Shown: positions 1 to 64,000 of the stretch, in pieces
How positions within the stretch are numbered: the first letter of the stretch is position 1
How the letters are laid out: each line of letters opens with the position of its first letter
Sequence record: MW879344.1
Strand: one strand, 5' to 3'
Length of the DNA stretch: 64,000 nucleotides
The notes under the pieces: generated by a model
Seen by the model: the letters and a program-made list of their open reading frames with translations, nothing else
The model's database searches: none
What the model was told of the DNA's origin: nothing
Program-made: the position numbers and the translations under genes

Positions 1-1
1 T

Positions 2-118
2 TTGAAACAAATGAATGCTACACAAGGTACTGGTAAAGAATGGTACAAAATGCCTAAATCAATTGCATCTAATATGATAGATTCAGTACTTGATGATTTA
101 GAAGAAGGCTTGCTATAA
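2..118 (+). CDS. 3' end of a hypothetical protein (partial, runs off window start)
   Basis: Open frame LKQMNATQGTGKEWYKMPKSIASNMIDSVLDDLEEGLL ends at TAA 116-118. Not in the ORF track. Confidence 0.55.
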   Translation: MKQMNATQGTGKEWYKMPKSIASNMIDSVLDDLEEGLL

Positions 119-121
119 TCA

Positions 122-128
122 ATAAATA
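122..128 (+). promoter_or_regulatory. putative late promoter (ATAAATA, T4 TATAAATA-like)
   Basis: ATAAATA about 35 nt upstream of the tail-fibre ATG. The same motif precedes most structural genes in the window. Confidence 0.6.
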
Positions 129-162
129 TCTTTATAATATATAAACGCGAGGACTGATTTAT

Positions 163-1842
163 ATGAGTATAAGATTTAATCATGCCAGTAATACAGTTAC
201 TGGTACAGATGTAATCAAATTAGTGGTTGAAGGTGGGACACCAACTGCACCAAGACCATTTAGAATTGATTCATCTTCAGTTATTATGCCTAACAAACAA
301 TTACCTTCTGGTGAAGCAGGGGCATTAGTTTTTGATATTGTATCAAAAACATTAAAATATCATAATGGTATTTCATGGGTAGAGTTATTATCACAAGATG
401 ATATTCTAGCACCTATACAAATATCATTAACGGACATTTATAACCAATTAGCGAACCGTGTAAGTACTGTAACATATAGTACCAGTTCAGTACCTTCTGC
501 GTCCGTAAGTGGAACAAACTTAAATATCATATTTCCATCATCAGGTGGAGGTGGTGGCACAGACATTCCTGGATTATTCACTTCTTCTCCACCAGGTTCT
601 ATCATGCAATATTCTTTGTCATCTGGTCAATCTGTTGCATCTATCAGAGAACAAATGAGTGGTGTTAGTGGTGGACAAAATGGTAGAAATGGTACAGCTT
701 CAGCTCCATATGTAACAAAAACTGGATGGTGTTTTGCAGATGGTTCTTATTGGACATGGAATGGAGAAAGTGGTTCAGTAACCAAAGTTGTTCCAAATTT
801 AAACCAAAATGCATATTTAAAAGGTATAACCACAACTGGTCTTACTAAGACAGATGCAGTAATTTCAGGTTCAGGTTCAATAGGAAATACGTCAATATCT
901 TTCCCACAACACTATCATGGTACTGGTATGATGGTTGGATTATCTGGTGATTGGGGTGATGATGGATATTTCATTAGTAATAAAACATGGAATGATGGAA
1001 TACAATATCAGGGAGTACAGATAACAGGTGATTTACAACGTAGAACAACTGGTCCAGTTAACGGTTCAGATGCTCGAACAGCATTAAGCACTTCTTTAGC
1101 AATATTCACTGGTTCAGATACTACTTCTCATACTCACAGCTTAAATAGTGTTGACGTAGCTCACTTTAATGTTGCTGTGGTATATAATATTGCAGAACCA
1201 AGCTCAGCACTTAATCAAAATGCTGGTGATCGCCGTTATGTATTAAAATCTGGTGATACTATGACTGGTTCATTGACTATCGCTAATAGTGCTGCAATTC
1301 AAGCAAATGATACAAATCTAGTACTATGGTTTAGAAATGCATCTGGTGGTGAACGTGCTGCAATATATCATGCATCTAATACTAATACTCTTAGATTGCG
1401 TACTGCTGGTGGTTCTGAAATGTCATTAAATAATGTAGGACTATTAAATGTGGCCTCAATTACTACTGGTTCAATTACAGGTTCATCATTGAACATATCT
1501 GGTACAGCAACAACTGGCCCATTAAATGTTAATGGACAAATAACAGCCACTGGTGATATTTGGGCATTCTCTGATGAAAGATTGAAAGAAAATATTAAAC
1601 CTATTGAAAATGCCGTAGATATAATTAAAAGTATTCGTGGTGTAACTGGTAATTTTATTGGAGATGAACGTACACGTTCAATGGTTATTGCTCAAGAAGT
1701 CCAGAAGAACTTCCCTTGTGCTGTAACTGAAGATGTATCAGGATTCTTAAAAGTTAATTATGATGCCCTTATTCCATTGTTGTTAAATGCAGTCTCTACT
1801 ATGAGTGAAGAAATTGCAAGTTTAAGGAGCATAATTAAATGA
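163..1842 (+). CDS. tail fibre/spike protein with collar-like domain and C-terminal peptidase-S74 intramolecular chaperone
   Basis: G/S/T-rich fibre sequence; collar-like PPGSIMQY..GWCFADG..VPNL..YLKG; autocleavage motif WAFS|DERLKENIKPI followed by VxYDALIPLLLNAV coiled coil. Confidence 0.9.
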   Translation: MSIRFNHASNTVTGTDVIKLVVEGGTPTAPRPFRIDSSSVIMPNKQLPSGEAGALVFDIVSKTLKYHNGISWVELLSQDDILAPIQISLTDIYNQLANRVSTVTYSTSSVPSASVSGTNLNIIFPSSGGGGGTDIPGLFTSSPPGSIMQYSLSSGQSVASIREQMSGVSGGQNGRNGTASAPYVTKTGWCFADGSYWTWNGESGSVTKVVPNLNQNAYLKGITTTGLTKTDAVISGSGSIGNTSISFPQHYHGTGMMVGLSGDWGDDGYFISNKTWNDGIQYQGVQITGDLQRRTTGPVNGSDARTALSTSLAIFTGSDTTSHTHSLNSVDVAHFNVAVVYNIAEPSSALNQNAGDRRYVLKSGDTMTGSLTIANSAAIQANDTNLVLWFRNASGGERAAIYHASNTNTLRLRTAGGSEMSLNNVGLLNVASITTGSITGSSLNISGTATTGPLNVNGQITATGDIWAFSDERLKENIKPIENAVDIIKSIRGVTGNFIGDERTRSMVIAQEVQKNFPCAVTEDVSGFLKVNYDALIPLLLNAVSTMSEEIASLRSIIK

Positions 1843-2405
1843 TACCATGTACTGGAACGATAAAAGCATCAGATATTAATACTGAATTGGGAAGAACACC
1901 AACATCTATATTTCAAATTGGAAATACACCAGAAAGAACTCTTGCAGGTAAGCCATCTGGTTTGATAAAATTTAGTGATTTCTATTGTAAATCATCTGCT
2001 GATCCGTTACCTTGGTTCTTATATGAGGTACAGCAAACTGGTGGTCGTGGTGTAAACAAAGACCCAGCAGTATTCCGTGTTATTGATGGTAGCTATTCTG
2101 TATTTTGGGGTGGTAGTAACGGTTGGTTGAAGTTTAACAATCATTTCACTGGTACTATTCGTCAAATTGAAGTTACTTGGAAATATTCTGGCAGAAATGG
2201 TGGTTGGCATGGTATAACTGTTTATGAACGTACCAATTCTGCAAGTACTTACAGATTAGATAACAATACGGGAATCCAAAAATTTGTTTTAGATGTTAAC
2301 ATACCAGCCGATCAAGAGATATGGTTGAATTGGTCTGGTGGTGGTGATCAGGGTGATGGTAACAACGTAGATTATGTAGCTATCACTAATGTAGTTTATT
2401 ACTAA
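1839..2405 (+). CDS. tail-fibre-associated virion protein
   Basis: Overlaps the fibre stop codon. N-terminal IPCTGTIKASDINTELG..SGLIKFSDFY motif is typical of small fibre-adjacent proteins; beta-rich C-terminus. Confidence 0.6.
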   Translation: MIPCTGTIKASDINTELGRTPTSIFQIGNTPERTLAGKPSGLIKFSDFYCKSSADPLPWFLYEVQQTGGRGVNKDPAVFRVIDGSYSVFWGGSNGWLKFNNHFTGTIRQIEVTWKYSGRNGGWHGITVYERTNSASTYRLDNNTGIQKFVLDVNIPADQEIWLNWSGGGDQGDGNNVDYVAITNVVYY

Positions 2406-2412
2406 AAATTTT

Positions 2413-2441
2413 TGGAACGACAAAAAAACATATGGTATAAT
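2413..2441 (+). promoter_or_regulatory. phage middle-type promoter TGGAAC-N17-TATAAT with extended -10
   Basis: TGGAAC 2413-2418, 17-nt spacer ending TATGG, TATAAT 2436-2441. One of 12 copies. Confidence 0.8.
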
Positions 2442-2444
2442 ATG

Positions 2445-2477
2445 AGCATCCTAACAAGGCGTTAGGGTGCTTTTTTT
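2445..2477 (+). terminator. intrinsic terminator
   Basis: AGCATCCTAAC/GTTAGGGTGCT stem followed by T tract. Confidence 0.8.
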
Positions 2478-2493
2478 ATACATGGAGATAATT

Positions 2494-2796
2494 ATGACCA
2501 AGAAGACTGAATCTAAGATCGAAGCACATGACCTAAATGATGCTCAACGTAAAAAGCTAAAAGATGGCTTGAATTCCGCTGTAGTTCAACTAACTCACCT
2601 AGACACCCTAAAAGAATCGTATGCTGATTTCATGGATACTCTAGCAGATGAAATTGGTCTTGACAAGGCAAAGCTAAAATCAGCAGCTATGCGTATCTAT
2701 AAGCAGGATTTCTTCGATAAAGTTCGTGCTCAAGATGAGGTAGAGACAATCCTTACTGTTTCTGGTAATCTATCTGCACCAATGGATGACGAATAA
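2494..2796 (+). CDS. T4 DsbA/GapR-like double-stranded DNA-binding protein
   Basis: Helical 100-aa protein, LADEIGLDKAKLKSAAMRIYKQDF resembles T4 DsbA. Start moved to ATG 2494 behind GGAG. Confidence 0.7.
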   Translation: MTKKTESKIEAHDLNDAQRKKLKDGLNSAVVQLTHLDTLKESYADFMDTLADEIGLDKAKLKSAAMRIYKQDFFDKVRAQDEVETILTVSGNLSAPMDDE

Positions 2797-2801
2797 TAAA
2801 T

Positions 2802-2832
2802 AATGCCCCAACGAATGGGGCATTTGCTTTTT
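2802..2832 (+). terminator. intrinsic terminator
   Basis: AATGCCCCA-acgaa-TGGGGCATT followed by T-rich tail. Confidence 0.7.
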
Positions 2833-2858
2833 AAGTGCGTGAATTATAAGGAGATAAG

Positions 2859-5800
2859 ATGTATATAGATGGATATATGGATAGAAAACGTACTGGTGAA
2901 GTTCTGCATGTGGCTGAACGTGTCAATGGTCAACGTATCTTACGTGAAATTGAACCAGTTTACGAGTATTATGTAGAATCACCATATGGTACATTTAAAA
3001 CAATCAACGGAACCTTAGCTGAACGTTTTGAATTTACTAGATATTCCGAAATGAAGAAACAAATGGATACATTACCTAGTACTGCACAGATTTTTGAAGC
3101 AGATTGTAATGTTACATTCAAAACATTAGCTAAACACTATATGGGTAAGTCATCACCTGATTTGAATATCGTATTTTTCGATATTGAAACGGACTTTCAC
3201 CCAAAGTTCGGCTATGCGTCACCTAGTGATCCTTTCAATAGAGTTACTGCAATTTCATTATATCAAAGCTGGACAGGTAAGGATTATGTACTTACTATGG
3301 CACCATCCGAGATGGAAATTGTAGAAGCACAAGATATTATCAACCGCTTGAATGCAGAAACTGATGATCCGAATAGTACTGTAGTACTTTATACTGATGA
3401 ATGTGAAATGTTCTCAGATTTCTTCGATTTGATTGAAGATTCTGATGTTTTATCTGGTTGGAACAGTGAGTTTTATGATATTCCTTATATGGTAAACCGA
3501 ACTCGTAAATTGTTTAATGAAGCAACTCTTGCTCGTTGGTGTTTATGGAATCGTAAACCAAATCCTCGTGAAGCAGATATGTTTGGTAAAACAATTGTAA
3601 CTTATGATTTAGTAGGTCGCGTACATTTGGATTACCTAGCACTATACAAAAAACATGCTGGTCAAGTAGAACAATCATATAAATTGGATTATATCGCAGA
3701 AAAAGTCACTGGTGAAAACAAAGTAGCATATGATGGGTCTTTGGATAAATTATATCGTGAAGATTATCTAAGATTTCTACGTTATTCCAAACAGGATAGT
3801 ATTCTTCTAAAGAAAATTGATGATAAGATGGATTTCATCAACCTACACAATCGATTGGCTCATAAAGAGTGTGTTCTAATAAGTACCACAATGGGTTCTG
3901 TAGCACTAATTGATACTGCAATCATCAATCTAGCTCATAAACGCGGTGAAGTAGTATTCAACAAGCGTAAACTTGACGATGATGAAGATGATTTCGATTA
4001 TCAAGAGTATGAAATGGATTATGAAGATGAAGATGAAGACAATGATGAACCAAAAGCAGGTTCTAAAGCAGCAGGTGCATGGGTTCAAGATCCAGTACTT
4101 GGTTTAATCGACTTCTTAGGCTGTGTAGACTTCAACTCACTATATCCAACAGTTCTACGTGCATTAGGTATGAGTACTGAATGTATTCTTGGTCAATTGC
4201 GTCAAACATATACAGATGCATATCTTGCTGAACGTATTGAAGAACAACGTATGAAATATCGTGGAAAAGGTCGATTTGAGCCTAAATGGACTGAAGCATG
4301 GCATGGTTTATTTGCAAGTGTTGAATTTACTATGGTTCGTGAAAAATCAGATGGTATAATTACTGTTGATTTAGAAGATGGTTCATCATTCCAAGCAACT
4401 GGTGCAGAACTATATGATATTATCTATGGTGAAGGTAGTACTATAGTACTAAGTGCGAACGGAACGTTATTTGATAAGACAAAGTACGGTGTTATTCCAG
4501 AAATTCTTACAATTTGGTATTCTGAACGTAAAGCACAACAAAAAATGGTTATTGACTATAAGCATCTTGCAACAGATGGATGGGAATTAGCTGAAGAAAT
4601 CGTTTCAGAATTGGAAGAAGCGTTGAAATCACTACAATATGGTGATAAAATTCACAAAACCAACTTACATGAGGATGATCCAGTATATCTAATTCGCTTA
4701 GCACTAGCGAAGGGTGATATTGAAGGAACAGCAAAACTTATTGCTGAAAATGGTATGCGTTTTGAAGGTGGTAAGGTGTTTGCACCTGAAAGTGATAAAA
4801 AATACTGTAAAACACAGTCTGCATTCTGGAAACAGAACCAACAGATTCGTAAAATTCTTCTAAACTCACTATACGGTGCTTTGTTGAATAAAGGTTCTCG
4901 TTTCTTCGACAAACGTCTAGGACAATCAGTAACGTTAACTGGTCGTAGTATGACTAAACACCTTGCAAGTAAGATAAATGAAGTATGCACTGAAACTTAT
5001 GATCATAGTGGTGGTGTTGTAGTATATGGTGATACCGACTCAGTGTATTTTAGTGTAGCACACTATTATAAAGAGAATGATATACCGTTTGACATGTCCA
5101 AAGAAGAAGTAATTGAACTATATCAGATGATTGGTGATACCGTAGGTGCATCATTCCCTTCATTTATGGATGAAACCTTTAATACTGGTATTGATAATGG
5201 TAAAATTGTGGGAGCAGACTTAGAAATGGTTGGTTCTCGTGGATTATTCTTGAAAAAGAAACGTTATGCTATCCTAAAATATTGGGAAGATGGATTCCGT
5301 TTAGATGTTGATGGAAAACCTGGTAAGGTTAAAGCGATGGGTCTTGAGATTAAACGTTCTGATACACCAAAATATATTCAAAACTTCCTAGAAGATACAC
5401 TTACTGCATTACTTGTTGGTGCAGAGGAAGAAGAATTACGTGCTAAGGTTCGTGAATTCAAGAAACTATTCAAAGATCGTCCATCATTTGAGAAAGGTCA
5501 ACCTAAAACAGTTAAAAATTATTCTAATAAGTTTAAAGAATATGAAGAAACTGGTCAATGTAGGGTAGGACACGTTCTTGCAGCAATACAATGGAACAAA
5601 TTGCGTACCATTTATGATGATATGTCAGTTCCAGAAGCAACTGACGGTACTAAAGTTATCGTTTGTAAGTTAAAACCAAACCCATATGGTATTAAATCCG
5701 TTGGTTATCCAATAGATTGTACTGAATACTTACCTGAGTGGTTCTTATCATTGCCATTTGATGATGATGATATGGAAAAAGCCGTTCTTACTAAGAAATT

Positions 5801-5891
5801 AGGTAACATTTTTGGTATTTTGGATATGGATTTGGCAATAAATGAAAAAAGTTCCATCGAATTGAACACTGGTTTCTTTGCATGGAGTTAA
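2859..5891 (+). CDS. gp43: family B DNA polymerase (T4 gp43-like)
   Basis: Exo I DIETDF, Exo II GWNSEFYD, Exo III YSKQD; polymerase motifs DFNSLYP, KILLNSLYG, YGDTDS, KKRY. Confidence 0.98.
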   Translation: MYIDGYMDRKRTGEVLHVAERVNGQRILREIEPVYEYYVESPYGTFKTINGTLAERFEFTRYSEMKKQMDTLPSTAQIFEADCNVTFKTLAKHYMGKSSPDLNIVFFDIETDFHPKFGYASPSDPFNRVTAISLYQSWTGKDYVLTMAPSEMEIVEAQDIINRLNAETDDPNSTVVLYTDECEMFSDFFDLIEDSDVLSGWNSEFYDIPYMVNRTRKLFNEATLARWCLWNRKPNPREADMFGKTIVTYDLVGRVHLDYLALYKKHAGQVEQSYKLDYIAEKVTGENKVAYDGSLDKLYREDYLRFLRYSKQDSILLKKIDDKMDFINLHNRLAHKECVLISTTMGSVALIDTAIINLAHKRGEVVFNKRKLDDDEDDFDYQEYEMDYEDEDEDNDEPKAGSKAAGAWVQDPVLGLIDFLGCVDFNSLYPTVLRALGMSTECILGQLRQTYTDAYLAERIEEQRMKYRGKGRFEPKWTEAWHGLFASVEFTMVREKSDGIITVDLEDGSSFQATGAELYDIIYGEGSTIVLSANGTLFDKTKYGVIPEILTIWYSERKAQQKMVIDYKHLATDGWELAEEIVSELEEALKSLQYGDKIHKTNLHEDDPVYLIRLALAKGDIEGTAKLIAENGMRFEGGKVFAPESDKKYCKTQSAFWKQNQQIRKILLNSLYGALLNKGSRFFDKRLGQSVTLTGRSMTKHLASKINEVCTETYDHSGGVVVYGDTDSVYFSVAHYYKENDIPFDMSKEEVIELYQMIGDTVGASFPSFMDETFNTGIDNGKIVGADLEMVGSRGLFLKKKRYAILKYWEDGFRLDVDGKPGKVKAMGLEIKRSDTPKYIQNFLEDTLTALLVGAEEEELRAKVREFKKLFKDRPSFEKGQPKTVKNYSNKFKEYEETGQCRVGHVLAAIQWNKLRTIYDDMSVPEATDGTKVIVCKLKPNPYGIKSVGYPIDCTEYLPEWFLSLPFDDDDMEKAVLTKKLGNIFGILDMDLAINEKSSIELNTGFFAWS

Positions 5892-5904
5892 AAAGGAAAT
5901 ATAT

Positions 5905-6369
5905 ATGACCAATGAAGTAAGCATTTATCAGCGTATTGGAGAAGCCATTGCTTCTAAGGGATTGTACAATATTATTAGAGCTACAACACCTGATGAAGAA
6001 ACAATTCTCGAAGATTCTGGTTTTATCAAAGTTGGTTCAATTAAAGAGGGTGATGTTATCACATCTCTTTACAAAATTGAACTAAAAGAGAAAGAAGTTA
6101 TCAAAATTGTAGAAGTACCAAAGATTAGTTCACCACCTTGGGGAAATCAACCAATTGATACTTCTCCGTGGAATAACAAACCTTATATCATGTACACAAA
6201 TGGTACTGGTGATGCGGAATGGTTAAAAAATCTTTATACTAATAGCAAATCAGATAACTATACTGCTAATTATATGGGTTCTGATATTAAATCTAATTCA
6301 TTAGTTGGTGAAGTTGTGAACGTATTGAATTCTATTGAAAAAAATACAAAAGCTTGTAGAAATATTTAA
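5905..6369 (+). CDS. hypothetical protein
   Basis: ORF with AAGGA SD ahead of ATG 5905; no recognisable motif. Confidence 0.6.
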   Translation: MTNEVSIYQRIGEAIASKGLYNIIRATTPDEETILEDSGFIKVGSIKEGDVITSLYKIELKEKEVIKIVEVPKISSPPWGNQPIDTSPWNNKPYIMYTNGTGDAEWLKNLYTNSKSDNYTANYMGSDIKSNSLVGEVVNVLNSIEKNTKACRNI

Positions 6370-6386
6370 AAAAATATTTAAAAATA

Positions 6387-6415
6387 TGAAACGTATACGA
6401 ATTATATGGTATAAT
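6387..6415 (+). promoter_or_regulatory. middle-type promoter TGAAAC-N17-TATAAT, overlapped by an inverted repeat
   Basis: TGAAAC 6387-6392, TATAAT 6410-6415; inverted repeat 6391-6424. Confidence 0.85.
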
Positions 6416-6446
6416 CGTATACGTAAACAACATGGAGAATTAACAA

Positions 6447-7178
6447 ATGGAATTACGTGACGTACTACGCGACCTAGTAACTACTACGGCAGGAATTGAT
6501 TTTGATTGTATCGCTATTTCAAGCGAAGATCGTGGTCAAGGCCAAAGAATTTACATGGAAGCTTATACAAGTGATAAAAACCTAGTAATGCGAGCCGTTA
6601 CTAAAGAAGATGTATCTGAAGTTGTTGGTCGTTTTGGTATTGGTAATCTTGGAATGCTTCAAGGTCTATTGAACCTAAATGTCTACAAATCAGACAGTAC
6701 TAAAATTAGTGTGAATGCAAAAGATGGCGTGGTTAAAAGTCTATCCTTTACTTCAGACGATGCAAATACCAACTATCTAGTAGTTGCAGAGAAATTTATT
6801 CCACCTCAACCGCGTTTTACTGACCAACCATATGACGTACAGGTTACACCTAGTGCATCAAAGGTCAATGAACTAAAAAGCTTCTCAGGCGTGTTTAAAT
6901 CTTTTACTGCTCACGTTACCCCTTATACTGAGGATAACAGCTTATACTTCTACGTAGGTGAAAAGAATAAAAACAACCATACTGGTACTTTACTATTCTC
7001 TAAGACAGATGGCGATCTAACTCAGGGTTATGGTTATCCAATTGAACGTGTTCTTCAAGCATTGAATCGTGTAAACAATGCTGAACAAAAATCTCTTGGT
7101 ATTACAAAAACTGGTATGTTAAATGTAACTGTTGATACTGGTATTGCAGTTTATAGCATCTACGTAAGTGGTTGCTAA
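6447..7178 (+). CDS. gp45: sliding clamp (T4 gp45-like)
   Basis: 243 aa with alternating beta/alpha pattern; EVVGRFGIGNLGMLQGLLNL aligns with gp45 DFDVAIYDLNGFLGILSL; under a replication-type promoter. Confidence 0.7.
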   Translation: MELRDVLRDLVTTTAGIDFDCIAISSEDRGQGQRIYMEAYTSDKNLVMRAVTKEDVSEVVGRFGIGNLGMLQGLLNLNVYKSDSTKISVNAKDGVVKSLSFTSDDANTNYLVVAEKFIPPQPRFTDQPYDVQVTPSASKVNELKSFSGVFKSFTAHVTPYTEDNSLYFYVGEKNKNNHTGTLLFSKTDGDLTQGYGYPIERVLQALNRVNNAEQKSLGITKTGMLNVTVDTGIAVYSIYVSGC

Positions 7179-7184
7179 TTAAAT

Positions 7185-7208
7185 TGGGGGAATGTTCCCC
7201 CATTTTTT
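7185..7208 (+). terminator. intrinsic terminator
   Basis: TGGGGGA-atgt-TCCCCCA plus T6. Confidence 0.75.
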
Positions 7209-7222
7209 ATTTGGAAAAGAAA

Positions 7223-7837
7223 ATGAGTACACCAAGATTTATTGCTGATACCCACATGGGACACAAAAACATTTGGAAGTACAGACCTGTATTCGAAAGT
7301 ACTCTACATAATGATTTGTATTTTCAGTACATTCTATCTGAAGTCTGTACAAAAAGAGATACTATGTTCTTCTTAGGAGACATTCTATTTGATGAAAAGT
7401 ATCTTCCATTTATTAAAGAACTTCCTGGTACAAAAATTTTAGTACTTGGAAACCACTGTACTGAAATGATTAGTGCTTCAAAGTTATGCGAGGCTTTTGA
7501 TGAAGTACATGCCATGATTCGATATAAAGAATTTTGGTTAACCCACGCACCGTTACATGTTGATGAGTTGCGTATGAAAAAGAATATTCATGGACATGTT
7601 CACACTGAATCAGTTAATGATTTAAATTATCTTAATGTATCAGTTGATAGCTCGTTTATGAACTTTTTCCCTAGAACATTGTTCGAAGTTCGACAAGCTT
7701 TTGAGACAGTAAATAAAGAACAAAAGATTTTTGCTGGTGTTGATAATGCTGATGCGTTAAGTGTGATTGAAAGTAATTCTATTGCTAAAGATGCATACTA
7801 CAAGGCACTTGCAGAATCTCGAAAAATTACTGTTTAA
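7223..7837 (+). CDS. calcineurin-like metallophosphoesterase
   Basis: Motifs DTHMGH, LGD, GNH, THAP, HGHVH. Confidence 0.92.
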   Translation: MSTPRFIADTHMGHKNIWKYRPVFESTLHNDLYFQYILSEVCTKRDTMFFLGDILFDEKYLPFIKELPGTKILVLGNHCTEMISASKLCEAFDEVHAMIRYKEFWLTHAPLHVDELRMKKNIHGHVHTESVNDLNYLNVSVDSSFMNFFPRTLFEVRQAFETVNKEQKIFAGVDNADALSVIESNSIAKDAYYKALAESRKITV

Positions 7838-7849
7838 AAGGAATGAAAT

Positions 7850-8059
7850 ATGCCACTATATACGTATCGTTGTACAAAAGAAGAATGTACACATAGTGTA
7901 GAAAAGATTGTAAAAATTGCGGAACGTGAGACAACTGTACTTGATTGTCCAGAATGTGGTACTGAACAAAGTATGCAGTATGAAAGATATACCTCTGGTG
8001 ATAAAGGTAGTAATTTATACTTCAGGGGTAATTGGTTCGCCAATACAGGCGGCTACTAA
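7850..8059 (+). CDS. FmdB-like zinc-ribbon protein
   Basis: MPLYTYRC..EC...CPECG with C-terminal FRGNWF. Confidence 0.85.
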   Translation: MPLYTYRCTKEECTHSVEKIVKIAERETTVLDCPECGTEQSMQYERYTSGDKGSNLYFRGNWFANTGGY

Positions 8060-8083
8060 AAGTATTTGAATGGAGTCAATACT

Positions 8084-8371
8084 ATGAGTTTAAGAATGAT
8101 TAACGATTATGTGCTAATTGCCCTTATCGATAATACGCGAGTAACATCAGGCGGTTTACTATTAACTACTGTTGAACCTCCTTGTACTGGAACAGTACTT
8201 TCAGTTGGACCAGGACGTTTTCTAGATAATGGTGAACGTGAAGAACATAACCTACTTGTAGGTGACGTTGTTGTTTTTGGAAAATCTTCACTAAATACGC
8301 CGATAGAAGAAGATAATGTAAAATATTATGTTATGAAAATTGGTGATATATTCGGGAAGAAAAATGACTAA
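8084..8371 (+). CDS. groES: co-chaperonin GroES (canonical type)
   Basis: LRMINDYVLI, mobile loop TSGGLLL, GTVLSVGPGRFLDNG, VGDVVVF, DIFG. Confidence 0.92.
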   Translation: MSLRMINDYVLIALIDNTRVTSGGLLLTTVEPPCTGTVLSVGPGRFLDNGEREEHNLLVGDVVVFGKSSLNTPIEEDNVKYYVMKIGDIFGKKND

Positions 8372-9089
8372 AAAAATTATACCATTCTGGTTGTACCCTT
8401 CACATTGGGGTCTAAAAGGTCAAGCTAAGGAGCTTGCTGAAATTGATTTTTATTTTGAAGGTGTTGAAGCGGATCTAAAACGTGCAGATATTATGTATCT
8501 AACTGACTTAGAACGTGAACATGCTAAGAATGAAATTAAATTTAAACACAATGTATTCGATGAACTTGAATACGAATTGAATAAAGTACAAATTGATTTT
8601 GAAAAAGCATTAATTCATAAATTAACTGCATCTCAGAAGAAATTGGATTTACAATTGAAGTATGGACGTATCGATGAAAAAACATATGATACTGAATCCA
8701 TTGAGTTAATTCAAGATGAAGATAAAAAATATCTAGCAGCATTGGAGTTCTCATTAAAGTACGGGGATATTACCCAATCTGAATATGATAAAGAACTTAA
8801 AACGCATAATAGAGAGCCTTGGTTTGAATTCAATGTGGACTTTGATGAAAGTGAAAATGATTTAGTAGTCACCTTTGACTATAATGAATATTTTTGGAAG
8901 AAACTACGTAGTGAGGGTCATCCAGGAACAGATGAACATGAGATCATTGACAATTTTATCAAAGATTGGGGTCGTAAGTTAGCAACAGAAGACTATAATG
9001 GTGACTTTGACACAAAGTTAACAAGTCTAAACGACGAGATGAATCAAACGACTGGTACTTCTGAAACTGGTTTTAAAGTTTACGAATAA
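8364..9089 (+). CDS. hypothetical acidic helical protein
   Basis: Intact ORF overlapping the groES end; no known motif. Confidence 0.65.
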   Translation: MTKKIIPFWLYPSHWGLKGQAKELAEIDFYFEGVEADLKRADIMYLTDLEREHAKNEIKFKHNVFDELEYELNKVQIDFEKALIHKLTASQKKLDLQLKYGRIDEKTYDTESIELIQDEDKKYLAALEFSLKYGDITQSEYDKELKTHNREPWFEFNVDFDESENDLVVTFDYNEYFWKKLRSEGHPGTDEHEIIDNFIKDWGRKLATEDYNGDFDTKLTSLNDEMNQTTGTSETGFKVYE

Positions 9090-9121
9090 AAAAAAGGAGA
9101 ACAAATTTGTTCTCCTTTTTT
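9088..9121. terminator. bidirectional terminator between convergent genes
   Basis: Palindrome A-tract-GGAGAACAAATTTGTTCTCC-T-tract. Confidence 0.88.
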
Positions 9122-9133
9122 CGTTTTTATATA

Positions 9134-9790
9134 TTATAGTGACAAAGCAGGAATTGTTTTGTACACTTTAATTGCAAAGTTACCAGCAGTTGCAGCAGTA
9201 GCGGAAGAAGCAAGAATCACTTCAGCACCAGTACTGGTTAGCATTGGAACACCAGTTAGATCATCAATTAGTAGACGACCTTCATCGATTGTACCAGCAG
9301 GAACACCTTGGAAAGTTGTAAGATCTTTATCAAACACGTTTGCACGTTCAACTAGGAATGTCACTACGTTAGCATCAGCTACAGAAGCAGCACCAGTAAC
9401 ACCAGATGGAGCATTCTTGAAGCCAGATACAGCAACGGCAGCAGCAGTATCAGAAGTTGAAAGAATTACAGCACGTTGTTGAACAATATCAATAACACGC
9501 TTAACGTTAGTTTGTGCAGCATATGCACCAGTGTAATCTGCTGATAGTGAAGCTGAAACGAATTCAGTACCATCAACACGAACAACCCCTTTATCATTTA
9601 AGAAATCAATGATAACATCTGCATCAGTAGTGTTTAGAAAACGTTGTAGTTCAGTGAAAGATGCAACAGCACCAGTAACTTTAACAACAACATCATCAGC
9701 ACCACCAATTGCGATAGATACTAGGGCGTTTTTACCATAGAAATAACCAAGTACACCAGATTCGGAAAAACCATTAATACGTTCTAACAT
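9134..9790 (-). CDS. putative virion (capsid decoration-type) protein, paralog B
   Basis: A/V/T-rich; shares QRAV, F(L/I)VER and AIKV motifs with the upstream gene; AGGAGG SD. Confidence 0.65.
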   Translation of the reverse strand: MLERINGFSESGVLGYFYGKNALVSIAIGGADDVVVKVTGAVASFTELQRFLNTTDADVIIDFLNDKGVVRVDGTEFVSASLSADYTGAYAAQTNVKRVIDIVQQRAVILSTSDTAAAVAVSGFKNAPSGVTGAASVADANVVTFLVERANVFDKDLTTFQGVPAGTIDEGRLLIDDLTGVPMLTSTGAEVILASSATAATAGNFAIKVYKTIPALSL

Positions 9791-9805
9791 ATTTTCGTCC
9801 TCCTA

Positions 9806-10366
9806 TTATACTAGTACTGGTAGAGCAGCAAACACTTTAATTGCTACAGCAGCAGCTAGAGCAGCGGAACCGTCTTTCTTCTGGAATACACCAGCTTGTG
9901 CTAGATTAGTAGCGATTTCAGTAGTAGGATCTACTGTTAGTGCATAAGTAGCACCAGGTTTGTTAACTTGTTTAGTTAGAACATCTTGACGTTCAACGAT
10001 AAAAGTAATACCAAAAGAGTTAGCAGCAAGAGTACCAGCAGAACCGTAAGCGATAACGTTTCCACCAACTGTTCCAAAACCAGAAGCGGTTGGATCAATA
10101 GTATTTGATAGTGCGGAAGTAGTTACTAGTACAGCACGTTGTGCAAGAGCTTGTGCAATGATAAATTGGTTTTTTTCAGCAGCAGATAGTGCAGTTTGAG
10201 CAGCATTATCGCCAGCTTCAGTACCATCAGAAACTACCGCAGTAGTACCGATTTCAACATCTGCTGGTAGAGTAACAACAACAGTTACGAAACCGTTATT
10301 ACCACCCCAAAACTCGCGGCTATGATCTGACATGCCATAGTTGCGGTCAAAAGAATTAAGACTCAT
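9806..10366 (-). CDS. putative virion (capsid decoration-type) protein, paralog A
   Basis: Start at ATG 10366 behind AAGGAG; paralog of 9134-9790; two late-promoter motifs upstream. Confidence 0.65.
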   Translation of the reverse strand: MSLNSFDRNYGMSDHSREFWGGNNGFVTVVVTLPADVEIGTTAVVSDGTEAGDNAAQTALSAAEKNQFIIAQALAQRAVLVTTSALSNTIDPTASGFGTVGGNVIAYGSAGTLAANSFGITFIVERQDVLTKQVNKPGATYALTVDPTTEIATNLAQAGVFQKKDGSAALAAAVAIKVFAALPVLV

Positions 10367-10419
10367 AAAAAATCTCCTTTGTCTAATTTGGTGCAGGTAC
10401 TTGTTGACCTGCTTAATGT

Positions 10420-10492
10420 TATTTATCAAATCTTTTGCGTTGATATTAATTACGCAATAAATCTAATCTAATTCTTATATGCAAATATTTAT
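10420..10492 (-). promoter_or_regulatory. tandem late promoters (ATAAATA at 10426-10420 and 10492-10486)
   Basis: TATTTAT twice on the + strand upstream of the minus-strand structural pair. Confidence 0.55.
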
Positions 10493-10500
10493 TTCTTTAT

Positions 10501-10529
10501 TGGAACCACGCTCTAAAATGTGGTATAAT
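10501..10529 (+). promoter_or_regulatory. middle-type promoter TGGAAC-N17-TATAAT
   Basis: Exact spacing, TGTGG before the -10. Confidence 0.82.
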
Positions 10530-10532
10530 TGA

Positions 10533-11545
<1,013 letters not shown>

Positions 11546-11546
<1 letters not shown>

Positions 11547-12046
11547 TGGCAATTCTAAAGATACTAACTGACTATTCGTTTATCGTTGAGACTAATACTG
11601 GCGAGAAAATGGGAATATTAGTTAATTATGATGAAGGAACCACCGAACGTACTGGAATAGAGTTCTTTAACTCTGATGGGTCGTTTAAATTTGATAGTAT
11701 GTCTGAATTGCAAGAATTGTTAGGTGAAGAATTCACCTATGCTGAAATAGAAGTAACAGATTCAACTAATACTTCTAAAGGATTGGGTGATTATCCAATT
11801 AATGATACTGATAACATTACTGATATATTGTTTGATGATCCGTTGGGGATTGGAACCTTTAGAAAAAGTGCACGTTCCAAAAAACGTTTTTATCCAGGAT
11901 GGTGGATTGTACGTAGTGAAAATGGTTCATATTTGCCTAGATTGACTATAAGTGTAGACATTTACAATGAAAGAAATAATACAGAAGCACTATATGGTCC
12001 GTTTAAGTCCTATATGGATGTAACATATACACTAAAACAACTATAA
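11546..12046 (+). CDS. hypothetical protein
   Basis: Coupled to rnh by a TAATG overlap. Confidence 0.65.
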
Positions 12047-12053
12047 TGAGTAC

Positions 12054-12078
12054 AGTACTGCATCTTGCAGTACTTTTT
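12054..12078 (+). terminator. intrinsic terminator whose arms each contain AGTACT
   Basis: AGTACTGCA-tct-TGCAGTACT-TTTT. Confidence 0.75.
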
Positions 12079-12089
12079 AAGGAAGATTT

Positions 12090-15763
<3,674 letters not shown>

Positions 15764-15781
15764 AATCCCCTTTACTCATGT

Positions 15782-15906
15782 ATAAATAAATGAAACATTA
15801 TACCAAAATATGGTATAATATGAGTAATTCGATAGCACGGCGTGTTATCAAATAAACGTCAGTCATGACGAGAAATATGAAACGTACCGCAAATTTGTGG
15901 TATAAT
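15782..15906 (+). promoter_or_regulatory. promoter stack for the ssb operon: one late motif plus two middle-type promoters
   Basis: TATAAATA 15781-15788; TGAAAC-N17-TATAAT at 15791-15819 and 15878-15906. Confidence 0.82.
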
Positions 15907-15987
15907 ATGAGTGTCAGAAGCAGGAAGCTGATGACAAGATAAGCAAATAAACTAAGTAACAAAGAAACAAATGATAAGGAAATCAAA
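15907..15987 (+). promoter_or_regulatory. putative autogenous translational operator of the ssb gene
   Basis: 5' hairpin (TGTCA..TGACA) followed by about 50 nt of unstructured A-rich sequence up to the AUG, like the T4 gene 32 leader. Confidence 0.5.
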
Positions 15988-17043
15988 ATGGCAACATTAG
16001 CAGAAATTCGTGCTCTATTAAAAGCAGAACAAGACAAAGCAGAAGCAATCAAAAGTGGTACATTCTCAGGCGGTAATGGTCAACCGGATGCGTTTCTAGC
16101 ATTCTGGAACATTCCAGAGAATCAAGATTTGAATCTACGTTTTCTACCAGATTCAGATATTAATAACCCTTACTTCTGGCGTGAGCGTGAGATGATTAAT
16201 CTTGAGTTCAACGGAATTGTTGGTGGTCACACCGATAAAGTTAAATTACAAGTACCTTGTAATGAAATGTGGGTTCCAAATTCTTGCCCTGTTCTTACTG
16301 AAATTCGTCAGTGGTATAAAGCTGCGAACGAAACTGGTAACGAAGATCTAAAGAAACAAGCATCTAAGTACTGGAAAAAGAAATCTTATCTATTCCAATG
16401 CCTAGTAGCTCCAGGTTCAGTTGAAGTTAAAGATGACAACGCACCTGAAAATCCAATTCGTCGTGTTCTAGTGAACAAAGATTTGTTCGAAAAGATTAAA
16501 TCTATTCTAATGAATCCAGACGTTGCTGAACTTCCAACTCATTATCAACATGGACGTGATTTCCGTGTGATTAAGAGTAAGAATGCTGGTGGTTATAACA
16601 ACTACGATGCTTCTCAGTTCAAATTCTCTGAGCGTCCACTAAATGAAGACGAACTAGCTGCAATTGAACAGTATGGCTTATTTGATCTAAGTGAGTTCAT
16701 GCCAAAACAACCAACTCCAGAAGAACTAAATGCAATCCGTGAGATGTTTGAAGCATCTGCGAATGGTGAAGCATATGATCCTTCACGTTGGGCTGCATTC
16801 TACCGTCCAGCGGGTGTTCAAAAACCAGCAAATACTGGCTCAACCAGTACTACTGAAACCGTAAGTACTCCAGTAGCTAAACCTGCACAAACTGTAACTG
16901 CTCCAGTACAAACTACTGTAACAGAAACTGTTGTGGCTCAAGAAGCACCAGTTCAAGAAACCGCTACTGCGGCTCCAACTGAGAGTAAGCAAAAACTTTC
17001 TCCAGCAGAACTAGTTGCAAAACTAAAAGCTAAAGGTGGCTAA
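15988..17043 (+). CDS. gp32: single-stranded DNA-binding protein (T4 gp32-like)
   Basis: LRFLPD, CPV, KYWKKKSY, GRDFRVIK, GYNNYDASQF; T/A/P-rich tail. Confidence 0.9.
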   Translation: MATLAEIRALLKAEQDKAEAIKSGTFSGGNGQPDAFLAFWNIPENQDLNLRFLPDSDINNPYFWREREMINLEFNGIVGGHTDKVKLQVPCNEMWVPNSCPVLTEIRQWYKAANETGNEDLKKQASKYWKKKSYLFQCLVAPGSVEVKDDNAPENPIRRVLVNKDLFEKIKSILMNPDVAELPTHYQHGRDFRVIKSKNAGGYNNYDASQFKFSERPLNEDELAAIEQYGLFDLSEFMPKQPTPEELNAIREMFEASANGEAYDPSRWAAFYRPAGVQKPANTGSTSTTETVSTPVAKPAQTVTAPVQTTVTETVVAQEAPVQETATAAPTESKQKLSPAELVAKLKAKGG

Positions 17044-17061
17044 TTAAAGTTGTAAAGAATT

Positions 17062-17090
17062 AAGGGGCTAAGGAACAGCCCCTTTTCATT
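17062..17090 (+). terminator. intrinsic terminator
   Basis: AAGGGGCT-aaggaac-AGCCCCTT plus T. Confidence 0.75.
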
Positions 17091-17106
17091 TCATGGAGAG
17101 AATTAT

Positions 17107-18243
17107 ATGAAAAACATTTCTGCGGGTCTAAGTAGTATTATCAAAAACAGTACTGCATCAGTTAAAAAGAATTCTGGTGTAAGCATGGGCTTCCATGATC
17201 CAGACACTTGGATTAGTACTGGTAATCTAGCATTGAACTATCGTATTAGCGGCGATTTTAACAAGGGTATCCCTCTTGGTAAAGTAACTATGTTCGCTGG
17301 TGAATCTGGTTCAGGCAAATCATTCATTGTATCAGGAAACATTATTCGTGAAGCACAACGTCAAGGTATATTTGTAGTCTTAATCGACTCTGAAAACGCA
17401 CTTGATTCCGATTGGCTACATGCACTTGGTGTAGATACTTCTGAAGACAAATTACTTAAAATGAATATGGGTATGATTGGTGATGTTGCTAAATTCACTT
17501 ATGAATTCATTGAAGGGTATCGTAAAGATTATGAAGATGTACCACGTGAAGAACGTCCTAAAGTACTATTCGTAATTGACAGTATCGGTATGTTAAACAC
17601 TGAAATTGCAAATGACCAAATGAAAGCTGGTAATCTTAAAGGTGATATGGGTCACAAGCCTAAACAACTTAAAGCTTACATTACTAACTGTGTAAACAGT
17701 ATGGGTGCATTGAATATTGGTATGGTATGTGTAAACCACTCATACGAAAGCCAAGATATGTTCAATCCAGACCCTAAAGTAAGTGGTGGTTCTGGTCTAG
17801 TGTATGCATCTAGTATTCTAGTAGTTATGGGTAAACTAAAACTAAAAGAAGATGAAGATGGTAACAAAACTTCAGAAGTTAATGGTATTCGTGCTAAGTG
17901 TAAAGTTATGAAGACCCGTTATAACAAACCATTTGAAGATGTAGAAATCAAGATTCCTTGGAACGAAGGTATGAATCCTCGTAGTGGATTACTTGACATG
18001 TTCGAAAAATATGGTTTAATTACTAAATCAGGTAACCGTTTACTATATGTTGATATTGACACTGGTGAACAGATTCTTCAGTACCGTAAGGATTGGATGA
18101 ATAATGTAAATTCCTGCTTAGATTTGGTAATGGGACAATTCACACGTCACCCATTGATCTCACACGTTACTGAAGAAGAAAAAGGTGATGAAGATTTTGG
18201 TACAGATATTGAAGTACCAAATACAGAGGTTAATGAGGATTAA
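17107..18243 (+). CDS. uvsX: RecA-like recombinase UvsX
   Basis: WISTGNLALN, Walker A GESGSGKS, DSENAL, VIDSIG, SGGSGLVYAS. Confidence 0.96.
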   Translation: MKNISAGLSSIIKNSTASVKKNSGVSMGFHDPDTWISTGNLALNYRISGDFNKGIPLGKVTMFAGESGSGKSFIVSGNIIREAQRQGIFVVLIDSENALDSDWLHALGVDTSEDKLLKMNMGMIGDVAKFTYEFIEGYRKDYEDVPREERPKVLFVIDSIGMLNTEIANDQMKAGNLKGDMGHKPKQLKAYITNCVNSMGALNIGMVCVNHSYESQDMFNPDPKVSGGSGLVYASSILVVMGKLKLKEDEDGNKTSEVNGIRAKCKVMKTRYNKPFEDVEIKIPWNEGMNPRSGLLDMFEKYGLITKSGNRLLYVDIDTGEQILQYRKDWMNNVNSCLDLVMGQFTRHPLISHVTEEEKGDEDFGTDIEVPNTEVNED

Positions 18244-18245
18244 TT

Positions 18246-18710
18246 ATGGCAAAGGCATGGCATTGGATTATAAAAGACGATAAAACAAAAATCATAGATA
18301 TGGTTGAGTTTTTCGAAACTGAGTTAGAGGACGCAAGACGTGAGATTAAACAAGTCGGTCTTATCGAATCTATTGCTCAAAAATTGCCAGCCTACCATGA
18401 ACAGCGTTTCAGCCAACTACAACAAGTAGAAACAGTTCTCGAAATTCTCGAAATAGAGATGAGACAGCTTGAATCTGAAAAGTTTAAACAATTATTAGAG
18501 CACTACAAACGTGCTCTTACCAGTTCAGACTGTAAGAAGTATGTTGATGGCGATCCTGATGTGGTAGCGTTGTCACAATTGATAGCTGATGTTGCGTATA
18601 TTCGAAATCAGTTGGCAGGTGTTGTAAAATCATTAGAAATGAAAGCGTTCCAGCTTAATAATATAGTACGTTTACGTACTGCTGGTATAGAAGACGCTCG
18701 GATAGATTAA
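18246..18710 (+). CDS. uvsY: recombination mediator UvsY
   Basis: Helical; YKRALTSSDCKKYVDGD and KAFQLNNIVRLRTAG match the UvsY pattern; follows uvsX. Confidence 0.82.
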   Translation: MAKAWHWIIKDDKTKIIDMVEFFETELEDARREIKQVGLIESIAQKLPAYHEQRFSQLQQVETVLEILEIEMRQLESEKFKQLLEHYKRALTSSDCKKYVDGDPDVVALSQLIADVAYIRNQLAGVVKSLEMKAFQLNNIVRLRTAGIEDARID

Positions 18711-18713
18711 TTT

Positions 18714-18745
18714 AAGGACGCTTATTGGCGTCCTTTTTGTTTTTT
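18714..18745 (+). terminator. intrinsic terminator (AAGGACGC family)
   Basis: AAGGACGC-ttattg-GCGTCCTT plus T tract. Confidence 0.82.
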
Positions 18746-18755
18746 GAGAGAATAT

Positions 18756-19628
18756 ATGACAGAAATTGATAAATTTTTCAATAATGTAATGGTATTAGAC
18801 ACTGAAACTACTGGTGTAGATGATAATGCTGACATTATAGAGTTTAGTGCATCATTTCCATTAAGTGCTAATGACACTTTTGAAGAAATGTTAAACTTTA
18901 CTACCCGTTACAAACCAACACAAGAAGTTCCGGCTGAAGCATCAGCAATACACTTCATTGTAACTGAAGATTTGAATGATTCACCTTCATATGCTTCGTC
19001 TGTTAGTGAATTAGAAGGACTATTCGAAATTAAACAGTACTTTGTAGGACACAATGTGCAGTTCGACCGTCGAATGTTAGTAGAAAATAACAAACGAGTT
19101 AATCCTGAAGTTAAAGAAGAATTTTTAGATGATAATCGTTGGATTTGTACCTTAAAATTAGCTAAAAAGCTATTTGCTGAAGACCCTGAGTTTAAAAATC
19201 TTACTTTGAGCTATTTGTGGTTCAAATTTGATTTACATAAGACATGTACCCGCAAAATCATACCTCATAGTGCTGAAGATGATGTGTATATGTGTTATAA
19301 GGTACTTTCACACTTAGTAAATATTGCTGTTGATCGTGGCTTGATTGATTCCAATAAGGAAATTGGTTCACAGGTTGTTGTACTATGTAATACTCCAAAT
19401 ATTTTCACAGTTATGCCAATAGGCAAACATAAAGGTATGTTAATGACTGAAGTTCCGATGAATTATATCGAATGGATGATTAACAACAGTGATATGTTAA
19501 ATGAAAATATGCCAAACTTTGATGCTGATTTAGCAGCAACATTTATTGCTGAAATAATGTCAAGGCATTCGGCACTATCTAATATTGATATGGATATGCA
19601 TGACGGTCAAGAATATCCGCAAGGATAA
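18756..19628 (+). CDS. DEDDh 3'-5' exonuclease (DnaQ/ExoX-like) with C-terminal DUF3820-like motif
   Basis: LDTETTG, GHNVQFD, HSAEDD; MPIGKHKG..VPMNYIEWM. Confidence 0.9.
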   Translation: MTEIDKFFNNVMVLDTETTGVDDNADIIEFSASFPLSANDTFEEMLNFTTRYKPTQEVPAEASAIHFIVTEDLNDSPSYASSVSELEGLFEIKQYFVGHNVQFDRRMLVENNKRVNPEVKEEFLDDNRWICTLKLAKKLFAEDPEFKNLTLSYLWFKFDLHKTCTRKIIPHSAEDDVYMCYKVLSHLVNIAVDRGLIDSNKEIGSQVVVLCNTPNIFTVMPIGKHKGMLMTEVPMNYIEWMINNSDMLNENMPNFDADLAATFIAEIMSRHSALSNIDMDMHDGQEYPQG

Positions 19629-19657
19629 AATGATTTAATAAAAAAAGGAACTCAAGG

Positions 19658-21142
19658 ATGAGTGGAACTTGTAAGTTAATACTTCAAGATGAAGTTAACT
19701 GTAAATTTGAGGGGCTTGCCCCTAATATTCGACAAGAGATGATTCGTAAAGTATCATTTGTTTTACCTTATGCGAAATTCACACCAGCAGGAAGAATGGG
19801 ACGTTGGGATGGTAAAGTAAACTTTATGAATATCGGTGGTAGTACTTACTATCATATGTTAGATCAATTACTACCGATTCTTGAAAAACATAATATCATG
19901 ATTGAAATTGATGATCAACGTATTGAACATGATTTTGTATTCGATGCAATTGATGAAAATATTTTTGATTATGTTGAATTCCCTGCTGGACACCATATGG
20001 AAGGACAAAAGATAGTTCTTCGTGAGCATCAGGTAAATGCAGTAAACACTTGCTTGCAGAACCGACATGGTTTACTATTGGCAAGTACTAGCTCCGGTAA
20101 AACATTAATTACTGCTGCAATGTCAAAAAGTGTTGAAAAGTATGGTAGAAGTATAGTTATCGTACCAAATAAAGATTTAGTCCAACAAACATATAATGAC
20201 TATGCAATGGTTGGTTTAGATGCAGGTGTATTTTATGGTGATAAAAAAGAATTAAACCATCAACATACTATTACTACATGGCAATCATTAAACTCCCTAT
20301 GGAAGAAAACTAAGAAAGGTGAAATTGCTCTAACTGAGCAGGACATTAGTGACTTTATTAGTGGAGTTGTTGCAGTTGTTGTAGATGAAGCACATACGAG
20401 TGCAGCAGAAGCACTACATGCAGTACTTGGACAAGTAATGAAAAATATTCCTTTACGTTGGGGCTTGACTGGTACGATTCCTAAAGATCCAGTACTAGCA
20501 GCTAAGATTAAATGTAATGTAGGGGAGATTATCTATACAATATCTGCAAAAGAATTGCAAGATAAACAAATTCTTAGTACTTGTAATGTCAATTGCATTA
20601 GATTAAAAAGTTCTCTAAAATTTGGTAATTACCAAGAAGAATTGAAGTATCTTGTTACTGACCGTGATAGAATGAAGTATATCGCATCTTTAATAGCTGC
20701 TATAGCTGAATCGGGAAACACATTAGTACTAGTTGATAGATTAGAAGCTGGTGAATTATTATGTGAATTCTTAGGAATACCAAAATCTGAATTTGTTAGA
20801 GGTGAAACTAAGAAGAAAGACCGTGAAGCGTCTTATGGTGAAATACGATGGGCTGATAATAAGATACTTATTGCAACATATGGTGTAGCAAGTACTGGTA
20901 TTAGTATTAGTAGATTATACAATGTAGTACTTATAGAACCTGGAAAAAGTTTTGTAAGAACTATTCAGAGTATAGGTCGTGGACTTCGCCGTGCAGAAGA
21001 TAAAGACCATGTGGAGATCTATGATATTTCGGGCTTCAATAAGTTTAGTGCTAAGCATTCTCGTGAACGAATGTCGTACTATAAAGAAGTTCAATACCCT
21101 TATCAAGAATTGATTGTTGATAATTGGGAAAATATGGAATGA
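19658..21142 (+). CDS. uvsW: SF2 DNA helicase UvsW
   Basis: LREHQ, STSSGKT, VDEAH, GLTGT, QSIGRGLR. Confidence 0.94.
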   Translation: MSGTCKLILQDEVNCKFEGLAPNIRQEMIRKVSFVLPYAKFTPAGRMGRWDGKVNFMNIGGSTYYHMLDQLLPILEKHNIMIEIDDQRIEHDFVFDAIDENIFDYVEFPAGHHMEGQKIVLREHQVNAVNTCLQNRHGLLLASTSSGKTLITAAMSKSVEKYGRSIVIVPNKDLVQQTYNDYAMVGLDAGVFYGDKKELNHQHTITTWQSLNSLWKKTKKGEIALTEQDISDFISGVVAVVVDEAHTSAAEALHAVLGQVMKNIPLRWGLTGTIPKDPVLAAKIKCNVGEIIYTISAKELQDKQILSTCNVNCIRLKSSLKFGNYQEELKYLVTDRDRMKYIASLIAAIAESGNTLVLVDRLEAGELLCEFLGIPKSEFVRGETKKKDREASYGEIRWADNKILIATYGVASTGISISRLYNVVLIEPGKSFVRTIQSIGRGLRRAEDKDHVEIYDISGFNKFSAKHSRERMSYYKEVQYPYQELIVDNWENME

Positions 21143-21163
21143 AAAGATTTTTTGTGATATAAT
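21135..21163 (+). promoter_or_regulatory. middle-type promoter TGGAAT-N17-TATAAT
   Basis: Exact spacing, TGTGA before the -10. Confidence 0.75.
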
Positions 21164-21196
21164 ATAGACAGAACAAAATAAAAAGGATATTTTGAA

Positions 21197-21634
21197 ATGG
21201 AACTTCGTTCGAGTATCGCATTCATTGGCGATTCAGAAATTTTAGAAAATATTGATTCCTTAATTAATGAGGAAACTATAATCGATGACATGGTGTTTTC
21301 GATAGATTTCATTCCTGAGCTTGAAACTAACGATACATATGTTTACCGCTGCACAACTGACGGCGACTCGTGGGTTAATATCTACGACATTAAAACAAGA
21401 CTTGATGACAAACTAGGTCAAGATGGAAAATATGACATAATTTATGCAAGTACTGATGGTACATCATATATAGATGTAATCAGTCATACAGGCAATTTTG
21501 ATGCGTACTTAGATACTGACACTGATAAAATTCAAGAACTATGTGATACCTATGGATTGGAGTTCTACGGAAGTAATGATGATGATGATGATTATTATCA
21601 AGATTCCGATGATGAAAACGACGATTATTATTGA
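21197..21634 (+). CDS. hypothetical highly acidic protein
   Basis: D/E/Y-rich tail NDDDDDYYQDSDDENDDYY. Confidence 0.65.
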   Translation: MELRSSIAFIGDSEILENIDSLINEETIIDDMVFSIDFIPELETNDTYVYRCTTDGDSWVNIYDIKTRLDDKLGQDGKYDIIYASTDGTSYIDVISHTGNFDAYLDTDTDKIQELCDTYGLEFYGSNDDDDDYYQDSDDENDDYY

Positions 21635-21643
21635 GGAAATCAC

Positions 21644-22147
21644 ATGAACGTATTAACACCTGAAAATTATGCATTTGAAATGGATCTAGTAACTGATACA
21701 ATTCCAGAAGAAATGTATTGTGTACTGGATTTGAGTACAGTAGAAGATGCAGATTATTATTTTAAACATATACTGAATACAGTATCGTTTAACAGTATTA
21801 GTGCTGACTTACTAATTGGAAAACATATAGTACAAGTACCGCTCGGCTGGCAGATTTTGCTTGGAGATGAAGATACTGGTATGATGGAAATGTGTACAAT
21901 TGAAAATATTTTGAATATGAAAGACCCTAGAGCCTTTGTATATAACCCTATACGCTCTATGTATCCAAAGTATGAACAGGTTAAAGTGCTACGAGTATTC
22001 ACTTTAACAACTAAGTGGCAAATACCAATGCTACCAAAGAAAAATCTTCTCGCTGTTCCATTATGTAATGGTATAAATCCACCATGTGTGTATTTTGCAG
22101 ATGAAAATGAGAAGATTCAAGATTTATTTTTAGGAATTGGCGAATAA
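21644..22147 (+). CDS. hypothetical protein
   Basis: Intact ORF with GAGGA SD. Confidence 0.7.
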   Translation: MNVLTPENYAFEMDLVTDTIPEEMYCVLDLSTVEDADYYFKHILNTVSFNSISADLLIGKHIVQVPLGWQILLGDEDTGMMEMCTIENILNMKDPRAFVYNPIRSMYPKYEQVKVLRVFTLTTKWQIPMLPKKNLLAVPLCNGINPPCVYFADENEKIQDLFLGIGE

Positions 22148-22995
22148 TGTTTGATTTTACTGGTTTACCTACATCAACTGAAGATGAAGATACCACTGCT
22201 GGATCACAAACCAAGTTAGATATGAATCTATTACTTGAAAAGATTGACATGGCAGATTATGGGTATTATGATACCCTAAGTGATAAAGAAAAGAAGCATT
22301 TCCAACCATACATCGTACTTAGATGGGTAAGTTCATTAGATGATTCCGTTCAGGTAACGTATAATGCCAAAAAAGTTGAGGGAGTATTCAACAAATGGTC
22401 TGGTGGTGGGAAAGAAGCACTAAATGAACTAAAAGATGAGTTTAATAACTCTGGTTCAGGTACTTGTGTGTCTGTAGCAAAGTATGAACATGCAAAATAT
22501 GATTGGAGAATCAAATTTGCAGTTCAAGATATTGCTAGTGCCAATGCTCTTATTGATTCAATGAAGGAATTTGGTATAACTGGTCATGAGATCATATCTC
22601 TTATTGATAGTACTACAATTAAGTACCATATAATTATGCTAAATGATATGGTAAACCAAAACTTTTGGGAGATGAAGAATCACCCTGAGTTGGTTTACCA
22701 ACTTATGTGTTCAGTATCAGAAATGATTGGACCACAAAAACGAGCACATAACTGGTTGTCTCATTGTAAAGGCTTAAAAAACGTTGATAAAGCAATTTTT
22801 GACATTATCAAACGTACACAATCTGAATACACAGCTTCCCAATTGAATGAGGCTGAGTATAAAATTCTATTGAGTACTTATACTAAAGAAACGTTTGAAG
22901 ATTTACTAAAAGACTTAGGTACTGGTGAATCAGAGATTAAAACTCTATTGAAACATTTCAAATCAGAAAGTGAAAAATATGGCAAAAACAATTAA
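22147..22995 (+). CDS. gp62: clamp-loader small subunit (gp62-like) with a large insertion
   Basis: KHFQPYIVLRWVS ... LNDMVNQNFW..HPELVYQLM...KRAHNWL mirrors gp62 motifs, separated by about 90 extra residues. Confidence 0.6.
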   Translation: MFDFTGLPTSTEDEDTTAGSQTKLDMNLLLEKIDMADYGYYDTLSDKEKKHFQPYIVLRWVSSLDDSVQVTYNAKKVEGVFNKWSGGGKEALNELKDEFNNSGSGTCVSVAKYEHAKYDWRIKFAVQDIASANALIDSMKEFGITGHEIISLIDSTTIKYHIIMLNDMVNQNFWEMKNHPELVYQLMCSVSEMIGPQKRAHNWLSHCKGLKNVDKAIFDIIKRTQSEYTASQLNEAEYKILLSTYTKETFEDLLKDLGTGESEIKTLLKHFKSESEKYGKNN

Positions 22996-23698
22996 AGGGG
23001 CGGCTAAAGCCCCTATTTTTAAATGTAGATTTTGTGATAAAGAATTTAAACGTGAAGGTACGTTAATCACTCACAATTGTATTAAACGTGATCGATACAA
23101 TGATCGTGAATCTCGTCCCATGCGTGAAGCATATCGTTTATACATGATGTTCATGGAAGCTCATAGGCTTGCAATGAAAAAATCAGAAGAACCGTTAATG
23201 CAATTCATAAAATCAAGATACTTCAATGATTTCTTTGATTTCGGTCAATATATTTTATCCCATGATATTCTAAATAAAGAACAATTCATAAAGTACATTT
23301 TGACAAGTGGGAAACCAGTTTTTGAATGGCAATCACCAAAAGTACATGAAGAATGGGTTATAAAATGTATTCGTGAAGAACATCCACGTAGAGCTATCGA
23401 GCGTTCTATAAATGCATTGGTAGAATGGGGAAATGTAACTGATAATGATTGGGTAGATTTCTTTGAGAATGTTAGTACTGAACGTGCTATCATGTGGTTT
23501 GAATCAGGTAAGGTTTCACCGTGGCTAATTTACATTGCTGAACCAGCAAGTGGTAATAAACTTTTAAACAGATTCGGTGATTCAGAATTAGATTATCTAG
23601 TACGTTTTATAGATCCTACATACTTCAAAATACTTCAAATTCGATATAAGGATGAAGTACAAGAAATACGCAGTTTATTAACAGAGGCAGGACTATGA
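22979..23698 (+). CDS. hypothetical protein with N-terminal C2H2-like zinc finger
   Basis: FKCRFCDKEFKREGTLITHNC. Confidence 0.7.
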   Translation: MAKTIKGAAKAPIFKCRFCDKEFKREGTLITHNCIKRDRYNDRESRPMREAYRLYMMFMEAHRLAMKKSEEPLMQFIKSRYFNDFFDFGQYILSHDILNKEQFIKYILTSGKPVFEWQSPKVHEEWVIKCIREEHPRRAIERSINALVEWGNVTDNDWVDFFENVSTERAIMWFESGKVSPWLIYIAEPASGNKLLNRFGDSELDYLVRFIDPTYFKILQIRYKDEVQEIRSLLTEAGL

Positions 23699-24045
23699 AA
23701 AGTAAAATTTATGCTGAACAAGAATTAACCGATGAAGAAAAGAAACAAAAAGAAGAACTGAAGGAAGATGCAAAACAGTTATCAGTACTGAGACAAGGCA
23801 CAGTAACTGAAATCACAATGGGTGGACAAACTTTTCAAGTATCTGACCCTAAAAGGATTGAACAAGCAATATCTTTCTTAGAGAGACATGAAGAATCTTT
23901 ATTCACATTAAGACAACGAATTAAAGAACAGAACAAAGCAATAAATGTATTAATTCAAGAAATTGAAAAATTGAAAGCTGATGTTCAAAGATTGAAAGAG
24001 GAAAGTAATAATGGATTTGGATCACAAGAGTACTCAAACTATTAA
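23695..24045 (+). CDS. coiled-coil hypothetical protein
   Basis: Heptad LRQRIKEQNKAINVLIQEIEKLKADVQRL. Confidence 0.65.
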   Translation: MKSKIYAEQELTDEEKKQKEELKEDAKQLSVLRQGTVTEITMGGQTFQVSDPKRIEQAISFLERHEESLFTLRQRIKEQNKAINVLIQEIEKLKADVQRLKEESNNGFGSQEYSNY

Positions 24046-24661
24046 TTACAGGAAAGCAAGAACTGATGTTGACATTGATTTTAAAGATGGGAAATCAGTT
24101 ATTGAACAACTTCCTTGTACTAGAAGTGTTGAGAAAATTACAGAAGATGGATTGATACCGCATAATAGTGGTGTACATTTTGATAATATCCCTGTAGATC
24201 CAATTACTGGACTCGCATCTATACAATACAAAGAAGCCGAAAGATTAGGATACCAAAAAGTGGATATTTTGTCTCAATCGGCTTATGAACATGTACGTGA
24301 TCGAAATCACTTAAAAGAACTAATGAATAAAGAACCAGATTGGGATTTATTATTAGTACCTGAAATAGTAGAACAGTTGTCTCAAATTAAGAAACATATA
24401 ACTTTATTACATGTGTGGCGACCTAGTAGTATCGATGAATTAGCTATGTTTATTGCTATGATACGTCCAGGAAAACGTCAATGTCAAAGTATGAATAGTT
24501 GGGATGAAGTGCGGGCTGTTATTTGGGATTATGATAGTATTGGACTCGATGCAGAAGGTAGAAAGTTAAGATACTTTAAAAAACCTCATGCATACGCATA
24601 TAGTTTGATGATTGTGGTTCAGTTAAATGCTTTAGTAGAATTTCTTACTTCTTCTTCTTGA
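24011..24661 (+). CDS. dnaE: DNA polymerase III alpha (DnaE)-like catalytic palm/fingers fragment (C-part of a split enzyme)
   Basis: TDVDIDF (=PDFDVDF), HNSGV (=HAAGV), QKVDIL (=KFDFL), DELAMFIAMIRPG, FKKPHAYAY (=FNKSHSAAY). Confidence 0.9.
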   Translation: MDLDHKSTQTINYRKARTDVDIDFKDGKSVIEQLPCTRSVEKITEDGLIPHNSGVHFDNIPVDPITGLASIQYKEAERLGYQKVDILSQSAYEHVRDRNHLKELMNKEPDWDLLLVPEIVEQLSQIKKHITLLHVWRPSSIDELAMFIAMIRPGKRQCQSMNSWDEVRAVIWDYDSIGLDAEGRKLRYFKKPHAYAYSLMIVVQLNALVEFLTSSS

Positions 24662-24998
24662 GAGCAATATTTCTACGTTTAATCCGTTTCGTCGGTAGAT
24701 CACTTAAAGATATTACTGGTCCAGAAATTACTTTCACATGATCAGTATTAAAACGTTTTGTATAGTTTTCGAATTTTTCCATTTCCTCTTGCATAAAAAG
24801 GCAAATCGGAATAGTTCGATTACTTTGCCACCACCAGTTATTGGCTAAAAGTAGCAATTCTTCTTGAAGGGATTCTTCCATCTCATGAAAACAATATAAA
24901 GTCATGTATTGTTTACTTTTGATTTTAATAATCCCATAATAGATTACATCGTCGTGCTCTATGACCGTCACGAACGGATAAGTTTTGTGTTCATTCAT
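24645..24998 (-). CDS. hypothetical protein
   Basis: 117 aa with basic C-terminus; convergent 17-nt overlap with the dnaE fragment; late motif upstream. Confidence 0.7.
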   Translation of the reverse strand: MNEHKTYPFVTVIEHDDVIYYGIIKIKSKQYMTLYCFHEMEESLQEELLLLANNWWWQSNRTIPICLFMQEEMEKFENYTKRFNTDHVKVISGPVISLSDLPTKRIKRRNIALKKKK

Positions 24999-25007
24999 AG
25001 GACTTCC

Positions 25008-25046
25008 ATAAATATTGTATAAAATGATAAATTATATATTATTTAT
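25008..25046. promoter_or_regulatory. overlapping divergent late promoters
   Basis: ATAAATA on + at 25008-25014 and on - at 25046-25040, between divergent genes. Confidence 0.55.
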
Positions 25047-25058
25047 AGAGGTTAAAAC

Positions 25059-26030
25059 ATGGCACATTTCGGCGTATATATGTATCCTTATAATAACGAA
25101 GTTTCTCTTGGCAATTTTAATATGCCTTTTAATAATGAGAAATTGACAATTTATAGAGGTGCAAACAATCCAATCAGTTTTACAGTACATAATGCTGATG
25201 GAAAGTACACACTACTAAGCGACAATCAATATCTTGTATTCAGTATTTTTGATGCTCGAAACGATACAAGAATTTTCGAAGTACTTCTTGAAAAGCTTTT
25301 ACCATCATGGGTATCAGAAGCTGGTCAAGCAAGACCAACAATTAATAACAAACAAAAAGTCTACTATGGCTGTATTGTACCTGCGGGTGTTCTACAAGAT
25401 TTAAGTGTAGGTTCTAAGTACCGTTGGAGTATAACAAAAGTTACCATGAATGGTGATTTAATTGAACCAACCGAGTACTTATACACTGGATTAAATTTTG
25501 AAGCAAGTTCAGAATTAATACTAAGTAATTTAGCAGCACCAACATTTACTCCTAGTCAAGAAATCAGTGCACAACGTAATGCCTCTTGGTTACCTATAAA
25601 GGACAAAGAACAAAAACCTATTAGTAATGGGCTTTTTGGTGATTACGATGTTATGCATTCATCTCCATTGAGGGCTGACGCACAATATGGTTTAGTGGAC
25701 GGTTTAAGTACTGCTGCATTTTATTTCCATAATTTTATTGGTAGAGTACAACTACAAGGTTGCCTTTCTAATGAAACACCAAAGGACGCAGAAGATTACA
25801 AATGGTTCATCATTAAGTTAGATGGGAAAGAATATATAGATAATCCAACTGACCCTAATGGTATTCCTATACCAATGGATGGTATACGTGCATTTAATTT
25901 CCACGGACAACTTATGTGGGTTCGTGTTGTATGTGCAATTCCACCAATTGTTAAGAACTATCCACCTAATGTAATTAAGAAGGATTACAATCCTTTAAAT
26001 ACGATTCCTAAGATTCTAATCCGTAGATAA
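25059..26030 (+). CDS. putative virion structural protein
   Basis: Late motif, beta-rich, GAGG SD. Confidence 0.55.
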   Translation: MAHFGVYMYPYNNEVSLGNFNMPFNNEKLTIYRGANNPISFTVHNADGKYTLLSDNQYLVFSIFDARNDTRIFEVLLEKLLPSWVSEAGQARPTINNKQKVYYGCIVPAGVLQDLSVGSKYRWSITKVTMNGDLIEPTEYLYTGLNFEASSELILSNLAAPTFTPSQEISAQRNASWLPIKDKEQKPISNGLFGDYDVMHSSPLRADAQYGLVDGLSTAAFYFHNFIGRVQLQGCLSNETPKDAEDYKWFIIKLDGKEYIDNPTDPNGIPIPMDGIRAFNFHGQLMWVRVVCAIPPIVKNYPPNVIKKDYNPLNTIPKILIRR

Positions 26031-26031
26031 T

Positions 26032-26060
26032 TGGAATGTCCTATAAAAATGTGGTATAAT
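26032..26060 (+). promoter_or_regulatory. middle-type promoter TGGAAT-N17-TATAAT
   Basis: Directly ahead of the primase-helicase operon. Confidence 0.82.
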
Positions 26061-26089
26061 ATTTGGAGTACAGTCATAAAAGGAATTGA

Positions 26090-27136
26090 ATGATGAATCA
26101 AGTACAAAATATTATCGCAAACATTGTCCACGATCCTGCACCAATTATGGATCGTTGGAATCAACATAATTGCCCTGCTTGTACATCTAGAGGGCAATCA
26201 AGACCTGATACAAAAGGCCGTGGCAACCACATGTTCTTGAACGATGGTTCTGTAGCCTATAATTGTTTCAACTGCCACTTAAAGACTGTATGGACACCTG
26301 GAAAGTACATTAGTAAAGATATGGATGCTTTACTAAGATCTTATGGTGCATCAGAAAAAGAAATGGCACAAATAAAATTCATCGTTAAAGAAATGGTAGA
26401 AAGCGGTGACTATGAAGTACAGGAAAACAGTGCTTCAAAAATCTATCAAAAAATAGTAAGACGTGAACTACCTCAAGGTGCAAGACCATTTTTGGATTGG
26501 GCTAATGATCCTGTCATTCCACCTGACTTTATTAAAGTCATTAATGCAATTAATGAGCGTAATCCGTATATGCTGGACTTAGATTTATATTGGAGTCCAT
26601 CGAAAGAATTTTACATGCATCAACGTTTTATCATTCCATATTATATGAATGGTCAAATTATTGGTTATACTGCTCGGCATATGGACGTAAATAGCGAATA
26701 TCGTTATAGAAATCAAGTAAGCACGAGCATTTTTTATAACTTCGATTTGTTGAATGATGATCGGGTTAAAGTAATATTAGTTGCAGAAGGACCAATTGAT
26801 GCTGCACTAATGGGTGGTTTATCTGCAAATAACTATTTCTTATGTGCATCTCAATTGGAGTTGTTGCATAAAGCACAAGAACGTGGTAAAAAAATAGTTA
26901 TTGTACCAGATAGAGATAAAGATGGTTTAGTAACAATAGAACAAGCAATAGAGCACGGATTCAGTGTAGCAATGCCTGACTTTGGTGCTGTACGTGATGA
27001 AAATGGAATTCGTCACATTAAGGATTTTGATGAAGCATGTGCTAAATTTGGTAGATTATTCTGTTTACAGATGATTCACAATAGCATCTATGATGATAAA
27101 TTCGATATAAGAGTACAAACTGAAAAATGGATTTGA
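26090..27136 (+). CDS. gp61: DNA primase (gp61/DnaG-like)
   Basis: Zn ribbon CPAC..CFNC; TOPRIM EGPID and PDRD. Confidence 0.92.
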   Translation: MMNQVQNIIANIVHDPAPIMDRWNQHNCPACTSRGQSRPDTKGRGNHMFLNDGSVAYNCFNCHLKTVWTPGKYISKDMDALLRSYGASEKEMAQIKFIVKEMVESGDYEVQENSASKIYQKIVRRELPQGARPFLDWANDPVIPPDFIKVINAINERNPYMLDLDLYWSPSKEFYMHQRFIIPYYMNGQIIGYTARHMDVNSEYRYRNQVSTSIFYNFDLLNDDRVKVILVAEGPIDAALMGGLSANNYFLCASQLELLHKAQERGKKIVIVPDRDKDGLVTIEQAIEHGFSVAMPDFGAVRDENGIRHIKDFDEACAKFGRLFCLQMIHNSIYDDKFDIRVQTEKWI

Positions 27137-27143
27137 GGTTTAA

Positions 27144-28625
27144 ATGGCAATTAATACAAACACGGACGTTAAGAAATATGATATACAATACCAACTCTAT
27201 TTGCTATCGCAAATTTTTAGTACACCAGATTTATATGTAAGGTGTAAGAATGTATTAAAACCGGATTATTTTGATAAAGAATATCATTCTAGTATTCAAT
27301 ATGTACATGACTATTCTTCCAAATATAATGTAACTCCAACGTTAAATGACATTAAACACAATTCTGATTTTTCATTTAATGAAACTCCAGTTGGTGATTT
27401 GAATCAGCAAGCAGTACTTGATAGTGTTGGTGAATTTTGTCGTCATAAAGCTTTAGCTTTAGCAATCCAACAAGGAATGGAACTTGTAAACCAAAAACGT
27501 TATGGTGGAATTGAAGAACTCATTCGTGAAGCAATGTTGGTAACTGTACAAAATGATTTAGGTTTAGACATTTATGAAGATCCTGAAGAAGTTATTAGTT
27601 CACTAGCAAATATGCAAGGTACTTTTAAATCAGGATGGGAAACTCTTGATTATAAATTGTTTGGTGGTTTTGGTCGTCAAGAATTAGAAATATTTGCTGC
27701 TGCCTCCGGTGGTGGTAAATCTGTAGTACTTCAAAATTTGGCAGTTAATTTCAGTAAAGCTGGATTAAATGGTGCATATATTACATTAGAACTTGCAAAA
27801 GAATTGGTTGCAGTTCGTATCTATGGTATGTTAGTAAACACTGCTCAAAATCGTGTCAAAATTGATATTGATGAAACAGCGGCTAAAGTTAAGATTGAAG
27901 AAAGAACAAATGGTAAATTACGTATCCACCGTTTACCAGAATCCGTAACCACCGTTAATGATATTGAAAGTTATATTCGTGAACTACAAATTAAGACTGG
28001 TATTAAACTAGACTACGTTTGTGTTGACTACTTAGATCTATTAACATCAGATCGTTGTGGTCCAAATGATAAATCGAATGCTTTCGTAAAAGATAAGTTT
28101 GTATCGGAAGAATTACGTGCACTTGCAATGAAAATGGATTTAACTGTATTCACAGCTTGTCAGTTCAACCGTAGTGGTGTTAGTGGTGAAGATGTTAAAA
28201 GTCAAGCACAGATTGCTGGTGGTATTTCTAAAATCTATACTGCGGATAACGTAATTTATATTGATGCACGTAAAGAACGTGGTGAGATGGTATTTGACTT
28301 CCAAAAAACACGTAACAGTTCAGCAGTAGGTTCACGTCTAGTTATGTCATATGATGTAGATTCATTACGTGTACTAGATCATCAGCAAACTATTCAAGAA
28401 ATGCAGATTAATACTTCATTTAAACATAGTGGAAAAGTACTTATAGGTAATGGTAATTTGGCGGCACATCCAACAATATCTGCCCCAAGTGCGTTGAATA
28501 AGTTACAAAATACTTTAACAACAGTAAGTCAAAAAACGAACACTACTTTGCCAGATGATATAAATACAAAAAAGGCTGATGAGAAAGTTTCTAGTATGAG
28601 AAACTTTTTGAATGGTAGGACGTAA
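27144..28625 (+). CDS. gp41: replicative helicase (gp41/DnaB-like)
   Basis: ASGGGKS, YITLEL, VDYLDL, QFNRSG, QKTRNS. Confidence 0.95.
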   Translation: MAINTNTDVKKYDIQYQLYLLSQIFSTPDLYVRCKNVLKPDYFDKEYHSSIQYVHDYSSKYNVTPTLNDIKHNSDFSFNETPVGDLNQQAVLDSVGEFCRHKALALAIQQGMELVNQKRYGGIEELIREAMLVTVQNDLGLDIYEDPEEVISSLANMQGTFKSGWETLDYKLFGGFGRQELEIFAAASGGGKSVVLQNLAVNFSKAGLNGAYITLELAKELVAVRIYGMLVNTAQNRVKIDIDETAAKVKIEERTNGKLRIHRLPESVTTVNDIESYIRELQIKTGIKLDYVCVDYLDLLTSDRCGPNDKSNAFVKDKFVSEELRALAMKMDLTVFTACQFNRSGVSGEDVKSQAQIAGGISKIYTADNVIYIDARKERGEMVFDFQKTRNSSAVGSRLVMSYDVDSLRVLDHQQTIQEMQINTSFKHSGKVLIGNGNLAAHPTISAPSALNKLQNTLTTVSQKTNTTLPDDINTKKADEKVSSMRNFLNGRT

Positions 28626-28629
28626 AACT

Positions 28630-28899
28630 ATGGCAAATAAAAAGCACAATCTTCTGGATAGTATCGTTAACTATACTTCTGATAAAGAAAAATTACAAAG
28701 TTTGGGAAATCGTGCAGACCACGCAATCAATGCAGTTATAAACCTACTTGATAGTATAGAAGAAGATTTTGATCAAGAAGAAGCTGATGATTTAAGGCGT
28801 CGATTGTTTCTTAGTATTAAAAATCGTGACTATCGCAAATTCGAAAAAGGGCTAGAAAATTTAGCCCTATCAGACAAGCGTAAGAATAAAGGTGATTAA
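28630..28899 (+). CDS. hypothetical protein (start of a late head-protein cluster)
   Basis: TATAAATA at 28559-28566 inside the helicase 3' end; ATG 28630. Confidence 0.65.
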   Translation: MANKKHNLLDSIVNYTSDKEKLQSLGNRADHAINAVINLLDSIEEDFDQEEADDLRRRLFLSIKNRDYRKFEKGLENLALSDKRKNKGD

Positions 28900-28900
28900 T

Positions 28901-29065
28901 ATGAAAAATAAAAAGATTAATGAAAATGCTTCTTCTGGTGCTACAAGTGCTGGTAGTATTGCATCAGTAAGTGGTGGATTAAATTATCCTCTTATAAGCC
29001 GTTTACCTCCTACTAATTTCTTTGGCTATAAAGAATATAAACCTAAGAAAAAGAAAAAGGATTAA
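28901..29065 (+). CDS. small basic putative internal head protein (54 aa, absent from the ORF track)
   Basis: MKNKKINE|NASSGATSAGSIASVSGG...YKPKKKKKD; GGTGA SD; fills the gap between flanking genes exactly. Confidence 0.75.
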   Translation: MKNKKINENASSGATSAGSIASVSGGLNYPLISRLPPTNFFGYKEYKPKKKKKD

Positions 29066-29066
29066 T

Positions 29067-29465
29067 ATGAATTCCTATACATTTTATACAATTAATACTG
29101 TTATAGATATTGGGGATGGTAACACACCACCAATTAATGATGGTATTTTTACAGGGGCTATGAACCTTTGTAGATTAGTTGAAAGTGTAATGATATTTGA
29201 CAGACCTATGATGGTTAGTGTAGTAAGGACTGAAGTTGATTTGAGTAAAAACAATAATGCTGCATTCTATAATTTACCGTCAGCATGGGGTGAATGTATT
29301 GTTAGTACTTTTAAATTTGCACTACCTATGGATGTGAACGTAAACTGTAACGGTATTCCATTAGTACTTCCTACTGAAGTTAACGGCACTAGATTAACAA
29401 AGTTTAATAGTGTAACTTCAGAACGTAACATTAGTATTTCAAAGCAAACCTTTTCCCGTACATGA
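29067..29465 (+). CDS. hypothetical (putative virion) protein
   Basis: Start at ATG 29067 behind AAGGA; in the late cluster. Confidence 0.6.
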   Translation: MNSYTFYTINTVIDIGDGNTPPINDGIFTGAMNLCRLVESVMIFDRPMMVSVVRTEVDLSKNNNAAFYNLPSAWGECIVSTFKFALPMDVNVNCNGIPLVLPTEVNGTRLTKFNSVTSERNISISKQTFSRT

Positions 29466-29511
29466 TAAATATCTTCATGTACAGAAAAGGTTTTTCTTTT
29501 TGGAGATAATA

Positions 29512-30426
29512 ATGGATATACAACAAACAGCACAAGAGTTACAAAAGTTTGCAGATGCTAATGGATTGCAGATGGATGTTAACCAAGCATTGAGTGCAAT
29601 GGACGCTGGTGATTTCGTAGAAATTAACCAAGCAATGGATAATTCTGACAACAGAACTATCATGCAAGTATTACAAAAGTACAAAGCACGTACTAATGAA
29701 AATTATCAGTACTTTGATGGAACAACACTATCAGAATCTGACGAAATTAATAACATCAATTCAATGGGTGTAGATGCACTAATTGAAGCATATCGTGATA
29801 ATGTTCATGGAGCATTTTATGATTGTTCTCACTTAACACTAAGTGAAATGAGAACATTAGTGTATGAAGATCTTGCAAGTACTTTAAGTGCAAATCAAAC
29901 CGCTAATAGAAATACTACAACACAGCAAACACAAGTAAACCCACAAACTCAAGCTAAATTAAAACAGGCTGAATTGCAGCAAAATGCAAATAACAGTTCC
30001 TTTAAGGTTTCTGTTCCTGGTGATAGTTCTGGTACAACTCAAGTTGCACCTATTGTTGGCGTAGATGTTGGTCCAACACCACAGCAAACATTAGTTGTTA
30101 CTAAGAATAATGAAAAACCAAATCAAGTTAATGTATTTGGTTTAGATGATGTTCAGGCAGTACAAGAAGATGACGAACATGATGATGTGGGTTCACAAGA
30201 AGTTATGGCACCACAAGCACCTGCTGATAATATTGAACAGGTTGATTCACCATTTACTCAAGAAAATCCAGGATTAGGTGAATTATCACGTGAAATTGGA
30301 AGAATCGAAGGTGATCAATATGATACTTCAGGTGAAGAAAGTCCTGAAGGTAATGAAGCAATGAACAATGAAGATGAGATGATTTCTCAAATATTGGATT
30401 TTTGTTCACGGATGAGAGGTAGATAA
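29512..30426 (+). CDS. putative head protein, Q/N/D/E-rich
   Basis: ATAAATA at 29465-29471; GGAG SD; TNE/LSE/VQE motifs. Confidence 0.6.
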   Translation: MDIQQTAQELQKFADANGLQMDVNQALSAMDAGDFVEINQAMDNSDNRTIMQVLQKYKARTNENYQYFDGTTLSESDEINNINSMGVDALIEAYRDNVHGAFYDCSHLTLSEMRTLVYEDLASTLSANQTANRNTTTQQTQVNPQTQAKLKQAELQQNANNSSFKVSVPGDSSGTTQVAPIVGVDVGPTPQQTLVVTKNNEKPNQVNVFGLDDVQAVQEDDEHDDVGSQEVMAPQAPADNIEQVDSPFTQENPGLGELSREIGRIEGDQYDTSGEESPEGNEAMNNEDEMISQILDFCSRMRGR

Positions 30427-30644
30427 TGAGAGCAGTCGATACAAAAAATGGTTATTCTGTTATCGTATCGAATGAAGAATATCGCCTTATAAAAAAGATT
30501 GATGCAAACATTAAAGTTCCAGTTGAATCATTATCAGAGTACTATCAAGAATTGGGTGAAAAACTTTATTCTCGTGGTGTATTAAATAAAGAAGAAAATG
30601 ATGAAACTGAGTATTTTGTATCAATTAAAAGGAGTAAGCAATGA
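30426..30644 (+). CDS. hypothetical protein
   Basis: Translationally coupled 72-aa ORF. Confidence 0.65.
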   Translation: MRAVDTKNGYSVIVSNEEYRLIKKIDANIKVPVESLSEYYQELGEKLYSRGVLNKEENDETEYFVSIKRSKQ

Positions 30645-31444
30645 GTGATGATTTCGGAGAATGGGAACAACGTAAACAAGGTGTAGACCTTATGAGCGAT
30701 ATTATGTCTGCATTTGATGATATTGAAGAAGGTCGTCCTGTACCAAAAAAATTACCAGATGGAAGTACGTTTGTTAATGATTTCGACCAAATCAATCGTG
30801 CTGAAACTAAAAATCTTTTATATGCTCTCCAAGAAGTAACTGGAGAGTATGGTAATATTCATCAGGAAGATGCACAATATTATGATCAAGGTGGTTACCT
30901 TGGGGAATCTAATGACTATGATAGTGTATATGGTTATTATGAACCACAAGAAGGGGAAACGTTTATTCAAGACCCTTCCTATGTAAAAATGAAACAAGTT
31001 CAACCACAACAAAATGCATACAGTGCACCAGTACAGCAATCTAGGCCATATGTTCCAGGACAAAACTGGAGTATTATAGAAGAATCTGTACTTGGGATGA
31101 AAAGTGCAAAAGTATACAGTATTAAATGTAATGCAACAAATCAGGTTGTTATGGATAACATCATGATGTATGAATCTGCTTTAGCATTGAAAACTATACT
31201 TAATGACGGTAAAACATTGACAGATCCTAAAGTACTTGGTATTATCAGTTCTGGTATTCAATATACTAGAGTTATTACTGAAGCTATCAATGCAGCTAAG
31301 AAACGTCAACAAGTTCTAAAAGAATCACGGTACGATAAGGCTCAAGAACTTGATAAAGAAATTGCTGAACATAAAAGTAAAGCAACTGAACTTAAAGAGC
31401 GAGTACTAAACTTCTTACGAGAAGAAGGATTCATAACTAAATAA
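30641..31444 (+). CDS. hypothetical (putative head) protein
   Basis: Coupled ORF with AGGAG SD and C-terminal coiled coil. Confidence 0.6.
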   Translation: MSDDFGEWEQRKQGVDLMSDIMSAFDDIEEGRPVPKKLPDGSTFVNDFDQINRAETKNLLYALQEVTGEYGNIHQEDAQYYDQGGYLGESNDYDSVYGYYEPQEGETFIQDPSYVKMKQVQPQQNAYSAPVQQSRPYVPGQNWSIIEESVLGMKSAKVYSIKCNATNQVVMDNIMMYESALALKTILNDGKTLTDPKVLGIISSGIQYTRVITEAINAAKKRQQVLKESRYDKAQELDKEIAEHKSKATELKERVLNFLREEGFITK

Positions 31445-31476
31445 GGATAGAAATTTCATTTATAAGGAAATAACAA

Positions 31477-32133
31477 ATGACTAAACAATTTTCAAAGATG
31501 ATGGAATCTGCTAACCGCGTGGAAGCAATGAGTTTTATTCAACTTAATGAATCAAACATTGAAAAAGCTGAAATCGTTCTGGCGGTAAAAGGTGAAATCG
31601 TTGATAAGCTACAACGTCAAGCAGAAGTTATTAATAACATGGGCGTTGACGTACTTGGTCCATTGCTAGACCGTATTAAAGCTGAACATGGTGTTCCAGC
31701 AGCAGATTCATTCCGTAATAACATTAGTGGTCTATTGGATCATGCAGTAAAAACTATTATGGATGTTAAAGATAAAATCAGTACTGAAACTCTTAAACTT
31801 ACTGGTGATATTACTAGTTCTCCAGATGTTGCCGATTTAGGTTCAGACGAGGTGATTGATGACGTTTCACTTGATGTTGATGGTGATAACTTCGATTTTG
31901 AAGCTGACGCCGAACTAGGTGCAGAAGATGATCTAGATGCAGATATTATGAGTGAACCAACACCAATGGATCGTGAGATGAAAGAATCTGCTCAACCAAA
32001 ACGCTTCGGCATTCAACTAGAAAGTGTTAAAGGTACTGTTGGTAATAAGTATTTTAATTCCAAAAAAGAAATGAATACTTGGCTACAAGAGAACGAAAGT
32101 AAGATTGCTAAGGTAATCAAGATTCTAAAATAA
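31477..32133 (+). CDS. putative prohead core/scaffold-like protein
   Basis: Repeated MME/LNE/MKE/QLE motifs and an acidic linker. Confidence 0.5.
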   Translation: MTKQFSKMMESANRVEAMSFIQLNESNIEKAEIVLAVKGEIVDKLQRQAEVINNMGVDVLGPLLDRIKAEHGVPAADSFRNNISGLLDHAVKTIMDVKDKISTETLKLTGDITSSPDVADLGSDEVIDDVSLDVDGDNFDFEADAELGAEDDLDADIMSEPTPMDREMKESAQPKRFGIQLESVKGTVGNKYFNSKKEMNTWLQENESKIAKVIKILK

Positions 32134-32145
32134 TTGGAGGGTGAT

Positions 32146-32481
32146 ATGAGGTTCAGTCAGATAACCGAAGATGCACCAGGTAAAGATATACGTAATATGA
32201 TTAGTACTATAGCTTTATCATTAATCGCTACTGGTAGAGAACAAATAAGTATTCAATCATTGATTAATGAAATAAAAAAGCGTACTAATATCGATGTTCC
32301 ATATAATGTAATGATGGATATTCTTAATGAACTTCCATTTGTTCAGGATGCAAATTCTGATATGGTAACACTTCAAGGCTCTGATACATCACCTGATGGT
32401 GATAATGCAGAATCATCAGAAGAACAAGTTACTGATATGGCAACTAAAGCAGCATCATCAAATTTAAAACAAGATATTTGA
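32146..32481 (+). CDS. putative head protein
   Basis: Starts MRFSQITE|D, a T4-like cleavable leader; GGAGG SD. Confidence 0.55.
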   Translation: MRFSQITEDAPGKDIRNMISTIALSLIATGREQISIQSLINEIKKRTNIDVPYNVMMDILNELPFVQDANSDMVTLQGSDTSPDGDNAESSEEQVTDMATKAASSNLKQDI

Positions 32482-32507
32482 AACAAACGAAAAACATGTG
32501 CTATAAT
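32479..32507 (+). promoter_or_regulatory. middle-type promoter TGAAAC-N17-TATAAT
   Basis: Exact spacing, TGTGC before the -10. Confidence 0.82.
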
Positions 32508-32520
32508 ATAGGAGTACAGG

Positions 32521-33222
32521 ATGTACATTCCACCTATCGTTAATAAGTACACGTATGTTGGTTACAATCGAATCGAAGGCGGCTCAGAAGGCCGCCTTTA
32601 TTCTACCCCAAGTGGTAACCTACCATCCGTGACTACAATTTTAAGTGCCACTTCTGATAATGAAGGATTGAAGAAATGGCGTGAATTTGTTGGAGAAGAC
32701 AAAGCTAATGCAATAACTTTGGAAGCTACAACAGTCGGTACGTTCATGCATGAAAATCTAGAACGAAGACTCGTTGGAGATCAAGATCATCTTGGTGGTA
32801 TGCCAATTCGGGTACTAGCAAGGAATATGGCTGATTGTATTCAACAAAATGCTTGGCCTAAGATCAATGAAGTATGGGGTCAAGAAGTTCCATTGTTTTA
32901 CGAAGGATTATGGGCTGGTACTACTGACTTAGTTGGTATACATGATGGCCTACCCGCAATAATGGATTATAAAAATTCACGAAAACCCAAAACATGGGAA
33001 TACATCGAAAATTATCGTCTTCAACTCGCAGCTTATGCACTAGCACATAACGCAATGTTCGGTACGGATATTAACCGTGGCGTAATCTTTATTTGTGTGC
33101 GTAAAGACCCTGCAAATCTTCAATACCAAGAATTTGTTGTTGAAGGTGCTGATTTTGAAGAAGCTAAACGTATGTGGATTGAAAGAGTAGAGCAATTTTA
33201 TGCTCAACGTGGAGAAATGTAA
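32521..33222 (+). CDS. PD-(D/E)XK exonuclease (Cas4/lambda-exo/MGME1-like)
   Basis: PSVTTIL, GTFMH, AGTTD, IMDYK, QLAAYA. Confidence 0.9.
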   Translation: MYIPPIVNKYTYVGYNRIEGGSEGRLYSTPSGNLPSVTTILSATSDNEGLKKWREFVGEDKANAITLEATTVGTFMHENLERRLVGDQDHLGGMPIRVLARNMADCIQQNAWPKINEVWGQEVPLFYEGLWAGTTDLVGIHDGLPAIMDYKNSRKPKTWEYIENYRLQLAAYALAHNAMFGTDINRGVIFICVRKDPANLQYQEFVVEGADFEEAKRMWIERVEQFYAQRGEM

Positions 33223-33226
33223 AAAA

Positions 33227-33781
33227 ATGGGAACAAGAGCAATGAAACAAGATTTATTCGCAATTAAAGCAGTAAAAGCTAAAGGCTATGATATTCAAGA
33301 ATTAATTCTTCGTTCAGATGAAGAACTAGATGAATTACAACTACCTGTTAAGCTTATTCAGGCAGTAAAAGAATATAAACAACGTGGTGGAAAATCTGCA
33401 CAAGAAATTGCAGAAGAAATTGCAGAAATTATGGTTCAGGAAAGTCCAGAAGTTGACCAAAGCACTTCTGTTGATGATGCAGTAACAGCATATAAAACTA
33501 ATACTGATGAACAGCAAGCTATCATTGAAGAAATTCAAAGTACTGTAGTTATTCCTGAAGATGAAGTTGAAGTTGTAAGAATCGAAAGTGCACAAGAAGA
33601 TGTTGATGTAATCAACACCGCACTAAAAGAGAAAGAGTTTAAATCTTTCGCTCCTTATCTAAAGCATTTGAAATCTGCTGTTCCAGCACAAATCCTTTCA
33701 TCTGTTGATGGTACAAAAGTAAATGAGTTGATCGAAAAACGTATTTCCGAGATCAAAGCAAAGGACGAAAGTACTAAATAA
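33227..33781 (+). CDS. hypothetical acidic protein
   Basis: Intact ORF; start uncertain (33227 or 33242). Confidence 0.6.
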   Translation: MGTRAMKQDLFAIKAVKAKGYDIQELILRSDEELDELQLPVKLIQAVKEYKQRGGKSAQEIAEEIAEIMVQESPEVDQSTSVDDAVTAYKTNTDEQQAIIEEIQSTVVIPEDEVEVVRIESAQEDVDVINTALKEKEFKSFAPYLKHLKSAVPAQILSSVDGTKVNELIEKRISEIKAKDESTK

Positions 33782-33809
33782 TTCTATACTTTAATAGGAG
33801 ATTTTAGTT

Positions 33810-34388
33810 ATGGCTCAAAAAGAAATTTCATTGATGCAAGTACGTATGGGTAAACAACGCGATTTACCACTTGCACTTGAAAAAGGACAACTAGGATTAA
33901 GTACTGATGTTGGACGTATGTTCATCGGTCTTCCAAGTTCTTCAGACCCAGCATCAATTGTTGCGGGACGAACTTGGGAAAATGCACCTAATTCTGGAAA
34001 AGAGAATATAGAAATAATTACTGAATTTACCCCTTGGTCTATAATTAATAATATTGTTAATAGACCTTACAAAACTACAGTACCTGCAAATGGTTCAGTT
34101 ACGGTAAATGTTCAAAGTACATCAAGAGTATTTTTAGAATATATAGCGTATAGTAATGCTACAGGAAGTACATTACTAGAATCCGGTGCAGTTCAAATGG
34201 TAGTTCAAGGAAGCACAGTACTTCTTTCTCAACAAAATAATACGAATCAACCTGATGGATTAGTTGTAGTAGAATATGAAGATCCATCATATGATTCAGG
34301 TACACAAAGAATGTCAATTACTTTATCCAATAATAGCAATGAAGCATTTACAGTTGAGTACATACTACGTGGGTGGGATGCTTTTTAA
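33810..34388 (+). CDS. virion structural protein with Mtd/hyaluronidase-N-like motif
   Basis: QVRMGKQRDLPLALEKGQLGLSTDVGRMFIG. Confidence 0.65.
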   Translation: MAQKEISLMQVRMGKQRDLPLALEKGQLGLSTDVGRMFIGLPSSSDPASIVAGRTWENAPNSGKENIEIITEFTPWSIINNIVNRPYKTTVPANGSVTVNVQSTSRVFLEYIAYSNATGSTLLESGAVQMVVQGSTVLLSQQNNTNQPDGLVVVEYEDPSYDSGTQRMSITLSNNSNEAFTVEYILRGWDAF

Positions 34389-34408
34389 AAAAGGCACCCG
34401 CCTTTTTT
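34387..34408. terminator. intrinsic (possibly bidirectional) terminator
   Basis: AAAAAAGGC-accc-GCCTTTTTT. Confidence 0.75.
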
Positions 34409-34468
34409 ACCCCCAATAAATAGTAAACTACAATTTTTAAGAAAAATAAACAACAACAAGGATGTACG

Positions 34469-36796
34469 ATGATAAACGTTACTAAACGTAATGGTGCAAA
34501 GGAAGCACTTGACTTAGATAAAATCCACCAGATTTTATTTTTTGCGTGTGAAGGTTTAACTGGTGTATCTGTTTCAGAAATTGAAATGAGATCACAACTT
34601 CAATTCTTTGAAGGTATCAGTACTAAAACTATTCATGACATTCTAATTAAAGCAGCTTCTGAATTAATTTCAGAAGAAACGCCTAATTATCAATATGTAG
34701 CAGGTCGGCTAATTAACTACTCTCTACGTAAACACGTATATGGTGATTACGAACCAATTGCTTTCCTAACACATGTTAACAAACTTGTCAATCTAGGTAA
34801 GTATGATGCTGAAATTTTAGTTAAGTACAGTACAAATGAACTAGAGGAACTTGGTAATTATATTAAGCATAAGCGTGATAATAGATTTACATTTGTTGCT
34901 ATGAAACAATGGGAAGGTAAGTATCTAGTTCAGAACCGTGCTAATAAAAAAACCAAAGCAGATGCACAAATTTATGAAACTCCACAAATGGCATATATGA
35001 TGATTGCAGCAACTATTTTTATGGAATATGCTGAAAATCGTATGCAATATGTTAAAAAGTTTTATGACGCAATTAGTAATTTTGATATTAGTTTACCAAC
35101 ACCAATTATGTCTGGACTACGAACTGCAACACGCCAATTTAGTTCTTGTGTAGTATTGAACGTTGGTGATAGTTTAGATAGTATTGGTGCAGGGAACCAA
35201 GCGATTCTAAAATATATTTCCAAGAAAGCTGGACTTGGTATTAACTATGGTAGAGTACGTGCTGAAGGATCTGAAATTCGTGGTGGTGATGCAGTACATA
35301 CTGGTTTGATTCCATTCTTATCAGCCGTTGCCAAAACTGTAAAATCATGCTCACAAGGTGGTGTACGTGGTGGTGCAGCAACTGTCCACTTCCCATTATG
35401 GCATTTAGAATTTGAAGATCTTGTAGTACTAAAGAATAACAAAGGTACTGAAACATCTCGTGTACGTCAATTAGACTATTGTTTCCAATTGAATAAAACT
35501 TTATATCAACGGTTGATTGAACGTAAGAATATTACTTTCTTCTCACCAAGCGATGTTCCAGGATTATATGATGCATTTTGTGCTGATCAAAAAGAATTTG
35601 AACGTTTATATGTAAAATATGAAAATGATCCAACGATTAGACAAAAAACGTTACCAGCATTAGAAGTATTCAGTGCATTGATGAATGAACGTGCAGAGAC
35701 TGGACGTATCTATATTCAGAATATCGACCTAACAAATGAACATTCTCCATTTGATGAAACTGTTGCACCAGTTGAACAAAGTAATTTATGTCAAGAAATT
35801 GCATTACCATCAATTCCATTTGATGATGTTAAAGATGATGAAAATGGTCTAATTAGTCTATGTACTTTATCTGCAATTAATTGGGGTAACTTTGATACAC
35901 CTGAAGAAATGGAAGAAGCGTGTGATTTATCTGTACGTGCATTAGATGCCCTACTAGACTATCAGGACTACCCTGTAATCCACGCAGAACGAGCAACACG
36001 CCTTTATAGACCACTAGGTGTAGGCATCATTAACCTAGCCTACTTCTTAGCTAAGCGTGGCTTACGATACGATGCAGACGCATTAGCTACAGTTAATGAA
36101 TGGACAGAAGCATGGTCATATTATTTGATTAAATCTTCAGTACAATTGGCTAAAGAAAAAGGTCGTTGTGAAGGATTTGAAAATCTAAAATATGCTAAAG
36201 GTATTTTACCAATCGATACTTATAAGAAAAGTATTGATGAATTGGTTGGTACAGAACTAAAGATGGATTGGGATGCTCTACGTGAAGAAATAGCCGTTCA
36301 TGGTATTCGTAATGCTACTACTATGGCCTTGATGCCAGCAGAAACATCTGCACAAATTAGTAATAGTACTAACGGAATTGAACCACCACGTAATCTAGTT
36401 TCAGTAAAAGCATCTAAGGATGGTATCTTAAAACAAGTTGTTCCAGAGATTGGTAAACTTAAAAATAAGTATACATTACTTTGGGAACAAGAAAGCAACA
36501 TCGGTTATCTAATGTTATGCGGTGTTATGCAAAAATATATTGATCAAAGTATAAGTGCTAATACTAGCTATAATCCAGAACATTTCCCTAATCAGAAATT
36601 GTCAATGGAAATCTTACTTCGTGATCTTATATTAGCGTACAAATACGGTGTCAAGAACTTATACTATATGAATACCAATGATGGTTCAGGTGAAGTTGAT
36701 CTTGATAAATTAGAAAACGATAAAAAAGAAAAAGGTATCGTAGTACTACTTCCACCAATGGAAGCAGATGATGATTGCGATAGCTGCAAGATTTAA
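34469..36796 (+). CDS. nrdA: ribonucleoside-diphosphate reductase class Ia alpha subunit with ATP cone
   Basis: INVTKRNG ATP cone, TPIMS, SSC, SNLCQEI, C-terminal CDSC. Confidence 0.98.
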   Translation: MINVTKRNGAKEALDLDKIHQILFFACEGLTGVSVSEIEMRSQLQFFEGISTKTIHDILIKAASELISEETPNYQYVAGRLINYSLRKHVYGDYEPIAFLTHVNKLVNLGKYDAEILVKYSTNELEELGNYIKHKRDNRFTFVAMKQWEGKYLVQNRANKKTKADAQIYETPQMAYMMIAATIFMEYAENRMQYVKKFYDAISNFDISLPTPIMSGLRTATRQFSSCVVLNVGDSLDSIGAGNQAILKYISKKAGLGINYGRVRAEGSEIRGGDAVHTGLIPFLSAVAKTVKSCSQGGVRGGAATVHFPLWHLEFEDLVVLKNNKGTETSRVRQLDYCFQLNKTLYQRLIERKNITFFSPSDVPGLYDAFCADQKEFERLYVKYENDPTIRQKTLPALEVFSALMNERAETGRIYIQNIDLTNEHSPFDETVAPVEQSNLCQEIALPSIPFDDVKDDENGLISLCTLSAINWGNFDTPEEMEEACDLSVRALDALLDYQDYPVIHAERATRLYRPLGVGIINLAYFLAKRGLRYDADALATVNEWTEAWSYYLIKSSVQLAKEKGRCEGFENLKYAKGILPIDTYKKSIDELVGTELKMDWDALREEIAVHGIRNATTMALMPAETSAQISNSTNGIEPPRNLVSVKASKDGILKQVVPEIGKLKNKYTLLWEQESNIGYLMLCGVMQKYIDQSISANTSYNPEHFPNQKLSMEILLRDLILAYKYGVKNLYYMNTNDGSGEVDLDKLENDKKEKGIVVLLPPMEADDDCDSCKI

Positions 36797-36805
36797 TATA
36801 AAATT

Positions 36806-36829
36806 ATCCCGTCTAGTACGGGATTTTTT
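36806..36829 (+). terminator. intrinsic terminator between nrdA and nrdB
   Basis: ATCCCGT-ctagt-ACGGGAT plus T5. Confidence 0.7.
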
Positions 36830-36856
36830 ATCAACAGAAAATGCCAAGGATGAAAT

Positions 36857-37981
36857 ATGTCAGTATTCCAAATTAATACAAAAAACCATTTAGAAAAGAA
36901 TATGTTTTTCGATGAATCCGTTGATATTCAGCGTTTCGAGTCGTTGAAATATCCGTCAATTGAAAAACTAACCGAGTCACAAAAAGGGTTCTTTTGGTCA
37001 CCAGATGAAGTTGATCTGTCAAAAGATCGCTTAGATTTTAAAACTTTATCGGATCATGAAAAACATATCTTCACGTCGAATCTAAAACGACAAATTCTTC
37101 TCGACTCAGTACAAGGTCGTGGTCCTAATCTAGTACTACTACCATATGCATCACTACCTGAACTAGAAAACTTTATTGAAACATGGTCATTCTTTGAAGG
37201 TGCTATTCATAGTAAATCTTATACTCATATTATTCGTAATGTGTACCCAAATCCATCTGAAGTATTTGATACTATGTTAGATATTCCAGAAATTACCAGT
37301 TGTGCAGCGGATATTTCTAAGTACTATGATGATTTGGATTTATACGGTACTTACTATCGTTTACTTGGTGTAGGTAATCATACAGTTAATGGTGAAGAAA
37401 TTATCATTGATTTGTATGAATTGAAGAAGAAGTTGTGGTTATGCTTAAATTCCATCAATATCTTAGAAGGTGTTCGTTTCTATGTTAGCTTCGTGTGTTC
37501 ATGGGCTTTCAGTGAAAATGAAAAAATGGAAGGTAATGGAAAGATCATTAAACTTATTTGCCGTGATGAGAACTTACACTTAGCAGCAACACAAATGATG
37601 TTACGCTTGCTAAAGAAAGAAGATCCTGATTTTGCACAAATTGCAGAAGAATGTCACGATGAAGTACAACAAATGTTCTTAGATGCTATTCAGCAAGAAG
37701 AAGAATGGGCAGACTTCTTATTCAAAGATGGTTCTATAATTGGACTAAACGCACCAATTCTAAAACAATATATTCGTTGGATTGGTTGTAAGAGAATGGG
37801 TGCTGTGGGTATTAAATGTCCGTACAGTATTGGTCAGAATAACCCACTACCTTGGACGACTAGTTGGATTAGTGGTGCAGATGTACAAGTAGCTCCACAA
37901 GAAACTGAAATTAGTTCATATATTATTGGTGGTGTAGTTAATGACATTTCAGAAGAATCTTTCAAAAATTTAGAATTATAA
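36857..37981 (+). CDS. nrdB: ribonucleoside-diphosphate reductase class Ia beta subunit
   Basis: FFWSPDEV, LDSVQ, EGAIHSKSY, EGVRFY, RDENLH, VAPQETE. Confidence 0.98.
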   Translation: MSVFQINTKNHLEKNMFFDESVDIQRFESLKYPSIEKLTESQKGFFWSPDEVDLSKDRLDFKTLSDHEKHIFTSNLKRQILLDSVQGRGPNLVLLPYASLPELENFIETWSFFEGAIHSKSYTHIIRNVYPNPSEVFDTMLDIPEITSCAADISKYYDDLDLYGTYYRLLGVGNHTVNGEEIIIDLYELKKKLWLCLNSINILEGVRFYVSFVCSWAFSENEKMEGNGKIIKLICRDENLHLAATQMMLRLLKKEDPDFAQIAEECHDEVQQMFLDAIQQEEEWADFLFKDGSIIGLNAPILKQYIRWIGCKRMGAVGIKCPYSIGQNNPLPWTTSWISGADVQVAPQETEISSYIIGGVVNDISEESFKNLEL

Positions 37982-37987
37982 TATAAC

Positions 37988-38011
37988 AAGGACGCTTAGG
38001 CGTCCTTATTT
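37988..38011 (+). terminator. intrinsic terminator (AAGGACGC family)
   Basis: AAGGACGC-ttag-GCGTCCTT-attt. Confidence 0.75.
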
Positions 38012-38024
38012 GTGGAGAATGATA

Positions 38025-38231
38025 ATGGCATTTCAAAGTAATGATATATTCACATTTGATCCAGCATGGATATATAAATTTACATTAATGGGTGGATTAC
38101 AAATTACCGGTACTATAATTAGACCTTTTGATAATGGGATAGTACTAAACGATGGCACCCATATCCCAACGGATAAGATAGTATGCTTTATACCAATATC
38201 TATTATAAAAGAAAATGAAACACCAGAATAA
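38025..38231 (+). CDS. small hypothetical protein (Sm/Hfq-like beta pattern possible)
   Basis: GGAG SD; KFTLMGGLQITGTIIRPFDNGIVL. Confidence 0.5.
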   Translation: MAFQSNDIFTFDPAWIYKFTLMGGLQITGTIIRPFDNGIVLNDGTHIPTDKIVCFIPISIIKENETPE

Positions 38232-38244
38232 TTTCTGGTATAAT
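38216..38244 (+). promoter_or_regulatory. middle-type promoter TGAAAC-N17-TATAAT
   Basis: Exact spacing, TCTGG before the -10. Confidence 0.8.
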
Positions 38245-38272
38245 AATCTTGTAAATTGAAAAGGAAAACGAT

Positions 38273-38506
38273 ATGAACAACAATGAACTAAATGATATGG
38301 TAGAGAAAAATATTGATGCAGCAGAAGATGAAATCGGTTACGAAATGACTGAAGCTGACCTAGAATATACTCGCAAAATGATCGCACGTCTTTCTGGTTA
38401 TTACATGCGTAAAGATGAAGATTTAGCTAAAAAACGTAAAGTTAAACAACAACGCCGTGCTGCAAATAAAGTTGCTCGTAAGTCACGCCGTACAAATCGT
38501 AAGTAA
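38273..38506 (+). CDS. hypothetical protein, acidic N-terminus and very basic C-terminus
   Basis: KKRKVKQQRRAANKVARKSRRTNRK tail. Confidence 0.7.
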   Translation: MNNNELNDMVEKNIDAAEDEIGYEMTEADLEYTRKMIARLSGYYMRKDEDLAKKRKVKQQRRAANKVARKSRRTNRK

Positions 38507-38515
38507 GAGGGAATT

Positions 38516-38893
38516 ATGCAGTATACTTTTGATAAAGTCAAAGAAAATTATCCTAAACGTGCGTATCGTAGTAAGCGTACACTAAAGAAATTACATCTTC
38601 AAGAATTTGGAGTTGTACTTGCAAGTATTGTTATTAACGCATCTGTATTTGATTCACAGTACTGTGATACCTTACTAGATGCTATGTATGAACATGATGA
38701 TGGTATTTTTGTTTGTGGTGGAAAAGATACTACAACAGTTTTAGTGGAAATCCCTGTTGGAGATTTTTCTATTGATTATGTCAAGAACTACTGCCATAAA
38801 TTATTACTAGATCTATCTGAGATTGATTTAAGCTTTGCAGAAATTGAAAACATCACTGTTCAATACGGTGATGCATATTATGGAGAATGGTAA
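38516..38893 (+). CDS. YggL/DUF469-like protein
   Basis: RSKRTLKKLHLQEF matches YggL RSRRLRKKMHIDEF; C-terminal DAYY resembles DVWW. Confidence 0.65.
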   Translation: MQYTFDKVKENYPKRAYRSKRTLKKLHLQEFGVVLASIVINASVFDSQYCDTLLDAMYEHDDGIFVCGGKDTTTVLVEIPVGDFSIDYVKNYCHKLLLDLSEIDLSFAEIENITVQYGDAYYGEW

Positions 38894-39597
38894 TGGGAAA
38901 CACCGTAGAACAATATAATCAAGTAGTTGAATTCATGAACGTAGGTTCACAAGAAGTGAATACTGAATTTAAATATCCTTCTTGGAAAACTGGCCTTTTT
39001 CGGTTAAGACTAATTAATGAAGAATTAAATGGAAATAACGAACTAATTGATTCATTAATGAAAGATAGCCCACTTGGTGTTCTTGATGGTATTTGTGATG
39101 TATTGTACGTGGTATATGGTGCATACGCAACATTCGGTCTAGAGCCTATTCGTTGGAATTTACCAAGCGGTGACAAAACAGTAAATCCAGTACTACCTAT
39201 GCAGCGTTCTATTTTACATTCTAAACATCTTAATGGTGCATATGAACGTCTAGTTCGTGGACTAGAGTTAGGCGATCAACCAACAATCGTCAGTGCACTT
39301 CGTGATATTATTGATAATATTATTGATTTATCTGTTGATTGTGGATTTGATGTTTCTGGTGCATTTACTGAAGTACATGAATCGAATATGAGTAAATTTT
39401 GTAAAACTCATGAAGATGCACAGAAAAGTATTGAAATGCGTTTAGAACAAGGTAAATTTGAAGATTACACTGGTGCTACAATTCAAGAAGTACATGTAGG
39501 TGATAATACTTATTACATTATTAAACGACGAAATGATGGTAAGATTTTGAAAGGTATGTCGTTCTACGAACCTGACCTATCTAAATTTATTCCATAA
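38893..39597 (+). CDS. MazG/PRA-PH-like all-alpha NTP pyrophosphohydrolase
   Basis: RLRLINEEL, LDGICDVLYVVYG, AFTEVHESNMSK, GKILKG. Confidence 0.88.
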   Translation: MGNTVEQYNQVVEFMNVGSQEVNTEFKYPSWKTGLFRLRLINEELNGNNELIDSLMKDSPLGVLDGICDVLYVVYGAYATFGLEPIRWNLPSGDKTVNPVLPMQRSILHSKHLNGAYERLVRGLELGDQPTIVSALRDIIDNIIDLSVDCGFDVSGAFTEVHESNMSKFCKTHEDAQKSIEMRLEQGKFEDYTGATIQEVHVGDNTYYIIKRRNDGKILKGMSFYEPDLSKFIP

Positions 39598-39624
39598 AAA
39601 AAGGGAGCGAAGGCTCCCTTTCTT
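39596..39624. terminator. bidirectional terminator between convergent genes
   Basis: A-tract-GGGAGC-gaag-GCTCCC-TTT. Confidence 0.85.
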
Positions 39625-40279
39625 ATTTTACAAGTGGTTGAATACTTGAAATATATGGTCTTAGACCATTGACTAGATTTTGAACTTGAAGGTTATCGTA
39701 TTCTGAGCTTAATGTTATCATGACATATCCCACTACACCAACGTCGATATTTTGAACTATGGGAATAGATATGACACTTTTATATTTAGAACCAATTTTC
39801 TTATACTTTTCACATGAATACATTTGACTTGTATCAAATTTATTCTCACATAAAAGTTGAATTGTGGCGATGTTATCGTAATGTACGTTATTCAAAAGAA
39901 TTTCTTGAACATTGTTAGTACTATCTACCATAGAAACCGTCTTGTTGTCGTTAGGTATTATAGTGCCATCTTTTGTCTCAGAAGTTACATTGATTTGACC
40001 AGTGTACATAGAATTACTACCATCCGATACAAATTTATACAGTACAGCGGAAGTTATATCAGGGTGATTCATTATCATTTTCCTGAATTCTATATTAATG
40101 TTGTCTACATTTTGTTGCTTTATATTATAGACATTATTCACTATAAGAGGAAAAACCTCTTTCTTTGCTGAGACTTGTATATTATTTACATTGAGTAGCA
40201 CGAATAATCCAAGTACGAAACACGCGACAATAGTAAGAAGTCTACATAATATAGTAAGCTTTTCTTTACGATTAAACAT
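39623..40279 (-). CDS. T4 holin T-like membrane protein, paralog B (218 aa)
   Basis: Start at ATG 40279 behind AGGAG; single N-terminal TM, then SAVLYKF and VISIPI..VGYVMI as in the T periplasmic GAF-like domain. Confidence 0.6.
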   Translation of the reverse strand: MFNRKEKLTILCRLLTIVACFVLGLFVLLNVNNIQVSAKKEVFPLIVNNVYNIKQQNVDNINIEFRKMIMNHPDITSAVLYKFVSDGSNSMYTGQINVTSETKDGTIIPNDNKTVSMVDSTNNVQEILLNNVHYDNIATIQLLCENKFDTSQMYSCEKYKKIGSKYKSVISIPIVQNIDVGVVGYVMITLSSEYDNLQVQNLVNGLRPYISSIQPLVK

Positions 40280-40289
40280 GTTATTCTCC

Positions 40290-41033
<744 letters not shown>

Positions 41034-41077
41034 TTATATACATATTTACCATGAGTATGGTAAAAACAGTAAAAAAC

Positions 41078-41106
41078 TGAAACGGAGAACAACAATATGG
41101 TATAAT
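41078..41106 (+). promoter_or_regulatory. middle-type promoter TGAAAC-N17-TATAAT
   Basis: Heads the frd-rnhA-dda operon. Confidence 0.82.
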
Positions 41107-41135
41107 GTTTACAACACACCTTATAAGAGTCCCAT

Positions 41136-42473
<1,338 letters not shown>

Positions 42474-42477
<4 letters not shown>

Positions 42478-43814
42478 GTATTACGCTTACGGACAAGCAA
42501 CAATATATTTTTGATGACATTATTGACAGAATCAACAACTTCCCTGGTCGAACTGAGGCTGTAATTGTTGGTTATGCAGGAACTGGTAAAAGTACTTTAG
42601 TTTCTAAAATTATTGAGAATATATATCAGGGATATAATATAGCAGTAACTTCACCAACACATAAAGCAAACTCAGTACTTCGTAATATGTTACGAGATGT
42701 TGGATTAGATAAAGATGATGCATTAGTAAGTACAATTCACTCTTTTTTAGGATTGAAATTGGTCTATGAAAAAAATCGTCAAGTTCTTAAACATGATCCA
42801 CGTTCAGCTAATAGTACTGCTATGGTTGATGTTCTATTTGTTGATGAATGTAGTATGATTTCGGAAGAAATGTATAATCACATTCTTAGTCAGATTCATA
42901 GGGTTCGTCGTGCAGTTATTTTTATTGGTGACTCATGTCAGCTACCACCAGTGGAAGCCGAAGGAACACTTGGTGAAACAAAACTTAGTCCAACTTTTGA
43001 TATTAAATTAAAGTATGAACTAACCGAAGTATTACGTCAAGCACTAGACAATCCTATTATCAATATTGCAACACAAATTCGTGAATGTATTGGTACAAAT
43101 AGAGATCCTTTACTTATTCTAAATCAACTAGAGGGTTTAGAAACAATTCATCCAATCGAGGATGAAATGGAATTTTTAGACATATATAAGATGTACATTA
43201 ATGAACATCGCGGATCAGCTAATAAAATATATGACTTTGTTCAAGAAAATAAAATTATTGCATATACAAATTATCGTGTAAACTTTGCTAATATGTATAT
43301 TCGCAATGAAGTATTTCCAGAGCATACTAATTCTGAATTTATTAGTGGTGAGCCAATTGTTTTTGAAACAACAACAGAAAACTGTCCATACATGGTTCAG
43401 CAAGTAATTCAATGTCCTGAGATTCGGGCGGAATCATTTTTGGGTATTGATTGCTGGCAATTCAAATTACCAAATGGAAGTTATATTTCAGGAGTAGGTC
43501 CATATTCTAGATTAAAATTGGAAGCACATCTTGAAGATTTAGTTGACAAGATTGAACGTAAAGTTGAAAATCCGTTAACTAAAAAGCCTTTTATGTGGCA
43601 AGATTATTATGTTATTAAAAATAAGATGAACGTAATAAACTATCCATATGCTACAACTGCTCATAAGTCTCAGGGAAGTACTTTTAATAATATTTGGTTT
43701 GATACTGACTTCATTGAGAGAATCCCAAATAATGATACAAAGTGTCGAATATTGTATACAGCATTGACACGCCCTCGGTATCATGTTATGTTGAGGAAAA
43801 ACGGAAGGTTCTAA
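42474..43814 (+). CDS. dda: Dda-like SF1B DNA helicase
   Basis: GYAGTGKS, SPTHKA, VDECSM, GDSCQLPPV, LTEVLRQ, TAHKSQGST, YTALTR. Confidence 0.93.
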
Positions 43815-44011
43815 TGAAAGAAGAATATTCACATGAATCACATCAATTCGTGTTTAGCAGGACATTGGGTAAGCAGTACTGTGTAAAATGTGGTTTGATT
43901 GCATTGAACAATGGTTTATCTCAATGGGCGGTTGAAAAAGGGTGCTTAAATGAATTACACCCTTCATTTAAATCAACTAGAGCTAAGTTCACGAATAAAT
44001 TTATTTTTTGA
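43814..44011 (+). CDS. small Cys/His hypothetical protein
   Basis: Start at ATG 43814 overlapping the dda stop; H..CVKCG..C. Confidence 0.6.
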   Translation: MKEEYSHESHQFVFSRTLGKQYCVKCGLIALNNGLSQWAVEKGCLNELHPSFKSTRAKFTNKFIF

Positions 44012-44048
44012 CCATAAATAATATAAAGTTCTTTTATGGAGACTAATA

Positions 44049-44591
44049 ATGAACAATTTATTCAACGCTTTTAGTATTAAAGTACCAGGTCAAGCACTAG
44101 ATGATAAAAAATTCTTCCAGTACTCTGACTATGTAAATACCAGCACAACTGTTCCTACTGATGCACAAACATTGGAAAAAGCAATTGCGTATGTTAGACT
44201 TAAACAAGTTGAACGTAAACTAAGTGAACTTTCAGTTCCAGTTTACTTCACTATCAATTTTAGTACTGCGGGAACTGCAAGTGCTGTACCAACTGACGCA
44301 GAATTGGTTGTTGGCTATATCAGTATCGAACCATTCCTAAGTACATTAGAGACATATCCAGATGAAGCAGATCGCTTTACTGCTGCTGCTGAAGTCATTA
44401 AAACTATTATTGATAAAGCTCTTTCTGAAGAAATCAAAGATGAATTCTTTGAAGTACAGAAAACTTACACTCGTCACCAATACCCTGGTGCAACTACTAC
44501 TGATACATATCGTGAATTGGAAACAATTTTTGTAACTGTTCCAGATTCTGGTGAAGTTAGTACAGTAGTACACATTGAAATTAAAGCATAA
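44049..44591 (+). CDS. putative virion protein
   Basis: ATAAATA at 44014-44020; GGAG SD; T/A/V-rich. Confidence 0.55.
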   Translation: MNNLFNAFSIKVPGQALDDKKFFQYSDYVNTSTTVPTDAQTLEKAIAYVRLKQVERKLSELSVPVYFTINFSTAGTASAVPTDAELVVGYISIEPFLSTLETYPDEADRFTAAAEVIKTIIDKALSEEIKDEFFEVQKTYTRHQYPGATTTDTYRELETIFVTVPDSGEVSTVVHIEIKA

Positions 44592-44612
44592 AAACAACAA
44601 AATGGAGTTGAC

Positions 44613-44807
44613 ATGGATAGCAAAAAGTTTTATGATATGGTTCTTGAGGACGTAATGGCTTTTGACAAAGTACTTTTCGACCTAGAACAAATGTCTAATA
44701 ATGCTCCAAACCCACGTATTCGTACAGTGGCTGATGTAGCAATCTTGCACGTTAAATTGGCACGTGAAATCAGCCAAGCCCTTAAAGATGCACACGATGG
44801 TAAGTAA
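44613..44807 (+). CDS. hypothetical protein
   Basis: 64-aa ORF with GGAG SD. Confidence 0.6.
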   Translation: MDSKKFYDMVLEDVMAFDKVLFDLEQMSNNAPNPRIRTVADVAILHVKLAREISQALKDAHDGK

Positions 44808-44814
44808 AAAGTCC

Positions 44815-44842
44815 TTGACTTTTACGAAATTCGTGTTATAAT
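44815..44842 (+). promoter_or_regulatory. sigma70-like promoter (TTGACT-N16-TATAAT, extended -10)
   Basis: Upstream of the IF3 gene. Confidence 0.65.
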
Positions 44843-44880
44843 CTTATTTGAAAATAATTATTCGGAGTTATAAAATATAT

Positions 44881-45387
44881 ATGAAATCTGTTATTGCCAA
44901 TGATCAAATCACTGCAAAGAGCGTTCGCCTCGTTGATGAAAGTTCTAGTACGGTGATGGCAATTAATGCCGCATTAGATCTTGCTTACAGTAAAGAGATG
45001 GATCTAATCCAAGTCTCAGATCAAGATGTACCTGTTGTAAAAATCGCTAATTTGAACAAGTACTTGTACGATCAAAAACAAGCGGAAAAAGAATCCAAAA
45101 AGAAACAACGCCAAAATGCTACCCAAGTAAAAGAGGTTCAGTTTTCTTTTGGTACACAGGAAAATGATTTAAATACTAAAGCGAAGTCGGCACAGAAATT
45201 CATTTCTGAGGGCAAGCAAGTACGTATCGTGATGAAAATCCAAGGACGTACTAATTCCAATCCTAACATTCTTAAACAAAATACTGATTGTATGGGTAAC
45301 TTTGTTACTCGTTTAGGTGATGTAGATTTTGTACAAAACATTGCAGTACAAGGTAATAACGTTACCTGCACAGTTAAAGCGAAGTAA
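44881..45387 (+). CDS. infC: translation initiation factor IF-3
   Basis: ANDQITAKSVRLVDE, ALDLAYSKEMDLIQVS, PVVKI..KYLY, VKEVQFS, FISEGKQVRIVMKIQGR. Confidence 0.93.
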   Translation: MKSVIANDQITAKSVRLVDESSSTVMAINAALDLAYSKEMDLIQVSDQDVPVVKIANLNKYLYDQKQAEKESKKKQRQNATQVKEVQFSFGTQENDLNTKAKSAQKFISEGKQVRIVMKIQGRTNSNPNILKQNTDCMGNFVTRLGDVDFVQNIAVQGNNVTCTVKAK

Positions 45388-45393
45388 CTTTAT

Positions 45394-45421
45394 AAGGGGG
45401 TAAATAATTTTTTACCCTCTT
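45394..45421. other. hairpin with TAAATA at the apex
   Basis: AAGGGGGTAAA-taattt-TTTACCCTCTT; no U tract. Confidence 0.5.
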
Positions 45422-45439
45422 AACAACTGGAGTATTATT

Positions 45440-45961
45440 ATGAAGAATATTGAACGTGAAGTGTTCTCCCTACCTAATATGGAAGTAGTGAAAGCATCTT
45501 ACAAGAACTCGGTATATTATATTGCTGGCTCAAATGATATTACCGAATATGTTAAAATCATCAAAGCAACACAAGACATGGATGACTTAGACGCAATTAC
45601 TTACGGTCTAGATCTGTATTTGCGAGATCATCCAGAAAACAGTCAATTAGCAGTACCGCTATTCGACGTAGTACTGTTGAATGATTCAAGCACTAGTTTT
45701 GATTATGTAATTCATATTGTTAATGATCTGTTCCGTAAAGATGTTAATGAAGCTTATGATATTGCTAATCTAATTCATACTAATGGATTCTGTGAAGTTG
45801 GTACATATCCATATGAATTGGCACATACATTTGCATGTATGGTTGAAACTGCAAATATGCAAACTAAACAACAACTTCAAACAGATATTGTTCCATCACA
45901 TGTTGATCCACTAGCAGTGATTGAGCAGTTGATTCGTCGTGATCATCCAGACGACATTTAA
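45440..45961 (+). CDS. clpS: ClpS-like N-degron adaptor with N-terminal extension
   Basis: DVVLLNDSSTSFDYVIHIV..F...EAYDIANLIHTNG..EVGTYPYELA aligns with the ClpS core. Confidence 0.8.
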   Translation: MKNIEREVFSLPNMEVVKASYKNSVYYIAGSNDITEYVKIIKATQDMDDLDAITYGLDLYLRDHPENSQLAVPLFDVVLLNDSSTSFDYVIHIVNDLFRKDVNEAYDIANLIHTNGFCEVGTYPYELAHTFACMVETANMQTKQQLQTDIVPSHVDPLAVIEQLIRRDHPDDI

Positions 45962-45967
45962 TACAAC

Positions 45968-48132
<2,165 letters not shown>

Positions 48133-48133
<1 letters not shown>

Positions 48134-50565
48134 TGCCTAGTAAAAGTAAAGCACAAGCTAGGTTCATGGCAGCAGCCGCACACAATCCAGCTTTCGCAAA
48201 GGAAGCTGGAATTAGTACTAAGGCAGCGAAAGAATGGAACCAAGCTGATGAAAAAGAAGGTAATTTGAAAAAAAGTTCAAATAAACCTGATCATATTAAG
48301 GAAGAAGTACTTGATGAAGCAAGAGGTGTTGGTATTTTGAATGTACCACCAGCATTGATTGATAAAGTACGTAGATATGTTGGTTCAATTCTTTTAACAA
48401 TGGGATTAATGAAACAACATGATTTGAAGAATCAAGGTAGAGAACAAGAGTCAACAGCATTATTAAACTACTTAAAACGTTTCCAGCAAAAATATAATGC
48501 AGCCGTACTATCTCCTACAGATCTTAAAAAATATATAAACAGTATTAGTACTTTAAATTTAGATTCAGATGCGATTTATAATCAATTACCAGAGAATATA
48601 AAAAAGAATCCTAAAACAAAAGAATTACTTCAAAATCTACGAATGAAATTGCGTATCAATAATCAATTAACAGATCGTGGTGGTAGTAATCAAACAGTTG
48701 GAAATTTGAATGTTCAAGAGATTGGAATTCCATCATATAATCATGATTTGAAAAATGCTGATTTAGATAGTGTAGTTCATTCAATGAATTATTCTATGGG
48801 AACGATTGAACATGAATTACAACATGCAATTCAAACAACAGTACTTGGTAAGTTAAATCCTAAAGATCAACAAACACATACTGATCCAAATTATCGTGAT
48901 AGAATCAATCATCCAGATGCATATTATGCAAGTGGTATTGAATATGGACCACAAGTAAAAGACCTTGCAAATACTGCCAACCATTGGTTAGAAGAACATC
49001 CAGAAGATTTAACTGGTAATAAAAATACTGATATAAGTAATGCAATTAAATTTGCTATGTCTAAAATTAGCCAAGGTAAGATTATTCAAGCATTGCGGAA
49101 TTATAAACATGATGACCGTGCAAATAAAGCAATGAAATTAATTTACCGAGAAGTTAGTAAATTTTATGATAATGATTTAAAAAATACTGATGACCATGAA
49201 TTAGATAGAAAAGAACAAGATGTATTCAACGATGTTGAAGATACTAGACGTTCATTAGAATATCCAGAACATGGCGATAGTTGGATGGGTGATATGTGGT
49301 TAGCATATAATGAGTATTTTGGTGAACAACCAAAGGCTTCAGGTTCATGGGACGATATTCAAGACCTAAGATTTAAACGTCCATATGGAGAAGTTGATTT
49401 CGAGAAAGGAACAACTGGAATACATATGTATGTTAGAACCAATGATAAAGATACATCATTTCATATGGAACTATCACCAAAGGCCGCTAGAATGGCAATA
49501 AATTATGTTTCATATTTTAGTACATACGCCACATTAACTAAGTTAAAAGATATATTAACTGATGAAATGACTCCTAATGTTGATTTGGCAAAAGCTGATG
49601 ATATTATTGTATATCAAAATAATGTTTCTGAGACATTCAATGATGATTCTAATAAAAATATTGATATTCAATATATTGAAGATGAAAGTACAATATATGT
49701 TGCATTTAACGGTGTTAGGCATACAATGTATGTACAAGAAAATGGCAAAAAATATATGATTGGTTATGGTGATGATGACTCATCATGTAAGAGTTCAGAT
49801 TTCAAGATAGTTATTGAAATGTTATTTGAATTTTATTATGATGAAAATAATACACCAAGAGAAACACAACGTGTCCTTCGTAACATAGTTAGAAATGGGA
49901 TAACTCCAGATGAGGTGGAAAGCTCAATGAGATATGCAAAAGAATTATCTAAAAAAGAACCAGAACTTCAAGAATCAAGTATGCGTAGTTGGGTAGATGT
50001 TGTCCAGAATGCAGAGCTAGAGCATGATATTGATGATGCTGATGAACAAACTTTAATTAACACAGATCGTATTGATGAAATGCCTCTTAAATACGATTCC
50101 TTTATGGGAATGGACCCACAGATTTATGTGGATAAAGAAGCCCAAAAGAACAAACCTCAAAACATGAAACCAATAAACAATCATGGTGAGTGGACAACTT
50201 ATCGTGGTAAAAATGGTTACATGGCGTATGATAATGATACTGGAGAAGCATTAGCTACAGTTGAAGGTCATGAAGATGATGGTTGGTTTAATGTTGATGT
50301 AACGGCATCTAGCCGTTCGGTTAAAGGTGTTGTATATCAGATGTTTATGGATATTATAAAGATTGAAGGTACACCAATTCTAAGTGGAAGATTACAATCA
50401 AATGATGCTATAAATTTCTGGAAAAGACTAATTCAGTCACATAAAGTATATGTGGTAGCTAATGGTGAAGTTATTCAAGAAGCGACACCAGAAAAATTTC
50501 ATAAGTACTGGAGTGATGAAGAAGGTTCACCACAATCACAATTCCAATTTTTACTAGTCAAATAA
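48133..50565 (+). CDS. putative multidomain internal virion protein: HExxH metallopeptidase plus C-terminal GNAT-like domain
   Basis: HELQH, YYASGIEY; N-terminal MPSKSKAQARFMAAAAH motif; C-terminal ILSGRLQSNDAINFWKRL. Confidence 0.62.
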
Positions 50566-50574
50566 GGTACAAAT

Positions 50575-50940
50575 ATGATAAGCACGATTTTTATTCTACT
50601 AATAGCATTTCAAATAAAGCATTTTCTTTGTGATTACCCATTACAAGGAAGATTTATGTTAGGTAAGTTCAATAAAGAAGGTTGGGAGTTACCATTAGCT
50701 GCACATGCTGGTGTTCACTTCATAGGAACATTCTTGATTGCATTGTTCTTCGGATTCTGGATTGCATTAACAGTTGCAGTACTAGATTTTGTTATTCACT
50801 TCGTAGTTGATAAAATAAAAGTTGAAGCTTCACGCAAAACTGATCATAGTAAACCTGAGTTCTGGTGGTATCTAGGTTTAGACCAAATGGCACACCACTT
50901 AACACATTACATGATAATTGCTATATTAGTTTTACTATAA
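50575..50940 (+). CDS. DUF3307-like membrane protein
   Basis: HFLCDYPLQ, HAGVH, HFVVD, LGLDQMAH. Confidence 0.8.
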   Translation: MISTIFILLIAFQIKHFLCDYPLQGRFMLGKFNKEGWELPLAAHAGVHFIGTFLIALFFGFWIALTVAVLDFVIHFVVDKIKVEASRKTDHSKPEFWWYLGLDQMAHHLTHYMIIAILVLL

Positions 50941-50945
50941 ATATT

Positions 50946-50976
50946 AACGATGCAGAGATGCATCGTTATTTTTTTT
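50946..50976 (+). terminator. intrinsic terminator
   Basis: AACGATGCA-gaga-TGCATCGTT plus T tract. Confidence 0.82.
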
Positions 50977-51004
50977 GAAACAAAGAAACAAATTATGCTA
51001 TAAT
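50976..51004 (+). promoter_or_regulatory. middle-type promoter TGAAAC-N17-TATAAT
   Basis: Heads the topoisomerase operon. Confidence 0.82.
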
Positions 51005-51037
51005 ATACTGGCTAAGAAACAATAAAAGGAATTAGAA

Positions 51038-53026
51038 ATGGCAAAGGAAAAGAAAAGTTCTGTTCTAGCTGAACACGGTGTTCAACAATTAACTGAATAT
51101 CAACATGCTCGAATCCGTACTGAAATGTACTTAGGTTCGAAGTCTGAACATGAGCAACCAGTTCTTCTATTCAACGAAGATGGTTATACTGTGCAAAATT
51201 TAGGTTGGGTTCCTGCCCTATTAACATCATTCCGAGAAATCGTTGATAACTCGTTAGATGAATTCGTTAAAGCTGGTACTAAAGATCCAGTACTACGTGT
51301 TACATATAATGAAGATGAACTTGATTTTGAAATTAGCGATAACGGTCGTGGTATTCCAATTGATTATGTTCCAGAAACACAAAAACATGTGTGTACTATG
51401 GTACTAACCGAGATGAAAACTGGTCGTAACTTTAATGATGATGAACGTAACAATGTCGTTGGTATGAACGGTCTTGGTGGTTCAGTTGTTATGATTGTAA
51501 GTGAGAAAGCTGAAATCGAAATTCACCGTGCAGGTAAACCTTACAAAACTGACAAAGCAAATGCCGAATATGATGGTATGTATAAATTCACACAAAAGTT
51601 CACTGAAGGTACAGCAATGTTCCCTGAACTTGGAATTGAAGAACCAAGTATTCGTAAAGTAAAAGCTGATAAGACTGGAACTACGGTTCGATTCAAAATC
51701 AGTAAAGAAGTATTCAAAGTACACACACTACCTATTCAACTAGTATATAGTATTCTTAAAGAAGTTGCAGCGGCGAATCCATCGTACAAAATCTTTTTGA
51801 ATGATCAACGAATTACTGTGAATAAAAAAGGTTTATTTAGTTCTGCTAAGAATACAATGACTCTTAAAGTTGATGACAGTGAAACTGGACTTGACAGTAC
51901 TTTCTACATTGTACCCAATGTAGTACAGGGTCTTAACAAGAACCTACATATGCAAGGTCTTGTTAACAACGCACCATCACTAGAAGGTGGTACACACTTA
52001 GATACGTTCCAACAGAAATTTGCACTTGGTGTTATCAATGCATTGGATCGTATTCCAAAAAATAGAAAACGCAATCTAAAACCAAACCGTTCTGATATTG
52101 AAGAAGGTCTGTTGATTTACAACATCACTAAGATGAATACACCAACATTCAACTCTCAAATCAAAACAAAACTAACTAATGAAAACGTCATAAAGCCAGT
52201 ACAAAACGCAATGAGCGATGAATTCTTTAATGAACTTGTTAAGAAAAATACCGAGTGGGTTGAAGAAATTTATACTCGTTGTGCTGAACGTACCAATAAA
52301 AAGGATGCAGACGAAGATCGTAAAATGGCAAAACGTCTTCTAAAAGGCAAAGTAGCTAAACTACGTGATGCAAATGGTCAAAACCGAAGTGAATGTATTC
52401 TTCTAATTGCAGAAGGTGATTCAGCAGTAAGTTCTATGACAGCGGCACGTAACTCTACTATTCATGGCATTCTTCCATTACGTGGTAAGATTCAAAACGT
52501 AAATGGAAAAGAGAAGACAAAAGATCTAATGGGTACTGCGGATAAGCCATCTGCAATTCATGATATTATGGCTTCTCTAAACATTGTTCCTGGCGAAAAA
52601 GCAGTTCGTTCAAATATGAACTTCGGTAAACTTTATATCTGTGCAGATGAAGATGAAGATGGTAAGAACATCGGTGCTCTAGTAGTAAACTTCTTCTATA
52701 AATTCTGGCCTGAATTGTTTGCTGATCCAGAAGATCCATTCATTTATATTTTCAAAACCCCATTCATTATTTTAGAAAAGGGTAAAGAATCTAAGTACTA
52801 CTATGGTCATAATGTCCATGAGTATAATCCTGATGATTGGAAAGGTTGGAAAGCAACTCGTGCTAAAGGGTTAGGTACTCTTGAAGTATCAAACTTCAGA
52901 GATGCACTAGCAAATGGTGTAGCAATCGCAATTACTGATGATGGTTCATTAGGGGAAACTCTAGATCTTATCTTCAATAAAGAACGTGCTGATGACCGTA
53001 AAGAATGGACTAAAGAAGACATGTAA
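51038..53026 (+). CDS. type IIA topoisomerase ATPase/TOPRIM subunit (T4 gp39+gp60 fused, GyrB-like)
   Basis: EIVDNSLDE, DNGRGIP, GMNGLGG, AEGDSA, PLRGK, DEDEDG, KGLGT. Confidence 0.96.
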   Translation: MAKEKKSSVLAEHGVQQLTEYQHARIRTEMYLGSKSEHEQPVLLFNEDGYTVQNLGWVPALLTSFREIVDNSLDEFVKAGTKDPVLRVTYNEDELDFEISDNGRGIPIDYVPETQKHVCTMVLTEMKTGRNFNDDERNNVVGMNGLGGSVVMIVSEKAEIEIHRAGKPYKTDKANAEYDGMYKFTQKFTEGTAMFPELGIEEPSIRKVKADKTGTTVRFKISKEVFKVHTLPIQLVYSILKEVAAANPSYKIFLNDQRITVNKKGLFSSAKNTMTLKVDDSETGLDSTFYIVPNVVQGLNKNLHMQGLVNNAPSLEGGTHLDTFQQKFALGVINALDRIPKNRKRNLKPNRSDIEEGLLIYNITKMNTPTFNSQIKTKLTNENVIKPVQNAMSDEFFNELVKKNTEWVEEIYTRCAERTNKKDADEDRKMAKRLLKGKVAKLRDANGQNRSECILLIAEGDSAVSSMTAARNSTIHGILPLRGKIQNVNGKEKTKDLMGTADKPSAIHDIMASLNIVPGEKAVRSNMNFGKLYICADEDEDGKNIGALVVNFFYKFWPELFADPEDPFIYIFKTPFIILEKGKESKYYYGHNVHEYNPDDWKGWKATRAKGLGTLEVSNFRDALANGVAIAITDDGSLGETLDLIFNKERADDRKEWTKEDM

Positions 53027-53034
53027 AAATTAGT

Positions 53035-53053
53035 GGGGTACATGAAGTACCCT
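53035..53053 (+). other. intercistronic hairpin between topoisomerase genes
   Basis: GGGGTAC-atgaa-GTACCCT; weak U tract. Confidence 0.45.
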
Positions 53054-53076
53054 CAAATATCAAAGAGGCAAATGGA

Positions 53077-54486
53077 ATGCGTAAACCTAAAAAAATTGCA
53101 GAAGTAGTTCCTAATGAACTAACTCTATTGAACTTTCAAAGTTCAGACTATATTAACCAATCATCCCTAGAATATGCGTTAAGTACTTTTGACCGTTCTC
53201 TACCAGGGATTGATGGTTTTAAAAACTCACAACGAAAAGCAATCTTTACTCTAAGTAAAATTAGTGGTGAGATCAAAACAGTATCTTGTGCAGGTCGTAT
53301 GATTAGTGATGGTATCTATCTACACGGCGATGCTTCAGCTAGTGGTACATTACAAAATCTAGCTAGTCCAGTAGTTAACAACTATCCACTAATTGGAAAG
53401 CGTGGTGGATTTGGTACACAGGTAAATCCTGAACCAGCTAGTCCACGTTATACTTATGTGAAGAAAACTAAAATTACTGAAGCTTTAGTACTTCGTGATT
53501 TAGATGTTGTTCCGATGCAAGAGAACTATGATGGTACAACATATGAACCAAAATTCTTCTTACCATTAATTCCACTAGCGTTACTAGGAGTAGATGGAAC
53601 AGCGACAGCATATAAAAGTTTTATTTTTCCTTATCGTATGAATGATATTATTGATAATACTATTCGTGCTATTGATGGTAAAGAATTACTACCAATGACT
53701 CCATACTATGCAAGTTATGGTGCTAACGATTATGTTGAAGATCGTGGAGAAGGTAAGTATACATTCTTTGGTAAAGCTGAAGTTATTGATGCAAGTACTG
53801 TGAGAATTACTGGTTTATCACCACGTATGAAACTAGAAAAATTTGTTGAAGATTTGATTGCAATGGAAGATTCTGGTAAAATTCGTAGTTATGATGATAA
53901 CAGTTCAGGTAAAGTAGATATTACCATTAAACTACCACGTGGTCTTAGTACTACATGGAACGAAATGGATGTGCTTCAATATTTTGACATTTCAACAAAA
54001 TTAGCACATACCCTTAATGTTTTAGGTGAAAATGGAAAAGTAAAAAGTTACACCGATGTTCAGAGTATAATCTCGGACTTCGTTCAGTTCAGATTCAAGT
54101 ACTACATTAAACGTTATGAAAAGTTACTTGCTGACGCAGATGCAGAGGTTCGTTATAAAATTCTTGTAAAAGAATGTTTTGATAACGACATGACTGGTAA
54201 GATTAAATCTTTCCAAAACCGTGCAGAACTAGTAGAATTTGTTACTTCATTGAATAATGAAATTGAAGCATCAGATGAAAATATTCAAGGCATTGTTAAT
54301 TTCCCAAGTTATCGGTGGACTCAAGAAAACTATGATAAAGTACTTCAAGATATTGAAGATGCATTAGCTAAGATGGATGAGTATAATGATTTGCTTGCTA
54401 ATCATGATAAAATCTGGAATATCTACAAAGATGAACTTATTGAACTACGTAATATGAACATCGAATACAAAGAAGATACTGAATAA
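53077..54486 (+). CDS. gp52: type IIA topoisomerase DNA-cleavage subunit (T4 gp52, GyrA-like)
   Basis: DGFKNSQRK, YLHGDAS, catalytic ASPRYT. Confidence 0.95.
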   Translation: MRKPKKIAEVVPNELTLLNFQSSDYINQSSLEYALSTFDRSLPGIDGFKNSQRKAIFTLSKISGEIKTVSCAGRMISDGIYLHGDASASGTLQNLASPVVNNYPLIGKRGGFGTQVNPEPASPRYTYVKKTKITEALVLRDLDVVPMQENYDGTTYEPKFFLPLIPLALLGVDGTATAYKSFIFPYRMNDIIDNTIRAIDGKELLPMTPYYASYGANDYVEDRGEGKYTFFGKAEVIDASTVRITGLSPRMKLEKFVEDLIAMEDSGKIRSYDDNSSGKVDITIKLPRGLSTTWNEMDVLQYFDISTKLAHTLNVLGENGKVKSYTDVQSIISDFVQFRFKYYIKRYEKLLADADAEVRYKILVKECFDNDMTGKIKSFQNRAELVEFVTSLNNEIEASDENIQGIVNFPSYRWTQENYDKVLQDIEDALAKMDEYNDLLANHDKIWNIYKDELIELRNMNIEYKEDTE

Positions 54487-54490
54487 ACCA

Positions 54491-54519
54491 AAAGGACGCA
54501 TTAGCGTCCTTTATTTTTT
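54491..54519 (+). terminator. intrinsic terminator (AAGGACGC family)
   Basis: AAGGACGC-atta-GCGTCCTT-tattttt. Confidence 0.8.
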
Positions 54520-54534
54520 AATTGCGAACATATA

Positions 54535-54541
54535 ATAAATA
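54535..54541 (+). promoter_or_regulatory. putative late promoter
   Basis: ATAAATA after a terminator and 33 nt before the 1009-aa gene. Confidence 0.6.
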
Positions 54542-54574
54542 CCACAAAGCTTTTTATGTTTTTGGAGATAATAT

Positions 54575-57500
54575 ATGGCAAACTTCGAACCCAAATGGGA
54601 TTTGAGAGCTGATACCAATTCAATTAAAGAAGGACAGACCACATACTTTAGACTGCGAATTTCTAAAAGTCAAACAACTTCACCAAATAATGAATATGTA
54701 CTTCAAGATGATCAATATCTTGAATTTACATTTAACATTGTTGGGGCAGGGGAAACTTTAGAAGAACGTGATTTTAATGTATCTATAGGTGAAAGTACTT
54801 CTTCTTTAGTTCCAATCGGTGAAGCTGGAACTGGAACCCCTCATATTCAGGGTAAACATGTAGTAAAACTTAGTAGAAAAGATTTCCAATTAAGTTCAAG
54901 CGTAACATTCATTGATGCATTCTTTTTTAAAATAGAATGTCCTGAAGATGGTATATGGGATGGTCCAGAATCATTAACATTTAACATTGACAGCATAAAT
55001 GAAATTACTCTTTTAGATGGTCAAATTGCAAATACAATGCCAAGTGGGGTATTGGGAACTAGTACACAAGTACTGAATTATAATACTGCTGGAGAAATTT
55101 GGCTAACACCTAATTTAACGACCCACGGTGATAATCTTTATACAATTGGTGGTATTGGATATGGTGCCGAAAGTAGATTGTTCATTCAAGCATTTGGACA
55201 AAGTAGAACAATAAATGGTGTAACTAATGTTTTTATGCCATCGTATGAAGTGCAAGATATAACAATGTCAGATATTCCATCTGAACATATTACTGGTTCA
55301 GGAACAATTTTAGTACCGGATGAATCGGCACTACCTTCTATTCCAGAATATCCTATAACTTTAGGTACTACTAGGAATCAAATAAATTCATTTTATATGA
55401 AGAATGTTGCTAATTTAATGTCTGGTGCTGGTTGTATTATTCAAGGAACTACACTAACAGATCATAATAATGAACTCTATTATAGTTATGGAATAAGAGT
55501 ATATGCAAATACTGGTTTCAAATTAATGTGTCCAGCAGAAGCAGAAAGTATATATGTAAGTAATGTAAATGCTGTAAATGCAGGTGGTATAAATTCTTCA
55601 TTGTCTGAATTAACAGAATATGGTATATTAGATACGAACAAAATTGGTAGATGTGATATATATGGTAATGTAAAACATGAACCACAAACAATAGTCTTAC
55701 CACCATCCACTACCGGTGGTCAAATGGTAATTTATATTCGAGTTAAGGTTAGTAATACAATTTGCCCACCTTGGATTTCATTTAATGTAATATCATTTAA
55801 TAGTCCAATTCTAAAATCTTCTAATACATTGGATAATAGAATTTATATTAACACAAACAGTACTGCATTAAATTCAGTTGAACTAGATAACATTTTACAT
55901 GCAGCAGTTGCTGGTTCTGGATGGACAACATCATATAATGCCAATAATACAAAAAATCAAGTACCAAATACTATAGAACCAGTTGAGATTCGAAAATTAG
56001 AGGAAAACTCTATTATGATCAGAGATGAAATTGGAAATATGGTACAATCAGGATTGAAATTTAATGCTAATGGACAATTTGTTCAAACATTCATTTATGA
56101 TTCAGAACCAGTAGATGCATATTTTCGTGCAACTATTCTTTCTATAAAGGATTTTTATAATACTGATACTGATGCATACTATGTTGGTAAAAGATTCCGT
56201 GCATATAATGTATGGGTTTGTCCAGCAGATGTTACTAACTTCTCAACAAAACCAAAACCTGGACATTTATATCAATTAAAAGATACTAAAGTATATCCTT
56301 ATGTTGTTAAAGATACTGTTGTTGAAGGTATAACTAAAATTTTATTTGAAGAAGATAAATGGTACGATTTAGGATTGTATAATGAATCATTAGGTGCTAA
56401 TATCATAGGTTCCGAAAGGATGTTTAGAATTGTAGTTAATGATGATACTGGTACTGATATTTCTTTTGAAACTGATTCCAACTTAGGTGAAATTCATGTT
56501 GGTGAATATTTTGGTCATACGGTTTATCCAAAAATCGTTGCAACTGGTTCAGAATTAATAACCTACACAATAAATGCAAGTACTTCACCAAATGATATTA
56601 CAAAGTACGGAATAGATTTAACTGCTGATGGATTTATTGTAGGGGAAGCATATGCATTAAGTACTGATTTTTCTGCCAATGATGACATACCTTTGCAGTT
56701 CGATGTAGTTGCAACTGGTAAAAACGGTAAATCATTGACACAACGTTTTAAAATTCGTATAGTTCGTGGTTTAGGTCAAAACTTCTTACATGCTGATATT
56801 TGTCCATCACTTTCATTAGAACGTGCATGGTTCAGAATGATTAGTACTACAGCATTTAGTAGAGCAAATTACTATCGTGCATCAGATCCAAGATATGGTG
56901 TTAAGAAAGTCCCACGCATTCTTATGAAAGAAAACTTCGTTGATCCTAATAAGAATTGGGAAGGGATAAAACAAACCGTATTAAATATTCGAAATGGTAT
57001 TGTTGATACAGCACATGGTGCACCTACACCAGATGGTTCATTCCGACTAGTACTAGGGAATTATAAATTACGTTCAGCACTTGACAATCAAGGAAATGTA
57101 CTGTATGATGTTCTATACAGAGAGTTACATTCAGAAGGAACACAAGTAAGTTTAAGTTTAAATCCATTGAAATATACTGATTATTCAACATCACTTATTT
57201 CAGAAATTTATGGTCTACGTCAAAATGTGTACAACATTGTTGGTGAAGATACTGTGAACTTATTAACTGATCCTACAGATTTGAACAATCGTGGTATAGT
57301 AGTTGATCCTATTAACGGATTATCAGTTGAAATGCTAGATACAGTTCCTCGTTATATGAACCATCCATATGTTGAAGATAACATTAAGCCAATGTACTTC
57401 CCATGTATACCAGTTGCTTACTTACAACCAGGACAAGGGGAAGTATTCTTTAATACATTGATTCAAAATAACGAACATGGTACATTACTCAATACTGAGT

Positions 57501-57604
57501 TTGAAGTTTCTGGAGTTGAATTCAGTTACTTCGTACAAGACAATGAGAGATACGTACCAGAAACCTTTATGGCCTCATTAAGAGTGCCGAACCTATTTCA
57601 ATAA
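54575..57604 (+). CDS. large virion structural protein (baseplate wedge-like)
   Basis: 1009 aa, beta-rich Ig-like character, late motif upstream. Confidence 0.6.
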   Translation: MANFEPKWDLRADTNSIKEGQTTYFRLRISKSQTTSPNNEYVLQDDQYLEFTFNIVGAGETLEERDFNVSIGESTSSLVPIGEAGTGTPHIQGKHVVKLSRKDFQLSSSVTFIDAFFFKIECPEDGIWDGPESLTFNIDSINEITLLDGQIANTMPSGVLGTSTQVLNYNTAGEIWLTPNLTTHGDNLYTIGGIGYGAESRLFIQAFGQSRTINGVTNVFMPSYEVQDITMSDIPSEHITGSGTILVPDESALPSIPEYPITLGTTRNQINSFYMKNVANLMSGAGCIIQGTTLTDHNNELYYSYGIRVYANTGFKLMCPAEAESIYVSNVNAVNAGGINSSLSELTEYGILDTNKIGRCDIYGNVKHEPQTIVLPPSTTGGQMVIYIRVKVSNTICPPWISFNVISFNSPILKSSNTLDNRIYINTNSTALNSVELDNILHAAVAGSGWTTSYNANNTKNQVPNTIEPVEIRKLEENSIMIRDEIGNMVQSGLKFNANGQFVQTFIYDSEPVDAYFRATILSIKDFYNTDTDAYYVGKRFRAYNVWVCPADVTNFSTKPKPGHLYQLKDTKVYPYVVKDTVVEGITKILFEEDKWYDLGLYNESLGANIIGSERMFRIVVNDDTGTDISFETDSNLGEIHVGEYFGHTVYPKIVATGSELITYTINASTSPNDITKYGIDLTADGFIVGEAYALSTDFSANDDIPLQFDVVATGKNGKSLTQRFKIRIVRGLGQNFLHADICPSLSLERAWFRMISTTAFSRANYYRASDPRYGVKKVPRILMKENFVDPNKNWEGIKQTVLNIRNGIVDTAHGAPTPDGSFRLVLGNYKLRSALDNQGNVLYDVLYRELHSEGTQVSLSLNPLKYTDYSTSLISEIYGLRQNVYNIVGEDTVNLLTDPTDLNNRGIVVDPINGLSVEMLDTVPRYMNHPYVEDNIKPMYFPCIPVAYLQPGQGEVFFNTLIQNNEHGTLLNTEFEVSGVEFSYFVQDNERYVPETFMASLRVPNLFQ

Positions 57605-57613
57605 GGAGGATTT

Positions 57614-57916
57614 ATGTTTCATCCGTTTTTCGATCCTTCATCTTTAAGTGATAAAGAACTTTATGATAAAATCACTGAAGTTTCGCTTCGTATAAGTGCT
57701 GCTCGTTCAGCAGGTATACAATACGAAATGATACAATCTATGTTCACCGTAATTCAAGCTTGTGAGTTTGAGATTCAGAATCGCCAAGCTCACAAAGACT
57801 TGGAGCAAGCGGCAAAAGAAGATAATTGTATTTTTGATTCAGACAGCTATTTAAATGACAAAGATGATAAGAAACATGAAAGTACAAGAAAACAGAACTA
57901 TAAGCGAGGATGGTGA
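57614..57916 (+). CDS. hypothetical protein
   Basis: AGGAGG SD; overlaps the dnaE N-fragment. Confidence 0.65.
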   Translation: MFHPFFDPSSLSDKELYDKITEVSLRISAARSAGIQYEMIQSMFTVIQACEFEIQNRQAHKDLEQAAKEDNCIFDSDSYLNDKDDKKHESTRKQNYKRGW

Positions 57917-58394
57917 TGTACGTTTAAATCTGAACGCCGTGGTTTATGCAATAAATTGCGGCACAGATATTACATATATCCAGCTTAATGAGCAAGATGA
58001 ATTTGAACGTTTAAAGTTCAATGACAACTGCAAGAAATTTGGACTATCGGAACGTATGTTAGATTACACCATAGAACATGATAAAAATCATGAATTATGG
58101 CGGTATGATCCAGCTTATGATAAAATCAACTTAGAAGATTATTTTCTTTCTTTATGTAGTACTGATATAGAACGTGATAGAGTACTATATGAATTAAGTT
58201 TATATGAAAACTATAACATGACTAAACTATTACGCTGTATGATATGGTTGGTAGATTACCTAGAAGAACATAATATTTTTTGGGGATTAGGTCGTGGAAG
58301 TTCCGTAAGTAGCTTCTGTTTATACTTGATTGGATTACACTTAGTTGATTCAGTTAAATATGAATTAGATGTGAATGAATTTTTGAAATGGTAA
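57876..58394 (+). CDS. dnaE: DnaE-like N-terminal palm/thumb fragment (N-part of a split C-family polymerase)
   Basis: DRVLYEL, WGLGRGSSVSSFCLYLIGLHLVDSVKYELDVNEFL aligns with DnaE [34 protein letters not shown]; start 57855 or 57876. Confidence 0.88.
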   Translation: MKVQENRTISEDGDVRLNLNAVVYAINCGTDITYIQLNEQDEFERLKFNDNCKKFGLSERMLDYTIEHDKNHELWRYDPAYDKINLEDYFLSLCSTDIERDRVLYELSLYENYNMTKLLRCMIWLVDYLEEHNIFWGLGRGSSVSSFCLYLIGLHLVDSVKYELDVNEFLKW

Positions 58395-58412
58395 AAAAAT
58401 TTATGGTATAAT
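58384..58412 (+). promoter_or_regulatory. middle-type promoter TGAAAT-N17-TATAAT
   Basis: Exact spacing, TATGG before the -10. Confidence 0.8.
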
Positions 58413-58442
58413 ATACCAGTAGTACAGTGAAAAGGGATTTTT

Positions 58443-58817
58443 ATGAAAAAACATACTAGCTATCGCGGTCAGAAAATCGATATGGAAATGTTGAAATTTC
58501 AACATCAATATAGCGTAGCCGTTGGTAACGCAAACATGAATGCACGTGGCGATATTATTGGTCGTGGCGGCACTGTTGTTAAGAAGCGTGAAGAACTATT
58601 AGCAGAACGTGAACGTGAATTGCAAAAACCTGACATTAGTCCAGAACACCAAAGCCATTCTATGGCACCACAAATGGGTGATCCTATGGCATTTGCTGAT
58701 GATGGTTTTGATGATACACAGTTTGAAAGTTCCTCAACAGGTGAACCAATAGAAGAACCTGTAGAGAAAAAAGCACCAGTAAAACGTGCAAGAACTAAAG
58801 ACACGGACGCAGAATAA
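58443..58817 (+). CDS. hypothetical protein
   Basis: GQKIDM...AVGNANMNARGDIIGRGG. Confidence 0.7.
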   Translation: MKKHTSYRGQKIDMEMLKFQHQYSVAVGNANMNARGDIIGRGGTVVKKREELLAERERELQKPDISPEHQSHSMAPQMGDPMAFADDGFDDTQFESSSTGEPIEEPVEKKAPVKRARTKDTDAE

Positions 58818-58827
58818 GGAAATTAAC

Positions 58828-59148
58828 ATGGAGTCAAAAGTACTTAATGCCTGTAAAGGTAAAGTTCTAGTATCTGATTTAGATTCAGGTGAACAAGTTT
58901 TAAAATCCGGTATTGTCCTACGTGATGATGACGGTAAAGTACGTGGTGTACATAGTCGTTGGGCTAAAGTATATTCCGTAGGTGAAGATGTAACCGATCT
59001 TAAAGCTGGTGAATGGATTTTGGTATCTCATGGTAGATGGTCAAGAACTATTACAGTAGACGGTGTATCATTAAATTTAGTAGATTATCCTAAAGGTATC
59101 TTAGCAGCCTGTGATGAACGGCCTGACTTCCTTGGATTAGGATATTAA
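58828..59148 (+). CDS. groES: second co-chaperonin, GroES/gp31-like, lacking the roof hairpin
   Basis: GKVLV, KSGIVL mobile loop, AKVYSVGEDVTDLKAGEWILV, ILA. Confidence 0.8.
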   Translation: MESKVLNACKGKVLVSDLDSGEQVLKSGIVLRDDDGKVRGVHSRWAKVYSVGEDVTDLKAGEWILVSHGRWSRTITVDGVSLNLVDYPKGILAACDERPDFLGLGY

Positions 59149-59154
59149 TAACTT

Positions 59155-59180
59155 GCCCTGCATATGCAGGGCTTTCTTTT
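59155..59180 (+). terminator. intrinsic terminator
   Basis: GCCCTGC-atat-GCAGGGC-tttctttt. Confidence 0.75.
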
Positions 59181-59193
59181 TGTCGGTACTTTT

Positions 59194-59484
59194 ATGAGCG
59201 TAACTACAGATAACAAATTCAATTTTTATGATGTTAAGTTGGTTTCAACTAATAAATCTGGAAAGTTCTACTTTGAAGCTGCAAAGAATAGATCTAGAGT
59301 TTATGAAGTATCAGAGGATTTATTCAAAACGATGCTGGTTGCAGCAGCACAAAGAAGAAACACCAGTGAAGATTCAAGTGCATTAGCAAATTCATTTGAT
59401 TATCTTTTTGACCAACTAGAAATGACCGAAGAAATTTTTACAGCTTTACTATATCCAGAATGGATTAATGAAAACAAGGAATGA
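59194..59484 (+). CDS. hypothetical protein
   Basis: Start moved past the terminator to ATG 59194. Confidence 0.55.
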   Translation: MSVTTDNKFNFYDVKLVSTNKSGKFYFEAAKNRSRVYEVSEDLFKTMLVAAAQRRNTSEDSSALANSFDYLFDQLEMTEEIFTALLYPEWINENKE

Positions 59485-60440
59485 TTATGACCAGTCTATG
59501 GACAGAGAAGTACCGCCCAAATAATGTTGACGAATACGTATTCAAGAATCCAGCTTTTAAACTAAAGATGGAAGAATGGATCAGTACTGGTCAAATTCCA
59601 CATATTGGACTATTTGGACCAGCAGGTACAGGTAAGACTTCTGCCATTAAAGTACTAATTAATGGATTAGTCGAGAACGGATTCGTAGATCCATCCGATG
59701 TAACAACACTAAACATGTCAGATGAAGGTATGGATGCAGTACGTGATAAAATCGATGCTGCTGCTAGACTATCTGCATTTGGTGATTACCGTATCTTTGT
59801 ACTTGAAGAAATGGAACAAATGGGTTTAAAAGCTCAAGGTTCCTTAAAACGTATTATGGAAGATTATCACGAGAATGCTAGATTCATTCTTACTTCCAAT
59901 GAACCACACAAAATTATCAAACCAATTATCTCGCGTGTTCAATCTATCATGATTGAAAAACATGATCAAGATGAATTTACTACTCGCATCATTGAGATTC
60001 TTATCAATGAAGGTGTAGAACTAGATACTGAAGAAAGTTTAGATCTCGTTAATAAGTACATTAAATGTACATTCCCTGACTTCCGCAAAACATTAAACAC
60101 GTTGCAAAGTTCAGTAGTTGGTGGTAAGCTAGTACGTCTAGAGGAATCTATTGACAGTACTGCAAGCTATCGTGCAGCTATTATTGATGCACTTAAAGAA
60201 GGTAATATTCGTCAAATGCGGGAACGTATTGTTCAGAATATTCCCGAAGATGAAATTGATGGATTCTTCTCATTCTTATATCAGAATGTAGATATGTTCA
60301 CTACTGATGAAATCAAAGAAATGAAAATCAAGGTTAAGATTCGTGATGCTGTTGTAAAACAAGCGAACGTTTCTGATAGAGAAATGAATCTATCTGCACT
60401 TCTATGTGAAGTTGACCTTATTTGCCACGATCAAATGTAA
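59481..60440 (+). CDS. gp44: clamp-loader large subunit (gp44/RFC-like AAA+)
   Basis: LWTEKYRP, GPAGTGKT, LEEME, SRV(Q), DFRKTLNTLQ. Confidence 0.94.
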   Translation: MIMTSLWTEKYRPNNVDEYVFKNPAFKLKMEEWISTGQIPHIGLFGPAGTGKTSAIKVLINGLVENGFVDPSDVTTLNMSDEGMDAVRDKIDAAARLSAFGDYRIFVLEEMEQMGLKAQGSLKRIMEDYHENARFILTSNEPHKIIKPIISRVQSIMIEKHDQDEFTTRIIEILINEGVELDTEESLDLVNKYIKCTFPDFRKTLNTLQSSVVGGKLVRLEESIDSTASYRAAIIDALKEGNIRQMRERIVQNIPEDEIDGFFSFLYQNVDMFTTDEIKEMKIKVKIRDAVVKQANVSDREMNLSALLCEVDLICHDQM

Positions 60441-60451
60441 TAGGAAATTAA

Positions 60452-61075
60452 ATGCAAAACATGAAAAAGAAAGCAGTCATTTTTGACTGTGATGAAATTC
60501 TGTTAAATCATCTAGGTGGTTTTAAAAAGTACGTTCAGAAGTACTATGATATTGAAACTATCGGTGAGCCAATGCAATACAATTTACAAGATTGGTTACG
60601 CTGCGATGGTGAACAAGTGATGGATCTGTTGAAGAATTTCAACTTCTATTCATATGAGTTTGGACTTCTTGAACCTATGGATGAATTTACAGTTCAACGT
60701 ATGAAAGAACTACGTGAAAATCATCCAGATGTTGAATTTATTGTAGTGACCAAAAGTGGTACATTCGGACATGGTGAAGTACTACGTAAGGTAAACTTAC
60801 ATAATGTATTTGGTGATATGTTTGATGATATTATTATTCTTGAAAACTATGCATCTAAGCGTGGAACATATAATAAGTTAATGAAACAATACAATGTTAT
60901 TACTGTTGTTGATGATCATCTAGCAAATATTGATGTAGCAAAACAATTAGGCTTAGATGCAGTAGTCTTGGAATGTTCACATAATGTTACAGAGAAGGAT
61001 AATCCTTTTTACAATTATGTTCAAAATTGGAATGAAATGTACAATTACATTGATGCAAAAATCAAAGGGGAGTGA
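60452..61075 (+). CDS. HAD-superfamily phosphatase (5'-nucleotidase-like)
   Basis: IFDCDEIL, VVTKS, VDDHLANI. Confidence 0.82.
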   Translation: MQNMKKKAVIFDCDEILLNHLGGFKKYVQKYYDIETIGEPMQYNLQDWLRCDGEQVMDLLKNFNFYSYEFGLLEPMDEFTVQRMKELRENHPDVEFIVVTKSGTFGHGEVLRKVNLHNVFGDMFDDIIILENYASKRGTYNKLMKQYNVITVVDDHLANIDVAKQLGLDAVVLECSHNVTEKDNPFYNYVQNWNEMYNYIDAKIKGE

Positions 61076-61085
61076 TCCCCTTTTT
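61064..61085 (+). terminator. intrinsic terminator
   Basis: AAAGGGGA-gtga-TCCCCTTT-TT. Confidence 0.75.
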
Positions 61086-61152
61086 GTATAAGTAAATAAG
61101 GTTATATTATTATGTTTCTCGCATGAGAAATAACCTTAAAGGAAAGATATAC

Positions 61153-61722
61153 ATGGATAGTTCACAAGCAATTCAAAATCTTTACGACCAAGACGGATTA
61201 CTAGATATTCTTCTTGGAGTTGAAGAATATTTTGATAATATGGATTTGTATGCTTATAAGAACTGGATATACGGTGAAGTAGTAGAAGGGCCAATCGTTA
61301 GTAAGTATTGGGTTGAAATTACTTTAAAATTTGATCACAATACGTTTCCAGATCCAGTAGCTACACAAATGTTTGAGAGACAAGGAACGAAAATCTTCAT
61401 TCGTCCTGATTGGGAAATTTACCCTGTTTCACACCCACGCGGTAATGAAGATATGCAAAGTGTTTTAGGTAATAGCTCAAGTATGAGAAAACCTAAAGAT
61501 GAACGTAAAGCAATTATTTTATATAAATTTCAAATTCCAAGACGTTTAGTTAATCCTGAAAGCTTCGATGAATATAAACTAATGGCATCAGATTTCAATA
61601 GCAATACTATGCAAGCTGAAGCTGATGACCCTGAGAAACAAGAACCTCAAGATCAAGAACAAATGGATCAGCAGGATCAAAGTGATGATATTCAATTCGA
61701 TGACCCACAAGGAGGATTATAA
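61153..61722 (+). CDS. hypothetical protein
   Basis: GTAAATA motif at 61092-61098; Q/D-rich tail. Confidence 0.65.
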   Translation: MDSSQAIQNLYDQDGLLDILLGVEEYFDNMDLYAYKNWIYGEVVEGPIVSKYWVEITLKFDHNTFPDPVATQMFERQGTKIFIRPDWEIYPVSHPRGNEDMQSVLGNSSSMRKPKDERKAIILYKFQIPRRLVNPESFDEYKLMASDFNSNTMQAEADDPEKQEPQDQEQMDQQDQSDDIQFDDPQGGL

Positions 61723-62405
61723 TGTCTAAGAGAATTTATGAACGTGCATTAAGACCACTAGTACTAAAAGATTTAGTACACCCTATCATCAGTGTTGATG
61801 AATATACGCCAAAAATTGATGATGATAATATCGTAGTATTATTTCAAGTACTAGATAATTTCGATGCTGCTTATGACCTAAGTTCATTTATCGAACGTTC
61901 ACCAGTTGAAGTAATTGATACTGAAGCTGCTGAAACTCCGAATGTTGATGGACGTTATCAGGTTTTTGTTGAGTTCGAACGAAATGGAGAATTCCCTGCA
62001 AAATTGATAGATTTAATTAAATCAATCGAAAACATTTGTCCTAATCCAGATTGGAAATTACAAATGTACGGTGTTAATGATCCTATAGATTTAGATATTG
62101 ATAAAATTACTGATGGTATGGAACTCGTTAATGAAGAAGATTTGAAAGAATTTTTTGATTTTGCACCTGTAAATGTAGAAATTTTAAAAGAATCCATTAA
62201 ACTTAGAAGTGTATATGGTTCAGAATTGCATTACAGCTTAGGTTCAGGTATAGTTAATGAGAGCTACGTTACTGGTCTTCTAAAAGAAGAAATGACACTA
62301 GATGGCACTCGTTTAAGTGCTGTACTAGGAGAAAACTATGACGTGCTAAGAAGTGGGAAAAACTACATTGTAGGCATCAACGGACGTTATATAGTACTAA
62401 GATAA
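61722..62405 (+). CDS. hypothetical protein
   Basis: Coupled ORF with GGAGG SD. Confidence 0.65.
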   Translation: MSKRIYERALRPLVLKDLVHPIISVDEYTPKIDDDNIVVLFQVLDNFDAAYDLSSFIERSPVEVIDTEAAETPNVDGRYQVFVEFERNGEFPAKLIDLIKSIENICPNPDWKLQMYGVNDPIDLDIDKITDGMELVNEEDLKEFFDFAPVNVEILKESIKLRSVYGSELHYSLGSGIVNESYVTGLLKEEMTLDGTRLSAVLGENYDVLRSGKNYIVGINGRYIVLR

Positions 62406-63199
62406 TGAAAATATATAATATGTTAATTGCACTACATGAAAGTACTAAAACATCAATACAACAGTATGGTAATGTTGGTTTGAGTAAGCGTCTATATGTT
62501 AGGACGTATGAAATCAACAGAATCGGAAAGAATTATGATGAAGTAAATCGCAATGATGTAAGTACTGAGATGGTTCTCAAAGCATATTTGGCACGTAAAG
62601 TATACATTAATGAAAAATACCTTAGAGGAAGATTTTTAATTGATGAATTTTATGAGCAAGAGGTAGAATTCACTGAAGGTTTATGGAGAATATTCTCTAT
62701 GGAAGTATTCGGTGAACTTCTTCCAGAGTTACCAGTACCTACTACATATAAAGAATTACAACATATATTTGATCATAGTGATATGTATAAAGAATTCAAT
62801 TTATACACTACGGTCAAAGAAGCAGTTATTCATAATCAAATAGCTGATTCCGATAAATGTGTTAGTATTAGAGATTTCGATTTATTTTGTTCATTACCAG
62901 GAATTCCTGGTTGGACTTCAGTACAGCATGGTGCAAGCCTTGTTGACGGTCGCACAGAAGCCCCACAAAGGCTACTACAAGCGTGTATGGGAATGTATAG
63001 ATATGATTATCTGAAATGCCCTGAACCGTATGAAAACTTCTGGAAAGAACGTGCTGAGGCTGCGATGAAAAAAGCAGTTGCAATTTTGGAAAGAACGTAT
63101 ATAATAAAATTTAGAAATGCAACGATGTACGGCATGACGCCTGTACCGGAAAGATTTGATCCGGTAACCTCGTTTCATTGGAATATCAAAAGGACGTGA
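62405..63199 (+). CDS. hypothetical protein
   Basis: Coupled ORF ending in a terminator. Confidence 0.6.
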   Translation: MKIYNMLIALHESTKTSIQQYGNVGLSKRLYVRTYEINRIGKNYDEVNRNDVSTEMVLKAYLARKVYINEKYLRGRFLIDEFYEQEVEFTEGLWRIFSMEVFGELLPELPVPTTYKELQHIFDHSDMYKEFNLYTTVKEAVIHNQIADSDKCVSIRDFDLFCSLPGIPGWTSVQHGASLVDGRTEAPQRLLQACMGMYRYDYLKCPEPYENFWKERAEAAMKKAVAILERTYIIKFRNATMYGMTPVPERFDPVTSFHWNIKRT

Positions 63200-63218
63200 A
63201 TTTATTTTCGTCCTTTTT
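63188..63218 (+). terminator. intrinsic terminator (AAGGACG family)
   Basis: AAAAGGACG...CGTCCTTTTTT. Confidence 0.72.
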
Positions 63219-63229
63219 TATTTTCTCCC

Positions 63230-63317
63230 TTGACAGGGGTCACTTTTAAGCGTAGAATGTACCACATGAACACAGCGTAACAAAGTACTTGACAAAACGC
63301 TGAGTTCAATATAAAAT
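63230..63317 (+). promoter_or_regulatory. tandem canonical sigma70 (early) promoters
   Basis: TTGACA-N17-TAGAAT (63230-63258) and TTGACA-N17-TAAAAT (63289-63317). Confidence 0.85.
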
Positions 63318-63349
63318 CTTTCGAGTCAAAACCTAAAAAGGAAAAAGTA

Positions 63350-63940
63350 ATGAAAACTGTAAATTTCTTGTACACTGAAGGCGTTTCTTACAAAGCAACC
63401 AACGTTGAAAACATCGAGTCCGATGGTTATACTGTTGATTATTCTCGTACTGTTCAGAACGAATCTGGTACAGTTGTTGGGGTTGACTTCCGTTCTGTCA
63501 GTACCGAAGATTTGCTTTTCGCTACTGTAAAAGATCACAGTACTGGTATTGTTACAATCATCCCTGGTATCTACGATCATTTCGATATTGTGCCTAAAGG
63601 TAACGCGGTTACTCGTCAACAAAATATCGAACGCGAAGCGGCTGCCGTTGCAGCAAATCGTGCAGCAAAGGCACCAGAACGTAACGCTAAAGAACTTGCT
63701 AAGTTCGAAGCTCGCCGTGCAGCACGTAAAGCAGCATGGGAAGCTGAAAACGGCGTAACCCCTGTTGCCCCTGCTCCAACACCACGAGCCAAGGCTGTAG
63801 CTCCAGAAGCTCCTGTAATGATGATGAAAGCAGAGCCGACTCCTGCACCATCTGCAAATACTGCGATTGAACAGCTACGTAATGCTGGCGTTTCTGAAAG
63901 TGACATTGCAGTACTAAAATCTCTAAACGTGTTGAAATAA
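63350..63940 (+). CDS. putative early protein with A/R-rich helix and P/A-rich linker
   Basis: Behind early promoters; visibly higher GC than neighbouring genes. Confidence 0.7.
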   Translation: MKTVNFLYTEGVSYKATNVENIESDGYTVDYSRTVQNESGTVVGVDFRSVSTEDLLFATVKDHSTGIVTIIPGIYDHFDIVPKGNAVTRQQNIEREAAAVAANRAAKAPERNAKELAKFEARRAARKAAWEAENGVTPVAPAPTPRAKAVAPEAPVMMMKAEPTPAPSANTAIEQLRNAGVSESDIAVLKSLNVLK

Positions 63941-63941
63941 T

Positions 63942-63971
63942 TTGACACTCTGATAAAAAAGGATATATAAT
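63942..63971 (+). promoter_or_regulatory. possible sigma70 early promoter (TTGACA-N18-TATAAT)
   Basis: The -10 overlaps the ATG at 63970, so it cannot serve that ORF. Confidence 0.45.
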
Positions 63972-64000
63972 GGAAACCGGAAAATACTTAGTAGTATCGC
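63970..64000 (+). CDS. start of a hypothetical protein (partial)
   Basis: AAAGGA SD, then METGKYLVVS. Confidence 0.45.
   Translation, partial: METGKYLVVS

Follow-up and report, generated by a model that had tools for sequence, protein, structure and literature searches.

Phage genomes are usually read for the words that they avoid, and a virus in which a restriction-type palindrome has accumulated raises the question of what such a word is kept for. This question is posed by the hexamer AGTACT in a stretch of 64,000 nt, hereafter called the window, which corresponds approximately to positions 186001-250000 of MW879344.1, the 358-kb genome of the Rak2-like jumbo phage Erwinia phage pEa_SNUABM_49. 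Serratia phage BF is 99.8% identical to this phage.

Over-representation of AGTACT in the window

An exact count yields 142 dispersed copies of AGTACT in the window, or about one per 450 bp, in agreement with the original hand count of about 140, and all of the sites that had been named individually (3375, 3383, 12054, 12069, 16367 and 63284) are present. Base composition predicts 21.3 copies, a first-order Markov model 18.1, and dinucleotide-preserving shuffles 17.6 ± 4.2 with a maximum of 29. In the 75 self-called open reading frames used for the coding shuffles, which contain 138 AGTACT sites, shuffling the codon order leaves 22.7 ± 4.7 copies, shuffling synonymous codons with each protein kept 33.2 ± 5.3 (z about 20), and the most constrained shuffle, in which the proteins as well as every dinucleotide are kept, 83.3 ± 5.6 (z about 10). 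A maximal-order Markov model predicts 122 copies because it is built from 5-mers that are already enriched themselves, AGTAC and GTACT occurring 259 and 213 times, respectively, vs about 60 expected. The excess thus outlasts both codon- and dinucleotide-preserving shuffles, and the same-composition controls ACTAGT (15-16 copies) and TGTACA (27 copies) are not enriched, these being the two tests that had been proposed together with the original prediction.

With respect to the unit concerned, the enrichment is nested, with 453 copies of GTAC in the window vs 199-318 expected. When protein sequence is controlled for, only the full palindrome is strongly enriched (3.9x), while variants at the outer positions reach 1.1-1.6x and variants at the inner positions 0.9-1.2x. 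GTAC alone can be ruled out as the true unit, as TGTACA stays at 0.9-1.0x, GGTACC is found zero times and strong enrichment is confined to cores flanked by A..T. Likewise ruled out is that AGTACT forms part of a longer repeat or array, its flanks being almost without information and its spacing exponential. Of all 64 six-base palindromes, 30 have no copy in the window.

A twofold symmetric signal on DNA

In the window, 133 sites are located in plus-strand genes, four in minus-strand genes and five in non-coding DNA, and, as had been claimed, all three reading frames are used (AGT-ACT 67, xxA-GTA-CTx 50 and xAG-TAC-Txx 16). Taken frame by frame, the excess amounts to 3.4-5.0x. Examples of sites in the window are:

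3375..3388, plus strand: two AGTACT sites 8 bp apart in the DNA polymerase gene (gene identity from the BF annotation)
16367..16372, plus strand: third-frame site (xAG-TAC-Txx) in the single-strand DNA binding protein gene

Being 8 bp apart, the sites at 3375 and 3383 fall into two different frames. Non-coding DNA is at least as dense in AGTACT as coding DNA (3.47 vs 2.93 per kb). The flanks are mirror-symmetric, with C at -1 and G at +1 favoured and G at -1 and C at +1 disfavoured (in BF, G at -1 has a frequency of 0.09 vs a background of 0.19), and variant words that are reverse complements of each other behave alike. Accordingly, no strand or orientation bias as expected of a Chi-like word was found for this palindrome. 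An RNA-level motif is unlikely in view of this symmetry of flanks and variant pairs and of the equal density in non-coding DNA. The AGTACT signal acts on DNA and is twofold symmetric. The original view of a DNA-level signal with the signatures of selection or of a strong directional force is therefore upheld, since the excess is a product of neither coding nor composition and since other palindromes are strongly purged.

Distribution across phages and hosts

In the BF genome, AGTACT is the most over-represented hexamer (1072 copies vs about 100 expected), and a protein-preserving shuffle of the whole genome leaves 234 ± 14 copies vs 923. The excess is common to all eight other clade members sampled (Yen9-04, CBB, GAP32, A4, WPEC5, Hallingskeid, RaK2 and fEgEco12), and AGTACT ranks first or second among the over-represented hexamers in six syntenic regions and second in RaK2. 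Across the Rak2-like jumbo phages of Enterobacterales, comprising Eneladusvirus, Mimasvirus, Asteriusvirus and Alcyoneusvirus, it reaches 4-10 times its expected count, or about one site per 330-450 bp. No such excess is present in T4 or in a 50-kb sample of E. coli K-12, this one sample containing three copies, about 50 times fewer per kb than the phage, and in the Pseudomonas relative PA5oct AGTACT is depleted. In a scan of IMG/VR for three AGTACT within about 80 bp, the hits outside the clade, among the at least 119 loci listed, were tandem repeats. A full-text search of the literature returned no mention of AGTACT enrichment or of the paired-site promoters described below. A separate observation in Asteriusvirus relatives is an 8-kb block devoid of any ACT on one strand.

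Along the genome, the density profile displays a step at the left end and no obvious period, with 11.9 sites per kb in early-region non-coding DNA, 4.7 in early-region coding DNA and 2-3 in most of the genome; the left ends of CBB and fEgEco12 contain 266 and 191 copies, respectively. A stretch of fEgEco12 that looks recently acquired (20.9-26.6 kb) has none. In phage BF, the spacing between sites is close to exponential (Poisson-like). A link to the terminal repeat was rejected, as sites are dense up to about 25 kb in both BF and CBB, whereas the repeat extends to about 20 and 22.5 kb, respectively; among these two and fEgEco12, only in the latter do both boundaries coincide. Given the Poisson-like spacing and a left-end rise in density that lies off the repeat boundary in BF and CBB, the packaging or recombination cue considered in the original prediction finds no specific support.

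Retention of sites and effects on proteins

Retention and turnover of sites were followed in seven genomes, covering three named genera and two unclassified phages, over the following stretch:

2859..62405, plus strand: stretch giving 29 orthologous genes in seven genomes

AGTACT is present in at least one genome at 168 alignment positions, in all seven at 9 and in one only at 73. Its retention amounts to 0.36-0.56 vs 0.16-0.17 for random same-frame hexamers at equal divergence. Among four genome groups, AGTACT at conserved Ser-Thr is retained in 84% of the comparisons vs 12% for other Ser-Thr codon pairs, and GTACT within Val-Leu in 62% vs 25%. Gains of AGTACT sites have mostly come about through amino-acid changes, and Ser-Thr is the most over-represented dipeptide (1.59x; Thr-Ser 1.04x). 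Codon usage and the Ser-Thr excess are to be regarded as consequences of the word and not as its causes, and the force behind AGTACT is strong enough to alter protein sequence.

Chi, DNA uptake sequences and the FtsK-orienting KOPS are likewise short words whose high density is maintained by selection and which influence the codon and peptide content. AGTACT resembles them in both density and effect, but these words are asymmetric and orientation-dependent, whereas AGTACT is a palindrome with symmetric flanks.

Paired sites in early promoters

The AGTACT site that had been seen beside a promoter at 63289 is real and belongs to a conserved feature of early promoters. It is found at:

63284..63317, plus strand: sigma-70-type promoter, TTGACA, 17-nt spacer, TAAAAT (11 of 12 matches)

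Here, AGTACT abuts the -35 hexamer and has the first T in common with it, a junction (AGTACT-TTGAC/TTGCA) that is also seen in early promoters of BF, CBB and fEgEco12. In early promoters of three genera, AGTACT is moreover paired at a distance of 20-22 bp, the two copies lying at about -40..-35 and -19..-14. BF has 12 such pairs, each of them on the gene strand, of which 11 lie within the first 17 kb, and about 15 are found in CBB and 8-10 in fEgEco12 (the latter two numbers being read by eye from site-pair listings and not from a pattern count). In the first 25 kb of BF, AGTACT sites in non-coding DNA are concentrated at two distances from the start codons, 42-46 and 62-67 nt upstream. As expected of an operator, the paired palindromes thus occupy fixed positions over promoter elements across genera; many of these promoters, however, are evidently duplicates of one another and therefore do not constitute independent evidence.

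AGTACT also occurs in a hairpin:

12054..12074, plus strand: hairpin with one AGTACT per arm, 9-bp stem and 3-nt loop, followed by a T run

With a predicted fold of -11.7 kcal/mol (z -2.8), and although a simple terminator scan did not flag it, this hairpin is likely to be an intrinsic terminator separating the terminase genes from the gene that follows RNase H.

A putative symmetric DNA-binding factor

From the DNA-level excess, its symmetry, the clade distribution, the retention of sites, the effect on proteins and the promoter architecture we infer a protein reader and its binding effects; that AGTACT is the site of a putative symmetric DNA-binding factor is the most likely reading, held tentatively and with less than even confidence. 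The word would be recognised on double-stranded DNA by a reader of twofold symmetry, presumably a clade-specific dimeric DNA-binding protein, and across the Rak2-like jumbo phages selection would maintain about one copy per 330-450 bp. Such a dimer might occupy the paired sites flanking the -35 and -10 hexamers, an occupancy that would probably switch early promoters off or on, and the approximately 1000 dispersed sites might cause it to bind phage DNA in preference to host DNA. A partial parallel is offered by the Phd/YefM-type antitoxin operators, as YefM, a small repressor acting as a dimer, binds pairs of palindromic hexamers (TGTACA, likewise with a GTAC core) that overlap the elements of its promoter (PMC1802561). 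AGTACT differs from these in its outer bases (A..T vs T..A), in a centre-to-centre distance of 20-22 instead of 12 bp and in having about 1000 further copies across the genome.

A screen against Pfam and PHROGs covered 40 of about 550 open reading frames, 20 from the window (10 Pfam, 10 PHROGs, one both) and 20 from BF (Pfam). The T5orf172/MUG113 domain was the sole DNA-binding family found, and no Phd/YefM-family gene was among the frames screened. The DsbA/GapR-like frame that had been put forward as a candidate reader received no backing, as no such family was found among the 20 window frames, small ones included, and the 20 from BF. In addition, the family screen yielded nothing for the neighbours of the phage sigma factor gene, Pfam revealed no restriction-enzyme-like genes adjoining the methylases, and the BF annotation contains no HU-like gene.

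Several points count against a binding factor. Uninterrupted palindromes of 6 bp are typically recognised by restriction and modification enzymes and less so by transcription factors; the spacing is Poisson-like, with no sign of cooperative arrays outside promoters; and a strong directional bias in repair or gene conversion would likewise lead to retention above background. Furthermore, only about 25-50 of the 1072 BF sites reside in promoters, so that the role of the other 95% is conjectural. It is conceivable but rather unlikely that, in Rak2-like phages, word density and not base chemistry marks the unmodified DNA as the phage's own, with the AGTACT factor telling phage from host DNA, timing early promoters, and coating, protecting or organising the replicating genome. 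A similar logic is known from TF1 of SPO1, a phage protein present in large amounts which selectively binds the DNA of the phage and acts as a repressor at early promoters. The proposed factor would likewise prefer phage over host DNA and act at early promoters, but TF1 recognises hydroxymethyluracil DNA, whereas discrimination by AGTACT would rest on word density in unmodified DNA.

Alternative explanations

In place of a binding factor, AGTACT could be the target of a phage-encoded orphan DNA methyltransferase, the methyl marks themselves being selected in a HIP1-like manner, which we consider unlikely. Such marks could provide a self-mark, protection or a replication-coupled switch of early promoters, like Dam sites in some -10/-35 regions. 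A 6-bp palindrome is the classic type II modification target, AGTACT adjoins -10 and -35 hexamers, and it shares word and symmetry with the targets of ScaI (AGTACT) and RsaI (GTAC). Phages normally lose such sites, as seen here for about 30 other palindromes, whereas AGTACT is enriched; that about 1000 ScaI-type sites are tolerated where nearly all other restriction-type palindromes have been removed is easiest to understand if these sites are protected. BF encodes three methylases, and RaK2 DNA has been reported to be methylated (PMC3622015). However, co-occurrence gives no clear support to the cognate methylase of the original prediction: the N6/N4 methylase gp151 has orthologues in 18 records only, gp129 is confined to Eneladusvirus, and BF lacks the C5 methylase that RaK2, Asteriusvirus and Mimasvirus have, so that none of the three follows the trait across the clade. 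Only the small Dam-type PF05869 family (gp063), which has homologues of 41-53% identity in Asteriusvirus and Klebsiella phages, the more distant subclades, may do so, but this sole shared family is known from a GATC enzyme in phage T1. Methylation alone, in addition, gives no reason why more sites would be better, and fEgEco12 DNA is cut as predicted by ten enzymes, ScaI, RsaI and TatI not being among them, and therefore carries no bulk modification (PMC13070987). The DNA-level signal is the part of the original interpretation that is supported, while the cognate methylase, the DsbA/GapR-like frame and the packaging or recombination cue received no clear support.

AGTACT resembles HIP1 (GCGATCGC) of cyanobacteria in that both are short palindromes that are many-fold over-represented (for AGTACT, 142 vs 17.6 in the window and 1072 vs about 100 in BF), found in all coding frames as well as in non-coding DNA and conserved between genomes above background (for AGTACT, 84% vs 12% at conserved Ser-Thr) (PMC5861425, PMC4390886). 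In contrast to HIP1, AGTACT comprises 6 instead of 8 bp, its excess is 4-10x instead of 15-300x, it resides in a virus that otherwise purges palindromes, no methylase tracks it across the clade except possibly the small Dam-type enzyme, its local spacing is Poisson-like and it is tied to a defined promoter architecture.

It is improbable that the excess is functionless and results from a sequence-directed mutational or repair bias, very-short-patch-like or a gene-conversion drive, that pushes near-cognate words towards AGTACT. T4-type replication is rich in recombination and heteroduplex DNA, which would favour such a drive, as would the Poisson-like spacing, a density that is highest where constraint is lowest, and stretches without AGTACT that look recently acquired, such as that in fEgEco12. 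Yet the one-step neighbours AGTATT and AATACT are not depleted (1.34x under the Markov model, 0.9-1.0x under the codon shuffle), which rules out a Vsr-like sink, and the BF annotation contains no Vsr-like gene. Also the strength of a force that brings about amino-acid changes and the fixed positions in promoters of three genera, which suggest use, argue against a mere drive, and the same conservation argument was taken by Xu et al. as selection for HIP1 (PMC5861425).

Quite improbable is that AGTACT is the preferred site of action of a dyad-symmetric phage DNA-processing enzyme, candidates being a nicking or priming enzyme or a topoisomerase cutting A/GTAC/T with a 4-base stagger:

51038-54486: T4-type topoisomerase II

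AGTACT matches the type IIA gate geometry of a 4-bp core with symmetric flanking bases, the enzyme genes are present and conserved, and a 358-kb genome presumably requires much untangling; for a strong gyrase site under selection, phage Mu provides a precedent. However, T4 with the same enzyme family has no excess, PA5oct depletes the word, the promoter placement would be left unexplained, and no topoisomerase consensus matching AGTACT was found in the literature. The known type II determinants are loose and span about 12 bp (PMC3814380), whereas here there is little information beyond the hexamer.

A host protein of Enterobacterales as reader, e.g., the nucleoid-occlusion factor SlmA, which the phage would recruit or soak up, is very improbable. 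Only phages of Enterobacterales show the trait, which the Pseudomonas relative lacks, and AGTACT is the core of the SlmA binding site. But BF contains zero full consensus sites with the GTG...CAC flanks, GTG precedes AGTACT 8 times vs 22 expected, the SlmA flanks (G at -1, C at +1) are the most disfavoured ones (GAGTACTC 5 vs CAGTACTG 72 occurrences), and the host sample has few sites (3 in 50 kb). Finally, there is a negligible chance that codon usage, amino-acid content or dinucleotide bias generates the excess as a side effect. AGT, ACT and GTA are indeed frequent codons, and coding is not taken into account by first-order models, but no protein-preserving shuffle comes near the observed count, non-coding DNA shows the same enrichment, and three shuffle models in the window and one across the BF genome rule out such an artefact.

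Implications for Rak2-like phages

One restriction-type palindrome is kept in excess, and the rest are removed, by an entire clade of giant phages that includes several candidates for biocontrol or therapy. Unless the AGTACT sites are protected, ScaI-type restriction should be a very effective barrier against this clade. The paired sites, a promoter class that appears not to have been described before, offer a handle on the organisation of early transcription in Rak2-like phages, and the word itself offers one on whether phage DNA can be distinguished from host DNA without base modification. The same holds for the purpose of highly iterated palindromes, a question of 25 years' standing, as a phage that grows on laboratory E. 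coli can be tested far more easily than cyanobacteria. If true, self-marking by word density would be the first sequence-based self-marking system described in a virus.

Genomic context

Between positions 14000 and 22000 the window matches Erwinia phage pEa_SNUABM_49 (MW879344.1, 358 kb) at 100% identity, and on this record the whole of it maps to approximately 186001-250000; the same segment shares 99.8% identity with Serratia phage BF (genus Eneladusvirus), 88% with Yersinia phage fHe-Yen9-04, 81% with Pectobacterium phage CBB and Cronobacter phage GAP32, and about 75% with jumbo phages of E. coli, Klebsiella and Erwinia. The entire annotated BF genome, available in nine pieces, served as a proxy for the full-length genome. 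The window comprises a replication module with genes for DNA polymerase, terminase, SSB, UvsX, primase-helicase, ribonucleotide reductase, topoisomerase II and clamp loader, among which virion protein genes are scattered.

The large terminase (12090-14436) is annotated as two neighbouring ORFs in BF, CBB and GAP32, and according to our own ORF calls these comprise 236 and 548 residues with an 11-base overlap, the pair starting immediately 3' of a hairpin containing AGTACT. Additional endonuclease-like genes reside within the replication and ribonucleotide reductase genes of fHe-Yen9-04 and GAP32 but not in the window, where the insertion points correspond to ~19.6 kb and 36.8-38 kb; in GAP32 an HNH gene lies ahead of the exonuclease gene, and in fHe-Yen9-04 the small reductase subunit is split by additional ORFs.

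AGTACT is a symmetric signal

The original prediction held that AGTACT is highly iterated across the window, in all three reading frames as well as outside genes. With 142 sites as compared to 21 expected from base composition, 18 from a first-order Markov model and 17.6±4.2 (maximum 29) in dinucleotide shuffles, the excess is borne out. It also survives the codon- and dinucleotide-preserving shuffles that had been proposed as a check: the 138 sites within genes of the window contrast with 33±5 when every protein and the per-gene codon counts are fixed, with 23±5 when codon order is shuffled, and with 83±6, ten standard deviations below the observed value, in the tightest shuffle, where every dinucleotide is fixed in addition. 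The same-composition hexamers ACTAGT and TGTACA, likewise proposed for comparison, are at or below expectation in the window, unlike AGTACT. In the whole BF genome AGTACT ranks first in over-representation among all 4096 hexamers (1072 versus 98-120 expected), and 923 sites are observed as compared to 234±14 in protein-preserving shuffles.

With respect to reading frame, enrichment over the synonymous expectation amounts to 3.4-fold, 5.0-fold and 4.5-fold in the three frames, and site density is 3.47 per kb in non-coding versus 2.93 per kb in coding DNA, in line with the prediction. When protein sequence is controlled for, variants in the outer bases reach only 1.1-1.6x and those in the inner bases 0.9-1.2x, TGTACA stands at 1.0x, and reverse-complement pairs of variant words behave alike. 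A preceding C and a following G are favoured while the converse, G before and C after, is strongly disfavoured (GAGTACTC 5 versus CAGTACTG 72). As flank information is almost nil past one base on each side and inter-site spacing is near exponential, the sites are independent copies and not parts of a repeat. Taken together, the occurrence in all frames, the non-coding density, the specificity and the symmetry suggest that double-stranded DNA is read by something with twofold symmetry, and point away from causes at the level of RNA or translation. We consider it highly probable that AGTACT is an actively maintained, symmetric signal at the DNA level.

This pressure reshapes the phage proteins. 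Ser-Thr is the most over-represented dipeptide of BF (780 versus 490 expected; Thr-Ser 1.04x), Val-Leu is found at 1.39x, and AGTACT spells 451 of the 780 Ser-Thr pairs as compared to 115 predicted from codon usage. In orthologue alignments, positions with AGT-ACT encode different residues in genomes lacking the site in 320 cases and the same residues in 50, so the site has often been gained by altering the protein.

Other word biases

Avoidance of restriction sites is extreme in the window and in the BF genome. In the window, 30 of the 64 six-base palindromes have zero copies, including GATATC and CTTAAG (0 versus ~21 each), and in BF, CTGCAG (0 versus 81), CAGCTG (0 versus 70) and GATATC (1 versus 87) fall far below protein-preserving shuffles. 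Type IIS-like words that are not palindromic have no copies in BF either (GAAGAG/CTCTTC, GACATC/GATGTC, GAGACC, GAGACG, GAGGAG, ACTGGG), and words with TGTGA, GTGAG, GAGTG or GTGTC are 4-6x under-represented (e.g., TGTGAC 20 versus 118, TGTGAG 22 versus 118). On the BF sense strand the E. coli Chi octamer GCTGGTGG shows moderate enrichment (24 versus 11.6±2.3 in synonymous shuffles; 30 versus 2.7 on both strands under a Markov model), with examples at window positions ~788, 1404, 13804, 16585, 28215 and 28949 (BF 186814-214359, offset ~185,410); it may be a defence against RecBCD.

Distribution and maintenance within one clade

AGTACT ranks first or second among hexamers in six syntenic regions, from fHe-Yen9-04, CBB, GAP32, E. 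coli phage A4, WPEC5 and Erwinia phage Hallingskeid, and second in a region of RaK2 (125 versus 11 expected). AGTACT occurs 266 times in 50 kb at the left end of CBB and 191 times in 45 kb at that of the Asteriusvirus fEgEco12. The enrichment is missing from the controls T4 (12 versus 8.8 expected) and E. coli K-12 (3 versus 4.8 in 50 kb). In the distant Pseudomonas relative PA5oct (100-150 kb) AGTACT is depleted (3 versus 14.3), which is ordinary phage behaviour towards a restriction-type site. Large-terminase identity delimits a clade of ~73 database records, separated by a wide gap from all others, and in a scan of IMG/VR for three AGTACT within ~80 bp, dispersed enrichment was found, among the matches listed, only in members of this clade, the remaining matches being tandem repeats. 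The enrichment thus characterises a single clade.

Across alignments of 29 orthologues (30.5 kb; seven genomes), AGTACT is present in at least one genome at 168 positions; nine of these have it in every genome and 73 in a single one. The most distant pairs retain 0.36-0.56 of sites as compared to 0.16-0.17 for same-frame hexamers in general. At Ser-Thr positions conserved between four genome groups, 84% of comparisons preserve AGTACT, as opposed to 12% for other Ser-Thr codon pairs and 26% for degenerate dipeptides in general, and GTACT inside Val-Leu is kept in 62% versus 25%. Individual sites are therefore maintained, with turnover. The same conservation argument has been used for inferring selection on HIP1, the highly iterated palindrome of cyanobacteria (PMC5861425). 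Such retention could also be produced by a strong directional bias in repair. That the sites accumulated by conversion drive, without function, appears improbable to us.

Paired sites in early promoters

The first 25 kb of BF contain 6.5 sites per kb, most of the remaining genome 2-3 per kb and the last 60 kb 3.3-4.5 per kb; density reaches 11.9 per kb in the non-coding DNA of the left region, with clusters of sites 42-46 and 62-67 nt ahead of start codons. These positions reflect a class of early promoters in which the final T of one AGTACT is also the first base of the -35 hexamer (TTGCAA or TTGACA) and a second AGTACT, 20-22 bp downstream, ends one base ahead of a TATAAT-like -10 hexamer. 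BF has 12 such promoters, 11 of them within the first 17 kb; every one lies on the gene strand, and the opposite strand has none. By eye, from listings of site pairs, ~15 were read in CBB and 8-10 in fEgEco12, which belongs to another genus, cannot be aligned in its intergenic DNA and also has a variant with the second AGTACT 23-24 bp upstream. The class is absent from the published CBB promoter tables. Both features of the window at which sites had been predicted, beside a promoter at 63289 and in both arms of a terminator at 12054, were recovered:

63284-63317, example of the paired-site promoter class (sequence inspection and promoter scan)
12054-12074, hairpin with AGTACT sites as its arms (sequence and RNA fold)

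The AGTACT-dense zone cannot be equated with the terminal repeat, which ends at ~20 kb in BF and ~22.5 kb in CBB whereas the dense zone ends at ~25 kb in both; the two coincide in fEgEco12 only. Directly beyond the terminal repeat of fEgEco12 (PP777464.1) lies a 5.8-kb array of ORFs of ~70 residues (20,857-26,616) with no AGTACT, no excess of GTAC and normal ACT, which by its composition looks like DNA that entered the clade only recently.

An ACT-free block in Asteriusvirus

At 29,019-37,312 of fEgEco12 the sense strand contains no ACT trinucleotide (~215 expected) and normal AGT, and AGTACT is missing there because ACT is. This 8.3-kb block harbours ~23 small sense-strand ORFs, uses ACT for 2% of Thr codons and avoids ACT in all frames. 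It is conserved across Asteriusvirus genomes, being kept at 82% identity in 121Q (NC_025447.1, ~161.4-169 kb) and matching 33 other phage records, eight of which cover the greater part of the block; the BF genome has no block of this kind. Within the ACT-free block AGTACA occurs 46 times versus 4.2 expected (11x), with copies in each of the three frames; 121Q retains 23 of the 36 that are aligned. Pressure for the AGTAC part therefore persists where ACT is forbidden, a pattern more in keeping with graded recognition than with an enzyme target of the all-or-none kind.

Candidate readers

A clade-specific dimeric DNA-binding factor is the specific mechanism that we rank first, and put forward tentatively. 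Such a factor would occupy the paired sites of the early promoters, and the dispersed sites would let it prefer phage over host DNA. SPO1 TF1 is a functional analogue of such a phage-DNA-preferring factor. For the promoter part of the proposal only, YefM on paired TGTACA hexamers provides a structural precedent (PMC1802561). The DsbA/GapR-like ORF originally suggested as the binding protein was not recovered, since among 20 ORFs of the window and 20 of BF there was no match to DsbA, GapR, RHH, AbrB, Phd or HTH in Pfam or PHROGs.

A methylation mark is a less likely, though the next best, explanation. BF encodes the Dam-type methylase gp063 (PF05869), the N6/N4 enzyme gp151 (PF01555) and gp129. 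Orthologues of gp151 were found in only 18 records, gp129 is confined to Eneladusvirus, and a C5 methylase common to RaK2, Asteriusvirus and Mimasvirus is lacking in BF; gp063 is the only methylase family also present in more distant subclades (41-53% identity). Given this patchiness, a cognate AGTACT methylase stays a candidate. That AGTACT is the site of action of a DNA-processing enzyme seems very unlikely; topoisomerase II, as a candidate, offers only a geometric fit. Least credible of all is a host factor: the binding site of the nucleoid-occlusion factor SlmA carries an AGTACT core, but SlmA-type flanks are the most avoided around the phage sites, which makes SlmA an unlikely reader.

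In the searchable literature, no account of the AGTACT enrichment, the paired-site promoters or the ACT-free block was found. The closest known phenomenon is HIP1, from which AGTACT differs in that the iterated palindrome is viral and occurs in a defined regulatory setting.

Follow-up and report, generated by a model that had tools for sequence, protein, structure and literature searches.

Class-M promoters in the replication region

The window is a stretch of 64,000 nucleotides from the 358-kb genome of Erwinia phage pEa_SNUABM_49, a Rak2-like jumbo myovirus (MW879344). It contains genes for DNA polymerase, single-stranded DNA binding (ssb), primase, helicases, topoisomerase II and the clamp loader, and a recurrent motif, TGRAAY-N17-TATAAT, lies ahead of them. 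A pattern scan of the window returned 12 matches to this motif, all on the + strand, versus 0.29 expected, and the highest count in 100 shuffles was 3. The identical hexamers with an 11-nt gap gave no match in the window, and permitting one mismatch added just 3 further candidates there, which were weak. In all 12 sites the TATAAT is immediately preceded by T-n-T-G-n (TATGG, TGTGG, TGTGA, TGTGC, TCTGG or TATGC), and the consensus of the class, which we term class M, is TGAAACa...TnTGGTATAAT with an A-rich spacer. Every site is intergenic or lies over the final codons of the upstream ORF, with 13-168 nt between the -10 and the next ORF start on the + strand (Table 1). The 12 sites thus form a real and highly non-random promoter class. 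They are exactly the 12 copies that the original prediction had placed here, and its description of TnTGn and an A-rich spacer fits each of them.

Table 1. Class-M promoters in the window, with the genes that follow them and the lineages in which orthologous sites were found
Feature	Coordinates	Strand	Context	Orthologous sites
Class-M promoter, TGGAAC-N17-TATAAT	2413..2441	+	Before small ORF 2494-2796 and DNA polymerase gene 2859-5891	CBB, fENko-Kae01, PBECO4
Class-M promoter	6387..6415	+	Before ORF 6447-7178, gp45 sliding-clamp-like	CBB, Hallingskeid, fENko-Kae01, RaK2
Class-M promoter	10501..10529	+	Before RNaseH/5'-3' exonuclease gene 10548-11546; divergent intergenic region	4 other lineages
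Class-M promoter, upstream half of tandem pair	15791..15819	+	Before ssb 15988-17043	Pair kept in CBB, Hallingskeid, Kaldavass
Class-M promoter, downstream half of tandem pair	15878..15906	+	Before ssb and UvsX-like recombinase gene 17107-18243	Pair kept in CBB, Hallingskeid, Kaldavass
Class-M promoter (TGGAAT)	21135..21163	+	Overlaps end of UvsW-like helicase gene; before ORFs 21197-24661	
Class-M promoter (TGGAAT)	26032..26060	+	Before primase 26090-27136 and DnaB-like helicase 27144-28625	5/5 other lineages, each with a lineage-specific box
Class-M promoter	32479..32507	+	Before exonuclease gene 32521-33222	
Class-M promoter	38216..38244	+	Before ORF 38273-38506 and nucleotide pyrophosphohydrolase operon	
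Class-M promoter	41078..41106	+	Before operon of membrane protein, DHFR, RNase H and Dda helicase (41136-43814)	
Class-M promoter	50976..51004	+	Before topoisomerase II genes 51038-54486	Hallingskeid
Class-M promoter (TGAAAT)	58384..58412	+	Before ORFs 58443-59484 and clamp-loader gene 59481-60440	

The gene assignments made earlier from the sequence alone also proved broadly right. The annotation of Serratia phage BF, a 99.8% identical relative of the window's genome, gives DNA polymerase, RNaseH, ssb and UvsX-like recombinase, primase and helicase, exonuclease, DHFR and Dda, topoisomerase II and clamp loader, and the clamp-like assignment of the ORF after 6387 follows the fENko-Kae01 annotation. 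A late-type TATAAATA at 15781-15788 directly adjoins the upstream promoter of the tandem pair.

Genome-wide distribution and other promoter classes

Genome-wide counts were taken from BF. Its genome holds 40 copies of the motif at N17, versus 0-3 at other spacings, and the box is present at 37 of the 66 TGnTATAAT sites on the + strand. The extended -10 TGn accompanies TATAAT in 37 of the 40 copies, as it does in all 12 within the window. Information content reaches ~2.2-2.4 bits at G-34 and C-30, and position -36 is not conserved. One class-M site in BF lies 76 nt before a gene for a gp55-like late sigma factor.

A host-type class, with TTGACA/T and a variable -10, is concentrated in the early regions of small ORFs. 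Exact matches to TTGACW-N16-18-TATAAT in the window occur at 44815 and 63942 only, which bears out the expectation of canonical promoters just at 44815 and near the window end. More TTGACA sites are found from about 63231 on, and near-consensus host-type matches also fall inside genes, such as TTGACA-N17-TATAGT at 56735.

The promoter class itself is already known, as the 'divergent RpoD-like' promoters of Pectobacterium phage CBB and Cronobacter phage GAP32. In CBB it was described with a -35 of TGAAACG and a classic -10 before DNA-synthesis genes, from 18 copies found by MEME and with no reader named (Buttimer et al. 2017, PMC5259590); where that paper cites Abbasifar et al. 2014, the same class is noted for GAP32. 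Thus the original prediction erred in calling the class apparently uncharacterised, and the bare observation adds one more genome. Consensus, spacing and downstream genes agree with the CBB/GAP32 class, and the 50-kb portion of CBB that we examined has 10 orthologous sites before the same genes. Beyond the CBB report, we find 12 sites in the window and 40 in BF, an invariant extended -10, and lineage-specific boxes in distant relatives. Promoters are not discussed in the RaK2 and fENko-Kae01 papers, and our literature search returned no relevant transcriptome of Asteriusvirus phages.

The upstream box changes between lineages

Promoter positions are kept among orthologous sites in six lineages, and the box switches genome-wide from lineage to lineage, being TGRAAC, TGRGAYA, TGGGACA, TGRGACA or TGAAC. 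Kaldavass and Hallingskeid have a common host, Erwinia aphidicola, and different boxes: TGRAAC in Kaldavass, with the sigma helix SKATLSRRY, and TGRGAYA in Hallingskeid, with SHSTIHRRY. Because the box changes in concert between lineages and differs between phages of one host species, these comparisons support the view that the box at the -35 position is read by something phage-encoded.

In a metagenomic lineage the -10 of the class has also shifted, to TATAYT, at the ssb locus. This locus was used because the 10-kb flanks of the metagenomic sigma gene contained no class-M site; it was paired with the sigma gene via an identical ssb protein on a 349,780-bp contig, the sigma contig also being 349,780 bp. 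Promoters of PA5oct, a related jumbo phage, are like class M in preceding ssb and primase, in their distance to the start codon, and in TATAAT and the 17-bp spacing, but they carry TTGACA at -35 (TTGACA-N17-TATAAT at the two orthologous sites examined). PA5oct-like records gave no detectable homologue of the RpoD-like sigma described below.

A phage-encoded RpoD-like sigma factor

Beyond the window, MW879344 carries an RpoD-like sigma gene at 332177-333166 (BF gp413), in an early region that is also home to the host-type promoters. A terminator-like hairpin precedes the gene and no promoter of its own was recognised, points that count against this sigma as the reader of class M. Besides this genome, every Rak2-like lineage examined has the gene. 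Homology of the protein to SigA/RpoD spans region 2 and reaches into region 4.2 (E 1e-32), and Pfam detects sigma region 2. An AlphaFold model has a C-terminal four-helix domain with pLDDT 81-92, and the best Foldseek matches are sigmaS and sigmaA, with probability 1.0. In hhalign this C-terminal domain matches sigma70 over region 4.1 and through the first region 4.2 helix (probability 24%, E 8e-4). Pfam found no region 4 family in the C-terminal piece; region 4 is instead supported by the profile extension, hhalign and the model, which together point to its presence.

The recognition helix gave no confident alignment. Sigma70 residues for contact with the extended -10 and for stabilising the bubble are partly lost, with W433/W434 replaced by T/A and E458 absent, and H455 is Y in the phage sigma of three lineages. 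Box variants follow the sigma lineages. Where the phage sigma aligns with R588 of sigma70, it has Ser in lineages with A in the box and His in those with G, but this S/H difference in the helix traces to a single change on the sigma tree, and the pairing is therefore not independent evidence.

Candidate readers of the box

We think it probable, with real room for doubt, that class M consists of middle promoters, to which host core RNA polymerase is guided by the RpoD-like sigma factor that the phage encodes. We infer the identity of the reader, and with it the timing, along the following lines. In the early regions, one of which holds the phage sigma gene, TTGACA-type promoters would be served by host sigma70. 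The phage sigma would then direct host core to the 12 class-M sites, its diverged region 4.2 helix reading TGRAAC at -35 to -30 and its regions 3.0 and 2.4 reading TnTGnTATAAT. The replication, recombination, nucleotide and tRNA genes would come on in this step, and with them the gene for the gp55-like late sigma, so that the cascade would have three steps.

Phage-encoded sigma factors that read phage-specific promoters include SPO1 gp28; for the sigmas of Rak2-like phages, reviews go no further than that they 'likely' serve phage promoters. A phage sigma70-family protein on host core reads a phage-specific motif, bipartite if region 4 is kept; the known motifs are GTAAtg-N16-aCTA for 7-11 gp47 and tAATGTAtA for phiEco32 gp36 (PMC8948821). 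Compared with the 7-11, phiEco32 and SPO1 systems, class M has a host-consensus -10 and differs at the -35 alone, and the Rak2-like sigma stands far nearer to the group 1/2 sigmas (E 1e-32 with SigA).

Should the phage sigma prove to be the reader, the lineages would provide a natural series of closely related sigma/-35 pairs (TGRAAC, TGRGAYA, TGGGACA, TGRGACA, TGAAC) with a common -10. Such a series could be used to decode how region 4.2 specifies the -35, and might yield orthogonal expression parts. With this sigma as reader, these very large phages, which are applied to combat Erwinia, Serratia, Klebsiella and E. coli, would also have a defined three-step transcription cascade.

Sigma appropriation is the main alternative. 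T4 middle promoters, the precedent for this mechanism, have a sigma70-type -10, often with TGn, and a MotA box, and AsiA remodels sigma70 region 4; the MotA box, with TGCTT as its core, has its centre near -30 and is separated from the -10 by 11-13 bp. Class-M promoters are similar in combining a good -10 with a non-host upstream box and in heading replication and nucleotide genes, with expression probably between early and late. They differ in having TGRAAC rather than TGCTT, at -35 to -30 and 17 bp from the -10, so the earlier separation of this class from the MotA box is upheld. By appropriation, host sigma70 would read TGnTATAAT, and a phage factor unrelated to AsiA and MotA would displace region 4 and read TGRAAC. 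The -10 and extended -10 are a perfect sigma70 consensus, alike in nearly all lineages, with the upstream box alone varying, and TGnTATAAT could still be read by host sigma70 because the phage sigma is without several of the sigma70 contact residues. The early region is also rich in small ORFs without assigned function, and in CBB and Kaldavass the sigma gene has a gene for an HTH protein as its neighbour. Against this, the box sits exactly at the -35 hexamer with rigid spacing, as expected of a sigma region 4, rather than at the -30 position bound by MotA; the -10 is altered as well in one lineage; and no promoter class would remain for the RpoD-like sigma, since the present data and CBB alike show just three. 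T4 MotA and AsiA, searched by tblastn and phmmer against BF (genome and six-frame ORFs), gave best E values of 0.2-0.6, which is noise, and an AsiA family profile reached a best E of 0.7 in BF, with no homologue.

On balance we regard appropriation as unlikely. Its fuller form, in which host sigma70 reads the invariant TnTGnTATAAT, an unrecognised phage protein reads the box, and the RpoD-like sigma serves another promoter set, is quite unlikely; were it true, sigma appropriation would have been invented twice, independently. Of the original prediction, which had proposed appropriation with its own activator, the phage-encoded reader of the box is retained, whereas a system like MotA/AsiA finds no homologue and an RpoD-like sigma is encoded. 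From the sequences, the phage sigma appears to be the simpler candidate than a MotA/AsiA-like activator.

A third reading dispenses with any phage reader: the sites would be strong extended -10 promoters for the host sigma70 holoenzyme, with TGRAAC a tolerated -35 variant (nTGRAA, 18-nt spacer). Extended -10 promoters can function without a good -35, and a generic sigma70 scan places 10 of the 12 sites at an 18-nt spacer with TG, a result that also counts against the phage sigma as reader. However, TTGACA is matched at 2 of 6 positions in the 17-bp register and at up to 4 of 6 in the 18-bp register, and in the latter the T of the first position (-36), needed by sigma70, is not conserved, whereas the C at -30, outside the hexamer in that register, is among the most conserved bases. 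Because the conserved G-34 and C-30 are not bases read by sigma70 and -36 is not conserved, the sites lack a TTGACA-like -35 element 16-18 bp from the -10. The concerted change of box across whole genomes and the different boxes within one host species also argue against sigma70 alone, as do the TTGACA at orthologous sites in PA5oct, which has no detectable sigma, and the different look of genuine host-type promoters within this genome. We therefore consider this reading very improbable.

T4-type MotA/AsiA middle promoters can be set aside, both for the position and sequence of the box and for the lack of a MotA/AsiA homologue in BF. The motif resembles the 'GAAC/AAC' -35 boxes of ECF (group IV) sigmas, TGAAAC/GGAAC recalling them; an ECF-like reader was rejected when hhalign of the C-terminal domain of the phage sigma against E. 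coli RpoE gave a probability of just 0.4%, versus 24% for sigma70 region 4.

Spacer symmetry

The class-M spacers also show some dyad symmetry, for example CCACA..TGTGG, with a mean stem of 4.05 versus 3.64 in permuted controls. This mean was attained in 2 of 2000 permutations, the excess over controls being modest, and we keep the symmetry outside the proposed promoter model.

A phage-specific promoter class heads the replication genes

Promoters of the class TGRAAY-N17-TATAAT (class-M), in which a variant hexamer (the box) occupies the -35 position, occur 12 times in the window, all on the + strand, against 0.29 expected from shuffles. The 12 coordinates of the original prediction were exactly reproduced by pattern search, and its two descriptions of the spacing, N12-TnTGn and 17 nt, are one and the same. 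Each of the 12 sites has T-n-T-G-n immediately 5' of TATAAT, a spacer rich in A and, farther upstream, a stretch rich in A/T; each is intergenic or overlaps the final codons of the preceding ORF, with the next + strand ORF start 13-168 nt downstream. Tolerating one mismatch yielded just 3 extra candidates, all weak. The motif is confirmed as an observation far beyond chance. The list of downstream genes proposed from the sequence is broadly right per the annotation of Serratia phage BF (see the table).

The window corresponds to about 186001-250000 of Erwinia phage pEa_SNUABM_49, MW879344.1 (100% identity), and is 99.8% identical to BF, a Rak2-like jumbo myovirus of 357 kb in the genus Eneladusvirus. 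Because BF is well annotated, its whole genome was chosen as proxy for everything beyond the window, and all genome-wide numbers come from it. BF contains 40 copies of the pattern with a 17-nt spacing, of which 39 are on the + strand and 37 have TGn, while spacings of 14-16 and 18-21 give 0-3 copies; the box is present at 37 of 66 + strand TGnTATAAT sites. The BF consensus reads as an A-rich stretch, TGAAAC, a, four unconserved bases, A-rich bases and TnTGGTATAATAT, with an information content of 2.2-2.4 bits at G-34 and C-30 and no conservation at -36. The class reaches beyond replication genes: it also heads tRNA blocks, and the gp55-like late sigma gene has a copy 76 nt upstream (BF 169796; about 19796 in BF locus L006).

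At about one class-M site in four, the 5' portion of the spacer repeats the extended -10 as its reverse complement, as in ATTATACCA..TGGTATAAT and CCACAA..TTGTGG; the mean stem is 4.05 versus 3.64 in permuted pairs, a value reached in 2 of 2000 permutations. Separately, a terminator-like 12-bp stem-loop with a T-run begins 3 nt beyond the -10 of the window's first promoter, a placement that looks conserved in CBB; a start about 7 nt past TATAAT would put the transcript 5' end within the 5' arm of the stem-loop. A late-type TATAAATA adjoins the upstream ssb promoter, and this sequence has only 5 copies in the window versus about 12 expected.

Promoter boxes, genes downstream of class-M sites in the window, and individual features
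Feature	Position	Sequence or arrangement	Basis
Box in BF, CBB, Kaldavass		TGRAAC-N17	
Box in Hallingskeid		TGRGAYA-N16	
Box in fENko-Kae01		TTGGGACA-N17	
Box in PBECO4		TGRGACA-N16	
Box in RaK2		TGAAC-N17/18	
Class-M, metagenomic XaC1-like lineage (L034)	4250-4300, 9900-9960, 16650-16760	TGAAAY-N17 with TGTGCTATACT/TATATT	
DNA polymerase		3' of a class-M site	BF annotation
gp45-clamp-like ORF		3' of a class-M site	clamp note, fENko-Kae01 record
RNaseH		3' of a class-M site	BF annotation
ssb and UvsX-like recombinase		3' of two tandem class-M sites	BF annotation
Genes beyond UvsW-like helicase		3' of a class-M site	BF annotation
Primase and helicase		3' of a class-M site	BF annotation
An exonuclease		3' of a class-M site	BF annotation
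Pyrophosphohydrolase operon		3' of a class-M site	BF annotation
DHFR and Dda		3' of a class-M site	BF annotation
Topoisomerase II		3' of a class-M site	BF annotation
Clamp-loader operon		3' of a class-M site	BF annotation
Spacer-dyad sites	window 15797-15819; BF 92954, 101101, 125709, 223627, 258749		
Stem-loop after first promoter	window 2444-2472		
Late-type sequence at ssb promoter	window 15781-15788	TATAAATA	
Hairpin before BF sigma gene	L008 29893-29922; BF 330293-330322		
Terminator annotated in Munch record	L016 1462-1489		
PA5oct ssb and primase promoters	L037 11880-11912, 24225-24256	TTGACA-N17-TATAAT	
Canonical intergenic promoter	window 44815-44842	TTGACT-N16-TGTTATAAT	
Host-type promoter in virion protein gene	window 56735-56763	TTGACA-N17-TATAGT	

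The box changes in concert between lineages

The class had been called apparently uncharacterised, which is wrong. Phage CBB was described as having a second promoter type with a classic -10 and a -35 of TGAAACG. It has 18 copies, including 11 upstream of CBB_258-329, genes many of which encode DNA-synthesis proteins; the motif was noted in GAP32 too (Buttimer et al. 2017, PMC5259590). The 50 kb of CBB that is syntenic with the window has ten such sites, upstream of the same genes. Measured against the literature searched, two observations are new: the switching of the box in concert between lineages, and the keeping of a canonical -35 in a relative without a detectable sigma.

CBB, Hallingskeid, fENko-Kae01, PBECO4 and RaK2 have orthologous promoters upstream of the same genes. 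Their spacers have diverged and TGnTATAAT is retained with minor variation; from lineage to lineage the box varies, at all sites of one genome together. Erwinia aphidicola is the host of both Kaldavass and Hallingskeid, the former having box TGRAAC and helix SKATLSRRY, the latter TGRGAYA and SHSTIHRRY, so the box tracks the phage rather than the host. TGAAAC also occurs in two metagenomic lineages with S-type helices and just 42-47% sigma identity. In one of these two, the XaC1-like lineage (L034), the -10 consensus of class-M has shifted as well, to TATAYT. That locus also has, at 13891-16694, a UvsW-like helicase gene interrupted by an intein (Hint/Intein_splicing) with a NUMOD3 endonuclease ORF.

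The related jumbo phage PA5oct has TTGACA at the place where Rak2-like phages carry the variant box: its ssb and primase have canonical promoters, in agreement with its published promoter set. No homologue of the phage sigma was detectable in PA5oct-like phages, as judged by organism counts in two tblastn searches. At the ssb gene of Yersinia phage fHe-Yen9-03 (LT960552.1), minus_10 and minus_35 signals are annotated.

A phage RpoD-like sigma is the probable reader

A distinct, phage-specific promoter class was rightly recognised; the activator-based sigma appropriation proposed with it is less likely than reading by the phage's own RpoD-like sigma. CBB encodes such a sigma in its early region together with a gp55-like late sigma (PMC5259590). 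According to one comparative study, and to a review from 2026, the RpoD-like sigmas of RNAP-less jumbo phages of this group 'likely' serve phage promoters. The searched literature yielded no experiment on promoter reading in any Rak2-like phage. A sigma factor was among the proteins detected by mass spectrometry in a virion preparation of fENko-Kae01 (PMC11218385).

Every Rak2-like lineage examined has the RpoD-like sigma gene, with identity from 87% down to 30%; in the window's own genome it lies at 332177-333166. The BF protein, gp413, has 330 aa and contains Pfam region 2; its similarity to SigA/RpoD begins in region 2 and extends as far as the first helix of region 4.2 (E 1e-17 as a single sequence, 1e-32 as a family profile). 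Its predicted fold is that of a sigma factor, with a C-terminal four-helix domain at pLDDT 81-92 and Foldseek matches to sigmaS and sigmaA at probability 1.0. By hhalign this domain aligns to sigma70 regions 4.1-4.2 and not to RpoE. Past the first helix of 4.2 come an inserted loop and then a recognition helix that does not resemble its sigma70 counterpart. Region 2 keeps Y430, Q437 and R441 of sigma70 and does not keep W433/W434; of the region 3.0 residues, BF retains H455 while E458 is missing.

We consider it probable that this sigma reads class-M, within a proposed cascade that would run from sigma70 through the phage RpoD-like sigma to the late sigma; the class-M site before the late sigma gene suggests these three steps. 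The S/H helix split occupies one branch of the sigma tree (support 98/97), so the match between helix residue and box base is a single event, and such a match would arise for any lineage-specific protein. In BF the Ser/His position of the recognition helix, the proposed contact, is residue 308. A terminator-like hairpin lies directly 5' of the BF sigma gene, and a terminator is annotated at the same place in the Munch record; sigma expression may require read-through from early promoters.

Appropriation of host sigma70 by a phage factor other than a MotA/AsiA homologue is unlikely. As the -10 is invariant and host-like, and some extended -10 contact residues are missing from the phage sigma, host sigma70 could still read the -10. 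T4 MotA and AsiA found no match in BF by tblastn or phmmer (best E 0.2-0.6), nor did the AsiA family profile (best E 0.7). Reading by host sigma70 alone is very improbable, even though class-M sites score 10/12 with an 18-nt spacer in a generic sigma70 scan; because of that score, some activity with host holoenzyme may well occur.

Host-type promoters

BF has a second, clearly different class, with a -10 that varies and a strict TTGACA/T preceded by characteristic bases. Its members cluster among the small early ORFs of 1-19 kb and 248-346 kb. Canonical promoters had been placed in the window only at 44815 and from 63230 on, and exact matches indeed fall at 44815 and 63942 only. The former, the only canonical intergenic promoter of the replication module, precedes an IF-3-like translation initiation factor gene. 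A near-perfect host-type promoter also lies within the gene of a 1009-aa virion protein, and its BF counterpart has the -10 TATAAT.

Follow-up and report, generated by a model that had tools for sequence, protein, structure and literature searches.

In cyanobacteria the C-family polymerase DnaE is encoded by two distant genes that carry a split intein, and the halves, which are split elsewhere than in the phage genes considered here, are ligated into full-length DnaE. Polymerases that take over primers for a second enzyme are also known: Bacillus subtilis DnaE extends primers for PolC, while host Pol I extends the primer made by ColE2 Rep. ColE2 Rep is an AEP primase (bioRxiv 10.1101/2024.09.03.610885). 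The family B polymerase of the phage PhiKZ is split inside the palm into two genes, the products of which assemble into one enzyme as seen by cryo-EM (PMC13648687, bioRxiv 10.64898/2026.09.30.755723). Closest to the genes considered here is a system described for group 2.2 jumbo phages, a minimal split DNA polymerase III alpha (Iyer, Anantharaman, Krishnan, Burroughs and Aravind 2021, Viruses 13:63, PMC7824862). According to the passages of that paper concerned with this system, RaK2-like phages fall within group 2.2 and the Pol III palm is a member of the Pol-beta-like nucleotidyltransferase superfamily.

Here we analyzed a 64-kb stretch of DNA, referred to below as the window, from Erwinia phage pEa_SNUABM_49, a RaK2-like jumbo phage with a whole genome of 358 kb. 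An original prediction made from the DNA letters had proposed that two open reading frames (ORFs) of the window encode a miniature C-family polymerase core in two halves, with a break that separates the GS motif, which binds the nucleotide, from the aspartates, which bind metal. This is borne out by a match of the N-half to PF07733, by alignment of a C-half profile with DnaE1 and by a match of a natural fused relative to TIGR00594 that crosses the junction, and the two ORFs very probably code for a minimal C-family (Pol III alpha-type) polymerase core in two subunits. The prediction also implied that such a split enzyme was new, but the passages on group 2.2 in Iyer et al. 2021 (PMC7824862) had already described it.

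Two halves of a minimal Pol III alpha

The genes for the two halves lie on the same strand with 33-33.9 kb between them, the C-half gene upstream, and each has its own start codon:

24011..24661, + strand: C-half of the mini Pol III alpha, 216 aa, phrog_11778, assigned by profile match, AlphaFold model and conservation
57876..58394, + strand: N-half of the mini Pol III alpha, 172 aa, PF07733, phrog_11127, the nucleotide-binding part of the palm with a G-x-GRGSS motif

Both ORFs are present as they had been quoted, the C-half starting with the motif given for it and the N-half ending with the GS-motif stretch, and their combined size of 388 aa agrees with the approximately 390 aa claimed. An in-frame ATG at 57855 provides an alternative start for the N-half that would give 179 aa, but the start at 57876 is favored because 172 aa is the length of most homologues.

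The N-half matches PF07733 (DNA_pol3_alpha) with 33.3 bits against a Pfam threshold of 23.9 (E = 5e-8, profile positions 22-95 of 260). It aligns with residues 385-454 of Taq Pol III alpha, its profile matches residues 318-392 of E. coli alpha, and the GRGSS motif is kept in 93 of 93 relatives, which together identify a Pol-beta-like palm with a G-S nucleotide-binding loop. The protein ends 3 residues past a conserved F-L.

As a single sequence the C-half gave no match in Pfam, NCBIfam or the PDB, and its family is recognizable only by way of a profile and a structure model. The profile aligns with Mycobacterium tuberculosis DnaE1 over four colinear stretches that correspond to DIDID, K-x-D, RPG and the K-S-H-A finger motif, and that appear in the C-half as D19-x-D21-x-D23, K83-x-D85, R152-P153 and K190..H193, the last two in a helical remnant of the fingers. 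The acidic motifs align with DIDID (413-424 region) and K579-x-D581 of DnaE1, and the C-half therefore carries the three catalytic acidic residues of the C family on a DxD and a KxD strand. It also has the finger motifs that touch the incoming nucleotide (RPG; K-S-H-A), which give colinear, singly weak matches to DnaE1 568-669 and 773-787. The DnaE1 thumb region (~424-568) is represented by approximately 40 residues, with a short beta-hairpin at the thumb position. In the AlphaFold model (pLDDT 89) the best 11 PDB matches are all C-family polymerases, the top seven with probability 0.82-0.99.

Conserved residues, missing domains and neighboring replication genes

Among 239 relatives of the C-half the catalytic residues are kept in 235 (D19), 234 (D21), 232 (D23) and 238 (K83 and D85), and the finger residues in 234 (R152), 236 (P153), 221 (K190) and 233 (H193). 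The claim that catalytic residues are retained therefore extends to the relatives, with 97-99.6% of the 239 for the acidic motifs alongside the invariant GRGSS of the N-half. The DxDxD motif is altered in a few family members.

A full-length DnaE contains PHP, thumb, complete fingers, clamp-binding and OB parts. The predicted absence of the PHP, clamp-binding and OB parts is upheld here: a Pfam search returned no PHP match, and the NCBIfam equivalog models for full-length DnaE scored 16-54 bits against cut-offs of 434-1806. With phage DnaE as query, no further DnaE piece from which an ordinary replicase might be rebuilt was detected within the 64-kb window; for the 358-kb genome beyond it, the absence of other Pol III domains is taken from the account of the group in Iyer et al. 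2021 (PMC7824862). Since the missing thumb, clamp-binding, HhH and OB parts hold DNA in DnaE, templated synthesis by the pair is not assured.

These losses, together with the place of the Pol III palm in the Pol-beta-like superfamily (as given in PMC7824862), would fit a pair that is a Pol-beta-fold nucleotidyltransferase no longer copying DNA and serving in template-free tailing, signaling-nucleotide synthesis or base modification. We consider this improbable, because fold searches were significant for C-family polymerases only, 92-99% of relatives retain the RPG and K..H finger motifs, and both halves lie among replication genes. Searches of Pfam and NCBIfam and fold searches of the PDB and BFVD gave no significant match to cGAS/CD-NTase, CCA-adding or poly(A) polymerase, and the signaling-nucleotide and base-modification roles that had been suggested gain no support from fold matches confined to C-family polymerases. 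The neighboring genes are:

2859..5891, + strand: complete family B DNA polymerase (PolB; PF00136, PF03104) with its own exonuclease domain, the presumed replicase
18756..19628, + strand: DEDD exonuclease encoded on its own, with Pol III epsilon models as its best matches
24645..24998, - strand: small conserved convergent gene, 117 aa, phrog_11637, basic KRIKR-type tail
25059..26030, + strand: 323-aa protein, phrog_14467, 'virion structural protein', member of a conserved block
26090..27136, + strand: DNA primase, phrog_47, 1.4 kb downstream of the C-half, no Pfam match
27144..28625, + strand: DnaB-like replicative helicase, PF03796
59481..60440, + strand: clamp-loader AAA+ subunit, 1.1 kb downstream of the N-half, in a neighborhood conserved in PA5oct

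As had been supposed, the phage probably does not use the mini Pol III as its main replicase, because a complete PolB is also encoded. The primase said to occur in the same phage is present.

Co-occurrence and natural fused relatives

To compare the halves across phages we used a fused relative as query, which found 188 places in 96 phage records, none of them covering 80% or more of the query and thus none fused; by these counts the proposed check of co-occurrence does not refute the pairing. Full-length replicative DnaE is one polypeptide, whereas the window holds two genes and 0 of the 96 records a fused one. Both halves are nevertheless found together in all but approximately 4 of the 96 records, at least one of these being a partial genome, and genus counts agree between the N-half and the C-half.

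Rare single-chain relatives do occur in metagenomes, joined exactly at the split point: P0292, P0373 and P0374 (375-376 aa) and P0350 (336 aa). No close relatives of these fused proteins were found in viral and genome contig collections. Residues 92-206 of P0292 match positions 302-417 of TIGR00594 (Pol III alpha) in one stretch over the junction (E = 7.6e-15), so that the window ORFs are indeed what lies on either side of the break in a stretch that is unbroken in DnaE; this is far beyond chance. The structure model of P0292 (pLDDT 90.9, pTM 0.88, with a linker of low confidence) gave 17 PDB matches at E <= 1e-3, all DnaE or PolC, with TM ~0.5 over the query, and an overall fold like that of solved Pol III alpha or PolC is seen both in this model and in that of the C-half. 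The assembly of the window halves is thereby deduced from a fused relative with only ~33-36% identity.

Since the halves occur together and a natural single chain has a confident C-family fold, the two ORFs can be read as genes for the subunits of a single enzyme. That the two proteins act separately and are not partners might be read from genes lying 4.8 to 182 kb apart in phage genomes and from the unlike promoter motifs in front of them, but it is very improbable given that so few records contain one half without the other, that the active site is incomplete in each half by itself, and that natural fused forms exist, one of which is modeled as a single compact unit.

It is hardly credible that the ORFs are what is left of a host dnaE that was captured and is now decaying, even if only about one-third of DnaE remains, since the family consists of hundreds of diverged clusters (537 at 50% identity) of constant length (nearly all 180-215 aa) with near-invariant catalytic residues, and the split point is identical across phages of different classes of bacteria. 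Joining of the halves after translation by a split intein, for which cyanobacterial dnaE sets the example, or by trans-splicing of RNA is almost certainly wrong: in family alignments the N-halves stop 0-9 residues past a conserved F-L-K and the C-halves start 0-18 residues before DxDxD, so that intein halves, which need ~100 and ~35 residues, cannot fit at the split point, in line with the predicted absence of inteins, and each gene has its own start codon with the C-half upstream of the N-half.

The primase-helicase block

PA5oct, Atu_ph07, SCTP-2 and Vibrio phage 2.275.O all retain the block formed by the C-half, the small convergent gene, phrog_14467, the primase and the helicase. The 3' end of the small gene overlaps the C-half gene by 17 nt, and the two are arranged tail-to-tail in every genome row inspected. 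The small gene is matched in 89 phage records and also adjoins the fused gene in metagenome loci. Its 117-aa product has no match in Pfam or the PDB and is a candidate third partner or regulator of the pair. The fused gene for P0350 has a 4-nt overlap with the end of a PF03090 ColE2-type AEP primase gene, a coupling seen on one 8-kb contig with no close relatives found. The tie of the pair to primase is one of guilt by association, in a block that also includes a virion protein.

In one metagenome locus a 200-aa gene upstream of a split C-half was taken as an adjacent N-half; this was rejected, as the gene is phrog_11058, to which the window gene at 22979-23698 also belongs.

Transcription units around the halves

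The two halves are each the last gene of a unit, and the sites around these units are:

21155..21163, + strand: extended -10 promoter-like site (TGTGATATAAT; TGTGATAAT-class, TGnTATAAT), heading a six-gene unit
54491..54512, + strand: terminator-like hairpin preceding the unit 54575-58394
54534..54541, + strand: AATAAATA motif of the NATAAATA class, 41 nt 5' of the gene for a 1009-aa protein, resembling a T4 late promoter
58404..58412, + strand: TGGTATAAT extended -10 promoter-like site with TTGAAA 18 nt upstream, directly 3' of the N-half, at the start of the next unit

The C-half ends an overlapped run of six genes (21197-24661); it overlaps the gene upstream by 35 nt and has GAGG ~8 nt 5' of its ATG. 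The N-half ends a unit of three genes (54575-58394), after the 1009-aa virion protein and a 100-aa protein. Sites of the NATAAATA class lie 36-64 nt upstream of about a dozen window genes, and in its relaxed form the class stands out upstream of genes in the window, while the exact TATAAATA is not enriched (5 sites vs 11.9 expected).

The proposal that the halves belong to different expression classes stands in so far as their promoter motifs are unlike (TGTGATATAAT vs AATAAATA), but the label 'late' for the NATAAATA class is insecure because the same motif precedes PolB and a ribonucleotide reductase gene. The placing of the N-half in a 'late baseplate operon' is not supported, as the 1009-aa protein upstream is only a generic virion protein and its neighborhood is not conserved in PA5oct.

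Proposed mechanism and significance

In the mechanism that we propose the N-half would give the nucleotide-binding GS loop and the C-half the metal-binding aspartates together with the remaining finger motifs, and the halves would join noncovalently into one composite active site, as the fused relative suggests. The pair may then be an active DNA-templated polymerase of low processivity that helps the phage PolB replisome. Its most likely task would be to take over primers from the primase or to fill short gaps, a role that we infer because the C-half lies in a conserved primase-helicase block and one fused relative is translationally coupled to an AEP initiator primase.

It is possible, if rather unlikely, that a polymerase of several parts, coupled to the primase, is built around the mini Pol III. 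It would be composed of the N-half, the C-half, the small basic protein and perhaps an epsilon-like exonuclease, would pass primers from the phage primase to PolB, and would have its assembly gated by the unlike promoter classes of the two halves. If so, a T4-like replisome would contain a bacterial-type equivalent of the step that Pol alpha performs in eukaryotes. The DEDD exonuclease as a proofreading partner of the pair is speculative.

At 390 residues in two chains, this Pol III core is the smallest form in which the bacterial replicase fold is known, and it shows which parts the fold cannot do without. Its presence in phages that otherwise replicate by an archaeal/eukaryotic-type PolB bears on the origins of the two replicase lineages, and its presence beside PolB on the use of a second polymerase at the phage fork.

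Comparison with known systems

The system of Iyer et al. 2021 is the same feature: as its description there goes, it consists of distant genes for an N-terminal half that binds NTP and a C-terminal half that binds Mg2+ and template, with PolB alongside and no other Pol III domains. The window likewise encodes two stand-alone distant halves with PolB alongside in a T4-like jumbo phage, and relative to that description there is no essential difference. The passages on the system in PMC7824862 make no mention of single-chain relatives, the convergent small gene, primase-block synteny or promoter classes. Measured against them, what is new here is the fused forms, the small convergent gene adjoining the C-half, the place of the C-half in a primase-helicase block, the coupling of one fused form to an AEP primase, and the position of the halves behind unlike promoter motifs. 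As the feature was published in 2021, the value of the present analysis lies in its confirmation on this genome, in fused forms that show one enzyme, and in testable leads, namely the conserved small neighbor gene, the linkage to primases and the unlike promoter motifs.

With bacterial DnaE and PolC (PDB 2hnh, 2hpi, 3e0d, 5lew, 3f2b) the phage pair has in common the GS motif, DxD/KxD, RPG, K-S-H-A and the fold. It differs from them in having ~390 rather than ~1160 aa, in two chains, and in being without PHP, thumb, most of the fingers, the clamp-binding motif, HhH, OB and the tau-binding end. The likeness to primer hand-off polymerases, in which a second polymerase beside the primase passes on to the main replicase, comes from gene neighborhood alone. 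Like the split dnaE of cyanobacteria, the pair is a C-family polymerase from two distant genes; unlike it, the pair has another split point and no intein, and its chains must stay separate. The two-gene PolB of PhiKZ differs in being of family B and not C, in being the main replicase and in having a clamp-derived third subunit, but it provides a precedent for a jumbo-phage polymerase that is split in the palm and assembles from two proteins.

Family and fold

The window matches about 186-250 kb of the 358-kb genome of Erwinia phage pEa_SNUABM_49 (MW879344.1) at 100% identity, and Serratia phage BF, a RaK2-like jumbo phage of the genus Eneladusvirus, at 99.8%. Both of the open reading frames named in the original prediction are present.

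57876-58394, + strand: N-half, the GS nucleotide-binding part of the mini Pol III alpha palm; 172 aa, or 179 aa from an in-frame ATG upstream at 57855
24011-24661, + strand: C-half, carrying the DxDxD and KxD acidic motifs and the remaining finger motifs; 216 aa

Most homologues of the N-half are 172 aa long. Each half overlaps the 3' end of the gene before it, the N-half by 41 nt (gene at 57614-57916) and the C-half by 35 nt (gene at 23695-24045), and these overlaps suggest translational coupling with unrelated upstream genes.

The N-half scores above the Pfam threshold for PF07733, the Pol III alpha nucleotidyltransferase domain (profile positions 22-95); it aligns with residues 385-454 of Taq alpha, and its profile with residues 318-392 of E. 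coli alpha. The C-half sequence alone gave no match in Pfam, NCBIfam or the PDB. A profile of 24 C-half relatives matched M. tuberculosis DnaE1 in four colinear stretches: the strand with DIDID, a segment of the palm, the strand with K-x-D that continues into RPG, and the K-S-H-A motif of the fingers. For the C-half, AlphaFold gives a model (pLDDT 89.3) whose 11 best PDB matches are C-family polymerases, with probability up to 0.99; a short hairpin replaces the DnaE thumb region and the fingers are shorter than those of DnaE by about 100 residues. PHROGs labels both families "DNA polymerase". The C-half is labelled "putative membrane protein" or "hypothetical protein" in GenBank records JN882285, KU574722 and MT939486-8, and "DNA polymerase" in their RefSeq versions.

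Evidence for a single enzyme

Four lines of evidence, namely active-site residues, split point, co-occurrence and fused forms, provide good support for the two halves being one enzyme. The active-site residues hardly vary: among 239 relatives, D19, D21 and D23 are present in 232-235, K83 and D85 in 238, R152 in 234 and H193 in 233, and GRGSS is found in 93 of 93. The split point is constant: the N-half ends 0-9 residues past F-L-K and the C-half begins 0-18 residues ahead of DxDxD, so there is no space for inteins. When a natural fused relative was used as query it matched 188 places in 96 phage records, and in none of the 96 did both halves lie in one place. The distance between them is 4.8 kb in RsoM2USA, 31-44 kb in 121Q, RaK2, the window phage and PA5oct, and 182 kb in Atu_ph07.

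A C-half homologue also occurs in the Alishewanella phages OQ508956.1 and OQ508957.1, whose size of 141 kb falls well short of the 200 kb that defines a jumbo phage; mini Pol III is thus not restricted to jumbo genomes.

An exhaustive profile search returned 537 clusters, nearly all of 180-215 aa, with two longer (P0292 and P0350) that proved to be fused forms.

L003 1066-2193 and L010 519-1649, metagenome contigs: fused N+C proteins P0292, P0373 and P0374, 375-376 aa
L014 1516-4181, JGI metagenome contig of 7992 bp: P0350 gene and AEP primase gene

In P0292 (375 aa) the N-half is followed directly by the C-half (hhalign probability 99.9), and a single aligned stretch to the Pol III alpha model TIGR00594 spans the junction; two relatives at 78-81% identity come from other samples. 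The fold predicted for this natural protein, rather than for the window's own two proteins, has pLDDT 90.9 and pTM 0.88, with low confidence in the linker only. At E <= 1e-3 it finds 17 PDB chains, each of them a DnaE or PolC, and the next match is at E 3.5. Since the nearest relatives of P0292, P0373 and P0374 are split C-halves (51-59% identity), their fusion is probably secondary. P0350 (336 aa) is more distant, and neither the viral nor the genome contig collections yielded a close relative of it. A 552-aa protein with an HTH and a PF03090 ColE2-type AEP initiator primase domain is encoded by a gene whose end shares 4 nt with the P0350 gene. The arrangement resembles a primase-polymerase pair carried by a small element; as a single contig, this is only a hint of a primase link.

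Gene neighbourhoods and promoter-like motifs

The window also carries genes for a complete PolB, which includes an exonuclease domain, for a primase (phrog_47) and for a DnaB-like helicase and a clamp loader. The C-half gene is the last of an overlapped six-gene run. After it come a convergent gene of 117 aa, a 323-aa virion-annotated protein, primase and helicase, a block preserved in PA5oct, Atu_ph07, Salicola SCTP-2 and Vibrio phage 2.275.O.

24645-24998, - strand: phrog_11637 gene; 117 aa with a basic KRIKR-type tail, overlapping the C-half 3' end by 17 nt
18756-19628, + strand: stand-alone DEDD 3'-5' exonuclease; Pol III epsilon models best (E 2.4e-27, below curated cut-offs)

The phrog_11637 gene is tail-to-tail with the C-half in every phage genome inspected (89 records match), including Atu_ph07 and Salicola SCTP-2, and a homologue (27-48% identity) adjoins the fused gene in L010 and L003, where the downstream neighbours are those of the window, phrog_11637 and phrog_14467 (the 323-aa protein). 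No family was detected for its product in Pfam or the PDB; it is possibly a third subunit or an antisense regulator. In the window, RaK2 and 121Q the exonuclease gene is 5.2 kb 5' of the C-half, and PA5oct has it too; because PolB has its own exonuclease domain, this enzyme could proofread for mini Pol III. Downstream of the N-half, the window and PA5oct share a gene for a small protein, a GroES-like gene and the clamp loader; the genes 5' of it are not conserved between the two. The proposed "baseplate operon" for the N-half is unsupported, as the 1009-aa upstream protein is annotated no more specifically than as a "virion structural protein". The PA5oct record marks neither half as virion-associated.

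Two promoter-like motifs were found. Class A, TGAAAC-N17/18-TGnTATAAT, also written TGAAAC-N17/18-TGGTATAAT(AT), has 15 intergenic sites in the window (including 2433, 6407, 15811, 15898, 26052, 41098 and 50996); the motif is very regular and lies 22-177 nt, mostly 22-52 nt, 5' of many genes, chiefly replication genes. Class B, NATAAATA, lies 36-64 nt ahead of start codons (e.g. 121, 2795, 14435, 25007, 25040 on the - strand, 28559, 29464, 34415, 44013, 45987 and 54534). Exact TATAAATA occurs at five window sites against 11.9 expected, and as all five are upstream of a correctly oriented gene this suggests avoidance elsewhere. The claim that the halves belong to different expression classes holds in part: class A heads the C-half unit (21155) and class B that of the N-half, where site 54534, past a terminator, is followed by the genes for the 1009-aa virion protein and a 100-aa protein and then by the N-half, but PolB and the ribonucleotide reductase gene have a class B motif upstream too. 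A further class A site (58404) comes right after the N-half. In the PA5oct RNA-seq study, middle and late expression are not well separated.

Role and comparison with known systems

Sequence, fold and distribution lend good support to the original prediction of a non-covalent, two-subunit C-family polymerase core distinct from the main replicase. The core is already published and not new: Iyer et al. 2021 (PMC7824862) describe this feature and suggest that it works with PolB, either in synthesizing one strand or in repair. Our literature searches turned up no experimental study since then. A template-independent or signalling role, which had also been proposed, is much less likely because C-family polymerases are the only matches and the finger motifs are retained. 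We favour a primase-linked auxiliary polymerase that would act in primer take-over or gap filling.

Another split phage DnaE is found in Bacillus phage vB_BceM_WH1 (LC597490.1; L015 1354-5552), where the full-size protein is annotated as three CDS of 451, 306 and 264 aa separated by gaps of about 400-700 nt. That gene is probably interrupted by an intron or endonuclease, a kind of split unlike that of mini Pol III. The family B polymerase of PhiKZ is likewise split in the palm between two genes whose products assemble (2026 preprint, PMC13648687) and, although family B is unrelated to mini Pol III, it provides a useful precedent.
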